DNA of 24,419 nucleotides from contig JAMWCX010000001.1 of NCBI GenBank assembly GCA_023818895.1, positions 708,258 through 732,676 on the forward strand, written 5' to 3'. The notes beneath the pieces are model-generated. The model was not told where the DNA came from, did no database searches, and saw only the letters and a list, made by a program, of their open reading frames with translations. This document shows positions 1 through 24,419 of this stretch, piece after piece. How positions within the stretch are numbered: position 1 is the stretch's first letter; every line of letters starts with the position of its first letter. The translations under genes and the position numbers were made by a program. Source of the stretch: Candidatus Omnitrophota bacterium. Lineage in GTDB: Bacteria > Omnitrophota > Gorgyraeia > 2-01-FULL-45-10.

Positions 1-3000
1 TCCATAGCCGCCTGAACCAAGGCTTATGGGCTCTGTAACCGAGCCATAAGTGGCCAGCGGGTTATTGCCGCCCTGTCCGCCGTACGTGGCGCCGCCCCAG
101 TCATACTTGCCTGGGCCGTATGTGCCGGTAAATCCTTTATATGAGGCGTTAATTGCCGCGCTGTTAGAAATATAAACATCACCACCAACCGCAATAGTTC
201 GTCCTGCGCCATAGGGAGCAACGTTGTATTGATTGGCGCTTCTTGTCACGCTTATGATACTATTGGCGCCAACTAGGATGTTGCCGCCGACAATTAGGTC
301 ACCAAGCTGGTCCTGTTTGAAGGTATATACAGTTGTTGATGCAGCATGGTCCTCGATAATAAAGTCGCCTGTTATCTCCATGTCGCCGCGAACAGCTATG
401 GAACTGCCTTGAGTAATGAGGCCTGTGTAGTTGGCCTTTATGGTAAGCGACGCAATCTTGCCAAATCCAATGGTATTAAGCCAGGTATTATCGATTGTCG
501 AATTGTAGTTGCTATAAGAGGCGTCGAAAATGACGTTATCGAATTCGTCAGGCCTGGTGTGGGTAGGATCGCCGCCAACCCAGTTATTCTCATTCCACCA
601 GTAAAGGTCCGTGTAGCCAGGTTGTGCGTTCCAGTAGAACGTATAGCCGAATATCCAATCGACGTTATTTCCGGAATTAAGGCTTCCTGTGCCAGAGGCA
701 ATGATAGGCGTGGCGTTAATACACTCGGAATCTTTTACATCCAGATACTGGATCGCGCGGCTGCCCTGCGGATCGATGTACCATCTGTCGTCGATAGCCC
801 CATCCTCATCATCCTCGCTTGAACGAAGTTTCAGCCTGCCTTCAGGCGTGGCAGCAAAGCCCTGCAGCTTCATCTCACCTGTGATAACTTGCGTCGAACC
901 CTTTTCGAATGTGAGCGTAACGCCCCCTGTCATCTTCTCAATATCGTGGAACGTAGTCGAACCGTATATGGCCTGGTCAGTACCGTTAAAGTTCACAAGC
1001 CCCGTAGCATTGAGCGCCCCTAATCCTGACTGGTACCAATTACCAGCAAGATTAATCGTGTAACCTCCGTCGTTCAGAGTGCCTCCAAGATATATATCGC
1101 CACTCACAATAACATTATCCGACATAGTAACGGTCGCGCCTTCAGCGATCGTCCAGTCTCCGTCTATGGTGGTAGCCATCTTCCAACGGCCGCCTGAACC
1201 AGTGAATTCAAGGTTGTAGTAGTAGCTACCCGCCTTGAGGCCGTATGCGGTATAGTCACCCGTACCGTAGTATTCTACGGTTGAATTGGTCTGACAGTTG
1301 GGAGTAGTGACTGTTTCGGAACCCAGGAGCCGCAATCTTGCGCCGTCCTGGATTGTGAATGCGCCACCTGCCGATATGGTCTTTCCGGCGAGGTCGAGAC
1401 TGCCTTCAGCTACATCGACAGTTGAAGCGGTAACCATGGTGGTCTGAAGTATCAGTTTTGCGCCATCGCTCTTATAGATCTGAATCGGCGAGGATATAGT
1501 GCCGGCGTTCTGAGTGAATGTCTTATCGCTAGAGCCGCCCAGAACCAGGGTTAGGTTAGCTCCCCCAAAGGCATCAGTAGTCGACATCGAGAAGTTGCCG
1601 TTTATGGTGATAACAATGGCGCTAGAAGGATTGGAAACCACTCCGTCAGTACGAATAAAATCGCCGTTTACAGTAACGTCCGTAGTAAATGCAACTGTTC
1701 CATAGTCGCTCTTATTTATAATTATCGAGCCAATCGTGCCTCCGGAGTATGTTAAAATGGAGTTCTGGGTCGAACCGTTAAATATAACAGTTTTCCCGCT
1801 AAGATCGAAGGTGCCATTTTGGGTCAGGTTACCGTTAAGGCTAAGGGTATCTCCGGCATAGGTGATAGTGGCGCCGGTGTTATTGGTAAAATTTACAGAA
1901 CATCCGCCGCTGATAGCCGTCAGTATCCATCCTGAGCCGTTATGTGTAATGGTGCCGTTGTTGGTAAGGGCCGCGCCGTTCCAATCCCAGTTAGTGTAAT
2001 TATTTTTGATCGTCCATGTTCCCGAATTGACTGTAATTGTGCCGTTGTTGATAATAGGATTGCCGCAGATATTAGTAAGAGGATTATCTCCGAGATTTAT
2101 TGAGGTTCCTGCAGTTATGATGACAGAACTTGAGTCGTAGAGCTTGTTAATGATAACGGTTCCGCCGAGTTCTCCTTGAGCCGTGATTGTTGAACCTCTG
2201 ATCCCTTCAATCGTTATTGTTTTCCCGCTAAGATCGAAGGTGCCATTTTGGGTCAGGTTACCGTTAAGGCTAAGGGTATCTCCGGCATAGGTGATAGTGG
2301 CGCCGGTGTTATTGGTAAAATTTACAGAACATCCGCCGCTGATAGCCGTCAGTATCCATCCTGAGCCGTTATGTGTAATGGTGCCGTTGTTGGTAAGGGC
2401 CGCGCCGTTCCAATCCCAGTTAGTGTAATTATTTTTGATCGTCCATGTTCCCGAATTGACTGTAATTGTGCCGTTGTTGATAATAGGATTGCCGCAGATA
2501 TTAGTAAGAGGATTATCTCCGAGATTTATTGAGGTTCCTGCAGTTATGATGACAGAACTTGAGTCGTAGAGCTTGTTAATGATAACGGTTCCGCCTAAGA
2601 CACCATTGGCAGTAATGGTAGAGCTTCTTATTGGGGCATTGCTTCTACAGTCAAAAGTGACTTTATTTGAGGGACTATAAGTACCTCCTGAAAAAGTTAG
2701 GTTTACCTCAACAGTATACCCCGCTACAGGAGCTATAAACGTCCCGCCTGATTGAGTAAAGCTTCCGTTGATATCCAATGTGCCGATCTTGCCGTCAAAG
2801 GTTCCTCCTGCCTGGGTGTAATTACCTGTGCCTACTGTTAGGGTCCTGGCAGTTGAGTCATCGCCAAGGTATATAGTTCCGGTGTAGTTGGCATTGATGT
2901 TCATCCCCGAGATAGAAGTAGAGATATCTATGTTGCAGTTTTCGTTGGAGACATTTGGATTGTATGCTGCCACATTGCTTGAACCGGGAACCACCCCGCC

Positions 3001-6000
3001 GTACCAGTTGGAAGCCACGCTCCAGAGGTTGGAAGCAGCATCACCGATCCAGGTATAGCTGACAGGGGTAACAAAGAGCCATCTTGAGTTATTGCCGGAA
3101 TTGACGCAATTCGCGGTGCGTACATCAATGAGTGTGGCGTTGGTGTTGACTGAATCCTTCACATCAAGGTAGGACAATGTCGTTGTCCCTTGCGGATTGA
3201 TATACCACTTGGAGCCGTCAGATGTGCTGCGCAGGCTAAGAAGATTCCCGGAAACTCCCTGCAGGGTCAGGGTGCCGGTGATGGTCTGGGTTGAGAGCGC
3301 CTCAAATCTCAGGGTATCGCTAGCAGTTACTGTCTTGGTCAGGTTATTGAAGGTGGTGGAGCCTTTTATCGACTGATTGCCTCCGTTCAAGATAACTGTT
3401 TGTGTACCGCCGCCTGATGAGAATACTCCGTAATTGGTCCAGTCGCCGCTTAAGGTGACATTGCCGCCCGGAGCAAATGCCGCCTGGCTGGGTATGTGCA
3501 AACTGGCTATCGGATATGTTTCATTGCCGAGTATAAGAGCACCGCCCGCGACGGAATAGAGTATCTCAGCGGCGGACTGGGAACCTTTGGCGTCCGAAAG
3601 ATTAGCATTATCGATCGAGGTCAGGCCGCTTGAGGCCTCGTGCTTGACTGTGACCGTAGCGCCCGCGTAGATATTCAGGTTCTCGATATTGGAGGTCGTG
3701 GAGTCCGTGACTGTTATCGCGCTCCCCCTGTAAGCGGTGGCACTATTCAGGTAGACGAGGATCGCTATCTCGCTTCCTTCAGGCATAGAGATTCCGGAGA
3801 AGATGTAGAAGCCGTCTGAAGCAGTAGAGGCGGTTCCCGCGGCCGTTCCCATGACCACGAGGGAGACGATATCAGTTCCGTTTGCTATGGCGCTACCGCC
3901 GATAGCCTGGTAGGCATAGCCTGAGATGGTGATGCCGACTGAAGGCGGCGCATAGTTCTCATAGGCAAGGTGCGGATATGTGACGCCGGAGAAGCTATCC
4001 CAGGTATCGGTAAAGTCCCAGGGGTCAGGTTCGCCGGTATAAACAGCGCTTGTGGGGTCAAAAAACCAGCTTTCGTTGCCGCCTGGAAGCATGTCACTTA
4101 TGTAATAGCTGTTAGACACATATACAGGCCCGCCGTTACTGCCTTTGTAATGCTGCTCTATCCGCCCTATCAGCAGATTGCCGGTCGTCGTACCATTTGC
4201 CATGCCGGTCGCGTAGGAATTATGGATATATATATAATCGTTGGGGGCATTGGTGGTCATGCAAAGGCCTATCAGGCCGCCCGCGTCACTGGAGCCGACC
4301 ACATCACCTGTGGCAAAGCAATTTACCACGTCAACATGCGCAAGAGATAAGGCGCCGTCGGCTAATGCGAAGCCTATAAGGCCGCCCGCCGCATACGATG
4401 AGCTGCTTACCGAGCCTGTAGCATAGCAATCATTAAAATATATGGACGCCCCGCCGCCGCCCTCTGAACGCCCATAATCACAAGCGCTTCCCACCAGCCC
4501 GCCGACATTTTCACCTGTACCAACGACGCTGGCAGTGGAATAACACTGCGAGATGGTGATCGCACCCGAACCGCCCTGCTCCATGCCCCCTATAAGGCCG
4601 CCTACATTACTGGAGCCGCTTACACTGCCGCCATTGACATAGCAATTGGATATATTCACCTGGTATGAGTATCCTATGGCGATCTCAACTTTCCCTATTA
4701 GGGCGCCGACGTAGGAGCCTCCGGTAACTATGGGATTGACGAGCCCTACATTGGAGATAGTGACCGAATCATCGATTGGTGATACAACGCAGAATAGCCC
4801 AAAGCAGTCAGAATACTCGCCTCCATTGACCCTGAGATTGGATATGGTGTGATTTTGGCCGTTAAATGTGCCGGCAAAAGGCGATCCGGTGGTAGCGCCT
4901 ACCGGCGCCCAGTTATCCCCTATTCCCGCATAACCTGAAGTGGATGAGGAAAGATCCGCCTCGAGGTAATAATCTCCGTATAAATCGTAACGCATGTTAT
5001 TAAGGTCATACCAACTCGATATATAGTAAGTTTCGTTCTTAGCCCAGCCGGTATTTCCGCCAAAATCGCACTTTGGCTTGGCGTATATGGTATTTTCGCC
5101 TATATTGTGGGAATCCTGGATACCCACCCATTCGAGGGAATAACTACTTGAGTCCATATAGACATACCAGGCTGATCCCTCAATGCTTGATTTTAGCATT
5201 ATGGTATTGGCAAGGCCGATGGCGCCATGTATTTCGGTAATACCAAGGAAGGTATAGCTCTTCCCCGACTCGAAATATATGGTTTTGCCCGGAACTGTGC
5301 AGATAAAGTTATAAAAGGTGATGTTTCCGTAAAGATTTAGAGGGATTTCACCGGAAATGGTTACGCTTGCGCCTTCCAGCGTAAGCTGCTGACAACTTCT
5401 ATTGTACTCGATTGAGCCAAATTGGCCCTCATCCGGAGGCCCGCGGATCACTACAGTTGAACCGATTCCGAGTGATTCGCGAATATCAATAATTCCGTTT
5501 AACCGCTTCACATGGATATTCTGGGCTTCCACCCTCACTGGAGTGGTTAAAGCGCCGAACCTGTGGGCGGTCATTGTCAGATTCTGAGCCTGGATGATAG
5601 CTGAGTCGCGTGTTACAATGTCACCTCCTGTGATAAGAACCACTATTGGTGCTTCGATAGTAACCCCTATATCTATTACCTCTCTTGAGACAAGCGCAAT
5701 CACGTCAACTGCTTTAATACGAGCAGCGGGTTCAATAGTAATTTTGGCAGGTGCGAATTCCTGCGTCCTGTTGAGAAAAACATTTACATCCGGTGTGGCA
5801 GGGGCTTCGGACACCGCTCGGATAGGCTCTCCAGGCGCGACATCCTCGACGATTATCTCGCCGGCTTCAACGTCCCCTCCTATTGAGACATCGCCGTCAG
5901 CAACGATTTTGATCACACCATTTTTATTCTCCACGCGGCTGCCCTTAACCATTCCCTGCAAATTGATGCTATGTCTGAAAATTTCGTTTATGCTTGAGGC

Positions 6001-6783
6001 TGCGAGAATAACCGTACCGCCTTCGGCAAAAAGCGTTCCTGTATTTTTGACCTGGTCAAGAACCGGTCTTCCCTCATAATCGGTGACCTGTTTGGCAACC
6101 GGTTCGGATAACACCACCGAAATAAGGCCTTTTCCGTCAAATTCCAGTCTCACTCCGTTTCCTCCCGCAAGAGCAATAGTGCCAGCTCTCGCGGTTATAA
6201 CACCTTTATTCTCAACTGCTCCGGCTATGAGAACGCCGAAGCCACCATCTTGGAGTGTGATATTTCCCTCGTTCAAGAGCAAGAGATCCAGCTCCTTCTG
6301 TGTGATACGCTGGAAAAGGTGTTGACCTGCCAGAAAGTTCTGATTGGTAATATCCCTAGTCGAAAGTATTATTCCGCTTGCGGTTATGCTCGCACTCGAC
6401 GCGACATATATGCCTGACTCATTGACCAGAATAAGGATACCGTTGGACTGAAGAATACCTTGTATCTGCGTAGGATAGGGCGAGTTTACCCTATTCAATA
6501 TCTCGGATGTCGAGCTCGGAAGATTAACAATTACCTTCTCATGGGCTGCAATATCAAAAGAGCCATAATTAACTATTGTCTTATCGGATGCGTTGATGGT
6601 AAGTGTGTTTTCAGCCTGCTGGAATTCGGCAGTCCCTGAAACGACCTCGTAGTCTCTGGGTAGCCCATGAACGATATTTGCATAAAAGATATTTAAAATT
6701 AAAAGGCTAAATACGCATACTCCTGCCAGAATGCGCTTCTCGCATCGAGTACTGAGCTTTTTCGAATTCAGAATATTTCCCAT
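1..6783 (-). CDS. Giant TPS-domain exoprotein (TpsA / filamentous-haemagglutinin-like fibre), 3'-partial: 2,261 codons in window, no stop before base 1
   Basis: Absent from the supplied ORF track because it has no in-window stop. Reverse-complement translation from ATG 6783-6781 gives MGNILNSKKLSTRCEKRILAGVCVFSLLILNIFYANIVHGLPRDYEVVSGTAEFQQAENTLTINASDKTIVNYGSFDIAAHEKVIVNLPSSTSEILNRVNSPYPTQIQGILQSNGILILVNESGIYVASSASITASGIILSTRDI... I read it without a stop down to ...YKGFTGTYGPGKYDWGGATYGGQGGNNPLATYGSVTEPISLGSGGYG at base 1. The track lists no minus-strand ORF fragment in this frame, as expected if the frame never closes. An SD-like GGAAAAGGG lies 8 nt upstream of the ATG. Confidence 0.88.
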   Translation of the reverse strand, partial: MGNILNSKKLSTRCEKRILAGVCVFSLLILNIFYANIVHGLPRDYEVVSGTAEFQQAENTLTINASDKTIVNYGSFDIAAHEKVIVNLPSSTSEILNRVNSPYPTQIQGILQSNGILILVNESGIYVASSASITASGIILSTRDITNQNFLAGQHLFQRITQKELDLLLLNEGNITLQDGGFGVLIAGAVENKGVITARAGTIALAGGNGVRLEFDGKGLISVVLSEPVAKQVTDYEGRPVLDQVKNTGTLFAEGGTVILAASSINEIFRHSINLQGMVKGSRVENKNGVIKIVADGDVSIGGDVEAGEIIVEDVAPGEPIRAVSEAPATPDVNVFLNRTQEFAPAKITIEPAARIKAVDVIALVSREVIDIGVTIEAPIVVLITGGDIVTRDSAIIQAQNLTMTAHRFGALTTPVRVEAQNIHVKRLNGIIDIRESLGIGSTVVIRGPPDEGQFGSIEYNRSCQQLTLEGASVTISGEIPLNLYGNITFYNFICTVPGKTIYFESGKSYTFLGITEIHGAIGLANTIMLKSSIEGSAWYVYMDSSSYSLEWVGIQDSHNIGENTIYAKPKCDFGGNTGWAKNETYYISSWYDLNNMRYDLYGDYYLEADLSSSTSGYAGIGDNWAPVGATTGSPFAGTFNGQNHTISNLRVNGGEYSDCFGLFCVVSPIDDSVTISNVGLVNPIVTGGSYVGALIGKVEIAIGYSYQVNISNCYVNGGSVSGSSNVGGLIGGMEQGGSGAITISQCYSTASVVGTGENVGGLVGSACDYGRSEGGGGASIYFNDCYATGSVSSSSYAAGGLIGFALADGALSLAHVDVVNCFATGDVVGSSDAGGLIGLCMTTNAPNDYIYIHNSYATGMANGTTTGNLLIGRIEQHYKGSNGGPVYVSNSYYISDMLPGGNESWFFDPTSAVYTGEPDPWDFTDTWDSFSGVTYPHLAYENYAPPSVGITISGYAYQAIGGSAIANGTDIVSLVVMGTAAGTASTASDGFYIFSGISMPEGSEIAILVYLNSATAYRGSAITVTDSTTSNIENLNIYAGATVTVKHEASSGLTSIDNANLSDAKGSQSAAEILYSVAGGALILGNETYPIASLHIPSQAAFAPGGNVTLSGDWTNYGVFSSGGGTQTVILNGGNQSIKGSTTFNNLTKTVTASDTLRFEALSTQTITGTLTLQGVSGNLLSLRSTSDGSKWYINPQGTTTLSYLDVKDSVNTNATLIDVRTANCVNSGNNSRWLFVTPVSYTWIGDAASNLWSVASNWYGGVVPGSSNVAAYNPNVSNENCNIDISTSISGMNINANYTGTIYLGDDSTARTLTVGTGNYTQAGGTFDGKIGTLDINGSFTQSGGTFIAPVAGYTVEVNLTFSGGTYSPSNKVTFDCRSNAPIRSSTITANGVLGGTVIINKLYDSSSVIITAGTSINLGDNPLTNICGNPIINNGTITVNSGTWTIKNNYTNWDWNGAALTNNGTITHNGSGWILTAISGGCSVNFTNNTGATITYAGDTLSLNGNLTQNGTFDLSGKTITIEGIRGSTITAQGELGGTVIINKLYDSSSVIITAGTSINLGDNPLTNICGNPIINNGTITVNSGTWTIKNNYTNWDWNGAALTNNGTITHNGSGWILTAISGGCSVNFTNNTGATITYAGDTLSLNGNLTQNGTFDLSGKTVIFNGSTQNSILTYSGGTIGSIIINKSDYGTVAFTTDVTVNGDFIRTDGVVSNPSSAIVITINGNFSMSTTDAFGGANLTLVLGGSSDKTFTQNAGTISSPIQIYKSDGAKLILQTTMVTASTVDVAEGSLDLAGKTISAGGAFTIQDGARLRLLGSETVTTPNCQTNSTVEYYGTGDYTAYGLKAGSYYYNLEFTGSGGRWKMATTIDGDWTIAEGATVTMSDNVIVSGDIYLGGTLNDGGYTINLAGNWYQSGLGALNATGLVNFNGTDQAIYGSTTFHDIEKMTGGVTLTFEKGSTQVITGEMKLQGFAATPEGRLKLRSSEDDEDGAIDDRWYIDPQGSRAIQYLDVKDSECINATPIIASGTGSLNSGNNVDWIFGYTFYWNAQPGYTDLYWWNENNWVGGDPTHTRPDEFDNVIFDASYSNYNSTIDNTWLNTIGFGKIASLTIKANYTGLITQGSSIAVRGDMEITGDFIIEDHAASTTVYTFKQDQLGDLIVGGNILVGANSIISVTRSANQYNVAPYGAGRTIAVGGDVYISNSAAINASYKGFTGTYGPGKYDWGGATYGGQGGNNPLATYGSVTEPISLGSGGYG
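649..960 (-). other. Junction domain copy B3
   Basis: STTFHDIEKMTGGVTLTFEKGSTQVITGEMKLQGFAATPEGRLKLRSSEDDEDGAIDDRWYIDPQGSRAIQYLDVKDSECINATPIIASGTGSLNSGNNVDWIF. It is followed by YTFYWNAQPGYTDLYWWNENNWVGGDPTHTRPDEFDNVIFD. Confidence 0.55.
1790..2595 (-). repeat. Perfect in-frame tandem duplication inside gene B: 1790..2166 = 2219..2595 (377 bp, period 429 bp = 143 codons)
   Basis: Base-by-base comparison of the two stretches found no mismatch. They are separated by a unique 52-bp linker (2167..2218). Each copy encodes GGTVIINKLYDSSSVIITAGTSINLGDNPLTNICGNPIINNGTITVNSGTWTIKNNYTNWDWNGAALTNNGTITHNGSGWILTAISGGCSVNFTNNTGATITYAGDTLSLNGNLTQNGTFDLSGKT. Confidence 0.95.
3073..3360 (-). other. Junction domain copy B2
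   Basis: STTFNNLTKTVTASDTLRFEALSTQTITGTLTLQGVSGNLLSLRSTSDGSKWYINPQGTTTLSYLDVKDSVNTNATLIDVRTANCVNSGNNSRWLF. It is followed by YTWIGDAASNLWSVASNWYGGVVPGSSNVAAY. Confidence 0.55.
3705..3951 (-). other. Small beta-sandwich (CarboxypepD_reg/Ig-like) following the GLUG module of gene B
   Basis: APPSVGITISGYAYQAIGGSAIANGTDIVSLVVMGTAAGTASTASDGFYIFSGISMPEGSEIAILVYLNSATAYRGSAITV. The pattern h-x-h-SG-x...G...h-x-h...T-x-x-x-G-x-F-x-F is typical of carboxypeptidase-regulatory-like sandwiches. Called by eye only. Confidence 0.4.
3952..5028 (-). other. GLUG-motif beta-helix module of gene B, closed by YPHLAYENY
   Basis: YYISSWYDLNNMRYDLYGDYYLEADLSSSTSGYAGIGDNWAPVGATTGSPFAGTFNGQNHTISNLRVNGGEYSDCFGLFCVV... 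This is followed by successive turns ending in YVGALIG, VGGLIG, VGGLVG, AGGLIG and AGGLIG, and finishes with PWDFTDTWDSFSGVTYPHLAYENY. It matches my memory of the Glug family (PF07581). Confidence 0.7.
5041..5322 (-). other. Junction domain copy B1 (~95 aa, unnamed recurrent domain)
   Basis: ITFYNFICTVPGKTIYFESGKSYTFLGITEIHGAIGLANTIMLKSSIEGSAWYVYMDSSSYSLEWVGIQDSHNIGENTIYAKPKCDFGGNTGWA. It fits the consensus F-x-N-h-x-C-x-x-PGKT-h-x-F...L-x-h-x-G...h-x-L-[RK]-S...W-x-h...V-x-V-x-DS-x-N...GNN-x-x-W shared by six copies. Confidence 0.55.
5884..6660 (-). other. TPS (two-partner secretion) / haemagglutination-activity N-terminal domain of gene B (aa ~42-300)
   Basis: LPRDYEVVSGTAEFQQAENTLTINASDKTIVNYGSFDIAAHEKVIVNLPSSTSEILNRVNSPYPTQIQGILQSNGILILVNESGIYVASSASITASGIILST...NEGNITLQDGGFGVLIAGAVENKGVITARAGTIALAGGNGVRLEF...NTGTLFAEGGTVILAA. 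This follows the Haemagg_act (PF05860) pattern: xxILNRVxGxxPSxIxGxLxxNGxvxLiNPNGI. The NPNGI box is replaced here by NESGI. Confidence 0.8.
6664..6783 (-). other. Predicted Sec signal peptide of gene B (aa 1-40)
   Basis: Basic n-region MGNILNSKKLSTRCEKR, hydrophobic core ILAGVCVFSLLILNIFYANIV, and a small-residue site VHG|LP directly before the TPS domain. The cleavage site is judged by eye only. Confidence 0.6.
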
Positions 6784-6809
6784 TGTATGAACCCTTTTCC
6801 GCAACACCC

Positions 6810-6852
6810 AAAACAAAAAACCCGCAAAGCTCATGTTGCCGAACTTGCGGGT
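6810..6852 (-). terminator. Rho-independent terminator-like hairpin plus U-tract, 26 nt upstream of the gene B ATG
   Basis: The minus-strand RNA reads ACCCGCAA-GUUCGGCAACAUGAGCU-UUGCGGGU-UUUUUGUUUU. It has a perfect 8-bp GC-rich stem (arms 6845..6852 and 6820..6827), a rather long 17-nt loop, and then U5GU4 (6819..6810). Confidence 0.6.
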
Positions 6853-6857
6853 GTATT

Positions 6858-6987
6858 GCCCACCGACGAGGTGGACAAACGAAAAATCTCTTATTTCGGC
6901 AACTGGCTATCCTGCTTTCGCGAGGACCCTTTAGCTTTGTGACCCCGGATTTCTCCGGGTGTACTATTGTCGCTTAAGAGAAAGCGA
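6858..6987 (-). promoter_or_regulatory. GC-rich structured 5' leader element of gene B (candidate riboswitch/attenuator aptamer; possibly GEMM-I-like, unverified)
   Basis: Four hairpins on the minus-strand RNA. (1) UCGCUU-UCUCUU-AAGCGA at 6970..6987. (2) CCCGGA-GAAA-UCCGGG at 6944..6959. (3) GUCCU(C)GC-GAAA-GCAGGAU at 6909..6927. (4) GUCCACC-UCGUC-GGUGGGC at 6858..6876. GCGAC (6969..6973) can pair with GUUGC (6899..6903), enclosing the two GAAA hairpins and the linker GGGUCACAAAGCUAAAGG. Confidence 0.4.
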
Positions 6988-7025
6988 TTAATTTAAATAA
7001 GAAAGATCTTTTTCCTTACGATTTG

Positions 7026-7053
7026 ATTATATCATATAATGATAGAATTTCAA
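7026..7053 (-). promoter_or_regulatory. Sigma-70-type promoter with extended -10, reading towards gene B
   Basis: The minus strand reads TTGAAA (7053..7048), a 16-nt spacer TTCTATCATTATATGA, then TATAAT (7031..7026). The spacer ends in TGA, giving TGnTATAAT. The predicted TSS is near 7019, implying a ~236-nt leader. The site lies in the AT-rich part of the spacer. Confidence 0.5.
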
Positions 7054-7163
7054 TATGCAAAAACAACCTTTTTTCTTTATAACCTTATTTATGTAAGCTA
7101 TATTTCATTTTGCATTTTCAGACCGATTCTACTCTTACACCCAGACATTTTCCTGAGGCGATT

Positions 7164-7199
7164 GGAAACCGTCTCTAACCACTGCTGGAGACGGGTTCC
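7164..7199 (-). terminator. Hairpin 83 nt downstream of the gene A stop (possible weak terminator or 3'-end stabiliser)
   Basis: The minus-strand RNA reads GGAACCCGUCUC-CAGCAGUGGUUA-GAGACGGUUUCC, giving 11 of 12 pairs. No U-tract follows (AAUCGCCUCAGG), so this is not a canonical intrinsic terminator. Confidence 0.3.
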
Positions 7200-7281
7200 T
7201 GATTGCCTTGGATGGTGTACCCTAGACGAATTTTAAAAAGTACCATTTGATACTTTTATTTTGTTCCGATCGTGCTATCAT

Positions 7282-10200
7282 TTACTTCACCTCGCCTTTT
7301 ACTTCGATCTTCTGGCCGTCGGTTACCATCTTGGCATTTTCGTAATCGACACCCTTTTCGCTGTAATCTGCCACAGCAACTTTGCCTTCCATGACTATGA
7401 CTACAGTCCTGTACTTGCCTTTTGCATATCTCTTCTTGTAGAGATCTTCCCTATCTACGAAGTCAGTGGCGAATGCGATGGAACTCGTCCAGGATAGATT
7501 GGAGAATATGTCAAGCCATGGATTAACAATGTATATTGGATCTACCCACTCTTCCTCATCCTTATCGTCTTGCGGCTTTGTGAACCAGCTGGTATTATTT
7601 GAAGGGTTGATCCACTTCTTGCCTGACTTTACCCAGCCGCCAAGGGAGTTTTCCGGATTGATGTCAACACCGCTTGTGTTGTTGGAATCCTGTACATCCA
7701 CGTTGGCTATGAGGCCGTTCCAGGTTGTGACATTGGGATCGATCTTCCACTGCGTACCGGGCTGGGTGCTGCGCAGGACGAGTTTATTTTCCTGGGTGCC
7801 TTTGAGAGTCAGGACAGAGTCTATGGTCTGGAGTTTATTCGCCTCGAAGTATATGGTCTTCTGTCCGACGGTGTTTGTCATGTCGCAGGTGAACTTCCAG
7901 AAGGTCGTCTCGCCTTCTATAGTCGCGTTATTTATGGTATCGAAGATGACTTCGTTATTATTGTGATCGAAAGCGCCGCCATTGACCATCTTCCAGCCTT
8001 TAGATATAAATATCTTATTATCTGCGGCGTTGACATTGAGAGAGGCCTTGTTATTGATGGTGATACTGCCGTTTATATCTAAGACTTTTGAGTTGAGCTC
8101 GAAGGTCTCACCCTTAGTGGAATCGCCTTTTAATGTTACGTCGCCATTGAAGGTAACGGTGCCTGTTGCGGTAATAACCTTGCCTATATTAAGCTTGTCA
8201 GATGTCAAGGCGATCTCACCTGCGCCGCCTGCCGTAAGATCGATGGTGTCGGCTATGGCCACATTGATGGGATTTGTGGCCTGTCCTATGTGGCCGGCAG
8301 ATGTCATCGTGAGGTTATCGGCTGTTATTGTAGAGGATATGCCATTTGCGTCCAGTATGCTGCCGTTTCTGGCGTCGAGGGTAACGTTATCACCTGATAT
8401 TATCGAGTCAACCTCGATATTGCCTATCATGGAGGTGAGATTAATCCTATCGGTTAGGTTCTCAATGGTGCCTGTGGTGAGGTCTCCTGTCCTTGCACCC
8501 AGTCCTGTGGTGATATTTATGGCCTCGCCTGCTATAGTATTCTTTATAATACCGCTGTTTAAGAGCCACTCATCGAGCTCAAGGGCATTTCCTCTAAGGT
8601 CGAGTGATATCTTCTCGCCTCCGAAGATCTCGTCGTCTATAGTCAGGGCCTGCAGGCGTATCGTTCCGGTAATGTTGAAGAATGGATGGAACTGTGCTGG
8701 ATCCGCTATATGATCGATGAATACAGTGTCGTAGCGCGAGGGCACTATCCATGGATCCCAGTTGCGAGGATCATACCACTCACCAGATACCTCACCTGTC
8801 CAGGTGATATCGTCGAACGACCAACCGTAGTTATTGCCGAGGTCCGTCGAGTGGTGGGCAATGATGTCGCGGATGCCGGCCTGGTCAACATTATTGTTCA
8901 TATCCTGCACAGCCACGTACTCGACCTCGCAGACCGTATACACACGGATCTCCGCCTGATCAGCGCTAAGCGTGGAGTGGACATTTATTGGGTCGCCTTT
9001 CCGGCCTTTCAGGACTATGGTCGTTATGTCCTGGAGCTGGCCGTCTGTATGGTCGAATTCAAGCGTCTTATTGGTAATGCCTCGGCCGGCGGTGTCGCAT
9101 TTTAAGACATTGAATTCGGAGCTTCCAAGTATAGTGGAGTTGGAATTATCATCTCCTATGAACTCGACAGTAGAGCCTTCCCCGTTGAACTCACCGTAGC
9201 ATGTCCAGTCTCCGTCAATAGTCCAGTACGACGGTCCGGCGTTCACCGTGGCATTAGACCCTATCGTGACAGAGCCGCCGATATCGATATCGCTTGAGGC
9301 GTAATCAATGTCAAGAAGCCCGTTTATGATAAGGTCTCCGGTCGAGGTGATGTCGATGGAGCCTGAGCTGGAAGAGGTGTTGCCATTAAGTGTAATAAGA
9401 CTTCCGTTTATTTTTAGAGATGTGCCGGCATCTATGCCGCTTAATGATACATCGGACCCCAATACTGTCGTACTAGCGGCAGATGAGATAGCGCTATCCA
9501 CTTTCACAGGCCTTTGGTAACCGTCAAGCCATACGTAACTTATAAGGCTCGTTACAGTTCCGGTGATGTTAAGTCCATATCCTTCGATAATGACGGCGTC
9601 GTATGCCATTACATCGGAAAGAGTTACAAGTCCTGTTGCGCCTCCCAGTGCCTGGACCGATACAAAACTGCCAGTCGATTCAAGCCTGCCGGTTACAGTA
9701 ACATCATCCGAGGTGCCGATGTAGACGCGCAAGGCGCCAGTCACGGAATCTGCGATTTCGACCTTGCCGGAGGCTTCTATATCTAGGGTATCAGCTGAGC
9801 TTATATATTCGCCGACAGTTACACCGGTATCGGTATAAATATAGACGTAGCCGTCAGAGGAGACATACGAATCAATGCCTACTGCGCCGGCGCAGTATAT
9901 ATCGATATCGCCCGCCGCATCCAGATATCCGCCTACGTCGAGAGAGCCGACGCAGTAAGAGCTGTTTCCTATAATAATGCCGCCGGCGTTTACGTCGATA
10001 TTGCCGGTTACCATAACATCACCGTCGCAATATATCTCCACAAGCGTGCCGGCCCTAAGAGATCCGTACGCTGTCAGATAATCACCGGCTGGCACTCCGG
10101 TTGTATCGATGCAAATATAGCCGAGCGCTGTGGCGGCGTTTGTGTGGTTGCCGAATTCGACAGGTCCCCATGTATAGAGCTCTATATAGGTTCCGGCATC

Positions 10201-13200
10201 GAGTTTATATCCGCTTGCGTCAAAGGAGAGAGGATAGATACCGCTATCATCATCGCCGACTTCGATATACGTACCGGCGGTGATATCGCCATTTACCGTC
10301 ACCGAGCCGGTGCCGTAGAGGCCTACATAGGTGGAGGCCCCCAGCGCGCCGTTTACGGCAGTAGTAGTCGCGGAAGTAAGCGATATGCCGTAATCGTTTG
10401 TTATGCCGACGGTATCTATGGTATCGGCAATCACGACAACATCACCTAACGAGTTATAAAGCGTCCCGTAATTGGCGAAGGCATCCACAACCTCGATGTA
10501 GGCGTTATCGTGGGCAACATCGAGCTCGGCATAGGATGATATCGTCATGCCGCTATTAACATACACGCTCGCCTGAGGAGCATACTTACCTGCCTCTACG
10601 TAATAGAGATAGCCGCCTTCTACTTCGATATCGGCAAATATGTTCGTTATATAATTGAGTTTTGAAGTGTCAACAGCTTGGTTAAGCTCTATGGCCTGCA
10701 GGTCCCAGTTGTTGATAACTTCCTTAAGTGGATTTTCGCTGCGCACAGCCACAGTATTGGCATAAAGGTTTAAACCCATAGATGTGGTCTCTAACGCCTT
10801 CGTAATGGTGGCGGCCTCAGGTGGAATATCGCCTATTGTGGATGCCGAATACACACCGACAACATCGCCGTTTTTAACATCTGATACCATAATCGAGAAA
10901 TGGCCGTTAGGATCGGTGTAGCCCTGGAATAGTGATGGCGTGCCGTTTATGGCTATCACAACAAGGTGTCCTTCACCAAGCGCTGTTGAAGCGTCGATGG
11001 CGGTATAGAAGGTACCGGATATTTCGGTGCCGGTTAATCCGAATACCCAGTTGATATTGTTACCGGAGTCGGTGCCGTTTGTGACAAGAATGTATGCGGG
11101 CGTCTCTCCGAGAGGCCTGACCTGGTCTTTGACATCGGCTCCGTCTATTGAGAATGAACCGGAGCCATACCAGTCGCGCTGTTCGCCATCTACGTCTGAG
11201 CGGATGGTATATCCGGAGCCGGTGAAGTCTATCATTCCGTCGTTATGGACGCCGCCTTCGCCTATGGTGATGGAGCCGCCGGAATTACGCCATGTGCCGC
11301 TTGCGATATTTATGTAATAAGCGTAAAGGGCGCTTCCAGCCTGGTCGAGTGAGCTCGAACCATCGATGTTAAGTTCGCTATCGACAAACATCTCATCGGC
11401 CATGGTGTAAGATGAGCCGTTTTGCAGATAGAGTCCGATGAAATGGTTGTAGTTGGACTGAATAGAGCCGGAGCCTTCGAGATAGGCGTCATCGTTGATC
11501 TGGCCCAGGTTGAAGGTGCCGCCGTCGAGGGTGATGACATTGCCGTTTGTAGTAAGCGTGCCGGCCGAGAAGTCGAGGTCATAGTCGACATAAAGCGGAT
11601 CCTGTAGTGTATAGGCGCCTTCTATCGTAAGGTAGCCGAATGGATCGCTATTGGTAAATATCTCGCTTCCGCCTGTAAGATATACAGTGCCGTCGCCGTG
11701 TGTGAATGTGCCGCCGTTATTGGTCCAGTCGCCTCCGATATGGATCTGGCTTGAACTGTCGAGGACCGTTAGGGCGCCGCTGGACTCTATAAAGAGGCCG
11801 CCATCCACATATAGCCTTCCGCCTGAGATCGTGTATTCGCCCGCTGGATATGGCGGTATATGCGCTATGGTAAGAGAGCCGCAGTAGGCCTCTGCGTCCT
11901 GCTGGGGAAGCACTCCCATCTTCACGCATACATCATCTGTGGAATCGAACTTTTTCAAAAGGTCGCTGTAATTTACTCCTGTATCGCCGCCGTAGTAATT
12001 GTATCCGTACAGGCCGTCCTCGATGATACAGCTTACGCTTGCCAGAGACAAGTTGGAGTTGAAGCTAAGGTCAAGGCTGCCGCCGTCTATCCACACCTGG
12101 ACGCCGTCGGATAGTGTCAATGTGGCGGGATTATCCATACCGGCAGCGCCTATCAGGAGCCTGCCGGTTAACCTTATGTGCTCGCATACCGTCACGTTGG
12201 TCCCCTGACCCTGTATCTCGATGTTAGAGAAGCTCTTGGATTCGTCATATCCTCCGGAGTATATGGCCTGGGCACTGCCGCTATCAAATATAACCCATGA
12301 ATCGCCGGCTATGAAGGCGCCGTCATTCGTCCAGTCGCCGCTTGCGTATATGTCGCCCGCAGGCGCGTAGGTCATACCTGAAGGAATAAGCAGGCCTATG
12401 CCGTCAGTGAAGGAAATGGTATAGCTGGGGCCTGTTCCTGAGACGGAGTAATGCACGTCCGAGTCGGGTGTGTAAGCTGCGGCCAAGTCAACGTTGGAGA
12501 AGTAGCCTCCGATATTGGCGTCGGCATCTCCTATGGAGAATTGGTTGTTCTCTAGAGTGATATTGCTTATAGCGTTGGAATTTTGGGCAATGCCTACCAG
12601 ATTTGCCTTATAACTTGAGCTGTCAGCAAATACCAGTAGCTTATCTGAAGCGTTCAACACCACGTTTTCAAAGCTAAAAGCCCCGCCTGAAGTGGTATTC
12701 ACTACCACAAACCCGCCGCCGTTCAAGGCAAATGCTATCGGTATTCCTGCGCCCTGTTCATTAAACGTTCCGCTTACCGTCACCGCACCCTCTGGCACAT
12801 ACCCTTCCCAGTGCAGGTGAGGATAGGTGGAGGCAAAGGCGTCCCAGATAGGAGTGGTATGGAAGTCCCATCCGGTGTAGTTGGATTCACCGTGCATCTT
12901 GACTTCATTTAAACCATGTACATTGGAAGGATCGACTGTATTCCCCACCCCCCCTTCCTGCGGATCAAGATGAGGATTATGAGTAATGTTCCAATAACTA
13001 TGCCCGGAAAAAGATCCAAGGATATTAGGATACCCTGGGAAATAAACCCCATTATATCCTACTAATCCTCCGGTAGCGCCAGAAGAACCACTTACTGTTC
13101 CAGTAGCATAACAGTTCGTAATAGAAGCGTTATTATAATGCCTGCCGACTAATCCTCCTGCTATATATGTGCTCGTAACATCTCCGGTGGCGTAACAATT

Positions 13201-16200
13201 GCTTATTGAGGAATGGTCGGCTGTTCCCGCTAAACCTCCTGCAAAATAACCAGAGACTGAAACAGAAGCGAAACACTTTTGCATATTGTTATTCCAACCG
13301 TGATAACCAACCAAGCCACCTGCCCAGCTTGCCTGCGTTGTGCTTCCAGTTATACTGCCCCCAGAAACCGAACAGTTTTGTATACTGCAATTGCCGCTAT
13401 TAGCCAGAAGCGCAGCGGCTGTACCCAGATCAGAAGTGATATCCACATTAGTAAGATGAATATTGCTTAAAGTGGCATAATCTGCCTTGCCAAATAATCC
13501 GACCGTATAGTTGGAGATATTCCAATGCATATATAATCCATCAATTGTATAGTCTTGGCCGTTGAAGTTGCCCATGAAGGAAGTGGATGAGGTCCCCACC
13601 GGCTCAAATCCTGCGCCAGAGTTCCAGTTGGTGGTCGGGGTGGCGTCAATATCGTTCTCGAGCTTAAAGTTTGAAGACAGGTAGCACTTCATCGCCTGCA
13701 GGTCATAGACATCGCGAATAAGTTTATAGCCGCTACCGTCGGTTTCATAGCGGTTGAAGGAACCCTGATTGGTCGGGGTGATGGTAAAACTCCTGCCTAC
13801 GGAGAAGGTGTAGGTGGTAGGAGCGCTGCAGGTAAAGCTTCCTGAATTAAGCAGAAAGTCCCTAGTCACTGCCACATTGCCATTCTGGGTAAAGGTCCCC
13901 TCATTGATTAAGTCTTGAGAGGCACTGACATTGCCGCCAGGCGCATAAGTCATGGAGCTAGGCAGCCACAGGTCAATGGAGTTTAAGAAGCTGGCGTTTC
14001 CGCTTGTAACGCTGTAATGGACATTGGAATTGTTGTAATATGCCGCTGCCAGATCGGCATTGGTCAGGGCCTTGGAGATAGCAGCATCAGTATCGCCTAT
14101 GGCGAACCTGCCGTTTTGCAGGGTAAGGCCGGATATAGCCGCACTGCCGTTTGTAACCGCGGCCATATTTGCCTTATAGCTTGCGTCATTGACGAATATG
14201 AGTAATCTGTCCCCGCTTGCCAAAACTACATTAGAGAAGGAGAAGCTACCGTTAGCGTCCGTTGTGTTAACCGTTACAAATCCTGCACCGTTTAAAGATA
14301 GTGCCACTTGTTTATTGGCACCGATCGCAGAACCAGCGGTTCCGCTTACCGTCACCGCGCCCTCTGGCACATACCCTTCCCAGTGCAGGTGCGGGTATGT
14401 TGAGGCAAAGGCGTCCCAGATAGGAGTGGTATGGAAGTCCCATCCGGTGTAGTTGGATTCGCCGCGCATCTGGGAGGTGGTGAGGGGCGTGCCGCCATCG
14501 CTTATAAAGACCCCTGAGGTCTCTATGTCCCAATATGATTGGGTAACGATTTCGCTTGAACCTCCAAGATACCCATAGCGTCGTCCTACGAGGCCGCCGA
14601 TGTTAGGATATGTCGCCGAGCCAGTTATCACGCCGGTCGCATACGCATTGGTGATGTTTGAATGGCCGCCATTGTCGGCGAGCAGGAATCCTGCGATGCC
14701 GCCCACGTTAATTTCGTATCCCGGGCAGGTGCCTGACACGTTAGCTGTCGAATAGCTATCCAGAATCAACGCGGTGCTGAAAACGTTGGCATATTGACAG
14801 CCAACGATGCCGCCGGCATTGACCCGGTTACCATAACCGCTGCCGGAAGCGATGACGCTTCCGGTCGTATAACACCCGCTTATAGTGGAATTTACCGACC
14901 AGTACGCATAGGAATATCCGATAAGGCCGCCGGCATTGGCGCCGCCGGGAAAAGGATTTGTCGCGGCAACAGACACATCCGCGCTCGAATCATATATATT
15001 CGTCCGATAGGCATATCCCACAAGCCCGCCTACATTGGCTGGATTTGCAGTACCCGAAATATCGCCTGCGATATGCACGTTGTCGATTGTAGAGGACTCG
15101 ATGCTGCCTGCAAGGCCTCCCACATTGACGCTGATAGAATAGGAGGTATCTGTCACGGTCATGCCCGTTAGATTTATATTTTTTAAGACGGAGTCTGTCA
15201 CATAACCGAACAGGCCGAGGTTCGCTATATCGTTTTTACTCATGGAAAGCCCGCTGATGATTTTGTTGTTGCCGTCATAGGTTCCAGTGAATTTTGTTGT
15301 TGCATCACCAAGCGGAATGAATCCAGTGCCGCCGTTCCACAACGACGCCGAGGCCGCGCTGAAATCACAATATTGTTTGAAAACGAGGTTGGAGGCAAGA
15401 TAACACTTTATAGCCTGCAGGTCGTAAATGTCGCGGACCATATAGGGGTCGATGCTCGTCCCGCTGCCGCTGAAACGGTTAAAGACACCACCACTGATGA
15501 CAAAGTTCGCTGCCGCGCTGAACGGCAGGGACTCGGGGTCCTTAGGGTCAGGTATCGTAAAGATGCCGCCGGACTGCGCATAACCTCCCAATATCGTGAG
15601 GCCTGCCGCCTGCGTAACGGAACCATTCGTAAGCGTGAAATTGTTGCCGACCGTCATTGCGTCGTCTATGGTCCAGGCGCCGCTGCCGGTCGGGCTATTG
15701 AAAACCACATTGTAGAACGGATCGCCCGCGCTCACGACCGTCTTGCCTGCCGCATCCGCATTAAAGGTAACCGTTCCGGTGCCGCAGTTGAATATACCGC
15801 TGGCTGTATTCGTAAAATCACCCGCAATATACGCATAGGCGCTAGAACCGCCCAAGGTCAACCCAGAAACGGCCCCTCCGACGCCGAGAGAGACGTTATT
15901 AAAATATATGCTTCCGGATGTTATTGAGATGGTGTCGCCCGTTCCTGCAAGGACCACATCTGGCACATAATCGAAGATGCCTCCGAAATACACAGTTTTT
16001 CCGTTGTATGTTATGGGATTGCCTTTGAATTGCGAACGCGGCGAGCCCGATCCCAGCAGAAGCGCCTGATTGGCGTCACTCTCAATGATGAAAGATCCGT
16101 TATTGGTAACATCCTTGGAAAATCCGAATCTCGATGCGGCTGACGAAGCGTCGAGATACAGTATCGCGCCGTCATTGATTAGGGTCGTCCCTATCACTCG

Positions 16201-19200
16201 AACCCATTTCGAGTTTGTATCGAGAACGCCGCTCGTGCCTTCCCCTATGATGAGGTTTCCATTCATATACAGGTGGTTGGTAACGGGGCTTACAATTGCT
16301 CCATCCTTAATAGTGACATTATAAAAATCCTTGGCGGTCCCAGTCCCACCCGTATCGATGGTCTGCGGGCTGGTTCCGGCAAAGACAAAGGTCCCGCCTG
16401 TCGAGGTGAGCGTGCCGCCGAGATTTGTATAGTTGCCGGTAAGGGTGATAGTATTAGCTCCTGTAATAAGTGACGACGTGGAGCTCGACGCATTTATGGT
16501 GAGGTTATTGACCGCTACCGCAGTATCTACCGTGCACGCTCCGAAAGCGCCTGAGGCATACCCGATGGCAGCGTTGTCATACTGACCCGGCACGACGCCT
16601 GAAGACCAGTTAGCGGCGTTCGTCCACACGCCTGTGCCCGTATATGTAATATCGCCAAAGGCCCAATGTTCATTATTGCCAAGGTTTTGGCTATTGGATG
16701 CTGGGATATCATATGAGGCGTTGGTGTTATGGGAATCTTTCACCGATACATAGGCAATCGAGCTGCTCGAAACGCTGATATTCGCGCCTACACCATTCAC
16801 CAAAGAGCGTATGTTAACGAGGCTGCCGGGTGCGCCTGTTATCGCAAGTTCGGCTATCGTCTGAATGCCGTTGGCATCGAACTCCAGCGTCTTGCCGGGC
16901 GTATCGCATGTCAACACGTTAAATTCGGTCGAGCCGAGTATGCGGCTTGTGCCTGGCCCATTAAACTCCACGGTGCCCGCGCCCGCAACGAAGGAGCCGC
17001 CGTTATTAATCCAGTCGCCTGCGACATAGATATTGTTTATGCCGGCCGCGAGGTTCGATCCCGATTTAAGGTTCAGGTCACCGTTCACTGTCAATGAGTC
17101 ATTGAGCGTCCAGCTGGCGCCATCGTTGAAGTTGACCTCTCCGGCCACAACGGACTCACCGCTAACATTGACCGGCGCGTTGAAGTTGACGGCGCCTGCG
17201 CTCGTCACGGTAAGGCTGCCCAGTAAGGCCGGTGGTACGTCTCTTTCGCTGAACCCCACAGAATATGTATAAACAGGATAACTGCCAAGGTCCAGATAAT
17301 TCCATTGGTATGAGAAGGGCTCGTACTTATATATCACGCCGTTGGCGGGAGCATACCCTTCGCCGCCGGGGCCGACGGCAATATTTCCGCTCACATTGAA
17401 TGGAGCAGCTATCGACTCCCACATCCCATAACCGATGTCATACCTCTTTATAGCTTCATAACCGCCGTAATCATATCCAACCGCATAAATACTGCTGCCG
17501 CCCGCACCCCCGTAATAAGTATAATAAAAGCCGGCATCAGGCGGATAATCAAGCCAATATCCGTAATACGGATCATATATCTTCAGCGCGTTGCTTCCGT
17601 CTGATGGATAGCCGCCAGCGCCCACTATCCCGTTATTGGCAGCGATACAATAAATGTCAAAATTCATAACGGGTGGCGCATAATAATATTGCCAGCCGCC
17701 GAGCGGATCGAACCTGTGGATCAAATAACCATTGGCTACATAAAATGTTCCGTCACTATCCGCGGCGCCTCGCCAGGCCTCGCCATAATTGTAATCGTAG
17801 TACAGATTTTGCCAGCCGTTTCCGTCATTCCGGTATACACAATAGTTGCCGAGATAGTTGCTCCAGCCCCATGCATACACGACGCCGTTAGCGGCCGCAA
17901 TACCATAGATATAATTCATATAGACCAAGCCGTCGGTCGGGACACCCAAAGATATCCATTCACCGTTAAAGTACTTCCAGACAGTACCAAGGTCGCTAAT
18001 ATAGAACTCGGTCGTAAGCCCTCCTATATTGCCTATCCGTCCCATAAACGTCACAACACCGCTTCCTGCTTCTAATATGAGCGATTGATTGCCGAAGGCA
18101 TCCAGCGACTCGCTGAAAAGGATTGAGCCGTTTGCGCCGCTTGTGTTGATAGTGATGCTGTTACCGAGCTCTACAGGGCCATAGAAGTTAACCGGACCAT
18201 CCACCGTTATGTTTCTGTAGAGCAGAATATTATTGGACCCGAATATATCAAGACCAGTAGGATCGCTTGCGCCGTCGCCGACCTGATAGAGGGTAATGTT
18301 CGCTCCGTCCAGCGTAAGATAATGAGAACCTATAATGACGTTAGCCGGGCCAAAGGTTATATCCTTAGGCGAGGATCCGCCGTCGTTGGCGGTTATCGAG
18401 ATGTCATCGTTGATCTCGATGCTTCCCACGCCTGTAAAATTTAGGCCTTTATCCGTTAAAACGGGTCCGAATAGGTGCAGGTTTCCTCCGGAGAGGCTCA
18501 GCGTGTCTACGTCGACTGACTGTAAGCTAATGCCGGCGCTGCCAGCGTCCAGCGCTAACTCATAGTCGCCGCTCACCGGGGCATTGATATCTATCGCTCC
18601 GTCGTTTGAGGCCAAGGACGCGTTCTGGTCAAGATAGCATGCCGCGGCATTGACGCTGATACTGCCTGCTAAGGCATTATTGGCGATGGTCCCCGGATAT
18701 ATATTCATGGCATTCAGAACGATATCACCGCTGTAATTTGTGATGAGCCCATGATTGATAATGTCGTTACCTGCTGAAATACCATTAGCGTTGACATCCA
18801 GCGCGCCAGACGTTATCGCAAGGTCATTACCGACATCGATGGGCTCCTGCAGAACGACGCTTCCGGAATCCTTGTCTATAACAACATCGTATATGCTCGC
18901 GTCTCCGGTCGATACATGCTGAGTGCCGGTGCCGTCGAATGTGACCGTTGCGGCGCTCGTGAAGATATCTGTGTTGACGAAGTCACCAGCTATGGTGATG
19001 TTATTCATGCCGGCATGCAGCGCGCCCTCATCTATAGCGAGTGTGCCGTTCACGTCTAGGTCGCTTTCCATTGTCCAGACGCCGCCTGCGCCGTTTACCG
19101 TAACGTTATTGAACTCGGTAGTGGGCGCGTATATCGTCTTGCCGGCCTCACTACCGTTAAAGGTTACCATGCCGGAGGTGTTCAGCGTCCCGTTGACGGT

Positions 19201-22200
19201 GAGACTACCCTTGATATAAATATCATGTGTGAGGGCGTTCAATGTCCCATTCGCCATGAAGAACGAGGCCGAGTCGGACTGGTTGTTATATTCGGTAGTT
19301 ATCCACCCTTCAGATTTTAATACGGTGGAAATGCGCATTTCGTCGAGTATTCCATTAAAATATGTTTGTGCCCCATGCACTCCGATATAAATTGGGGCGG
19401 AAGTTTGCCTTAAGGTGGGTACAGAAGTTGTCGAATAATAGCTAAAATTCATAGTTAGTTCTGCACCGTCCACAAAGACCCTCATCTGAAAATTGCTTAA
19501 AGAGCTGTCATGCTGCATTATTACATAATGCCAATCGGTTGCACTCACGCTATCTACAGAGGAACCGGAAAAAAAGGACCCTTCTGGTCTAAAGAAATAA
19601 CCGCCCATCTTGTCATTTTGCGGGCCAAATCCATAAAAGAAATCCCACGATCTAGTCTGTGTCTGAGTGGGATTACCTTTAGACATAATACAACCAGAAT
19701 GGTTAGTCGCCGGTTTTATCCATGCAGAGATAGTAAAGTTTGAAACTAACTGTAAGGTAGATGGATTTCCCAAATCGATATAACTATTGCTTCCGTTAAA
19801 ATTATCTGCTCCACCGATTTTACCTGAGTCAGTATAAATAACATTACCATAGGCGGTTCCGTTGTTATTATTTATAGTAGAATCAGTCGCATTTGTCTCT
19901 GCCATGTGCCAGACGCCGGCATATCCCTCACTCCAGACCGCCGTCTTCTGCTCGGTAGAGGCCGGATTCGTGGTGCCGTAATAGAGGTATATCCGCGTAT
20001 CCTGCGTGTCTGAGAGGTCGGCCTTGACCCAGGCAACGAGCGTCCTCGCGCCGGGGCCGCCGTCATTGTAATACTCAACTTCATACGGGATTATATCGCC
20101 GGAGGCGTTTCTGAACCTTATGGTGTAATTTGAGCCATTCTTGACGTTTGCCGCGGTAAGCTCGTCGTCGGTTACGCTAAATAGCACCGGGAAGCCAGAT
20201 ACGCCGCCTGTTCCTACCTTGGCATGATCTATGGTGATCGTCTTACGATAAGAATAACTCTCGGGCCAGCTGCCCGGCGCTCCTGCCGATATGCCGCTTT
20301 CCTTTTGTATGGCAAGGTCGCCATCTACATAAAGAGGATCGGCCAGCGTATAATTGCTTCCCGGAGCAAATATGACATTATTGAAGTGGTTTGAATTATC
20401 GTCAGCGTTGGAGGTGATCGTATTGGCAGAGGTGCCATTGAATATTACCGTGCTATTGTCGGCCGTAAACGCTCCCCCGGAATTAGTCCAGTCGCCGCCC
20501 AATGTAATGATAGTGTCGGCATCCGTACCTCTTGAAGCATCAAGGCCTCCGTATATAGTAAGGAAATGAGAAAGGGTAATGTCATAGCCGTCTGTAGCAA
20601 GCCAGTCTTCAGCTGATATAGTTAGATCTATGGCGTTAAGGTCGCTTGTGAGAATGACTGTATCAGGGCTCGAGCCGACGACTACATGGCCGAGATTGTT
20701 GCCATCTGAGTCGAGTTCAAGGTAACCATAGAGCCGCAACTGGCCGGATCCGGCGGAGTAAGTGCCTGGTGCAAGACTAACCGTCTTGTATAAACCATCA
20801 AATACGACATTGCCGTCATCCTGCGATAAGAGGCCTCCCGATATGTTGCAATTACCGCTTATCGTGAGGGCGCCTGAACCCAGAAGCACCTCACCCCCTG
20901 TCTGTGTATAGTCGCCGTAGATTGTAATCGCAGTATCATTGGTCCTGGCATCAACAATAAGAGAACCTCCACCGGTATTTGTTATCTCTGCGTCCCCCAG
21001 TTGATATATATAAGGCGTATTGTAGGTTAGCTGCCGTGTCTGGGACGATAGATTGCGGATGATGCCGTCATAAATAACAAATCCCGCCGCGGAATTAACC
21101 GTAATATCACGATCGGATAGGTCCATTATGACAAGGGAATTATTTATACTGCCGCCGCCGCCTGTTAGGTTCACGTCTCCTTTAATGACAAATGTGGAAT
21201 CGTCTATATTAAGGAACCCCGAACCGGAACGACCGAAGCCGCCCACACTTACTGTATTGCCGCCGGCTATAAAGGTGCCTCCTGTAAGATCAAACAAATT
21301 GTTGACTGTGAGCGGGCCAATCACATAACGGTCGCCGGATATAACGGAAAGATTATTGAACAAGCTTGAACCCGCATACATAGTGCCGCTGCCATTAAGA
21401 TTAACGGTCTGAGCTCCGCCGCCGTGAGTGAAGGTACCGTTATTGACCCAGTTGCCGGCGACGGTGATATTATTCGCGTCCGCATTGAGCGTCGCGCCGC
21501 TGTCGATGATCAGGTTGCCAGCCACGATCAAAGGATCGCCCAGCGTCGCAGAGGCAGGCTGGGAGATGATTCCTTGGCCGTATGACGGGCCGTTGCGCGG
21601 CGTGCCGTTCCTGCCGTTGCCTGAATAGTCGTTCGTATTGCCGTCAAAATGCCAGCCGGCGATGAGATCTGGGCGCGCCGTTCCATATGTGTGGTTGGAG
21701 TACATGGAAGCGATCTCTCCCGCCGAAAGCTCGCTTGCATATACGGCCATTTCGTCAATTAAACCATTGGTGTACCAGCTTGCGTCTGAACGCAATCCTA
21801 TCTTCAACATACTATCATTATTGGCTAACGGCCCTGTATACCAGTCTTTTATCCAATTACCGTTAATATAGGCGCTGTTCCAGCCATCCGTACCGTGTGT
21901 CGCGGTGAGAAAAACCCATTCGTTGGTAGGAATGACGGTGGTGAGATTGGTATAGGGTAGATATCCGTTGTAGCGCCCATTACCGAACCTTAAGTCGCCG
22001 GTTATCCCGCTGGAGTTTATACCCCACCATACGCCTCCATAGTAAGGAGGTGATTCTGCCCAACTATACACGCAGGTGGCCGACCCATACGACCTAAGAT
22101 AGACCCATAAACTTATACTGAAACCTGTCCCGCCATAATTATCTGGGTCTATAATAATAGAATCAATATACTGGTTCACGCCGTTTAGATCGATCGCCTG

Positions 22201-24419
22201 ACCGTCAGGCGCCAATATCTCGAGGTTATTGAACGCTGCACCGCCAGATTTGATCGTATGGTTTGCGGCTCCGACGAAGATTACGATCGAGCTGCCGGCA
22301 ATAAACCCAGCGGGGCCTGCGTTATTCGTCCAGTTGCCTGAGACATTCATGATCTGGTAGCCTGCGGTGAGGACGCCTGATACAATCGTTATGTCGTGGA
22401 TATTGGCAGTGGCCGTCAAAGTCGGGTCATTCGGGCGATCAAAGATAAAGACATTTGATGTGGCGATTGGCACTAATCCGGTCGACCAGTTGGAGCCGGT
22501 TGAAGCATCCCATTCTGTTGAGGTATTGCCAGTCCAGATGTAGTTTTCCGCATCGCCAGTATAGTTCTCCCAAGACAGGTGCGGATAGGTAGTCTTATAA
22601 GTATCCCAGACAGGCGTAAAGAAGTCCCACTGGTTAGCAGTGCCTACGGCATAGACACCATGAGCAGGGGAATAAAAGGCGCTTTTGTTAGCTTCATTAT
22701 AGGTTATGCTCCCGCCGTTACCTATCGGCTGGGCGGCTGCTTCTGTCCACCAGCCGCAGTTAGTTACATCCCCCCCCTGCCTGTATCCGATAAAACCACC
22801 TAAGTAACTGCCTGTGGCAGTTACTGTCCCGGTAGAGTAGCAGTTGTTAACGCTGACTCCAGAATTGGGGGCAAGATTTCCTATAAAGCCGCCTATATAA
22901 CTTTCACCACTGACAGGGCCTGAGGCATAGCTATTATTTACTATAACTGCTCCATAGCCAATTAGGCCGCCAACATGTAAATCACCTTTTACTTGCGCAG
23001 TGGAATAACAATTGCTAAATGTTATAAAATGGCCGCAACCGGCTAGACCACCTATAAAGGAATTGTCTGCGTTTGACTGCGCGTCAATAGTTCCGGTGAC
23101 ATAGCAGTTTTCAACAAAAGCTCCCCATGTATCATCGTCATTAGGTGCGCCGCCGATTAGCCCTCCTACGCCTACTATCTGTGTTTGGCCCGTCGCTATT
23201 ATGTGTATATCTATAAGGCCTACATCACGAATAATGGCAGGGTTATTTATCGCCCCAAACAAACCAACAGCATGTGCATTGCGGTTGATATAGAGATGAG
23301 AAATAGTGTGATTATTGCCATCAAAGGTGCCGGTAAAACAGTTGGTAGGTTCCCAGGTCATATCACCACCGACCGGCTCAAAGCCCGCGCCCGAGTTCCA
23401 GTTTGCGGTGTCCGAGGCGTCGATGTTGTTCTGGACTGTGTAGGTGCCGGAGAGGTTATATTTCATGAGCTGAAGGTCAAGGACGTTGTAAATCCAGTTG
23501 GAGTAGGAGTCGGTGATGCGCGCGATACCGCTTTCGCCGTAATCGTAATAGTTGTATCCTACAAGACCGCCGGCAGCACTTAAGCCATTAAGACTGGCAC
23601 CGCTAAAGAAAGTAGCAGTGGAGTTCTGGATTGTGCTAGAGTTATATCCCACCAGTCCGCCGACACGCTCACTTCCTGAAACCGTCCCACCATCTTCTAT
23701 TGTGACACTGCAGGAGCTCTGGATTGTGCCATAGTTTTGGTTTTCTCCCACCAACCCGCCGACAAAATAATTTCCTGAAACCTCTCCGCCACTTTCTATG
23801 GTTACCGAGCAGAAGTCCTGGATGGTGCCAGAATAGTTATGCCCCACCAACCCGCCGACATAATTATTTCCTGAAACCTCTCCGCCACTTTCTATGGTTA
23901 CCGAGCAGAAGTCCTGGATGGTGCCATAGTCGTTATGCCCCACCAGCCCGCCGACATACCAGTATCCTGAAACCTCTCCGCCACTTTCTATTGTGACGCT
24001 GCAGGAGTTTTGGATTATGCCGTTGTTAGACCCCACCAACCCGCCGACATAATCATCACTTCCTGAAACCGTCCCATATATATCTACATTTGAGGAGTAA
24101 ATTGTGGCGGAGGAGTAATTACGCCCCACCAACCCGCCGACCCAATTATTTCCTGAAACCGTCCCATATATATCTACACTTGAGGAGTCAATTGTGCCGG
24201 CGTTCTCCCCCACCAACCCGCCGACATACTCATTTCCTGAAACCGTCCCATATACATCTATACTTGAGGAGTCAATTGTGCCGCTGCTATACCCCACCAA
24301 CCCGCCGACATAATCACTTCCTGAAACCTCTTCGTCACCATTTATCGTTACGGAACAACCAGATACGGTACCGCTGACTAAAAATCCTATTAACCCACCA
24401 ACAGAGTTCTGTCCAGTTA
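7282..24419 (-). CDS. Giant mosaic beta-helical surface/adhesin-like fibre protein, 5'-partial (at least 5,711 codons in window)
   Basis: ORF track 7282..24300 (5,672 aa, TAA stop at 7284-7282). The listed first residue is a TTG codon inside a GGLVG repeat. The same frame stays open to 24419 (...TGQNSVGGLIGFLVSGTVSGCSVTINGDEEVSGSDYVGGLVGYSSG...), so the true start is outside the window. Recognisable protein repeats and domains occur along the whole length. Confidence 0.92.
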   Translation of the reverse strand, partial: TGQNSVGGLIGFLVSGTVSGCSVTINGDEEVSGSDYVGGLVGYSSGTIDSSSIDVYGTVSGNEYVGGLVGENAGTIDSSSVDIYGTVSGNNWVGGLVGRNYSSATIYSSNVDIYGTVSGSDDYVGGLVGSNNGIIQNSCSVTIESGGEVSGYWYVGGLVGHNDYGTIQDFCSVTIESGGEVSGNNYVGGLVGHNYSGTIQDFCSVTIESGGEVSGNYFVGGLVGENQNYGTIQSSCSVTIEDGGTVSGSERVGGLVGYNSSTIQNSTATFFSGASLNGLSAAGGLVGYNYYDYGESGIARITDSYSNWIYNVLDLQLMKYNLSGTYTVQNNIDASDTANWNSGAGFEPVGGDMTWEPTNCFTGTFDGNNHTISHLYINRNAHAVGLFGAINNPAIIRDVGLIDIHIIATGQTQIVGVGGLIGGAPNDDDTWGAFVENCYVTGTIDAQSNADNSFIGGLAGCGHFITFSNCYSTAQVKGDLHVGGLIGYGAVIVNNSYASGPVSGESYIGGFIGNLAPNSGVSVNNCYSTGTVTATGSYLGGFIGYRQGGDVTNCGWWTEAAAQPIGNGGSITYNEANKSAFYSPAHGVYAVGTANQWDFFTPVWDTYKTTYPHLSWENYTGDAENYIWTGNTSTEWDASTGSNWSTGLVPIATSNVFIFDRPNDPTLTATANIHDITIVSGVLTAGYQIMNVSGNWTNNAGPAGFIAGSSIVIFVGAANHTIKSGGAAFNNLEILAPDGQAIDLNGVNQYIDSIIIDPDNYGGTGFSISLWVYLRSYGSATCVYSWAESPPYYGGVWWGINSSGITGDLRFGNGRYNGYLPYTNLTTVIPTNEWVFLTATHGTDGWNSAYINGNWIKDWYTGPLANNDSMLKIGLRSDASWYTNGLIDEMAVYASELSAGEIASMYSNHTYGTARPDLIAGWHFDGNTNDYSGNGRNGTPRNGPSYGQGIISQPASATLGDPLIVAGNLIIDSGATLNADANNITVAGNWVNNGTFTHGGGAQTVNLNGSGTMYAGSSLFNNLSVISGDRYVIGPLTVNNLFDLTGGTFIAGGNTVSVGGFGRSGSGFLNIDDSTFVIKGDVNLTGGGGSINNSLVIMDLSDRDITVNSAAGFVIYDGIIRNLSSQTRQLTYNTPYIYQLGDAEITNTGGGSLIVDARTNDTAITIYGDYTQTGGEVLLGSGALTISGNCNISGGLLSQDDGNVVFDGLYKTVSLAPGTYSAGSGQLRLYGYLELDSDGNNLGHVVVGSSPDTVILTSDLNAIDLTISAEDWLATDGYDITLSHFLTIYGGLDASRGTDADTIITLGGDWTNSGGAFTADNSTVIFNGTSANTITSNADDNSNHFNNVIFAPGSNYTLADPLYVDGDLAIQKESGISAGAPGSWPESYSYRKTITIDHAKVGTGGVSGFPVLFSVTDDELTAANVKNGSNYTIRFRNASGDIIPYEVEYYNDGGPGARTLVAWVKADLSDTQDTRIYLYYGTTNPASTEQKTAVWSEGYAGVWHMAETNATDSTINNNNGTAYGNVIYTDSGKIGGADNFNGSNSYIDLGNPSTLQLVSNFTISAWIKPATNHSGCIMSKGNPTQTQTRSWDFFYGFGPQNDKMGGYFFRPEGSFFSGSSVDSVSATDWHYVIMQHDSSLSNFQMRVFVDGAELTMNFSYYSTTSVPTLRQTSAPIYIGVHGAQTYFNGILDEMRISTVLKSEGWITTEYNNQSDSASFFMANGTLNALTHDIYIKGSLTVNGTLNTSGMVTFNGSEAGKTIYAPTTEFNNVTVNGAGGVWTMESDLDVNGTLAIDEGALHAGMNNITIAGDFVNTDIFTSAATVTFDGTGTQHVSTGDASIYDVVIDKDSGSVVLQEPIDVGNDLAITSGALDVNANGISAGNDIINHGLITNYSGDIVLNAMNIYPGTIANNALAGSISVNAAACYLDQNASLASNDGAIDINAPVSGDYELALDAGSAGISLQSVDVDTLSLSGGNLHLFGPVLTDKGLNFTGVGSIEINDDISITANDGGSSPKDITFGPANVIIGSHYLTLDGANITLYQVGDGASDPTGLDIFGSNNILLYRNITVDGPVNFYGPVELGNSITINTSGANGSILFSESLDAFGNQSLILEAGSGVVTFMGRIGNIGGLTTEFYISDLGTVWKYFNGEWISLGVPTDGLVYMNYIYGIAAANGVVYAWGWSNYLGNYCVYRNDGNGWQNLYYDYNYGEAWRGAADSDGTFYVANGYLIHRFDPLGGWQYYYAPPVMNFDIYCIAANNGIVGAGGYPSDGSNALKIYDPYYGYWLDYPPDAGFYYTYYGGAGGSSIYAVGYDYGGYEAIKRYDIGYGMWESIAAPFNVSGNIAVGPGGEGYAPANGVIYKYEPFSYQWNYLDLGSYPVYTYSVGFSERDVPPALLGSLTVTSAGAVNFNAPVNVSGESVVAGEVNFNDGASWTLNDSLTVNGDLNLKSGSNLAAGINNIYVAGDWINNGGSFVAGAGTVEFNGPGTSRILGSTEFNVLTCDTPGKTLEFDANGIQTIAELAITGAPGSLVNIRSLVNGVGANISVSSSSIAYVSVKDSHNTNASYDIPASNSQNLGNNEHWAFGDITYTGTGVWTNAANWSSGVVPGQYDNAAIGYASGAFGACTVDTAVAVNNLTINASSSTSSLITGANTITLTGNYTNLGGTLTSTGGTFVFAGTSPQTIDTGGTGTAKDFYNVTIKDGAIVSPVTNHLYMNGNLIIGEGTSGVLDTNSKWVRVIGTTLINDGAILYLDASSAASRFGFSKDVTNNGSFIIESDANQALLLGSGSPRSQFKGNPITYNGKTVYFGGIFDYVPDVVLAGTGDTISITSGSIYFNNVSLGVGGAVSGLTLGGSSAYAYIAGDFTNTASGIFNCGTGTVTFNADAAGKTVVSAGDPFYNVVFNSPTGSGAWTIDDAMTVGNNFTLTNGSVTQAAGLTILGGYAQSGGIFTIPDPKDPESLPFSAAANFVISGGVFNRFSGSGTSIDPYMVRDIYDLQAIKCYLASNLVFKQYCDFSAASASLWNGGTGFIPLGDATTKFTGTYDGNNKIISGLSMSKNDIANLGLFGYVTDSVLKNINLTGMTVTDTSYSISVNVGGLAGSIESSTIDNVHIAGDISGTANPANVGGLVGYAYRTNIYDSSADVSVAATNPFPGGANAGGLIGYSYAYWSVNSTISGCYTTGSVIASGSGYGNRVNAGGIVGCQYANVFSTALILDSYSTANVSGTCPGYEINVGGIAGFLLADNGGHSNITNAYATGVITGSATYPNIGGLVGRRYGYLGGSSEIVTQSYWDIETSGVFISDGGTPLTTSQMRGESNYTGWDFHTTPIWDAFASTYPHLHWEGYVPEGAVTVSGTAGSAIGANKQVALSLNGAGFVTVNTTDANGSFSFSNVVLASGDRLLIFVNDASYKANMAAVTNGSAAISGLTLQNGRFAIGDTDAAISKALTNADLAAAYYNNSNVHYSVTSGNASFLNSIDLWLPSSMTYAPGGNVSASQDLINEGTFTQNGNVAVTRDFLLNSGSFTCSAPTTYTFSVGRSFTITPTNQGSFNRYETDGSGYKLIRDVYDLQAMKCYLSSNFKLENDIDATPTTNWNSGAGFEPVGTSSTSFMGNFNGQDYTIDGLYMHWNISNYTVGLFGKADYATLSNIHLTNVDITSDLGTAAALLANSGNCSIQNCSVSGGSITGSTTQASWAGGLVGYHGWNNNMQKCFASVSVSGYFAGGLAGTADHSSISNCYATGDVTSTYIAGGLVGRHYNNASITNCYATGTVSGSSGATGGLVGYNGVYFPGYPNILGSFSGHSYWNITHNPHLDPQEGGVGNTVDPSNVHGLNEVKMHGESNYTGWDFHTTPIWDAFASTYPHLHWEGYVPEGAVTVSGTFNEQGAGIPIAFALNGGGFVVVNTTSGGAFSFENVVLNASDKLLVFADSSSYKANLVGIAQNSNAISNITLENNQFSIGDADANIGGYFSNVDLAAAYTPDSDVHYSVSGTGPSYTISFTDGIGLLIPSGMTYAPAGDIYASGDWTNDGAFIAGDSWVIFDSGSAQAIYSGGYDESKSFSNIEIQGQGTNVTVCEHIRLTGRLLIGAAGMDNPATLTLSDGVQVWIDGGSLDLSFNSNLSLASVSCIIEDGLYGYNYYGGDTGVNYSDLLKKFDSTDDVCVKMGVLPQQDAEAYCGSLTIAHIPPYPAGEYTISGGRLYVDGGLFIESSGALTVLDSSSQIHIGGDWTNNGGTFTHGDGTVYLTGGSEIFTNSDPFGYLTIEGAYTLQDPLYVDYDLDFSAGTLTTNGNVITLDGGTFNLGQINDDAYLEGSGSIQSNYNHFIGLYLQNGSSYTMADEMFVDSELNIDGSSSLDQAGSALYAYYINIASGTWRNSGGSITIGEGGVHNDGMIDFTGSGYTIRSDVDGEQRDWYGSGSFSIDGADVKDQVRPLGETPAYILVTNGTDSGNNINWVFGLTGTEISGTFYTAIDASTALGEGHLVVIAINGTPSLFQGYTDPNGHFSIMVSDVKNGDVVGVYSASTIGDIPPEAATITKALETTSMGLNLYANTVAVRSENPLKEVINNWDLQAIELNQAVDTSKLNYITNIFADIEVEGGYLYYVEAGKYAPQASVYVNSGMTISSYAELDVAHDNAYIEVVDAFANYGTLYNSLGDVVVIADTIDTVGITNDYGISLTSATTTAVNGALGASTYVGLYGTGSVTVNGDITAGTYIEVGDDDSGIYPLSFDASGYKLDAGTYIELYTWGPVEFGNHTNAATALGYICIDTTGVPAGDYLTAYGSLRAGTLVEIYCDGDVMVTGNIDVNAGGIIIGNSSYCVGSLDVGGYLDAAGDIDIYCAGAVGIDSYVSSDGYVYIYTDTGVTVGEYISSADTLDIEASGKVEIADSVTGALRVYIGTSDDVTVTGRLESTGSFVSVQALGGATGLVTLSDVMAYDAVIIEGYGLNITGTVTSLISYVWLDGYQRPVKVDSAISSAASTTVLGSDVSLSGIDAGTSLKINGSLITLNGNTSSSSGSIDITSTGDLIINGLLDIDYASSDIDIGGSVTIGSNATVNAGPSYWTIDGDWTCYGEFNGEGSTVEFIGDDNSNSTILGSSEFNVLKCDTAGRGITNKTLEFDHTDGQLQDITTIVLKGRKGDPINVHSTLSADQAEIRVYTVCEVEYVAVQDMNNNVDQAGIRDIIAHHSTDLGNNYGWSFDDITWTGEVSGEWYDPRNWDPWIVPSRYDTVFIDHIADPAQFHPFFNITGTIRLQALTIDDEIFGGEKISLDLRGNALELDEWLLNSGIIKNTIAGEAINITTGLGARTGDLTTGTIENLTDRINLTSMIGNIEVDSIISGDNVTLDARNGSILDANGISSTITADNLTMTSAGHIGQATNPINVAIADTIDLTAGGAGEIALTSDKLNIGKVITATGTVTFNGDVTLKGDSTKGETFELNSKVLDINGSITINNKASLNVNAADNKIFISKGWKMVNGGAFDHNNNEVIFDTINNATIEGETTFWKFTCDMTNTVGQKTIYFEANKLQTIDSVLTLKGTQENKLVLRSTQPGTQWKIDPNVTTWNGLIANVDVQDSNNTSGVDINPENSLGGWVKSGKKWINPSNNTSWFTKPQDDKDEEEWVDPIYIVNPWLDIFSNLSWTSSIAFATDFVDREDLYKKRYAKGKYRTVVIVMEGKVAVADYSEKGVDYENAKMVTDGQKIEVKGEVK
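7285..7581 (-). other. C-terminal 99-aa tail of gene A with distinct charged composition
   Basis: TKPQDDKDEEEWVDPIYIVNPWLDIFSNLSWTSSIAFATDFVDREDLYKKRYAKGKYRTVVIVMEGKVAVADYSEKGVDYENAKMVTDGQKIEVKGEVK. It is K/E/D-rich, unlike the G/T/N/S-rich fibre. I recognise no family. Confidence 0.4.
7582..7911 (-). other. Junction domain copy A3 (last domain before the C-terminal tail)
   Basis: ETTFWKFTCDMTNTVGQKTIYFEANKLQTIDSVLTLKGTQENKLVLRSTQPGTQWKIDPNVTTWNGLIANVDVQDSNNTSGVDINPENSLGGWVKSGKKWINPSNNTSWF. Confidence 0.55.
8815..9120 (-). other. Junction domain copy A2
   Basis: SSEFNVLKCDTAGRGITNKTLEFDHTDGQLQDITTIVLKGRKGDPINVHSTLSADQAEIRVYTVCEVEYVAVQDMNNNVDQAGIRDIIAHHSTDLGNNYGWSF. It is followed by DDITWTGEVSGEWYDPRNWDPWIVPSRYDTVFID. 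Confidence 0.55.
9590..10440 (-). other. Asp/Gly/Tyr/Val-rich short-turn beta-helix segment of gene A (approximate bounds)
   Basis: ...GDITAGTYIEVGDDDSGIYPLSFDASGYKLDAGTYIELYTWG...GNIDVNAGGIIIGNSSYCVGSLDVGGYLDAAGDIDIYCAGAVGIDSYVSSDGYVYIYTDTGVTVGEYISSADTLDIEASGKVEIADSVTGALRVYIGTSDDVTVTGRLESTG... The turns are irregular, 10-20 aa long, with alternating hydrophobic residues and Gly/Asp. Confidence 0.4.
10831..11031 (-). other. Small beta-sandwich (CarboxypepD_reg/Ig-like), third copy in gene A
   Basis: GTEISGTFYTAIDASTALGEGHLVVIAINGTPSLFQGYTDPNGHFSIMVSDVKNGDVVGVYSASTIG. It has the same x-SG-x...T-D-x-N-G-x-F-S pattern as the other copies. Confidence 0.4.
12580..12798 (-). other. Small beta-sandwich after GLUG module A3
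   Basis: VPEGAVTVSGTFNEQGAGIPIAFALNGGGFVVVNTTSGGAFSFENVVLNASDKLLVFADSSSYKANLVGI. Confidence 0.4.
12767..12899 (-). repeat. 133-bp conserved core, copy a (pairs with 14339..14471; 126/133 identical)
   Basis: The two copies align at an offset of exactly 1,572 bp (524 codons). There are seven substitutions, six of them synonymous. Both copies encode GESNYTGWDFHTTPIWDAFASTYPHLHWEGYVPEGAVTVSGT. Confidence 0.9.
12799..13728 (-). other. GLUG-motif beta-helix module A3, closed by YPHLHWEGY
   Basis: YKLIRDVYDLQAMKCYLSSNFKLENDIDATPTTNWNSGAGFEPVGTSSTSFMGNFNGQDYTIDGLYMHWNISNYTVGLFGKADYATLSNIHLTNVDI...WAGGLVGYHG...FAGGLAGTA...IAGGLVGRH...ATGGLVGYN...NYTGWDFHTTPIWDAFASTYPHLHWEGY. Confidence 0.7.
14152..14370 (-). 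other. Small beta-sandwich after GLUG module A2
   Basis: VPEGAVTVSGTAGSAIGANKQVALSLNGAGFVTVNTTDANGSFSFSNVVLASGDRLLIFVNDASYKANMAAVT. Confidence 0.4.
14339..14471 (-). repeat. 133-bp conserved core, copy b (pairs with 12767..12899)
   Basis: See copy a. The only amino-acid difference is R versus H, just before GESNY. Confidence 0.9.
14371..15444 (-). other. GLUG-motif beta-helix module A2, closed by YPHLHWEGY
   Basis: YMVRDIYDLQAIKCYLASNLVFKQYCDFSAASASLWNGGTGFIPLGDATTKFTGTYDGNNKIISGLSMSKNDIANLGLFGYVTDSVLKNINLTGMTV...VGGLAGSI...VGGLVGYA...AGGLIGYS...AGGIVGCQ...VGGIAGFL...IGGLVGRR...NYTGWDFHTTPIWDAFASTYPHLHWEGY. Confidence 0.7.
16655..16929 (-). other. Junction domain copy A1
   Basis: STEFNVLTCDTPGKTLEFDANGIQTIAELAITGAPGSLVNIRSLVNGVGANISVSSSSIAYVSVKDSHNTNASYDIPASNSQNLGNNEHWAF. 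It is followed by GDITYTGTGVWTNAANWSSGVVPGQYDNAAIGY. Confidence 0.55.
17248..18012 (-). other. Six-repeat Kelch-like Tyr/Gly/Trp-rich beta-propeller candidate embedded in gene A
   Basis: There are six ~40-aa repeats. Each contains h-x-[YF]-x(5,6)-W-x-x-h: VWKYFNGEWISL, CVYRNDGNGWQNL, LIHRFDPLGGWQYY, LKIYDPYYGYWLDY, IKRYDIGYGMWESI and VIYKYEPFSYQWNYL. Most are preceded by a blade-start strand with a Gly doublet or Gly-rich turn (VVYAWGW, FYVANGY, IVGAGGY, IYAVGYDYGGY, IAVGPGGEGY). The composition switches abruptly from the G/T/N/S fibre to Y/G/W. Confidence 0.55.
19258..19914 (-). other. LamG / concanavalin-A-like lectin domain (Laminin_G_3 type), second half of the DUF2341-LamG cassette
   Basis: GVWHMAETNATDSTINNNNGTAYGNVIYTDSGKIGGADNFNGSNSYIDLGNPSTLQLVSNFTISAWIKPATNHSGCIMSKG...WHYVIMQHDSSLSNFQMRVFVDGAEL...PIYIGVHGAQTYFNGILDEMRISTVLKSEGWITTEYNNQSDSASFF. 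It shows the classic W-x-h-x-E...D-S-x-x-N-x-N-G...F-x-G...h-S-A-W-h...F-x-G-x-h-D-E-h-R-h-S...W-h...Y-x-N-Q pattern. Confidence 0.75.
19915..20268 (-). other. DUF2341 domain
   Basis: WPESYSYRKTITIDHAKVGTGGVSGFPVLFSVTDDELTAANVKNGSNYTIRFRNASGDIIPYEVEYYNDGGPGARTLVAWVKADLSDTQDTRIYLYYGTTNPASTEQKTAVW. It matches the remembered DUF2341 (PF10102) pattern: W-x-YRK-x-ITI...FPVL...D-IRF...L-x-YE-h-E...A-x-VWVK...h-Y-h-YYG. Confidence 0.7.
21697..22191 (-). other. LamG / concanavalin-A-like domain lacking its usual N-terminal head strand
   Basis: DLNGVNQYIDSIIIDPDNYGGTGFSISLWVYLRSYGSATCVYSWAESPPYYGGVWWGINSSGITGDLRFGNGRYNGYLPYTNLTTVIPTNEWVFLTATHGTDGWNSAYINGNWIKDWYTGPLANNDSMLKIGLRSDASWYTNGLIDEMAVYASELSAGEIASMYS. 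Confidence 0.7.
22561..23502 (-). other. GLUG-motif beta-helix module A1, closed by YPHLSWENY
   Basis: SNWIYNVLDLQLMKYNLSGTYTVQNNIDASDTANWNSGAGFEPVGGDMTWEPTNCFTGTFDGNNHTISHLYINRNAHAVGLFGAINNPAIIRDVGLIDIHI...VGGLIGGA...IGGLAGCG...VGGLIGYG...IGGFIGNL...LGGFIGYR...NQWDFFTPVWDTYKTTYPHLSWENY. Confidence 0.7.
23503..24419 (-). repeat. Coding tandem array of ~10 short GGL[VI]G (GLUG-type) turns, unit length 84-101 bp, continuing off the right edge
   Basis: The anchor ccaccaacccgccgac (minus strand V-G-G-L-V-G) recurs at 23649, 23748, 23844, 23940, 24033, 24126, 24210, 24294 and 24395, plus a diverged copy near 23560. The periods are 99, 96, 96, 93, 93, 84, 84 and 101 bp. Units 23748..23843 and 23844..23939 differ at 5 of 96 positions. 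Protein units look like FCSVTIESGGEVSGNNYVGGLVGHNYSGTIQD. Confidence 0.85.

What the first reader, a model, noticed from the sequence alone, without database searches (positions are those of the whole stretch)
1..24419. Two tandem, paralogous giant fibre genes fill the whole window, and neither is complete
Gene A is an uninterrupted 17.1-kb reading frame whose N-terminus is still missing. The M at 24300 in the track is a TTG inside a repeat, and the frame is open to 24419. Gene B adds 6.8 kb with its C-terminus missing. Together they show more than 7,970 codons of secreted beta-helical fibre built from one shared toolbox: GLUG modules closed by YPHLxWExY, small beta-sandwiches, a ~100-aa junction domain, and W-x-G...W...NW...VP restart motifs. 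By eye I found no catalytic signature such as HExxH or a lipase/protease triad context. That points to a contact/adhesion apparatus rather than an enzyme. Proteins above 5,000 aa are rare in prokaryotes and mostly uncharacterised. The mix of TPS, GLUG, LamG, DUF2341 and a Kelch-like propeller in one locus is not an architecture I recognise as described. Similar giant genes have been reported mainly from uncultivated lineages, but that link is speculation here.
Basis: partly seen in the sequence, partly recalled or inferred. Interest (0 to 1): 0.75.

Follow-up and report, generated by a model that had tools for sequence, protein, structure and literature searches.

The report
Riboswitch-gated giant secreted fibre genes

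Summary
On the minus strand, one frame is open for 5,711 codons (24417..7285). A second gene starts at ATG 6783 and runs off the window after 2,261 codons.

Gene B is a bona fide TpsA exoprotein, with a signal peptide and a TPS domain. Gene A has no N-terminus in the window. Its modules and its ~55-aa C-terminal cap are those of Omnitrophota proteins that start with a TPS domain. GenBank lists A as a 5,671-aa hypothetical protein (MCM8790746.1) on a 732-kb Omnitrophota contig. Its annotated GTG start lies in the middle of a repeat.

The main addition is regulatory. A sigma70-like promoter, a c-di-GMP-I riboswitch (57.5 bits) and an intrinsic terminator precede gene B. The same aptamer lies 60-443 nt upstream of 29 of 69 related TPS genes. 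The terminator's 5' strand co-varies with the aptamer, which is the layout of an OFF switch.

TpsB partners lie next to the gene in 30 of 78 related loci. The TPS+GLUG architecture is common, so the genes are large new members of a known kind. They differ from the published multi-transmembrane Omnitrophota giant proteins. An adhesion role is plausible but unproven. The contig could not be extended.

The parts
7282..24419 (-). Gene A: open frame of 5,711 codons, running off the window at its 5' end. Identical to GenBank MCM8790746.1 (5,671 aa, annotated start GTG at 24297).
22738..24417 (-). GLUG repeat array 1 of A (aa 1-560), 15 GG[LF][VIA]G units. The DNA-level 84-96-nt repeats lie at 23641-24381.
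22561..22587 (-). YPHLSWENY cap motif that closes GLUG module 1. Further copies are at A3341, A3865 and B936.
21709..22149 (-). Laminin_G_3 (concanavalin-like lectin) domain 1, A aa 757-903.
19936..20121 (-). DUF2341, a marginal match, A aa 1433-1494.
19309..19797 (-). Laminin_G_3 domain 2, A aa 1541-1703. Also a weak sub-threshold NCBIfam TafC match.
17248..18030 (-). Y/G/W-rich, Kelch-like candidate beta-propeller, A aa ~2130-2390. An orphan apart from weak Kelch similarity.
16543..17055 (-). Junction module copy, A aa 2455-2625 (GDW..TFxNL..KTLxFE..LRST..W.I.P.G..YVDVxDSxN..GNN..W; then W..NW..P).
12793..15450 (-). Two tandem GLUG + YPHLHWEGY + following modules (A aa 2990-3510 and 3554-4035), 50-65% identical to each other in part. 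The Peptidase_M26_N-like stretch lies here.
7543..9255 (-). Two further junction modules, A aa 5055-5236 and 5470-5625. The second was modelled with pLDDT 80-97 as an all-beta domain.
7285..7449 (-). Conserved ~55-aa C-terminal cap (YKKRYAKGKYRTVVIVMEGKVAVADYSEKG...GQKIEVKGEVK). It is found at the extreme C-terminus of TPS-domain proteins of Omnitrophota.
7026..7053 (-). Sigma70-like promoter TTGAAA-16-TATAAT with extended -10 TG (11 of 12 matches). It gives gene B its own transcription unit.
6895..6975 (-). c-di-GMP-I riboswitch aptamer (RF01051, 57.5 bits against GA 35). It has A at the position aligned to consensus G11 and lacks the tetraloop receptor.
6835..6843 (-). UUCGGCAAC, perfectly complementary to the aptamer 3' tail GUUGCCGAA (6903..6895). 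This is the antiterminator pairing (-15.3 kcal/mol).
6809..6852 (-). Intrinsic terminator: a 13-bp hairpin ACCCGCAAGUUCG/UGAGCUUUGCGGGU followed by U6GU4.
1..6783 (-). Gene B: ATG 6783, 2,261 codons, C-terminus off the window.
5869..6783 (-). Signal peptide (hydrophobic core aa 17-40) and TPS secretion domain (aa 54-305) of B.
3949..5037 (-). GLUG-type beta-helix module of B (aa 583-945) ending in YPHLAYENY. Similar in sequence to PDB 3n6z.
1790..2595 (-). Perfect in-frame 429-nt tandem duplication (143 codons, 1.9 copies) inside B.

Best explanation
The window carries two neighbouring genes for very large exoproteins of the two-partner-secretion (type Vb, TpsA) kind, from a Candidatus Omnitrophota bacterium.

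Shown:
- Gene B has a signal peptide and a TPS domain.
- Both proteins are G/S/T/N-rich and free of TM helices.
- Both are built from a shared, shuffled set of modules: GLUG beta-helix arrays capped by YPHLxWExY, and a ~170-aa junction module absent from Pfam and PDB. A also carries lectin-like LamG inserts and a possible Kelch-like propeller.
- Gene A ends in the ~55-aa C-terminal cap that closes TPS-domain proteins of this phylum.
- Gene B has its own promoter, a c-di-GMP-I-class aptamer and an intrinsic terminator.

Inferred:
- Each protein is threaded through an outer-membrane TpsB channel encoded outside the window. It folds outside the cell into a long beta-helical fibre that displays carbohydrate- or protein-binding modules, for attachment to other cells or surfaces.
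- The charged C-terminal cap may act as a periplasmic stopper or anchor.
- The riboswitch is an OFF switch. When the aptamer is empty, its 3' tail pairs with the terminator's 5' half and transcription reads through. When the cyclic dinucleotide is bound, the terminator forms. The fibre would therefore be made at low second-messenger level.
For: TpsA identity of B:
- Pfam TPS 82.8 bits and TIGR01901 61.2 bits.
- PDB sequence matches to the TPS domains of EtpA, HMW1 and HxuA, E 4e-24 to 9e-13.

Lineage: the nearest relatives are Omnitrophota 'filamentous hemagglutinin N-terminal domain' proteins. A itself is GenBank MCM8790746.1 from an Omnitrophota MAG.

TpsB partner: ORFs with ShlB+POTRA_2 domains lie next to the TPS gene in 30 of 78 related loci.

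A belongs to the same family:
- Its tiles hit internal modules of TPS-bearing ORFs.
- Its last ~51 aa align at ~50% identity to the exact C-termini of ten related TPS-locus ORFs.
- P0005 and P0012 carry both an N-terminal TPS domain and this cap.

Riboswitch:
- Rfam 57.5 bits against GA 35.
- 29 of 69 related TPS genes with enough upstream DNA have the aptamer 60-443 nt upstream on the same strand. Rfam's own threshold confirms it in 14 related loci.
- 95.5% of cells are paired and 15 of 19 pairs show compensatory changes.

OFF design:
- A terminator follows the aptamer in 26 of 30 leaders.
- The terminator's 5' strand is complementary to the aptamer's UAUGG receptor strand or its P2 3' strand, depending on the locus. 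In the window it is complementary to the 3' tail.
- In 18 of 27 leaders, the fold of the transcript cut before the terminator's 3' strand pairs that 5' strand with the aptamer. The window does so through a 9-bp helix.

Not a toxin or membrane giant: no HExxH, no VENN, no TM segments.
Against: - No TPS domain, signal peptide or TpsB is visible for A in the window. GenBank starts A at an internal GTG in mid-repeat, so A may be interrupted upstream.
- Adhesion is inferred from domain types only.
- Most of both proteins has no Pfam or PDB match.
- The propeller model failed. The junction-module model has no significant structural neighbour, best E 1.5.
- The OFF polarity rests on thermodynamic folding and comparative complementarity, not on experiment.
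- In the window the antiterminator covers only the upper part of the terminator stem, leaving 8 GC-rich base pairs free.
- The window aptamer has A at the position I map to Vc2 G20. The ligand could therefore be 3',3'-cGAMP or both dinucleotides (PMC6140456).
Confidence: 0.72

Rival explanations
1. In the source assembly, gene A is a broken or mis-assembled gene. A frameshift or stop just upstream of the window, real or a repeat-driven assembly or sequencing error, separates it from its TPS-bearing 5' part. As annotated, the 5,671-aa product would not be exported.
For: The GenBank protein starts with M at a GTG in the second GLUG unit of the window although the frame is open to the window edge. 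The contig is 732 kb, so the gene is not cut by a contig end. The 5' end lies in 84-96-nt DNA repeats. No TPS protein of up to ~1,200 aa from that contig appeared among B's homologues.
Against: 17.1 kb of uninterrupted frame argues for selection and a low error rate. The C-terminal cap and modules are intact. The search tool returned no protein longer than ~1,225 aa, so a long upstream partner could have been missed.
Confidence: 0.3
2. The fibres are primarily degradative enzymes or toxin-delivery devices (polysaccharide lyase/glycosidase-type beta-helices, or CdiA-like contact-dependent toxins) used on prey or host cells, rather than passive adhesins.
For: Right-handed beta-helices are the fold of pectate lyases and tailspike depolymerases, and these dominate the weak Foldseek list. 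Laminin_G_3 belongs to the 'lectin/glucanase' superfamily. Cell-wall degradation has been proposed for Omnitrophota giant proteins (10.1101/2023.11.21.568195). TpsA families include cytolysins and CdiA.
Against: All structural matches are non-significant (E >= 1.5). There is no catalytic family hit in Pfam or NCBIfam. There is no VENN or (Q/E)LYN pre-toxin motif. A's C-terminus is a conserved cap shared across species, not a polymorphic toxin. No immunity-size ORF follows A; the gap holds only the promoter and riboswitch.
Confidence: 0.15
3. The riboswitch is an ON switch, or it senses 3',3'-cGAMP rather than c-di-GMP. The fibre would then be induced, not repressed, by the signal, as for c-di-GMP-induced adhesins such as CdrA or the Bc2-controlled Cap.
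For: Bc2, a c-di-GMP-I riboswitch with a terminator, is an ON switch for an adhesin (PMC4933901). The window aptamer and 6 clear relatives (L009, L018, L038, L043, L045, L046; L025 is ambiguous) have A at the position aligned to consensus G11. A G-to-A change at Vc2 G20 gives cGAMP or bispecific binding (PMC6140456). In the full-length MFE the terminator forms in most leaders regardless.
Against: The terminator is a self-contained hairpin 38-125 nt downstream, and its 5' strand, not its 3' strand, is complementary to the aptamer. This is the three-element OFF layout, and the complementarity co-varies with aptamer type. Most relatives keep G at that position. A CHASE2-GGDEF gene lies between two riboswitch-controlled genes in L017.
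Confidence: 0.3

Closest known systems
TpsA exoproteins of two-partner secretion (type Vb): FHA/FhaB, HMW1, EtpA, HxuA, CdrA
   Same: N-terminal signal peptide plus TPS domain (B), with direct sequence matches to the EtpA, HMW1 and HxuA TPS structures. A long beta-helical passenger rich in G/S/T/N. A ShlB/FhaC-type TpsB partner in related loci. Large size.
   Different: The canonical NPNL/NPNGI motifs are replaced (..VNLP.., ..LVNESGIY..). The passenger is built from GLUG arrays and a family-specific junction module absent from Pfam and PDB. LamG and Kelch-like inserts are present. A conserved ~55-aa C-terminal cap closes the protein. Control is by riboswitch rather than protein regulators. 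A is at least 5,711 aa.
GLUG-motif TPS proteins annotated in Chlorobi, Achromobacter, Methylosinus and others (P0047, P0052, P0054), and the GLUG/M26_N region of IgA1-protease-like proteins (PDB 3n6z)
   Same: The same Pfam pair, PF05860+PF07581. B 583-843 aligns to 3n6z (E 7e-9).
   Different: Only 28-33% identity in the TPS region. Those proteins are ~900-1,200 aa in the database entries seen. No riboswitch association was examined or is known for them.
c-di-GMP-I (GEMM-I) riboswitches: Vc2, Cd1 (an OFF switch before flagellar genes), Bc2 (an ON switch before the collagen adhesin Cap)
   Same: The aptamer reaches the Rfam gathering score. It has a P2 GAAA tetraloop, conserved junction nucleotides and a transcription-terminator expression platform. 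The regulated gene encodes a surface structure.
   Different: The regulated gene is a type Vb giant exoprotein in a PVC-group candidate phylum. The window copy lacks the tetraloop receptor and has A at the G20-equivalent position. The predicted polarity is OFF, opposite to Bc2.
Published giant proteins of Omnitrophota (archaeovorins, dockerin-type, multi-enzyme giants)
   Same: The same phylum. Very long, repeat-rich, poorly annotated ORFs. A proposed role in host or prey contact. LamG (PF13385) repeats occur in some.
   Different: Those are >10-147 kaa and almost all carry TM helices, SecA-DEAD-like or many enzyme domains, with type II secretion nearby. None of the three papers checked mentions TPS, GLUG, hemagglutinin or riboswitches. 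The proteins here have no TM helices and use a TPS export signal.

Membership tests
TpsA (two-partner secretion exoprotein) - gene B | N-terminal Sec signal peptide followed by a TPS domain | tested here: met
   Hydrophobic core at aa 17-40. PF05860 82.8 bits against 33.5, TIGR01901 61.2 against 29.1. PDB TPS domains matched at E down to 4e-24.
TpsA - gene B | Cognate TpsB (ShlB/FhaC Omp85 with POTRA) encoded nearby | tested here: inconclusive
   None in the window, which the two genes fill. Adjacent in 30 of 78 related loci.
TpsA - gene B | Beta-helical passenger that is actually secreted | not testable with these tools
   Only composition, GLUG repeats and the 3n6z similarity point to a beta-helix.
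TpsA - gene A | N-terminal TPS domain | tested here: not met
   Absent from the 5,711 codons in the window. The 5' end is off the window and GenBank starts the CDS mid-repeat. The contig could not be extended.
Omnitrophota TpsA subfamily - gene A | Shared junction modules and the conserved C-terminal cap seen in proteins that begin with TPS | tested here: met
   (P0005 and P0012 have both TPS and cap).
c-di-GMP-I riboswitch (RF01051) | Covariance-model score above the curated threshold, with the P2/P3 architecture | tested here: met
   57.5 bits against 35, E 5e-9. The family-wide alignment is 95.5% paired, with 15 of 19 covarying pairs.
c-di-GMP-I riboswitch (RF01051) | Ligand-contact nucleotides (Vc2 G20, A47, C92) | tested here: inconclusive
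   A47- and C92-equivalent nucleotides are present. The G20-equivalent (consensus position 11, my mapping) is A in the window, which is the cGAMP/bispecific signature (PMC6140456).
c-di-GMP-I riboswitch (RF01051) | Ligand binding and ligand-dependent gene control | not testable with these tools
   Only the terminator/antiterminator layout could be analysed.
CdiA / contact-dependent inhibition toxins | Pre-toxin VENN (or related) motif, a polymorphic C-terminal toxin, and a downstream immunity gene | tested here: not met
   No VENN or (Q/E)LYN. The C-terminus is conserved across species. No ORF in the A-B gap other than a 17-codon one.
Kelch beta-propeller (A ~2130-2390) | Pfam Kelch match or a confident propeller model | tested here: inconclusive
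   No Pfam hit. Weak phmmer hits to Kelch proteins. AlphaFold model pLDDT 37.6.

The most novel reading that the evidence does not exclude
Omnitrophota, which are ultra-small bacteria thought to depend on or prey on other cells, use a phylum-wide family of giant TpsA fibres as their cell-capture apparatus. The family has its own junction module and C-terminal cap. The bacteria would gate the fibres with cyclic-dinucleotide OFF riboswitches, some possibly tuned to cGAMP, so that fibres are made in the low-signal, host-seeking state and shut off after contact. This would be the first riboswitch-controlled type V secretion substrate and a direct, testable handle on how these uncultivated bacteria regulate attachment.
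Probability: 0.3. Interest if true: 0.7.

Novelty: new member of a known kind. Interest (0 to 1): 0.45.

Why it matters
How Omnitrophota attach to hosts or prey is unknown. The published giant proteins of the phylum are too large and too obscure to test.

The genes here belong to a well-understood export system (TpsA/TpsB). They are common in the phylum and carry recognisable binding modules. In about 40% of the loci examined they sit behind a small, structured RNA whose ligand and polarity can be measured in vitro.

That ties a cyclic-dinucleotide signal to a specific surface structure in a phylum almost entirely without cultured representatives. It also yields two uncharacterised conserved protein modules for structural work. 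Taken only as 'two giant fibre genes', the finding is a large but ordinary member of a known class.

Tried and rejected
Contig extension failed:
- An exact 60-mer from the window end is absent from genome contigs, metagenome contigs and viral contigs.
- The GenBank protein P0082 is not on record in the look-up of encoding contigs.
- The ends of A and B and the neighbouring genes therefore remain unseen.

Sequence searches:
- PDB sequence searches with A (5,000 aa plus the last 1,151 aa) gave no hits.
- A homologue search with the propeller-like region gave nothing at E <= 1e-3.
- A homologue search with A's C-terminal 482 aa gave a single hit.
- A profile of the junction module against PDB gave only spurious 25-residue hits to designed beta-trefoils, and nothing in Pfam.

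Structure:
- Single-sequence AlphaFold of A 2091-2430 gave pLDDT 37.6 and is unusable, so no fold search was run on it.
- Foldseek of the C-terminal model found nothing significant.

Considered and rejected:
- A metalloprotease, because the Peptidase_M26_N hit is to the non-catalytic N-terminal GLUG region and there is no HExxH.
- A CdiA-type toxin (no VENN, conserved C-terminus).
- Membership of the multi-TM Omnitrophota giant class (no TM helices).
- Plus-strand ORFs of 158-243 aa inside the genes, treated as antisense artefacts of the long frames.

Literature searches for c-di-GMP riboswitch with two-partner secretion, and for GLUG with two-partner secretion, found nothing. c-di-GMP with riboswitch and filamentous hemagglutinin found only two papers, neither of which was opened.
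Full report
OBSERVATION

On the minus strand a single frame is open from 24417 to 7285 (5,711 codons, stop at 7282-7284). A second frame is open from 6906 to the window start. In the second frame the ATG at 6783 begins MGNILNSKKLSTRCEKRILAGVCVFSLLILNIFYANIVHGLP..., giving 2,261 codons to the window edge. The first start codon in gene A's frame is TTG at 24300. It lies inside an array of 84-96-nt DNA repeats that encode 28-33-aa GGLVG (GLUG) units.

The YPHLxWExY motif is present at A611, A3341, A3865 and, as YPHLAYENY, at B936. There is no HExxH in either protein.

WHAT THE PROTEINS ARE

Gene B is a TpsA-type exoprotein:
- It scores 82.8 bits against Pfam TPS (cutoff 33.5) and 61.2 bits against TIGR01901.
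- Residues 40-300 match the solved TPS domains of EtpA, HMW1 and HxuA, with E from 4e-24 to 9e-13.
- Residues 583-843 match a GLUG-type domain, PDB 3n6z.

Gene A's domains in the window are:
- strong Glug matches;
- two Laminin_G_3 domains;
- a marginal DUF2341;
- a Peptidase_M26_N match to the non-catalytic part of that family.

Most of both proteins has no Pfam, NCBIfam or PDB match. Both are G/S/T/N-rich. Neither has a TM-like segment apart from B's signal peptide.

A and B share modules at 28-37% identity, but not in the same order. 'Paralogous' is thus true at module level only.

It found no homologues in the word-indexed database. In the exhaustive representative search it found, besides itself, ten weak hits (E 8e-7 to 7e-4). 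Eight of the nine I scanned are Kelch propellers. A single-sequence AlphaFold model was unusable, with pLDDT 37.6. The propeller is plausible but not shown.

SOURCE AND RELATIVES

The representative search returned gene A itself, as P0082. This is GenBank MCM8790746.1, 'MAG: hypothetical protein NC938_03490 [Candidatus Omnitrophica bacterium]', 5,671 aa, on a contig of 732,676 bp. It equals the window's frame from the GTG at 24297 onward.

That annotated start is in the second GLUG unit and has no signal peptide. On a 732-kb contig this is not an edge effect. Either a stop or frameshift lies just upstream, or the start call is wrong. I could not see the upstream DNA. An exact 60-mer from the window end is absent from all three searchable collections, and the protein is not on record for context look-up.

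B's N-terminus is closest to Omnitrophota 'filamentous hemagglutinin N-terminal domain' proteins, at up to 66% identity. A profile scan of GTDB genomes returned 78 loci, nearly all Omnitrophota or mislabelled PVC MAGs. In these loci:
- TPS ORFs of 1,000 to more than 3,900 aa are usual.
- One relative, spanning L010 and L003 on JBARQV010000027.1, is a complete gene of about 4,734 codons by my arithmetic.
- Tandem pairs of such genes occur (L032, L003/L010, L017, L068/L069).
- ORFs with ShlB+POTRA_2 (TpsB) domains lie next to the TPS gene in 30 loci.

Several results place gene A in the same family:
- A's tiles hit internal modules of these TPS-bearing ORFs.
- The junction module occurs 87 times in 47 ORFs of 44 loci.
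- A's last ~51 residues (..KGKYRTVVIVMEGKVAVADYSEKG..GQKIEVKGEVK) align at about 50% identity to the exact C-termini of ten related TPS-locus ORFs.
- P0005 (1,196 aa) and P0012 (869 aa) carry both an N-terminal TPS domain and this cap.

I therefore read A as a member of the same TpsA subfamily whose 5' part is out of view or interrupted.

A 16-sequence AlphaFold model of A's last 332 residues is confident (pLDDT 80-97) over the junction module and is all-beta. It has no significant PDB neighbour (best E 1.5). The weak matches are almost all right-handed beta-helix proteins.

THE GAP BETWEEN THE GENES

It contains three elements:
- a near-consensus sigma70-type promoter, TTGAAA-16-TGnTATAAT, at 7053..7026;
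- a c-di-GMP-I riboswitch aptamer at 6975..6895, scoring 57.5 bits against a gathering score of 35, E 5e-9;
- a 13-bp hairpin followed by U6GU4 at 6852..6809, ahead of the ATG at 6783.

The association with TPS genes is conserved. A covariance model built from six copies found 30 aptamers in 1 Mb of window plus loci, all on the gene's strand. Of 69 related TPS genes with at least 500 nt of upstream DNA, 29 have an aptamer 60-443 nt upstream of the estimated start. Rfam's own threshold confirms 14 related loci. One of these, L060, scores best as the GGC variant RF03167. The 30 sequences are 95.5% paired in the consensus structure, against 28-42% for slid controls, and 15 of 19 pairs show compensatory changes. 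This alignment was fitted to the model, so the counts lean towards the structure. In L017 a CHASE2-GGDEF diguanylate cyclase gene lies between two riboswitch-controlled TPS genes.

HOW THE SWITCH LIKELY WORKS (INFERENCE)

In 26 of 30 leaders a strong terminator follows the aptamer by 38-125 nt. The terminator's 5' strand is complementary to a 3' element of the aptamer, and the element differs between loci:
- In about eleven loci the terminator reads CCCAUAGC..GCUAUGGG and matches the aptamer's GCUAUGG, the UAUGG half of the GAAA-tetraloop receptor.
- In about six loci (L007, L023, L035, L045, L046, L060) it reads GCCCAUUCU and matches the P2 3' strand GGAUGGGG.
- The window's aptamer lacks the receptor. 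There the complementarity is between the aptamer's 3' tail GUUGCCGAA and UUCGGCAAC in the terminator's upper 5' half and loop (9 bp, -15.3 kcal/mol).

When each transcript is folded up to the point just before the terminator's 3' strand, the 5' strand pairs with the aptamer in 18 of 27 leaders. The window does the same through its 9-bp helix.

This is a three-element layout: an aptamer segment, its complement, and a copy of the segment followed by a U-run. It is the classical design of an OFF switch, in which bound ligand locks the aptamer and frees the terminator. I put about 65% on OFF. In the window the antiterminator leaves the lower 8 bp of the terminator free, and no experiment exists. 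The known c-di-GMP-I riboswitch before an adhesin gene, Bc2/Cap, is an ON switch (PMC4933901).

The ligand is also not certain. The window, six clear relatives (L009, L018, L038, L043, L045, L046) and possibly L025 have A where the consensus has G at model position 11. By my own mapping this position corresponds to Vc2 G20. G20A and the natural A variants bind 3',3'-cGAMP or both dinucleotides (PMC6140456).

COMPARISON WITH WHAT IS KNOWN

TPS+GLUG proteins are widely annotated; eight of the 80 hits have both Pfam families. Giant TpsA proteins are known from the field literature. Cyclic-di-GMP control of adhesins is also well known, including the TpsA CdrA through protein regulators (my background knowledge) and Cap through a riboswitch (PMC4933901).

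I did not find any paper linking a c-di-GMP riboswitch to two-partner secretion or to Omnitrophota. The three Omnitrophota giant-protein papers do not mention TPS, GLUG, hemagglutinin or riboswitches. Their giants are of a different kind: more than 10-147 kaa, with many TM helices, SecA-like or multi-enzyme content.

CDI-type toxin delivery is unlikely. There is no VENN-type motif, the C-terminus is conserved across species, and no immunity ORF follows A. An enzymatic beta-helix cannot be excluded but has no positive support.

VERDICT

The genes are large, divergent members of a known class (type Vb exoproteins), from a phylum where this subfamily is common but undescribed.

The items of real interest are:
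- the conserved cyclic-dinucleotide riboswitch in front of these genes and its apparent OFF logic;
- the unannotated junction module;
- the C-terminal cap.

Unresolved points are the true 5' end of A, the 3' end of B, the copy number of the perfect 429-nt repeat in B, the ligand, and the switch polarity.

Noticed in passing
The same aptamer precedes 29 of 69 related TPS genes.
   Followed up: yes
window ~6965 (aptamer position aligned to Rfam consensus 11): The window aptamer has A where the consensus has G. By my mapping this is the Vc2 G20 equivalent, the signature of cGAMP-sensing or bispecific GEMM-Ib variants. L009, L018, L038, L043, L045 and L046 share it (L025 is ambiguous). The window copy also lacks the CCUAAG/UAUGG tetraloop receptor that the relatives have.
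   Followed up: partly
window 1790-2595: A perfect (100% identical) in-frame 429-nt tandem duplication, 1.9 copies, lies inside gene B. It is either a very recent duplication or a collapsed or expanded repeat in the assembly.
   Followed up: partly
window 24297 (GenBank start of MCM8790746.1): The public annotation starts gene A at a GTG in the middle of a GLUG repeat, although the frame is open to the window edge and the contig is 732 kb. This suggests a stop or frameshift just upstream, or a wrong start call.
   Followed up: partly
L017 16805-18499: A CHASE2-GGDEF diguanylate cyclase gene sits between two riboswitch-controlled TPS genes (aptamers at 9818 and 18863). The signal's synthase is thus encoded next to its RNA sensors.
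   Followed up: partly
L009 ~2270-2600, L023 ~9790-10000, L024, L029, L060 (downstream of the aptamer): In five related loci a small ORF (..TFLTREQIDFLDKLGKDALFYKG.KLSR..IL.ELV..) lies between the riboswitch terminator and the TPS gene. There is no counterpart in the window and its function is unknown.
   Followed up: no
window 7285-7449 (A aa 5657-5711) and C-termini of L004, L013, L018, L022, L025, L027, L032, L034, L045 ORFs: A charged ~55-aa C-terminal cap domain (KGKYRTVVIVxEGKVxVxPYDExG...GQK...GEVK) is conserved at the very end of Omnitrophota TpsA proteins. It has no Pfam or PDB match. It may be a periplasmic stopper or anchor.
   Followed up: partly
L060 9545-9638: One related leader scores best as the c-di-GMP-I-GGC variant (RF03167, 62.2 bits) rather than RF01051, so aptamer subtypes differ within this gene family.
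   Followed up: no
L002 375-450; L017 166-519; L018 11129-11490: Unrelated RNA genes in the fetched loci: a group II intron domain (L002) and bacterial RNase P RNA (L017, L018), plus tRNAs in L001 and L018.
   Followed up: no
window 12767-12899 vs 14339-14471: A 133-nt direct repeat at 95% identity, 1,572 nt apart. It marks the most recent of the internal module duplications in gene A (A 3241-3510 against 3752-4035, 50-65% aa identity).
   Followed up: partly

What the first reader, a model, noticed from the sequence alone, without database searches (positions are those of the whole stretch)
5884..6783. Gene missed by the ORF track: a TPS-domain exoprotein directly downstream of another giant protein, with no TpsB transporter between them
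The minus-strand frame from ATG 6783 encodes a signal peptide and a clear TPS (haemagglutination-activity) domain. That domain is the targeting module TpsA cargo proteins use for export through an Omp85-family TpsB pore, so it implies a diderm host and a partner transporter. In classical loci tpsB sits immediately next to tpsA. Here the upstream neighbour is a 17-kb fibre gene and the spacer has no ORF. The second conserved box is NESGI instead of NPNGI, which suggests a divergent TPS subfamily. It remains open whether gene A also begins with a TPS domain, which would mean two cargoes sharing one pore.
Basis: partly seen in the sequence, partly recalled or inferred. Interest (0 to 1): 0.7.

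Follow-up and report, generated by a model that had tools for sequence, protein, structure and literature searches.

The report
Riboswitch-controlled TpsA exoprotein gene in Omnitrophota
The gene is a real two-partner-secretion (TpsA) exoprotein from an Omnitrophota-like bacterium, and the supposedly empty spacer in front of it holds its own promoter, a cyclic-dinucleotide (c-di-GMP-I type) riboswitch and a terminator, a pairing that recurs in about 27 related genomes and appears not to have been described.

Summary
From ATG 6783 the minus-strand frame stays open for 2261 codons to the window edge. It encodes a signal-peptide-like N-terminus and a TPS domain (PF05860, 87.8 bits against a cutoff of 33.5; closest solved structures are EtpA, HMW1 and HxuA). 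No TpsB is encoded in the window.

The interpretation needs correcting in three places.
- The ORF track missed the gene only because the gene runs off the window.
- "NESGI" is ordinary drift inside an Omnitrophota TPS clade, and the N and G of the box are invariant.
- The spacer is not empty. It holds a near-consensus promoter, a c-di-GMP-I aptamer (Rfam 57.5 bits, cutoff 35) and an intrinsic terminator.

Across 46 related Omnitrophota loci with enough upstream sequence, 27 have the same aptamer just upstream of the TPS gene. In this clade tpsB is displaced, most often downstream and convergent. In 28 more distant loci tpsB sits directly upstream (22 of 28) and none has an aptamer.

The window's aptamer has A where ordinary c-di-GMP-I aptamers have the ligand-contacting G20. 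That is the signature of cGAMP-sensing or bispecific GEMM-Ib aptamers.

I infer an OFF switch, in which ligand favours the terminator. This is a new variant of known kinds and moderately interesting.

The parts
7282..24417 (-). Gene A, partial (at least 5711 aa; stop codon at 7282-7284; N-terminus beyond the window). A giant G/S/T/N-rich surface protein with GLUG motif arrays, two Laminin_G_3 domains, DUF2341 and a Peptidase_M26_N-like module.
   Evidence: Open frame; Pfam and NCBIfam hits; modules homologous to gene B and to segments inside TPS-led ORFs of L013, L016, L020, L038 and L046.
7164..7199 (-). Stable hairpin 83 nt after gene A's stop codon, with no U-run. Possibly a 3' end or stabilising structure of the gene A transcript.
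   Evidence: Folds at -17.9 kcal/mol; the terminator scan did not call it. Its function was not tested.
7026..7053 (-). Sigma-70-like promoter of gene B: TTGAAA, 16 nt with an extended TG, then TATAAT (11 of 12 matches).
   Evidence: Promoter scan. The string TTGCATATTGAAAT is shared with the leader of L002. Transcription from it is inferred.
6888..6980 (-). c-di-GMP-I (GEMM-I) class aptamer including P1 (CUCUUAAGCG 6980-6971 with CGAAAUAAGAG 6898-6888). The Rfam core is 6975-6895. The base equivalent to Vc2 G20 is A at 6965.
   Evidence: Rfam RF01051, 57.5 bits against gathering score 35, E 5e-9. Clade model R1, 85.5 bits. Covariation: 97.1% of cells paired, 12 of 19 pairs changed on both sides, 0 of 500 shuffles reach this.
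6858..6876 (-). Small hairpin (GUCCACCUCGUCGGUGGGC) between the aptamer and the terminator.
   Evidence: Present in the MFE and centroid folds. Its role is unknown.
6810..6852 (-). Intrinsic terminator: a 13-bp stem (6852-6820, -18.5 kcal/mol) followed by UUUUUUGUUUU. Its 5' arm and loop contain UUCGGCAAC (6843-6835), complementary to the aptamer 3' strand AGUUGCCGAA (6904-6895).
   Evidence: Folds. Antiterminator duplex -15.3 to -15.7 kcal/mol, reached by 0 of 200 shuffled arms. Matching changes on both strands in L012 and L090.
6661..6800 (-). Ribosome-binding site GGAAAAGGG (6800-6792), ATG at 6783, and a signal-peptide-like N-terminus (aa 1-41, ending VHG|LP).
   Evidence: Read from the sequence. 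Homologue P0001 starts the same way, MGKTLRSKRF.
5905..6624 (-). TPS (two-partner secretion) domain, aa 54-293.
   Evidence: PF05860, 87.8 bits; TIGR01901; EtpA, HMW1 and HxuA in PDB; 56 homologues, nearly all Omnitrophota.
1..5904 (-). Passenger region of gene B (aa 294-2261 and beyond; the gene runs off the window). G/T/S/I/N-rich repeats, a weak GLUG-like module, and modules paralogous to gene A.
   Evidence: No stop codon. BLASTP of A against B, 27-37% identity over 120-630 aa. Weak Glug hit, E 0.007, below the cutoff.
1790..2595 (-). Perfect 429-bp tandem duplication (1.9 copies, 100% identity) inside gene B. It is in frame and duplicates about 143 aa.
   Evidence: Tandem Repeats Finder; visible in the translation.

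Best explanation
Gene B encodes a large TpsA-type exoprotein (more than 2261 aa) of an Omnitrophota-like diderm bacterium. Sec exports it via the N-terminal signal peptide, and the TPS domain then docks on an Omp85-family TpsB pore encoded outside this window. In relatives tpsB lies either just past the 3' end of tpsA in convergent orientation, or upstream and separated by a TPR gene.

Gene B is its own transcription unit. A near-consensus promoter at 7053-7026 drives a roughly 235-nt leader that contains a GEMM-I class cyclic-dinucleotide aptamer followed by an intrinsic terminator.

The proposed mechanism is as follows. Without ligand, the aptamer's 3' strand (AGUUGCCGAA) pairs with the terminator's 5' arm and loop (UUCGGCAAC). 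This antiterminator lets RNA polymerase read into gene B. With ligand bound, that strand is locked into the aptamer (the 3' strand of P3 and the adjoining ligand-contact and P1 bases), the terminator forms and transcription stops. That makes it an OFF switch.

The ligand is c-di-GMP, or possibly 3'3'-cGAMP or both, because the G20 contact position is A.

Shown: the ORF, the TPS domain, the aptamer with covariation, the terminator, the complementarity, and the recurrence of aptamer plus TPS gene in 27 related loci. Inferred: promoter use, ligand identity, the direction of the switch, the location of tpsB, and the adhesion or attack role of the protein.
For: The ORF and TPS domain are established.

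The aptamer scores 57.5 bits in Rfam against a cutoff of 35. Helices P2 and P3 show compensatory changes. On the 31-hit alignment, 97.1% of cells are paired against 83% in shuffles and at most 40% when partners are slid, and 12 of 19 pairs change on both sides.

The association is strong. Model R1 finds 29 strong aptamers in 1.1 Mb, all on the TPS strand, and all but one (the second L020 unit) lie 84-800 nt upstream of a tabulated TPS match. In the clade with at least 40% identity, 27 of 46 loci with at least 600 nt of upstream sequence have one, plus one weak hit. In the clade with at most 39% identity, 0 of 28 have one.

A strong terminator follows 25 of 27 aptamers. In the window, 0 of 200 shuffled arms reach the antiterminator duplex energy (z = -3.1). 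The G-to-A change in the aptamer strand (GUUGCC to GUUACC) is matched by C-to-U in the terminator arm in L012 and L090.

TpsB with POTRA_2 and ShlB domains is present near TPS genes in relatives. L020 has two aptamer-TPS units in tandem.

The rule for G20 versus A20 is taken from PMC6140456.
Against: No TpsB can be shown for this genome. The source contig was not found in the genome or metagenome collections.

The general test of the antiterminator is only modest. The terminator 5' arm pairs with the aptamer in 15 of 26 truncated transcripts, and the mean fraction of arm nucleotides paired is 0.42 against 0.30 for shuffled arms. With the narrow aptamer slice, only 8 of 27 loci reach 5% or better against shuffles. 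The OFF direction therefore rests mainly on the window's own subtype and on the architecture.

Eighteen of the 46 clade loci have no aptamer. In L002 the aptamer is about 690 nt from the TPS start codon, with small ORFs and a second promoter-like site between them.

An OFF response to c-di-GMP would be opposite to the usual pattern of high c-di-GMP favouring adhesins. Ligand binding and ligand identity are untested.
Confidence: 0.75

Rival explanations
1. The riboswitch is an ON switch. Ligand binding stabilises the aptamer so as to prevent the terminator, so that high c-di-GMP induces the exoprotein, as is usual for adhesins.
For: It fits the usual biological pattern of high c-di-GMP promoting attachment (general knowledge). 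The general thermodynamic test of the antiterminator model is weak. In the unconstrained MFE, the aptamer helices and the terminator coexist, so energetics alone do not decide the direction.
Against: The terminator is a self-contained hairpin 36 nt downstream of the aptamer and shares no strand with P1. It would therefore form by default unless something sequesters its 5' arm. The only strong complement to that arm is the aptamer's 3' strand, which the ligand-bound fold occupies. Matching changes in L012 and L090 support that pairing. No element was found that would pair with the antiterminator strand to reverse the logic.
Confidence: 0.2
2. The aptamer senses 3'3'-cGAMP (GEMM-Ib type) rather than c-di-GMP, so gene B responds to a second-messenger pathway different from that of the G20-type paralogous loci.
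For: A occupies the G20-equivalent position (6965), while A47 and C92 equivalents are kept. Eight of 28 clade aptamers share the A, six of them with the same AAUAG context. PMC6140456 states that G20 is replaced by A in cGAMP riboswitches.
Against: The same paper shows that A20 aptamers (Vc2 G20A, Cbe 1-2) bind c-di-GMP as well as or better than cGAMP (53 against 120 nM; 30 against 463 nM). A20 is therefore not sufficient for selectivity. No cGAMP synthase is known or testable here. West-Roberts et al. note PilZ and GGDEF genes near Omnitrophota giant genes, which points to c-di-GMP.
Confidence: 0.2
3. Gene B is not exported by a TpsB. The TPS-like domain is a relic, and the protein leaves the cell by the T2SS-like apparatus proposed for Omnitrophota giant proteins, or stays anchored in the envelope.
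For: No tpsB is found within 17.6 kb upstream or 6.8 kb downstream of the start codon. West-Roberts et al. associate giant genes with T2SS-like loci. In 36 of 54 clade loci no tpsB lies within the fetched flanks.
Against: The TPS domain is well conserved, with 60 invariant columns among 13 clade members including the N and G of the box. It scores far above the Pfam cutoff. tpsB was found in 18 clade loci, often abutting the 3' end of tpsA. Many fetched flanks are cut short by contig ends or filled by the long tpsA gene itself.
Confidence: 0.07
4. The aptamer belongs to gene A, as a 3'-UTR or read-through element, or is a stand-alone small RNA, and does not regulate gene B.
For: It lies on the same strand 307 nt after gene A's stop codon, and no U-run terminator separates it from gene A. 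Abundant stand-alone GEMM-I RNAs have been reported in Bdellovibrio (from memory, not checked here).
Against: An 11-of-12 promoter sits between gene A and the aptamer. Across 27 loci the aptamer keeps its position relative to the TPS gene start whatever lies upstream: an HTH gene, tpsB, a giant gene or small ORFs.
Confidence: 0.05

Closest known systems
EtpA (ETEC), HMW1 (Haemophilus influenzae) and HxuA: the HMW1-like branch of TpsA exoproteins
   Same: A signal peptide is followed by a TPS domain of about 250 aa and a long repetitive passenger. These are the best sequence matches among solved structures (E 2e-25, 2.8e-22 and 8.5e-15).
   Different: Those genes sit in compact operons with their tpsB (etpBAC, hmw1ABC; established knowledge). 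Here tpsB is not adjacent, the host is Omnitrophota, the passenger is built from GLUG/M26_N-like and other Omnitrophota modules, and the gene has its own riboswitch-controlled leader.
Classical FhaB/FhaC, ShlA/ShlB and CdiA/CdiB loci
   Same: The secretion logic is the same (TPS domain, POTRA domains, 16-strand barrel). The distant relatives in this study keep the classical tpsB-tpsA order (22 of 28 loci).
   Different: No FhaB, ShlA, HpmA or CdiA structure was matched at E up to 0.01. The box reads NESGI rather than NPNGI. The gene order is uncoupled.
c-di-GMP-I (GEMM-I) riboswitches, Rfam RF01051 (for example Vc2 of Vibrio cholerae and Cd1 of Clostridioides difficile)
   Same: The aptamer fold is the same (P1, P2 with a GAAA loop, P3), the score is above the gathering threshold, and the A47 and C92 equivalents are conserved. 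The terminator-type expression platform resembles that of the OFF switch Cd1 upstream of the flagellar operon (from memory).
   Different: A replaces G20. The controlled gene is a tpsA, a link for which the literature search found no paper. The host phylum is new. Some clade members carry extra hairpins inserted into the aptamer (L006, L009, L090).
GEMM-Ib 3'3'-cGAMP riboswitches of Geobacter (Gs1761) and bispecific Cbe 1-2
   Same: A sits at the G20-equivalent position and the rest of the pocket is kept (rule from PMC6140456).
   Different: Selectivity is untested. The regulated genes differ (extracellular electron transfer genes in Geobacter; PMC6456294 abstract). No cGAMP synthase is known for this lineage.
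Omnitrophota giant surface proteins (West-Roberts et al. 2023 preprint; Seymour et al. 2023)
   Same: The phylum is the same. The proteins are very long and poorly annotated, with adhesion-type domains such as Laminin_G_3, and are proposed to act in host or prey attachment.
   Different: Those papers propose T2SS-like export and do not mention TPS domains, TpsB or riboswitches. The proteins here are smaller than the genes over 20 kb that they emphasise (2,000 to at least 5,700 aa in the relatives and in genes A and B).

Membership tests
TpsA (two-partner secretion exoprotein) | TPS domain (PF05860 / TIGR01901) at the N-terminus, scoring above the curated cutoffs | tested here: met
   PF05860: 87.8 bits against 33.5. 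TIGR01901: 61.2 bits against 29.1. The domain spans aa 54-293.
TpsA (two-partner secretion exoprotein) | Sec signal peptide preceding the TPS domain | tested here: met
   5 K/R in aa 1-18, hydrophobic core at aa 18-32, and VHG|LP before the invariant P42. This is a heuristic assessment only; SignalP was not available.
TpsA (two-partner secretion exoprotein) | Conserved asparagine/glycine boxes of the TPS fold (LNRV... and N-P-N-G-I) | tested here: met
   LNRV is present. The second box is N-E-S-G-I, with N121 and G124 invariant in 33 sequences, while the P position varies within the clade.
TpsA (two-partner secretion exoprotein) | Cognate TpsB (POTRA domains plus ShlB/Omp85 barrel) encoded in the genome | not testable with these tools
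   None is present in the window and the source contig was not found. TpsB is present near the TPS gene in 18 clade loci and 22 distant loci.
TpsA (two-partner secretion exoprotein) | Long beta-helical or repetitive passenger | not tested
   The passenger exceeds 1,960 aa, is G/T/S/I/N-rich and repetitive. No structure was predicted.
c-di-GMP-I riboswitch (RF01051) | Covariance-model score above the gathering threshold | tested here: met
   57.5 bits against 35, E 5e-9, full model length 1-87.
c-di-GMP-I riboswitch (RF01051) | P2 and P3 helices supported by covariation | tested here: met
   9 of 15 pairs and 12 of 19 pairs have changes on both sides. 97.1% of cells are paired, 0 of 500 shuffles reach this, and slid controls reach at most 40%.
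c-di-GMP-I riboswitch (RF01051) | Ligand-contacting nucleotides G20, A47 and C92 | tested here: not met
   The A47 and C92 equivalents are present, but the G20 equivalent is A (window 6965). This is the GEMM-Ib or bispecific signature (PMC6140456).
c-di-GMP-I riboswitch (RF01051) | Expression platform linked to the aptamer | tested here: met
   A terminator (-18.5 kcal/mol plus a U-run) starts 36 nt after the aptamer. The same holds in 25 of 27 related leaders.
c-di-GMP-I riboswitch (RF01051) | Binds c-di-GMP and changes gene expression | not testable with these tools
   This needs in-line probing or ITC, plus transcription assays.
GEMM-Ib (3'3'-cGAMP riboswitch) | A at position 20 within a GEMM-I fold | tested here: met
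   Eight of 28 clade aptamers have A at this position.
GEMM-Ib (3'3'-cGAMP riboswitch) | Selective response to cGAMP over c-di-GMP, and a cGAMP synthase in the genome | not testable with these tools
   A20 alone gives bispecific binding (PMC6140456). The genome is not available.

The most novel reading that the evidence does not exclude
Omnitrophota use two versions of one riboswitch to control paralogous TpsA surface exoproteins. The G20 version reads c-di-GMP, and the A20 version (the window's type) reads 3'3'-cGAMP or both ligands. Each version shuts off its exoprotein gene when its signal rises. Attachment or attack proteins of these ultra-small, host-dependent bacteria would then be deployed under two second-messenger programmes, and cGAMP-riboswitch signalling would extend well beyond Geobacter.
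Probability: 0.2. Interest if true: 0.75.

Novelty: new variant of a known kind. Interest (0 to 1): 0.55.

Why it matters
Omnitrophota are uncultivated, very small, probably predatory or epibiotic bacteria. Their huge surface proteins are suspected to mediate host contact, but neither their export route nor their regulation is known. Published work points to a T2SS-like system and notes nearby PilZ genes.

This locus and about 27 related ones give two concrete and testable handles. The first is an export route for one class of large exoproteins of 1,500 to at least 3,700 aa, and probably for gene A-like proteins of 5,700 aa or more: a TPS domain with a displaced TpsB. The second is a regulatory input, a GEMM-I riboswitch with a terminator.

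For the two-partner secretion field, this is a clade in which tpsA has been uncoupled from tpsB and given its own metabolite-sensing leader. For the riboswitch field, it is a new regulon in a new phylum, with a natural G20/A20 split in front of one gene family. That makes it a useful comparative system for ligand specificity.

Tried and rejected
- My first translation of gene A was out of frame. I redid it.
- The search for related loci with the 33-sequence alignment failed because no block was conserved enough. A 13-sequence alignment worked.
- A MAFFT alignment of the first five aptamers was not usable for a model. I replaced it with 15 seeds of similar length found by a regex screen.
- An exact-match search for the source contig in metagenome contigs found nothing. 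The source is also absent from the reference genomes (best 65% identity) and from the protein database (best 70%). The true flanks could therefore not be read, which leaves gene A's N-terminus and the position of tpsB unknown.
- The general thermodynamic tests of the antiterminator were only weakly positive. I do not claim the OFF logic as proven for the whole clade.
- Pfam finds nothing beyond TPS in gene B at E up to 0.01. A GLUG hit at E 0.007 falls below the cutoff.
- I considered and rejected NESGI as a marker of a new TPS subfamily.
- I considered and rejected the aptamer as a 3' element of gene A, because of the intervening promoter and the aptamer's conserved position relative to TPS gene starts.
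- I did not use structure prediction, fold search or the large representative-protein search. The domain assignments were already unambiguous.
Full report
**Observation**

The minus-strand frame that starts at ATG 6783 is open for all 2261 codons down to window position 1. The mechanical ORF list omits it only because it does not list ORFs that run off the source. "Missed by the ORF track" is therefore a tool artefact and not a property of the gene.

- Pfam's TPS model (PF05860) matches aa 54-293 at 87.8 bits against a gathering score of 33.5.
- NCBIfam's filamentous-haemagglutinin N-terminal model TIGR01901 also passes its cutoff.
- The closest solved structures by sequence are EtpA, HMW1 and HxuA. 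No FhaB, HpmA, ShlA or CdiA structure reaches E 0.01.
- The first 41 residues look like a Sec signal peptide: five K/R, a hydrophobic core at aa 18-32, and VHG before an invariant proline. SignalP was not available.
- Gene A (7282-24417, minus strand) is open to the window edge, so it has at least 5711 aa and its N-terminus is missing. It contains GLUG arrays, two Laminin_G_3 domains, DUF2341 and a Peptidase_M26_N-like module.
- An HMM built from Pfam-annotated TpsB proteins of relatives finds nothing in the window.

**Taxon and the NESGI box**

Fifty-six homologues of the TPS region were found. The best is 70% identical, and nearly all the named ones are Candidatus Omnitrophota. The 78 loci recovered from reference genomes are likewise mostly Omnitrophota bins. 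The window's own sequence is in none of the collections.

In a 33-sequence alignment the second box is N-x-x-G-[IV]. N121 and G124 are invariant, while the proline position reads E, P, Q, K or R within the clade. NESGI is therefore drift within a clade of the HMW1/EtpA-like branch and does not mark a new subfamily.

**The spacer is not empty**

The minus strand between gene A's stop codon (7282) and gene B's ATG (6783) carries the following features.

| Feature | Window coordinates | Evidence |
|---|---|---|
| Stable hairpin after gene A, no U-run | 7199-7164 | |
| Sigma-70-like promoter, 11 of 12 matches with extended TG | 7053-7026 | |
| c-di-GMP-I aptamer (Rfam core) | 6975-6895 | RF01051, 57.5 bits against 35, E 5e-9 |
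| Long P1 helix | 6980-6971 with 6898-6888 | |
| Small hairpin | 6876-6858 | |
| Intrinsic terminator: 13-bp stem, -18.5 kcal/mol, then UUUUUUGUUUU | 6852-6810 | |
| Ribosome-binding site | 6800-6792 | sequence |

The promoter string TTGCATATTGAAAT is shared with locus L002.

**The aptamer-tpsA pairing recurs**

Rfam scans of the first related loci found the same aptamer class upstream of the TPS gene in L002, L006, L009 and L011. I built a covariance model from 15 clade aptamers. It finds 29 strong matches (46-100 bits) in 1.1 Mb of related loci. All are on the TPS gene's strand. Twenty-eight of them, in 27 distinct loci, lie 84-800 nt upstream of the tabulated TPS match, and the 29th precedes the second TPS domain of L020.

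Among loci at least 40% identical to the window's TPS domain and with at least 600 nt of upstream sequence, 27 of 46 have a strong aptamer and one more has a weak hit. Among 28 loci at most 39% identical, none has one.

The fold is well supported. 97.1% of cells are paired, 12 of 19 pairs change on both sides, no shuffle out of 500 reaches these values, and slid controls pair at 40% or less.

**Where tpsB is**

The two groups differ in gene order.

- **Distant group** (Chlamydiota, Planctomycetota, Campylobacterota and some Omnitrophota): 22 of 28 loci have tpsB directly upstream on the same strand, the classical arrangement.
- **The window's clade:** tpsB was seen in 18 loci. It is convergent and downstream of tpsA in 10 of them. 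In L016, L027 and L038 it directly abuts the 3' end of tpsA, and in L028 it lies within about 180 nt. In L011 the riboswitch sits between an upstream tpsB and tpsA.
- **Closest relatives** (L006, L009/L012, L090/L091): the order is FecR, tpsB, a TPR-repeat gene, an HTH gene on the other strand, the riboswitch, then tpsA.

The TPS-led ORFs of the clade are long, from 1,561 to more than 3,695 aa. A 24-kb window filled by two such genes should therefore not be expected to contain tpsB.

**Does gene A begin with a TPS domain?**

This cannot be decided here, but several points favour it.

- Gene A's GLUG/M26_N and LamG/DUF2341 modules align at 30-38% identity to segments inside TPS-led ORFs of L013, L016, L020, L038 and L046.
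- Genes A and B share several modules.
- L006 has two adjacent TPS genes.
- L020 has two complete aptamer-TPS units in tandem, 9 kb apart.

I put the probability at roughly 0.6-0.7.

**Mechanism of the switch**

The terminator is self-contained and starts 36 nt after the aptamer. Its 5' arm and loop contain UUCGGCAAC (6843-6835), a perfect complement of the aptamer's 3' strand AGUUGCCGAA (6904-6895). The duplex is worth -15.3 to -15.7 kcal/mol, and none of 200 shuffled arms reaches that.

That strand is occupied in the ligand-bound fold. It forms the 3' side of P3 and the start of the GCCGAA ligand-contact and P1 segment. Ligand should therefore free the terminator arm and stop transcription, which makes this an OFF switch.

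Within the window's subtype the pairing is kept. L006 has 13 bp (-18.4 kcal/mol). In L012 and L090, a G-to-A change in the aptamer strand is matched by a C-to-U change in the terminator.

Across the whole clade, 25 of 27 aptamers are followed by a strong terminator. General support for an antiterminator is only modest, however. In truncated-transcript folds the arm pairs with the aptamer in 15 of 26 cases, and the mean fraction of arm nucleotides paired is 0.42 against 0.30 for shuffled arms. I therefore give the OFF direction about 0.6 and mark it as inferred.

**Ligand**

The nucleotide immediately 5' of P2 corresponds to Vc2 G20, which reads one guanine of c-di-GMP. In the window it is A (position 6965). 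Eight of 28 clade aptamers have A there and 20 have G.

According to PMC6140456, G20 is replaced by A in cGAMP-sensing GEMM-Ib riboswitches. The same paper shows that A20 aptamers also bind c-di-GMP well. Vc2 G20A binds c-di-GMP at 53 nM and cGAMP at 120 nM, and Cbe 1-2 binds them at 30 and 463 nM.

The window's aptamer thus fails one defining feature of a canonical c-di-GMP-I pocket and meets the sequence criterion of GEMM-Ib. Its real selectivity is unknown.

**What is known**

Full-text searches found no paper that links a c-di-GMP riboswitch to two-partner secretion, and none on riboswitches in Omnitrophota beyond incidental mentions. The searched library omits most subscription-journal papers.

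The two preprints on Omnitrophota giant proteins and Seymour et al. 2023 do not mention TPS, TpsB, riboswitches or, in this context, c-di-GMP riboswitches. West-Roberts et al. propose T2SS-like export and note PilZ genes downstream of giant genes.

**Verdict**

Its sense of anomaly (no adjacent tpsB, NESGI, an empty spacer) does not hold up, because all three are explained by clade-typical features.

It is a recurrent GEMM-I riboswitch with a terminator that controls tpsA genes uncoupled from tpsB in Omnitrophota, with a G20/A20 split.

This is a new variant of known kinds. The interest is moderate (0.55). The most novel reading not excluded by the evidence is dual c-di-GMP and cGAMP control, with a probability of about 0.2.

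Noticed in passing
window 1790-2595 (inside gene B): A 429-bp unit is repeated 1.9 times at 100% identity. It is in frame and duplicates about 143 aa of the passenger. It is either a very recent duplication or an assembly artefact.
   Followed up: partly
window 23747-24328 (gene A): DNA-level tandem arrays with periods of 96 and 84 bp (83-85% matches) underlie the GLUG-motif repeats at the window edge.
   Followed up: no
window 7164-7199 (minus strand): A stable hairpin (-17.9 kcal/mol) lies 83 nt after gene A's stop codon and has no U-run. It may mark the 3' end of gene A's transcript, or read-through from gene A into gene B's leader may occur.
   Followed up: partly
L006:5429-5596, L009:5520-5702, L090 (reverse strand, about 1300-1491): In the window's closest relatives the GEMM-I aptamer carries extra hairpins, inserted between P2 and P3 or into distal P3. 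This splits the Rfam hit into two partial matches and lowers its score.
   Followed up: partly
L006:3425-4633, L009:3336-4499, L002:18497-19675 (minus), L091 (382-aa ORF): A conserved gene of about 380-400 aa with weak TPR hits always sits next to tpsB in this clade. A FecR-domain gene lies on the other side in L006 and L009. It could be an accessory factor of the secretion system.
   Followed up: partly
L020:9738-9841 and L020:18783-18887: Two complete aptamer-plus-TPS-gene units lie in tandem on one strand, 9 kb apart, with a 565-aa ORF of unknown function between them.
   Followed up: partly
L009:82-450: A group II intron domain (Rfam RF00029, 51.7 bits) and a reverse-transcriptase ORF fragment lie at the edge of the tpsB-tpsA locus.
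   Followed up: no
L011:7562-7648: This A20-type aptamer scores better against the Rfam variant model c-di-GMP-I-GGC (47.5 bits, below its gathering score of 59) than against RF01051, although its position-47 equivalent is A and not G.
   Followed up: no
L002:9323-10000: Here the aptamer and terminator are followed by two small called ORFs (100 and 51 aa) and a second promoter-like site (TTGACA, 17 nt, TACAGT) before the TPS gene. In this locus the riboswitch may control the small ORFs rather than, or in addition to, tpsA.
   Followed up: no
L001:8129-11143: A distant TPS protein (35% identity) sits directly after FliI-like (T3SS ATPase) and FliJ-like genes. It has no tpsB within 10 kb and no aptamer.
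   Followed up: no

Follow-up and report, generated by a model that had tools for sequence, protein, structure and literature searches.

A GEMM-I-class riboswitch with an A20 pocket upstream of a giant TPS-domain exoprotein gene of Candidatus Omnitrophota: predicted control by transcription termination and predicted acceptance of 3'3'-cGAMP

The locus and its leader

The window analyzed here, a stretch of 24,419 nucleotides from Candidatus Omnitrophota bacterium (contig JAMWCX010000001.1), opens within a giant gene, gene B, which lies on the minus strand (1..6783) and whose open frame of more than 2261 amino acids runs past the window start. The encoded exoprotein contains the TPS secretion domain PF05860 at residues 54-305 (E = 4.9e-23, 82.8 bits, the cut-off being 33.5), in agreement with a preliminary description of this DNA that proposed a giant TPS adhesin, and its homologues, from Candidatus Omnitrophota, carry the annotation "filamentous hemagglutinin N-terminal domain"; no TpsB partner was found within the window. 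Members of the Omnitrophota have not been cultivated; they are ultra-small, with a putatively predatory or symbiotic way of life. Giant ORFs are a hallmark of the phylum and have been proposed to function in attaching the bacteria to host or prey cells. The two main genomic studies consulted give no regulation of the giant ORFs (PMC10066038; bioRxiv 10.1101/2023.11.21.568195), and we found no paper in the searchable literature that links this phylum with a riboswitch.

Upstream of gene B, a sigma-70-type promoter is recognizable at 7053-7026 of the minus strand, with the -35 element TTGAAA (7053-7048), a 16-nt spacer and the extended -10 element TGaTATAAT (7034-7026), which together give 11 of 12 matches plus the upstream TG. 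This promoter would place the transcription start near 7019, in line with the earlier proposal; in the AT-rich spacer in which it lies, promoter-like sites are not enriched (2 found versus 2.0 expected in shuffles). The resulting minus-strand leader of approximately 236 nt is more structured than expected by chance, with a minimum free energy of -80.6 kcal/mol (z = -4.0; none of 200 shuffles folded equally well), and its stretch just 3' of the promoter, GUAAGG...UCUUUAA, is kept in the closest relatives. The four hairpins, of which the terminator is the last, the SD-like site and the start codon that the preliminary description had assigned to this leader are all present at their minus-strand positions, the SD-like GGAAAAGGG occupying 6800-6792 and the ATG of the regulated gene 6783-6781. 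A small leader ORF 3' of the aptamer also was considered, given the arrangement AAGAGA-U6-AUG in the relatives L001, L049, L052 and L053, and was dropped because the AUG is absent from the window and from L051.

The aptamer belongs to the GEMM-I class

The central part of the leader matches the c-di-GMP-I family (RF01051) at 6975-6895 of the minus strand over the entire length of the model (positions 1-87 of 87), with a cmscan score of 57.5 bits, the gathering score being 35, and an E-value of 5e-9 when the entire window is searched, so that the likeness to GEMM-I proposed earlier is borne out by the Rfam search; our own covariance model, R1, scores the same aptamer at 75.9 bits. Outside the c-di-GMP-I clan, a permissive Rfam search detected no family in the leader at E <= 1; at this threshold, T-boxes, leader motifs and riboswitches of other classes are thus ruled out. 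Within the clan, the best E-value of this search belonged to the c-di-GMP-I-GGC variant, RF03167, which shares clan and fold with the window aptamer. This assignment was rejected, as its 52.4 bits fall below the gathering score of 59 and the diagnostic base is wrong: where the RF03167 consensus has G, immediately following the G-C pair, the window has A (CGCGAAG versus CACAAAG).

P1 consists of the pairs CG/CG (6972-6971 with 6898-6897) and is probably extended by pairing of UCUCUU (6981-6976) with AAGAGA (6892-6887). The P1a arm (6964-6939) starts with the pairs G21-C46 and U22-A45, continues through an internal loop ACA/GUC and ends in the hairpin CCCGGA-GAAA-UCCGGG (6959-6944), in which each of the six stem pairs shows double changes across the homologues. 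The adenines A47 (6938) and A48 (6937) follow, within a CAAAGC segment that is kept in all homologues; in solved GEMM-I structures, A47 intercalates between both ligand bases (PMC5888326, PMC6140456). The P1b arm (6936-6901) is built from AGCU/AGUU, GGGUC/GAU-AG-CC and a distal hairpin UCCU-C-GC-GAAA-GC-AGGA; it is thus capped by a second GAAA loop. Most homologues have an 11-nt GAAA tetraloop receptor (CCUAAG/UAUGG) in P1b, which is deleted in the window; the GAAA loop on P1a is present. G91 (6900) and C92 (6899) belong to an invariant GCC; the Watson-Crick partner of C92 is the G-beta base of the ligand (PMC6140456). An enclosing helix GCGAC/GUUGC, which the preliminary description had suggested, has to be abandoned because it clashes with the covarying P1b pairs and with the family structure, in which AGUU closes P1b against AGCU, neither G91 nor C92 is paired, and P1 consists of CG/CG.

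The same aptamer was found upstream of homologous TPS genes at 65 other loci, nearly all from Candidatus Omnitrophota. Of the 49 sources searched, namely 48 genome loci and the window itself, 17 have it, as do 49 of the 80 metagenome loci, invariably on the coding strand; the Rfam gathering score confirmed 14 of 40. Some relatives carry large insertions within the aptamer. Among the 60 distinct homologues, 98.1% of the cells pair and compensatory changes are plentiful, 12 of the 19 pairs having changed on both sides; none of 500 shuffles reaches the observed values, and slid controls are 21-42% paired. Fitting the alignment to the model somewhat favors the structure; the same pairs are seen in a MAFFT alignment (A4) made independently.

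Compared with Vibrio cholerae Vc2 and the RF01051 family, the window aptamer has in common P1, the GNRA-looped P1a, P1b, the junctions AA-N-N-G, CAAAGC and GCC, and both A47 and C92, and its position ahead of a surface or adhesion gene is typical of GEMM. It differs in having A20 instead of G20, the replacements A24C and A43U, the pair U22-A45, the second GAAA loop and no receptor, and an Omnitrophota host. Conceivably, an aptamer with these departures could be a decaying, non-functional relic, next to a terminator that is either constitutive or a simple attenuator; its Rfam score is at the low end of the range for full-length, insertion-free matches (56-80 bits), and the insertions in relatives might be seen in the same light. 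Against such decay, none of the helices is broken, all pairs being Watson-Crick or wobble, the invariant A17, A18, A47, A48, G91 and C92 are all retained, the complementarity that forms the antiterminator (below) is unbroken, and the Geobacter aptamer Gm0970 is functional even though it also lacks the 11-nt receptor, so we regard a relic as very improbable. The leader almost certainly represents a GEMM-I-class cyclic-dinucleotide riboswitch with predicted ligand binding. The class itself is already known; what is new is the phylum and the gene context.

A separate downstream terminator and the predicted polarity of the switch

Between the aptamer and the start codon, a spacer hairpin GUCCACC-UCGUC-GGUGGGC (6876-6858) is followed by an intrinsic terminator (6851-6810 of the minus strand). 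The terminator stem-loop CCCGCAAGUUC-GGCAACAU-GAGCUUUGCGGG (6851-6821) comprises 11 pairs with one bulged U and an 8-nt loop (-16.2 kcal/mol), and the adjoining U-tract UUUUUUGUUUU (U6GU4, 6820-6810) ends 26 nt before the ATG. A simple terminator scanner reported no terminator here, and the one-base bulge may not fit its pattern. The layout of a terminator riboswitch, as originally proposed, is kept among the homologues, an intrinsic terminator being present in 64 of the 66 leaders.

The 3' edge of the aptamer contains a strand, GUUGCCGAA (6903-6895), that overlaps the 3' end of P1b, G91, C92 and the 3' strand of P1 and is perfectly complementary, over 9 of 9 nucleotides, to the switching strand UUCGGCAAC (6843-6835), which makes up the terminator loop and the inner part of its 5' arm, with the spacer hairpin lying within the loop of the antiterminator thus formed. 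When the transcript is truncated before the terminator 3' arm, the minimum free energy structure contains this 9-bp antiterminator together with a 5' hairpin, here denoted P0. In L001, the antiterminator helix is retained through compensating changes (GUUACCGAA/UUCGGUGGC), the covariation of this helix resting on that one relative; in comparably truncated transcripts, the terminator 5' arm pairs with aptamer nucleotides in 46 of the 58 distinct homologues. The energy of the duplex between the switching strand and the aptamer in the window reaches only z = -1.56 relative to shuffles. The downstream part of the leader thus has the constituents of a Rho-independent terminator platform, namely, a stable hairpin, a U-tract and an alternative pairing with an aptamer strand, and control by transcription termination is very likely, judging from these elements and their conservation.

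The P0 hairpin UCGCUU-UCUCUU-AAGCGA (6987-6970), which appears in the minimum free energy structures of truncated transcripts, sequesters the 5' strand of P1. Equivalents can be recognized in L001, L049, L051, L052 and L053, among which a single compensatory change occurs (CGC/GCG versus CGG/CCG); this support comes from reading by eye and from single-sequence folds. For the six closest relatives, RNAalifold called no structure in the 5' flanks, where MAFFT had misaligned the P0 hairpin. As a side remark only, because the stem is weak, the extension of P1 with the adjoining U-tract (6892-6876) was considered as a second ligand-dependent terminator.

The following mechanism can be envisaged. 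Transcription would start near 7019. Without ligand, the P1 5' strand would be held in P0, and GUUGCCGAA, which contains both C92 and the 3' strand of P1, would pair with UUCGGCAAC, so that the antiterminator would block the terminator stem and RNA polymerase would continue into the gene. With ligand bound, P1, C92 and the base of P1b would be locked in the aptamer and the switching strand would be freed; the terminator with its U-tract would then form and transcription would stop before the ATG. Such a layout would correspond to the P-A-T-H arrangement of Clostridium difficile Cd1 (flgB operon), an experimentally established transcriptional OFF switch (PMC9262584), with which the window shares a separate downstream terminator that is compatible with the aptamer and an antiterminator formed by the aptamer 3' strand and the terminator 5' strand; Cd1 differs in having G20 and flagellar targets, and the window adds the 5' hairpin that competes with P1.

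Given the complementarity of the aptamer 3' edge to the terminator 5' arm and loop, an OFF switch, in which the ligand stops transcription, is the polarity that we predict, and the structural model makes it likely. Folded at full length, with the aptamer enforced or not, the leader contains the terminator in its minimum free energy structure. The antiterminator must therefore work kinetically, and this dependence on a kinetic argument leaves some room for the opposite polarity, with the ligand causing read-through as in Geobacter pilM/Gm0970, or for mainly translational control. The characterized cGAMP riboswitches of Geobacter indeed are ON switches (PMC9262584), and c-di-GMP generally favors adhesion. 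The window platform is nevertheless arranged differently from that of pilM: there, the terminator and the aptamer are mutually exclusive because they overlap (PMC9262584), whereas here the terminator is separate, 43 nt downstream, and can coexist with the aptamer as in Cd1; moreover, the strand complementary to the terminator 5' arm sits in the ligand-stabilized part of the aptamer. With respect to translation, the SD lies downstream of the terminator and has no conserved pairing partner. Read-through upon ligand binding and predominantly translational control, taken together, therefore appear improbable compared with the predicted OFF switch.

The U19-A20 pocket and the ligand

The pocket of this aptamer contains the dinucleotide U19-A20 (6966-6965), in which A20 (6965) takes the place of the G20 of c-di-GMP-selective GEMM-I riboswitches. 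The assignment has the top posterior probability in the RF01051 alignment and is anchored by the flanking pairs G21-C46 and U22-A45. The G20/A47/C92 contact set is accordingly present only in part, with A47 and C92 in place and adenine at position 20; this is a departure from the c-di-GMP-selective pocket, yet it is a natural state known within RF01051. The substitution of A20 for G20 defines the cGAMP-binding GEMM-Ib subclass, that is, the GEMM-I fold with an adenine at position 20 (PMC6140456), and the window aptamer has precisely this combination. The preliminary description had suggested altered ligand specificity, which is reasonable, but did not pinpoint this key change; the deviations that it listed, GUACACC and UCAC, are real and mostly reflect the compensated replacement of the pair C22-G45 by U22-A45, along with changes in the internal loop.

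The rules of specificity that we apply are drawn from PMC6140456, PMC8835794 and PMC5888326. Replacing G20 by A enables an aptamer to bind cGAMP, and riboswitches with a natural A20 have been described as cGAMP-selective or bispecific (PMC6140456). The published A20 aptamers span the range from the approximately 1600-fold selectivity of Gm0970 for cGAMP (PMC8835794) through bispecific Vc2 G20A (53 nM for c-di-GMP and 120 nM for cGAMP) to Cbe 1-2 of Clostridium beijerinckii, a GEMM-I aptamer with a natural A20 that does not come from Geobacter and binds c-di-GMP at 30 nM and cGAMP at 463 nM, an approximately 15-fold preference for c-di-GMP; the P1 stem may also influence selectivity (PMC6140456). 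The window shares A20 with Cbe 1-2.

The resemblance to the Geobacter GEMM-Ib aptamers (Gm0970/pilM and Gs1761) is closer and includes A20, a short P1b without the 11-nt receptor and the coexistence of G20-type and A20-type leaders within one lineage. Both the 5' junction CGACAAUA and the 3' junction UGCCGAAAU are identical in the window and in Gm0970, which is the only validated cGAMP aptamer sequence compared and was taken from a machine-read PDF of a preprint supplement containing two slightly different copies. The junction of Gs1761 presumably also is CGACAAUAC, consistent with the published numbering A11/A14/A41. Mutations outside the binding pocket reportedly affect selectivity as well, as Ren and colleagues are said to have found in 2015. 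The pairs next to A20 differ, being G21-C46 and U22-A45 in the window versus C-G and U-G in Gm0970, and so do the targets, which in Geobacter are exoelectrogenesis and pilus genes and here a TPS exoprotein gene, and the predicted polarity, OFF here versus ON in pilM.

Across the Omnitrophota leaders, A20 is present in 19 of the 60 distinct sequences, approximately two thirds having G20, and is tightly coupled to U19: at positions 19-20, UA occurs 15 times, AA 3 times, UG twice and AG 35 times (Fisher p = 1.5e-8, with the sequences treated as independent of kinship). On a crude neighbor-joining tree of the downstream proteins, A20 requires approximately 14 Fitch changes over 63 tips and swaps with G20 between close relatives, suggesting that A20 has arisen repeatedly among orthologues. 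Neutral drift from AG would favor AA, which is one change away; UA takes two changes and yet is five times as common, with UG being rare, and we read this pattern as pointing to selection for a specific A20 pocket.

Two readings of the pocket have to be weighed. With A20, A47 and C92 accompanied by U19 and the junction of Gm0970, the RNA is predicted to accept 3'3'-cGAMP, either selectively or alongside c-di-GMP. Binding of cGAMP with useful affinity appears somewhat probable on these grounds, and selectivity for cGAMP over c-di-GMP would be a much more tentative proposition. Under the other reading, the RNA is an ordinary c-di-GMP riboswitch with the same terminator-based OFF control, in which U19 and A20 are tolerated and c-di-GMP, bound through a protonated adenine, is the sole in vivo ligand. 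The affinities of Vc2 G20A and Cbe 1-2 for c-di-GMP agree with it, as do the prevalence of G20 among the orthologous leaders, the flips between G20 and A20 in close relatives, which would be easy if both states sensed one signal, and the G21-C46 pair beside position 20, which is of the c-di-GMP type and not that of Gm0970. Furthermore, no cGAMP synthase is documented for Omnitrophota in the searchable literature, and no GGDEF motif was found in the 580 kb of fetched loci, in a scan that was meant to check the Hypr Ser/Thr signature. The excess of UA over AA is, however, the opposite of what drift from AG predicts, and the pocket matches that of a riboswitch with strong selectivity for cGAMP. 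We therefore consider c-di-GMP as the only ligand a serious possibility that falls short of being probable, and prefer the reading in which cGAMP is accepted.

Implications

The analysis shows the aptamer, conserved and covarying among the homologues, together with the terminator and the A20 pocket, and the overall interpretation, in which a GEMM-I cyclic-dinucleotide riboswitch with an A20 pocket controls the giant TPS gene by termination, as an OFF switch, and accepts cGAMP, appears reasonably probable. A conserved riboswitch in front of TPS-type giant genes would tie their expression to second-messenger signaling, with repression predicted at high levels of the messenger. The recurrent, coupled change from AG to UA reproduces the cGAMP-selective pocket of Geobacter and so hints at cGAMP signaling in a new phylum; it also provides a natural, near-isogenic series of aptamers for the evolution of specificity for c-di-GMP versus cGAMP.

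A more far-reaching scenario, which is speculative and which we rate as unlikely, is that Omnitrophota use two cyclic dinucleotides, that AG at positions 19-20 denotes c-di-GMP and UA denotes 3'3'-cGAMP, with the two states having flipped many times during evolution, and that the gene in the window encodes a cGAMP-repressed giant adhesin. Should this be the case, a two-nucleotide switch would wire orthologous giant-TPS riboswitches to either messenger, cGAMP riboswitch signaling would reach well beyond Geobacter, and the leader described here would offer the first regulatory handle on the giant genes of Omnitrophota.

A GEMM-I aptamer in the leader of gene B

When the window was searched with cmscan against all of Rfam, the sole match in the 24 kb was to RF01051, the c-di-GMP-I (GEMM-I) class, at 6975-6895 on the minus strand; the match covers the whole model and its 57.5 bits exceed the gathering score of 35, which bears out the GEMM-I-like resemblance proposed in the preliminary description. 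A permissive Rfam search of the leader yielded nothing outside the c-di-GMP-I clan, and membership in the GGC variant family was ruled out in the same search. The 236-nt leader folds far better than shuffled sequences (z = -4.0), and the four hairpins, U-tract and SD previously listed are all present.

In the Rfam alignment (minus strand throughout), P1 consists of 6972-6971 paired with 6898-6897 (CG/CG) and is probably extended by UCUCUU/AAGAGA; P1a contains G21-C46, U22-A45, an internal loop ACA/GUC and CCCGGA-GAAA-UCCGGG; and P1b contains AGCU/AGUU, GGGUC/GAU-AG-CC and a distal GAAA-capped hairpin. The enclosing helix GCGAC/GUUGC suggested earlier has no place in the family structure because GUU is part of P1b, and G91 and C92 are unpaired. 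Two of the motifs flagged as deviant are harmless: GU...AC is a compensated form of GC...GC, with U-A in 21 of 60 homologues. The lower score of the window aptamer is explained by the absence of the 11-nt GAAA-tetraloop receptor that most homologues possess, together with A24C and A43U.

The leader lies within a 498-nt minus-strand spacer between the stop codon of gene A, the giant upstream ORF, and the ATG (6783) of gene B, the TPS exoprotein gene. Gene A (7285-24419, minus strand, open to the window end) encodes more than 5672 aa; the product has laminin-G-like domains and GLUG repeats, and part of it matches M26 IgA1 metallopeptidases in their N-terminal region. The 5' end of gene A, with any leader of its own, falls outside the window. 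Gene B (minus strand) runs off the window start as an open frame of more than 2261 aa, in which residues 54-305 match the TPS secretion domain PF05860 at 82.8 bits; the nearest database relatives of its product are, with few exceptions, proteins of Candidatus Omnitrophota MAGs annotated with a 'filamentous hemagglutinin N-terminal domain'. A near-consensus promoter at 7053-7026 on the minus strand (TTGAAA, 16 nt, TATAAT, with TG upstream) predicts a transcript start at about 7019, and leader conservation with the closest relatives starts at about the same position.

Farther upstream, about 90 nt past the stop codon of gene A, the hairpin CCGUCUC-loop-GAGACGG runs into UUUCC (7150-7195, minus strand); it may be a weak terminator that keeps gene A separate from the promoter of gene B. 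Gene B itself carries two directly repeated DNA copies, 100% identical over at least 300 nt (1790-2089 and 2219-2518, spacing 429 nt), so that 143 aa of its giant product are exactly duplicated in tandem; this could be a very recent event or an assembly artefact.

Conservation and covariation of the aptamer

The homologue set comprised 48 genome and 80 metagenome loci encoding proteins related to the TPS domain of gene B. Among the first 40 loci, the Rfam model detected the aptamer upstream of the TPS gene in 14. A covariance model built from the Rfam-model-positive sequences found it in 17 of the 49 genome sources (window included) and in 49 of the 80 from metagenomes; one further locus was also positive. 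The aptamer is always on the coding strand, upstream of the ORF. Among the fetched loci, it is absent from those titled as non-Omnitrophota phyla, barring a few MAGs labelled Planctomycetia or Planctomycetales. Several MAGs (loci L001, L009, L012, L013, L017, L019, L029 and L034) are titled 'uncultured Planctomycetia/Planctomycetales' despite Omnitrophota-type TPS genes and riboswitches; the label is probably too coarse or out of date. On contig JBARQV010000027.1, two TPS genes separated by about 19 kb both have a riboswitch of their own (L002, L004).

Across 60 distinct sequences, standard pairs account for 98.1% of pair cells, and the compensatory covariation sought in homologous TPS leaders is present, with changes on both sides in 12 of 19 pairs. 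None of 500 column shuffles reached the observed pairing values, sliding the partners by 1-3 columns reduced pairing to 21-42%, and the same compensations were recovered in an independent MAFFT alignment. By score, architecture and covariation, the window element belongs to RF01051, and only the G20 of the c-di-GMP-selective pocket is missing. On this comparative evidence, the leader appears to belong to a genuine and conserved family of GEMM-I riboswitches that, in Omnitrophota, is dedicated to genes for TPS exoproteins.

Several homologues contain insertions of about 30-80 nt within P1a or P1b (L021:2137-2298, L001:2070-2242, L052:1323-1484, L054:2080-2227, L059:2186-2323, L084:2240-2366). 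The 64-nt insert of L021, between C44 and position 45, is bounded by inverted repeats at its termini (UCCCGAC...GUCGGGA), as might be expected of a miniature mobile element or of an extra structured domain.

The ligand pocket

The base at 6965, unpaired and directly 5' of G21-C46, is A; it is aligned with top posterior probability in the Rfam alignment to G20 of the Vibrio cholerae aptamer Vc2, and A47 and C92 are retained. Vc2 recognises one guanine of c-di-GMP on its Hoogsteen face through G20 and pairs the other with C92; A47 is intercalated between the ligand bases (PMC6140456, PMC5888326). The G20A change is what defines the GEMM-Ib riboswitches of Geobacter, which bind cGAMP (PMC6140456). 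The G20A mutant of Vc2 binds both ligands nearly equally (c-di-GMP 53 nM, cGAMP 120 nM), the natural A20 aptamer Cbe 1-2 of Clostridium beijerinckii prefers c-di-GMP (30 vs 463 nM for cGAMP) (PMC6140456), and the Geobacter riboswitches Gs1761 and Gm0970 strongly prefer cGAMP (PMC8835794, PMC6140456). Because these preferences differ, G20A alone does not fix ligand specificity. We compared the pocket with one validated cGAMP aptamer sequence, that of Gm0970 (preprint supplement): AUCGACAAUA-CU-AAACC...GGGAUGCCGAAAU in Gm0970 and AAGCGACAAUA-GU-ACACC...AGUUGCCGAAAU in the window. The entire 5' junction, including U19-A20, is the same, whereas the pair adjoining A20 is C-G in Gm0970 and G-C in the window. 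The window element has the A20 that defines GEMM-Ib by sequence, and its junction is that of the validated, cGAMP-selective Gm0970; it may sense in the same manner.

Among the 60 distinct Omnitrophota aptamers, positions 19-20 are AG in 35, UA in 15, AA in three and UG in two, the remainder being gapped or C. U19 and A20 are strongly coupled (15/4 vs 2/37, Fisher p = 1.5e-8, relatedness ignored). A rough neighbour-joining tree built from the N-termini of the downstream TPS proteins requires about 14 changes between A and G over 63 tips: the window (UA) clusters with L052 and L001 (AG), L020 (UA) with L090 and L021 (UG), and L072 and L080 (UA) with L060 and L070 (AG). On these mixed groupings, two discrete pocket states have been swapped repeatedly among orthologous leaders. 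That the two-step UA is far commoner than the one-step AA speaks for selection, not drift, acting on the A20 pocket; it also raises our estimate that UA leaders would respond to cGAMP, without proving that they do.

A predicted OFF switch

A spacer hairpin (6876-6858, minus strand) separates the aptamer from the terminator (6851-6821, minus strand; -16.2 kcal/mol, then U6GU4), for which a simple terminator scanner made no call. The segment GUUGCCGAA (6903-6895; P1b 3' end, G91, C92 and P1 3' strand) is the exact 9-nt complement of UUCGGCAAC (6843-6835), located in the terminator 5' arm and loop. Successive transcript lengths were folded by MFE; support for the mechanism is thermodynamic prediction throughout. 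The aptamer hairpins appear first; once the switching strand is out and the terminator 3' arm is not yet, the MFE structure contains the 9-bp antiterminator plus a hairpin, P0 (6987-6970), tying up the P1 5' strand; with the 3' arm out, the terminator is the MFE structure. When the aptamer is enforced, the terminator still forms beside it. The duplex of the window switching strand with the aptamer has a modest z of -1.56.

Ligand binding would hold P1, C92 and P1b in the aptamer, leaving the switching strand free to complete the terminator, so the leader is predicted to act by the logic of an OFF switch resembling Cd1, the c-di-GMP-I switch of C. difficile. In Cd1, the terminator can form beside the aptamer, and an antiterminator competes with both (PMC9262584), the layout predicted for the window; by contrast, in the Geobacter pilM ON switch, aptamer and terminator are mutually exclusive (PMC9262584), whereas they coexist in the folds predicted here.

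An intrinsic terminator is found in 64 of 66 homologous leaders. In 46 of 58 distinct ones, the partner of its 5' arm at the decision point is a segment of the aptamer, which may be the P1a 3' strand, the P1b receptor strand or the P1 3' strand. The segment used in the window is also used in L001, which at 64% protein identity is among its nearest relatives in the genome collection; four substitutions there leave all nine pairs intact (GUUACCGAA/UUCGGUGGC). The regulatory design is, by these predictions, conserved in homologues.

The P0 hairpin (UCGCUU-UCUCUU-AAGCGA, 6970-6987, minus strand), just 5' of the aptamer, sequesters the P1 5' strand and is present in the six closest leaders (window, L001, L049, L051, L052, L053) with one compensatory change (CGC/GCG vs CGG/CCG); it may be a competitor of P1 that favours the antiterminator state. 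In these same six leaders, the P1 extension AAGAGA runs directly into a U-tract (AAGAGAUUUUUU; 6876-6892, minus strand, in the window), followed by AUG in four relatives and not in the window. In L051, a scripted scan detected no other terminator; ligand-closed P1 might itself be a weak one in this clade. Five other leaders (L017, L020, L021, L024, L029) have two consecutive intrinsic terminators 100-200 nt downstream of the aptamer.

Implications

It is no surprise to find a GEMM-I riboswitch ahead of a gene for a surface protein. What is new is Omnitrophota as the host phylum (the literature searched contained no link between Omnitrophota and riboswitches), the giant TPS-type ORFs of this phylum as the target (the main genomic studies of the phylum describe no regulation of these ORFs) and the recurrent, coupled AG/UA polymorphism at a ligand-contact site. 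It is a tentative idea, and one that we consider rather improbable at present, that giant adhesins are under the control of two messengers, with cGAMP sensing in Omnitrophota.
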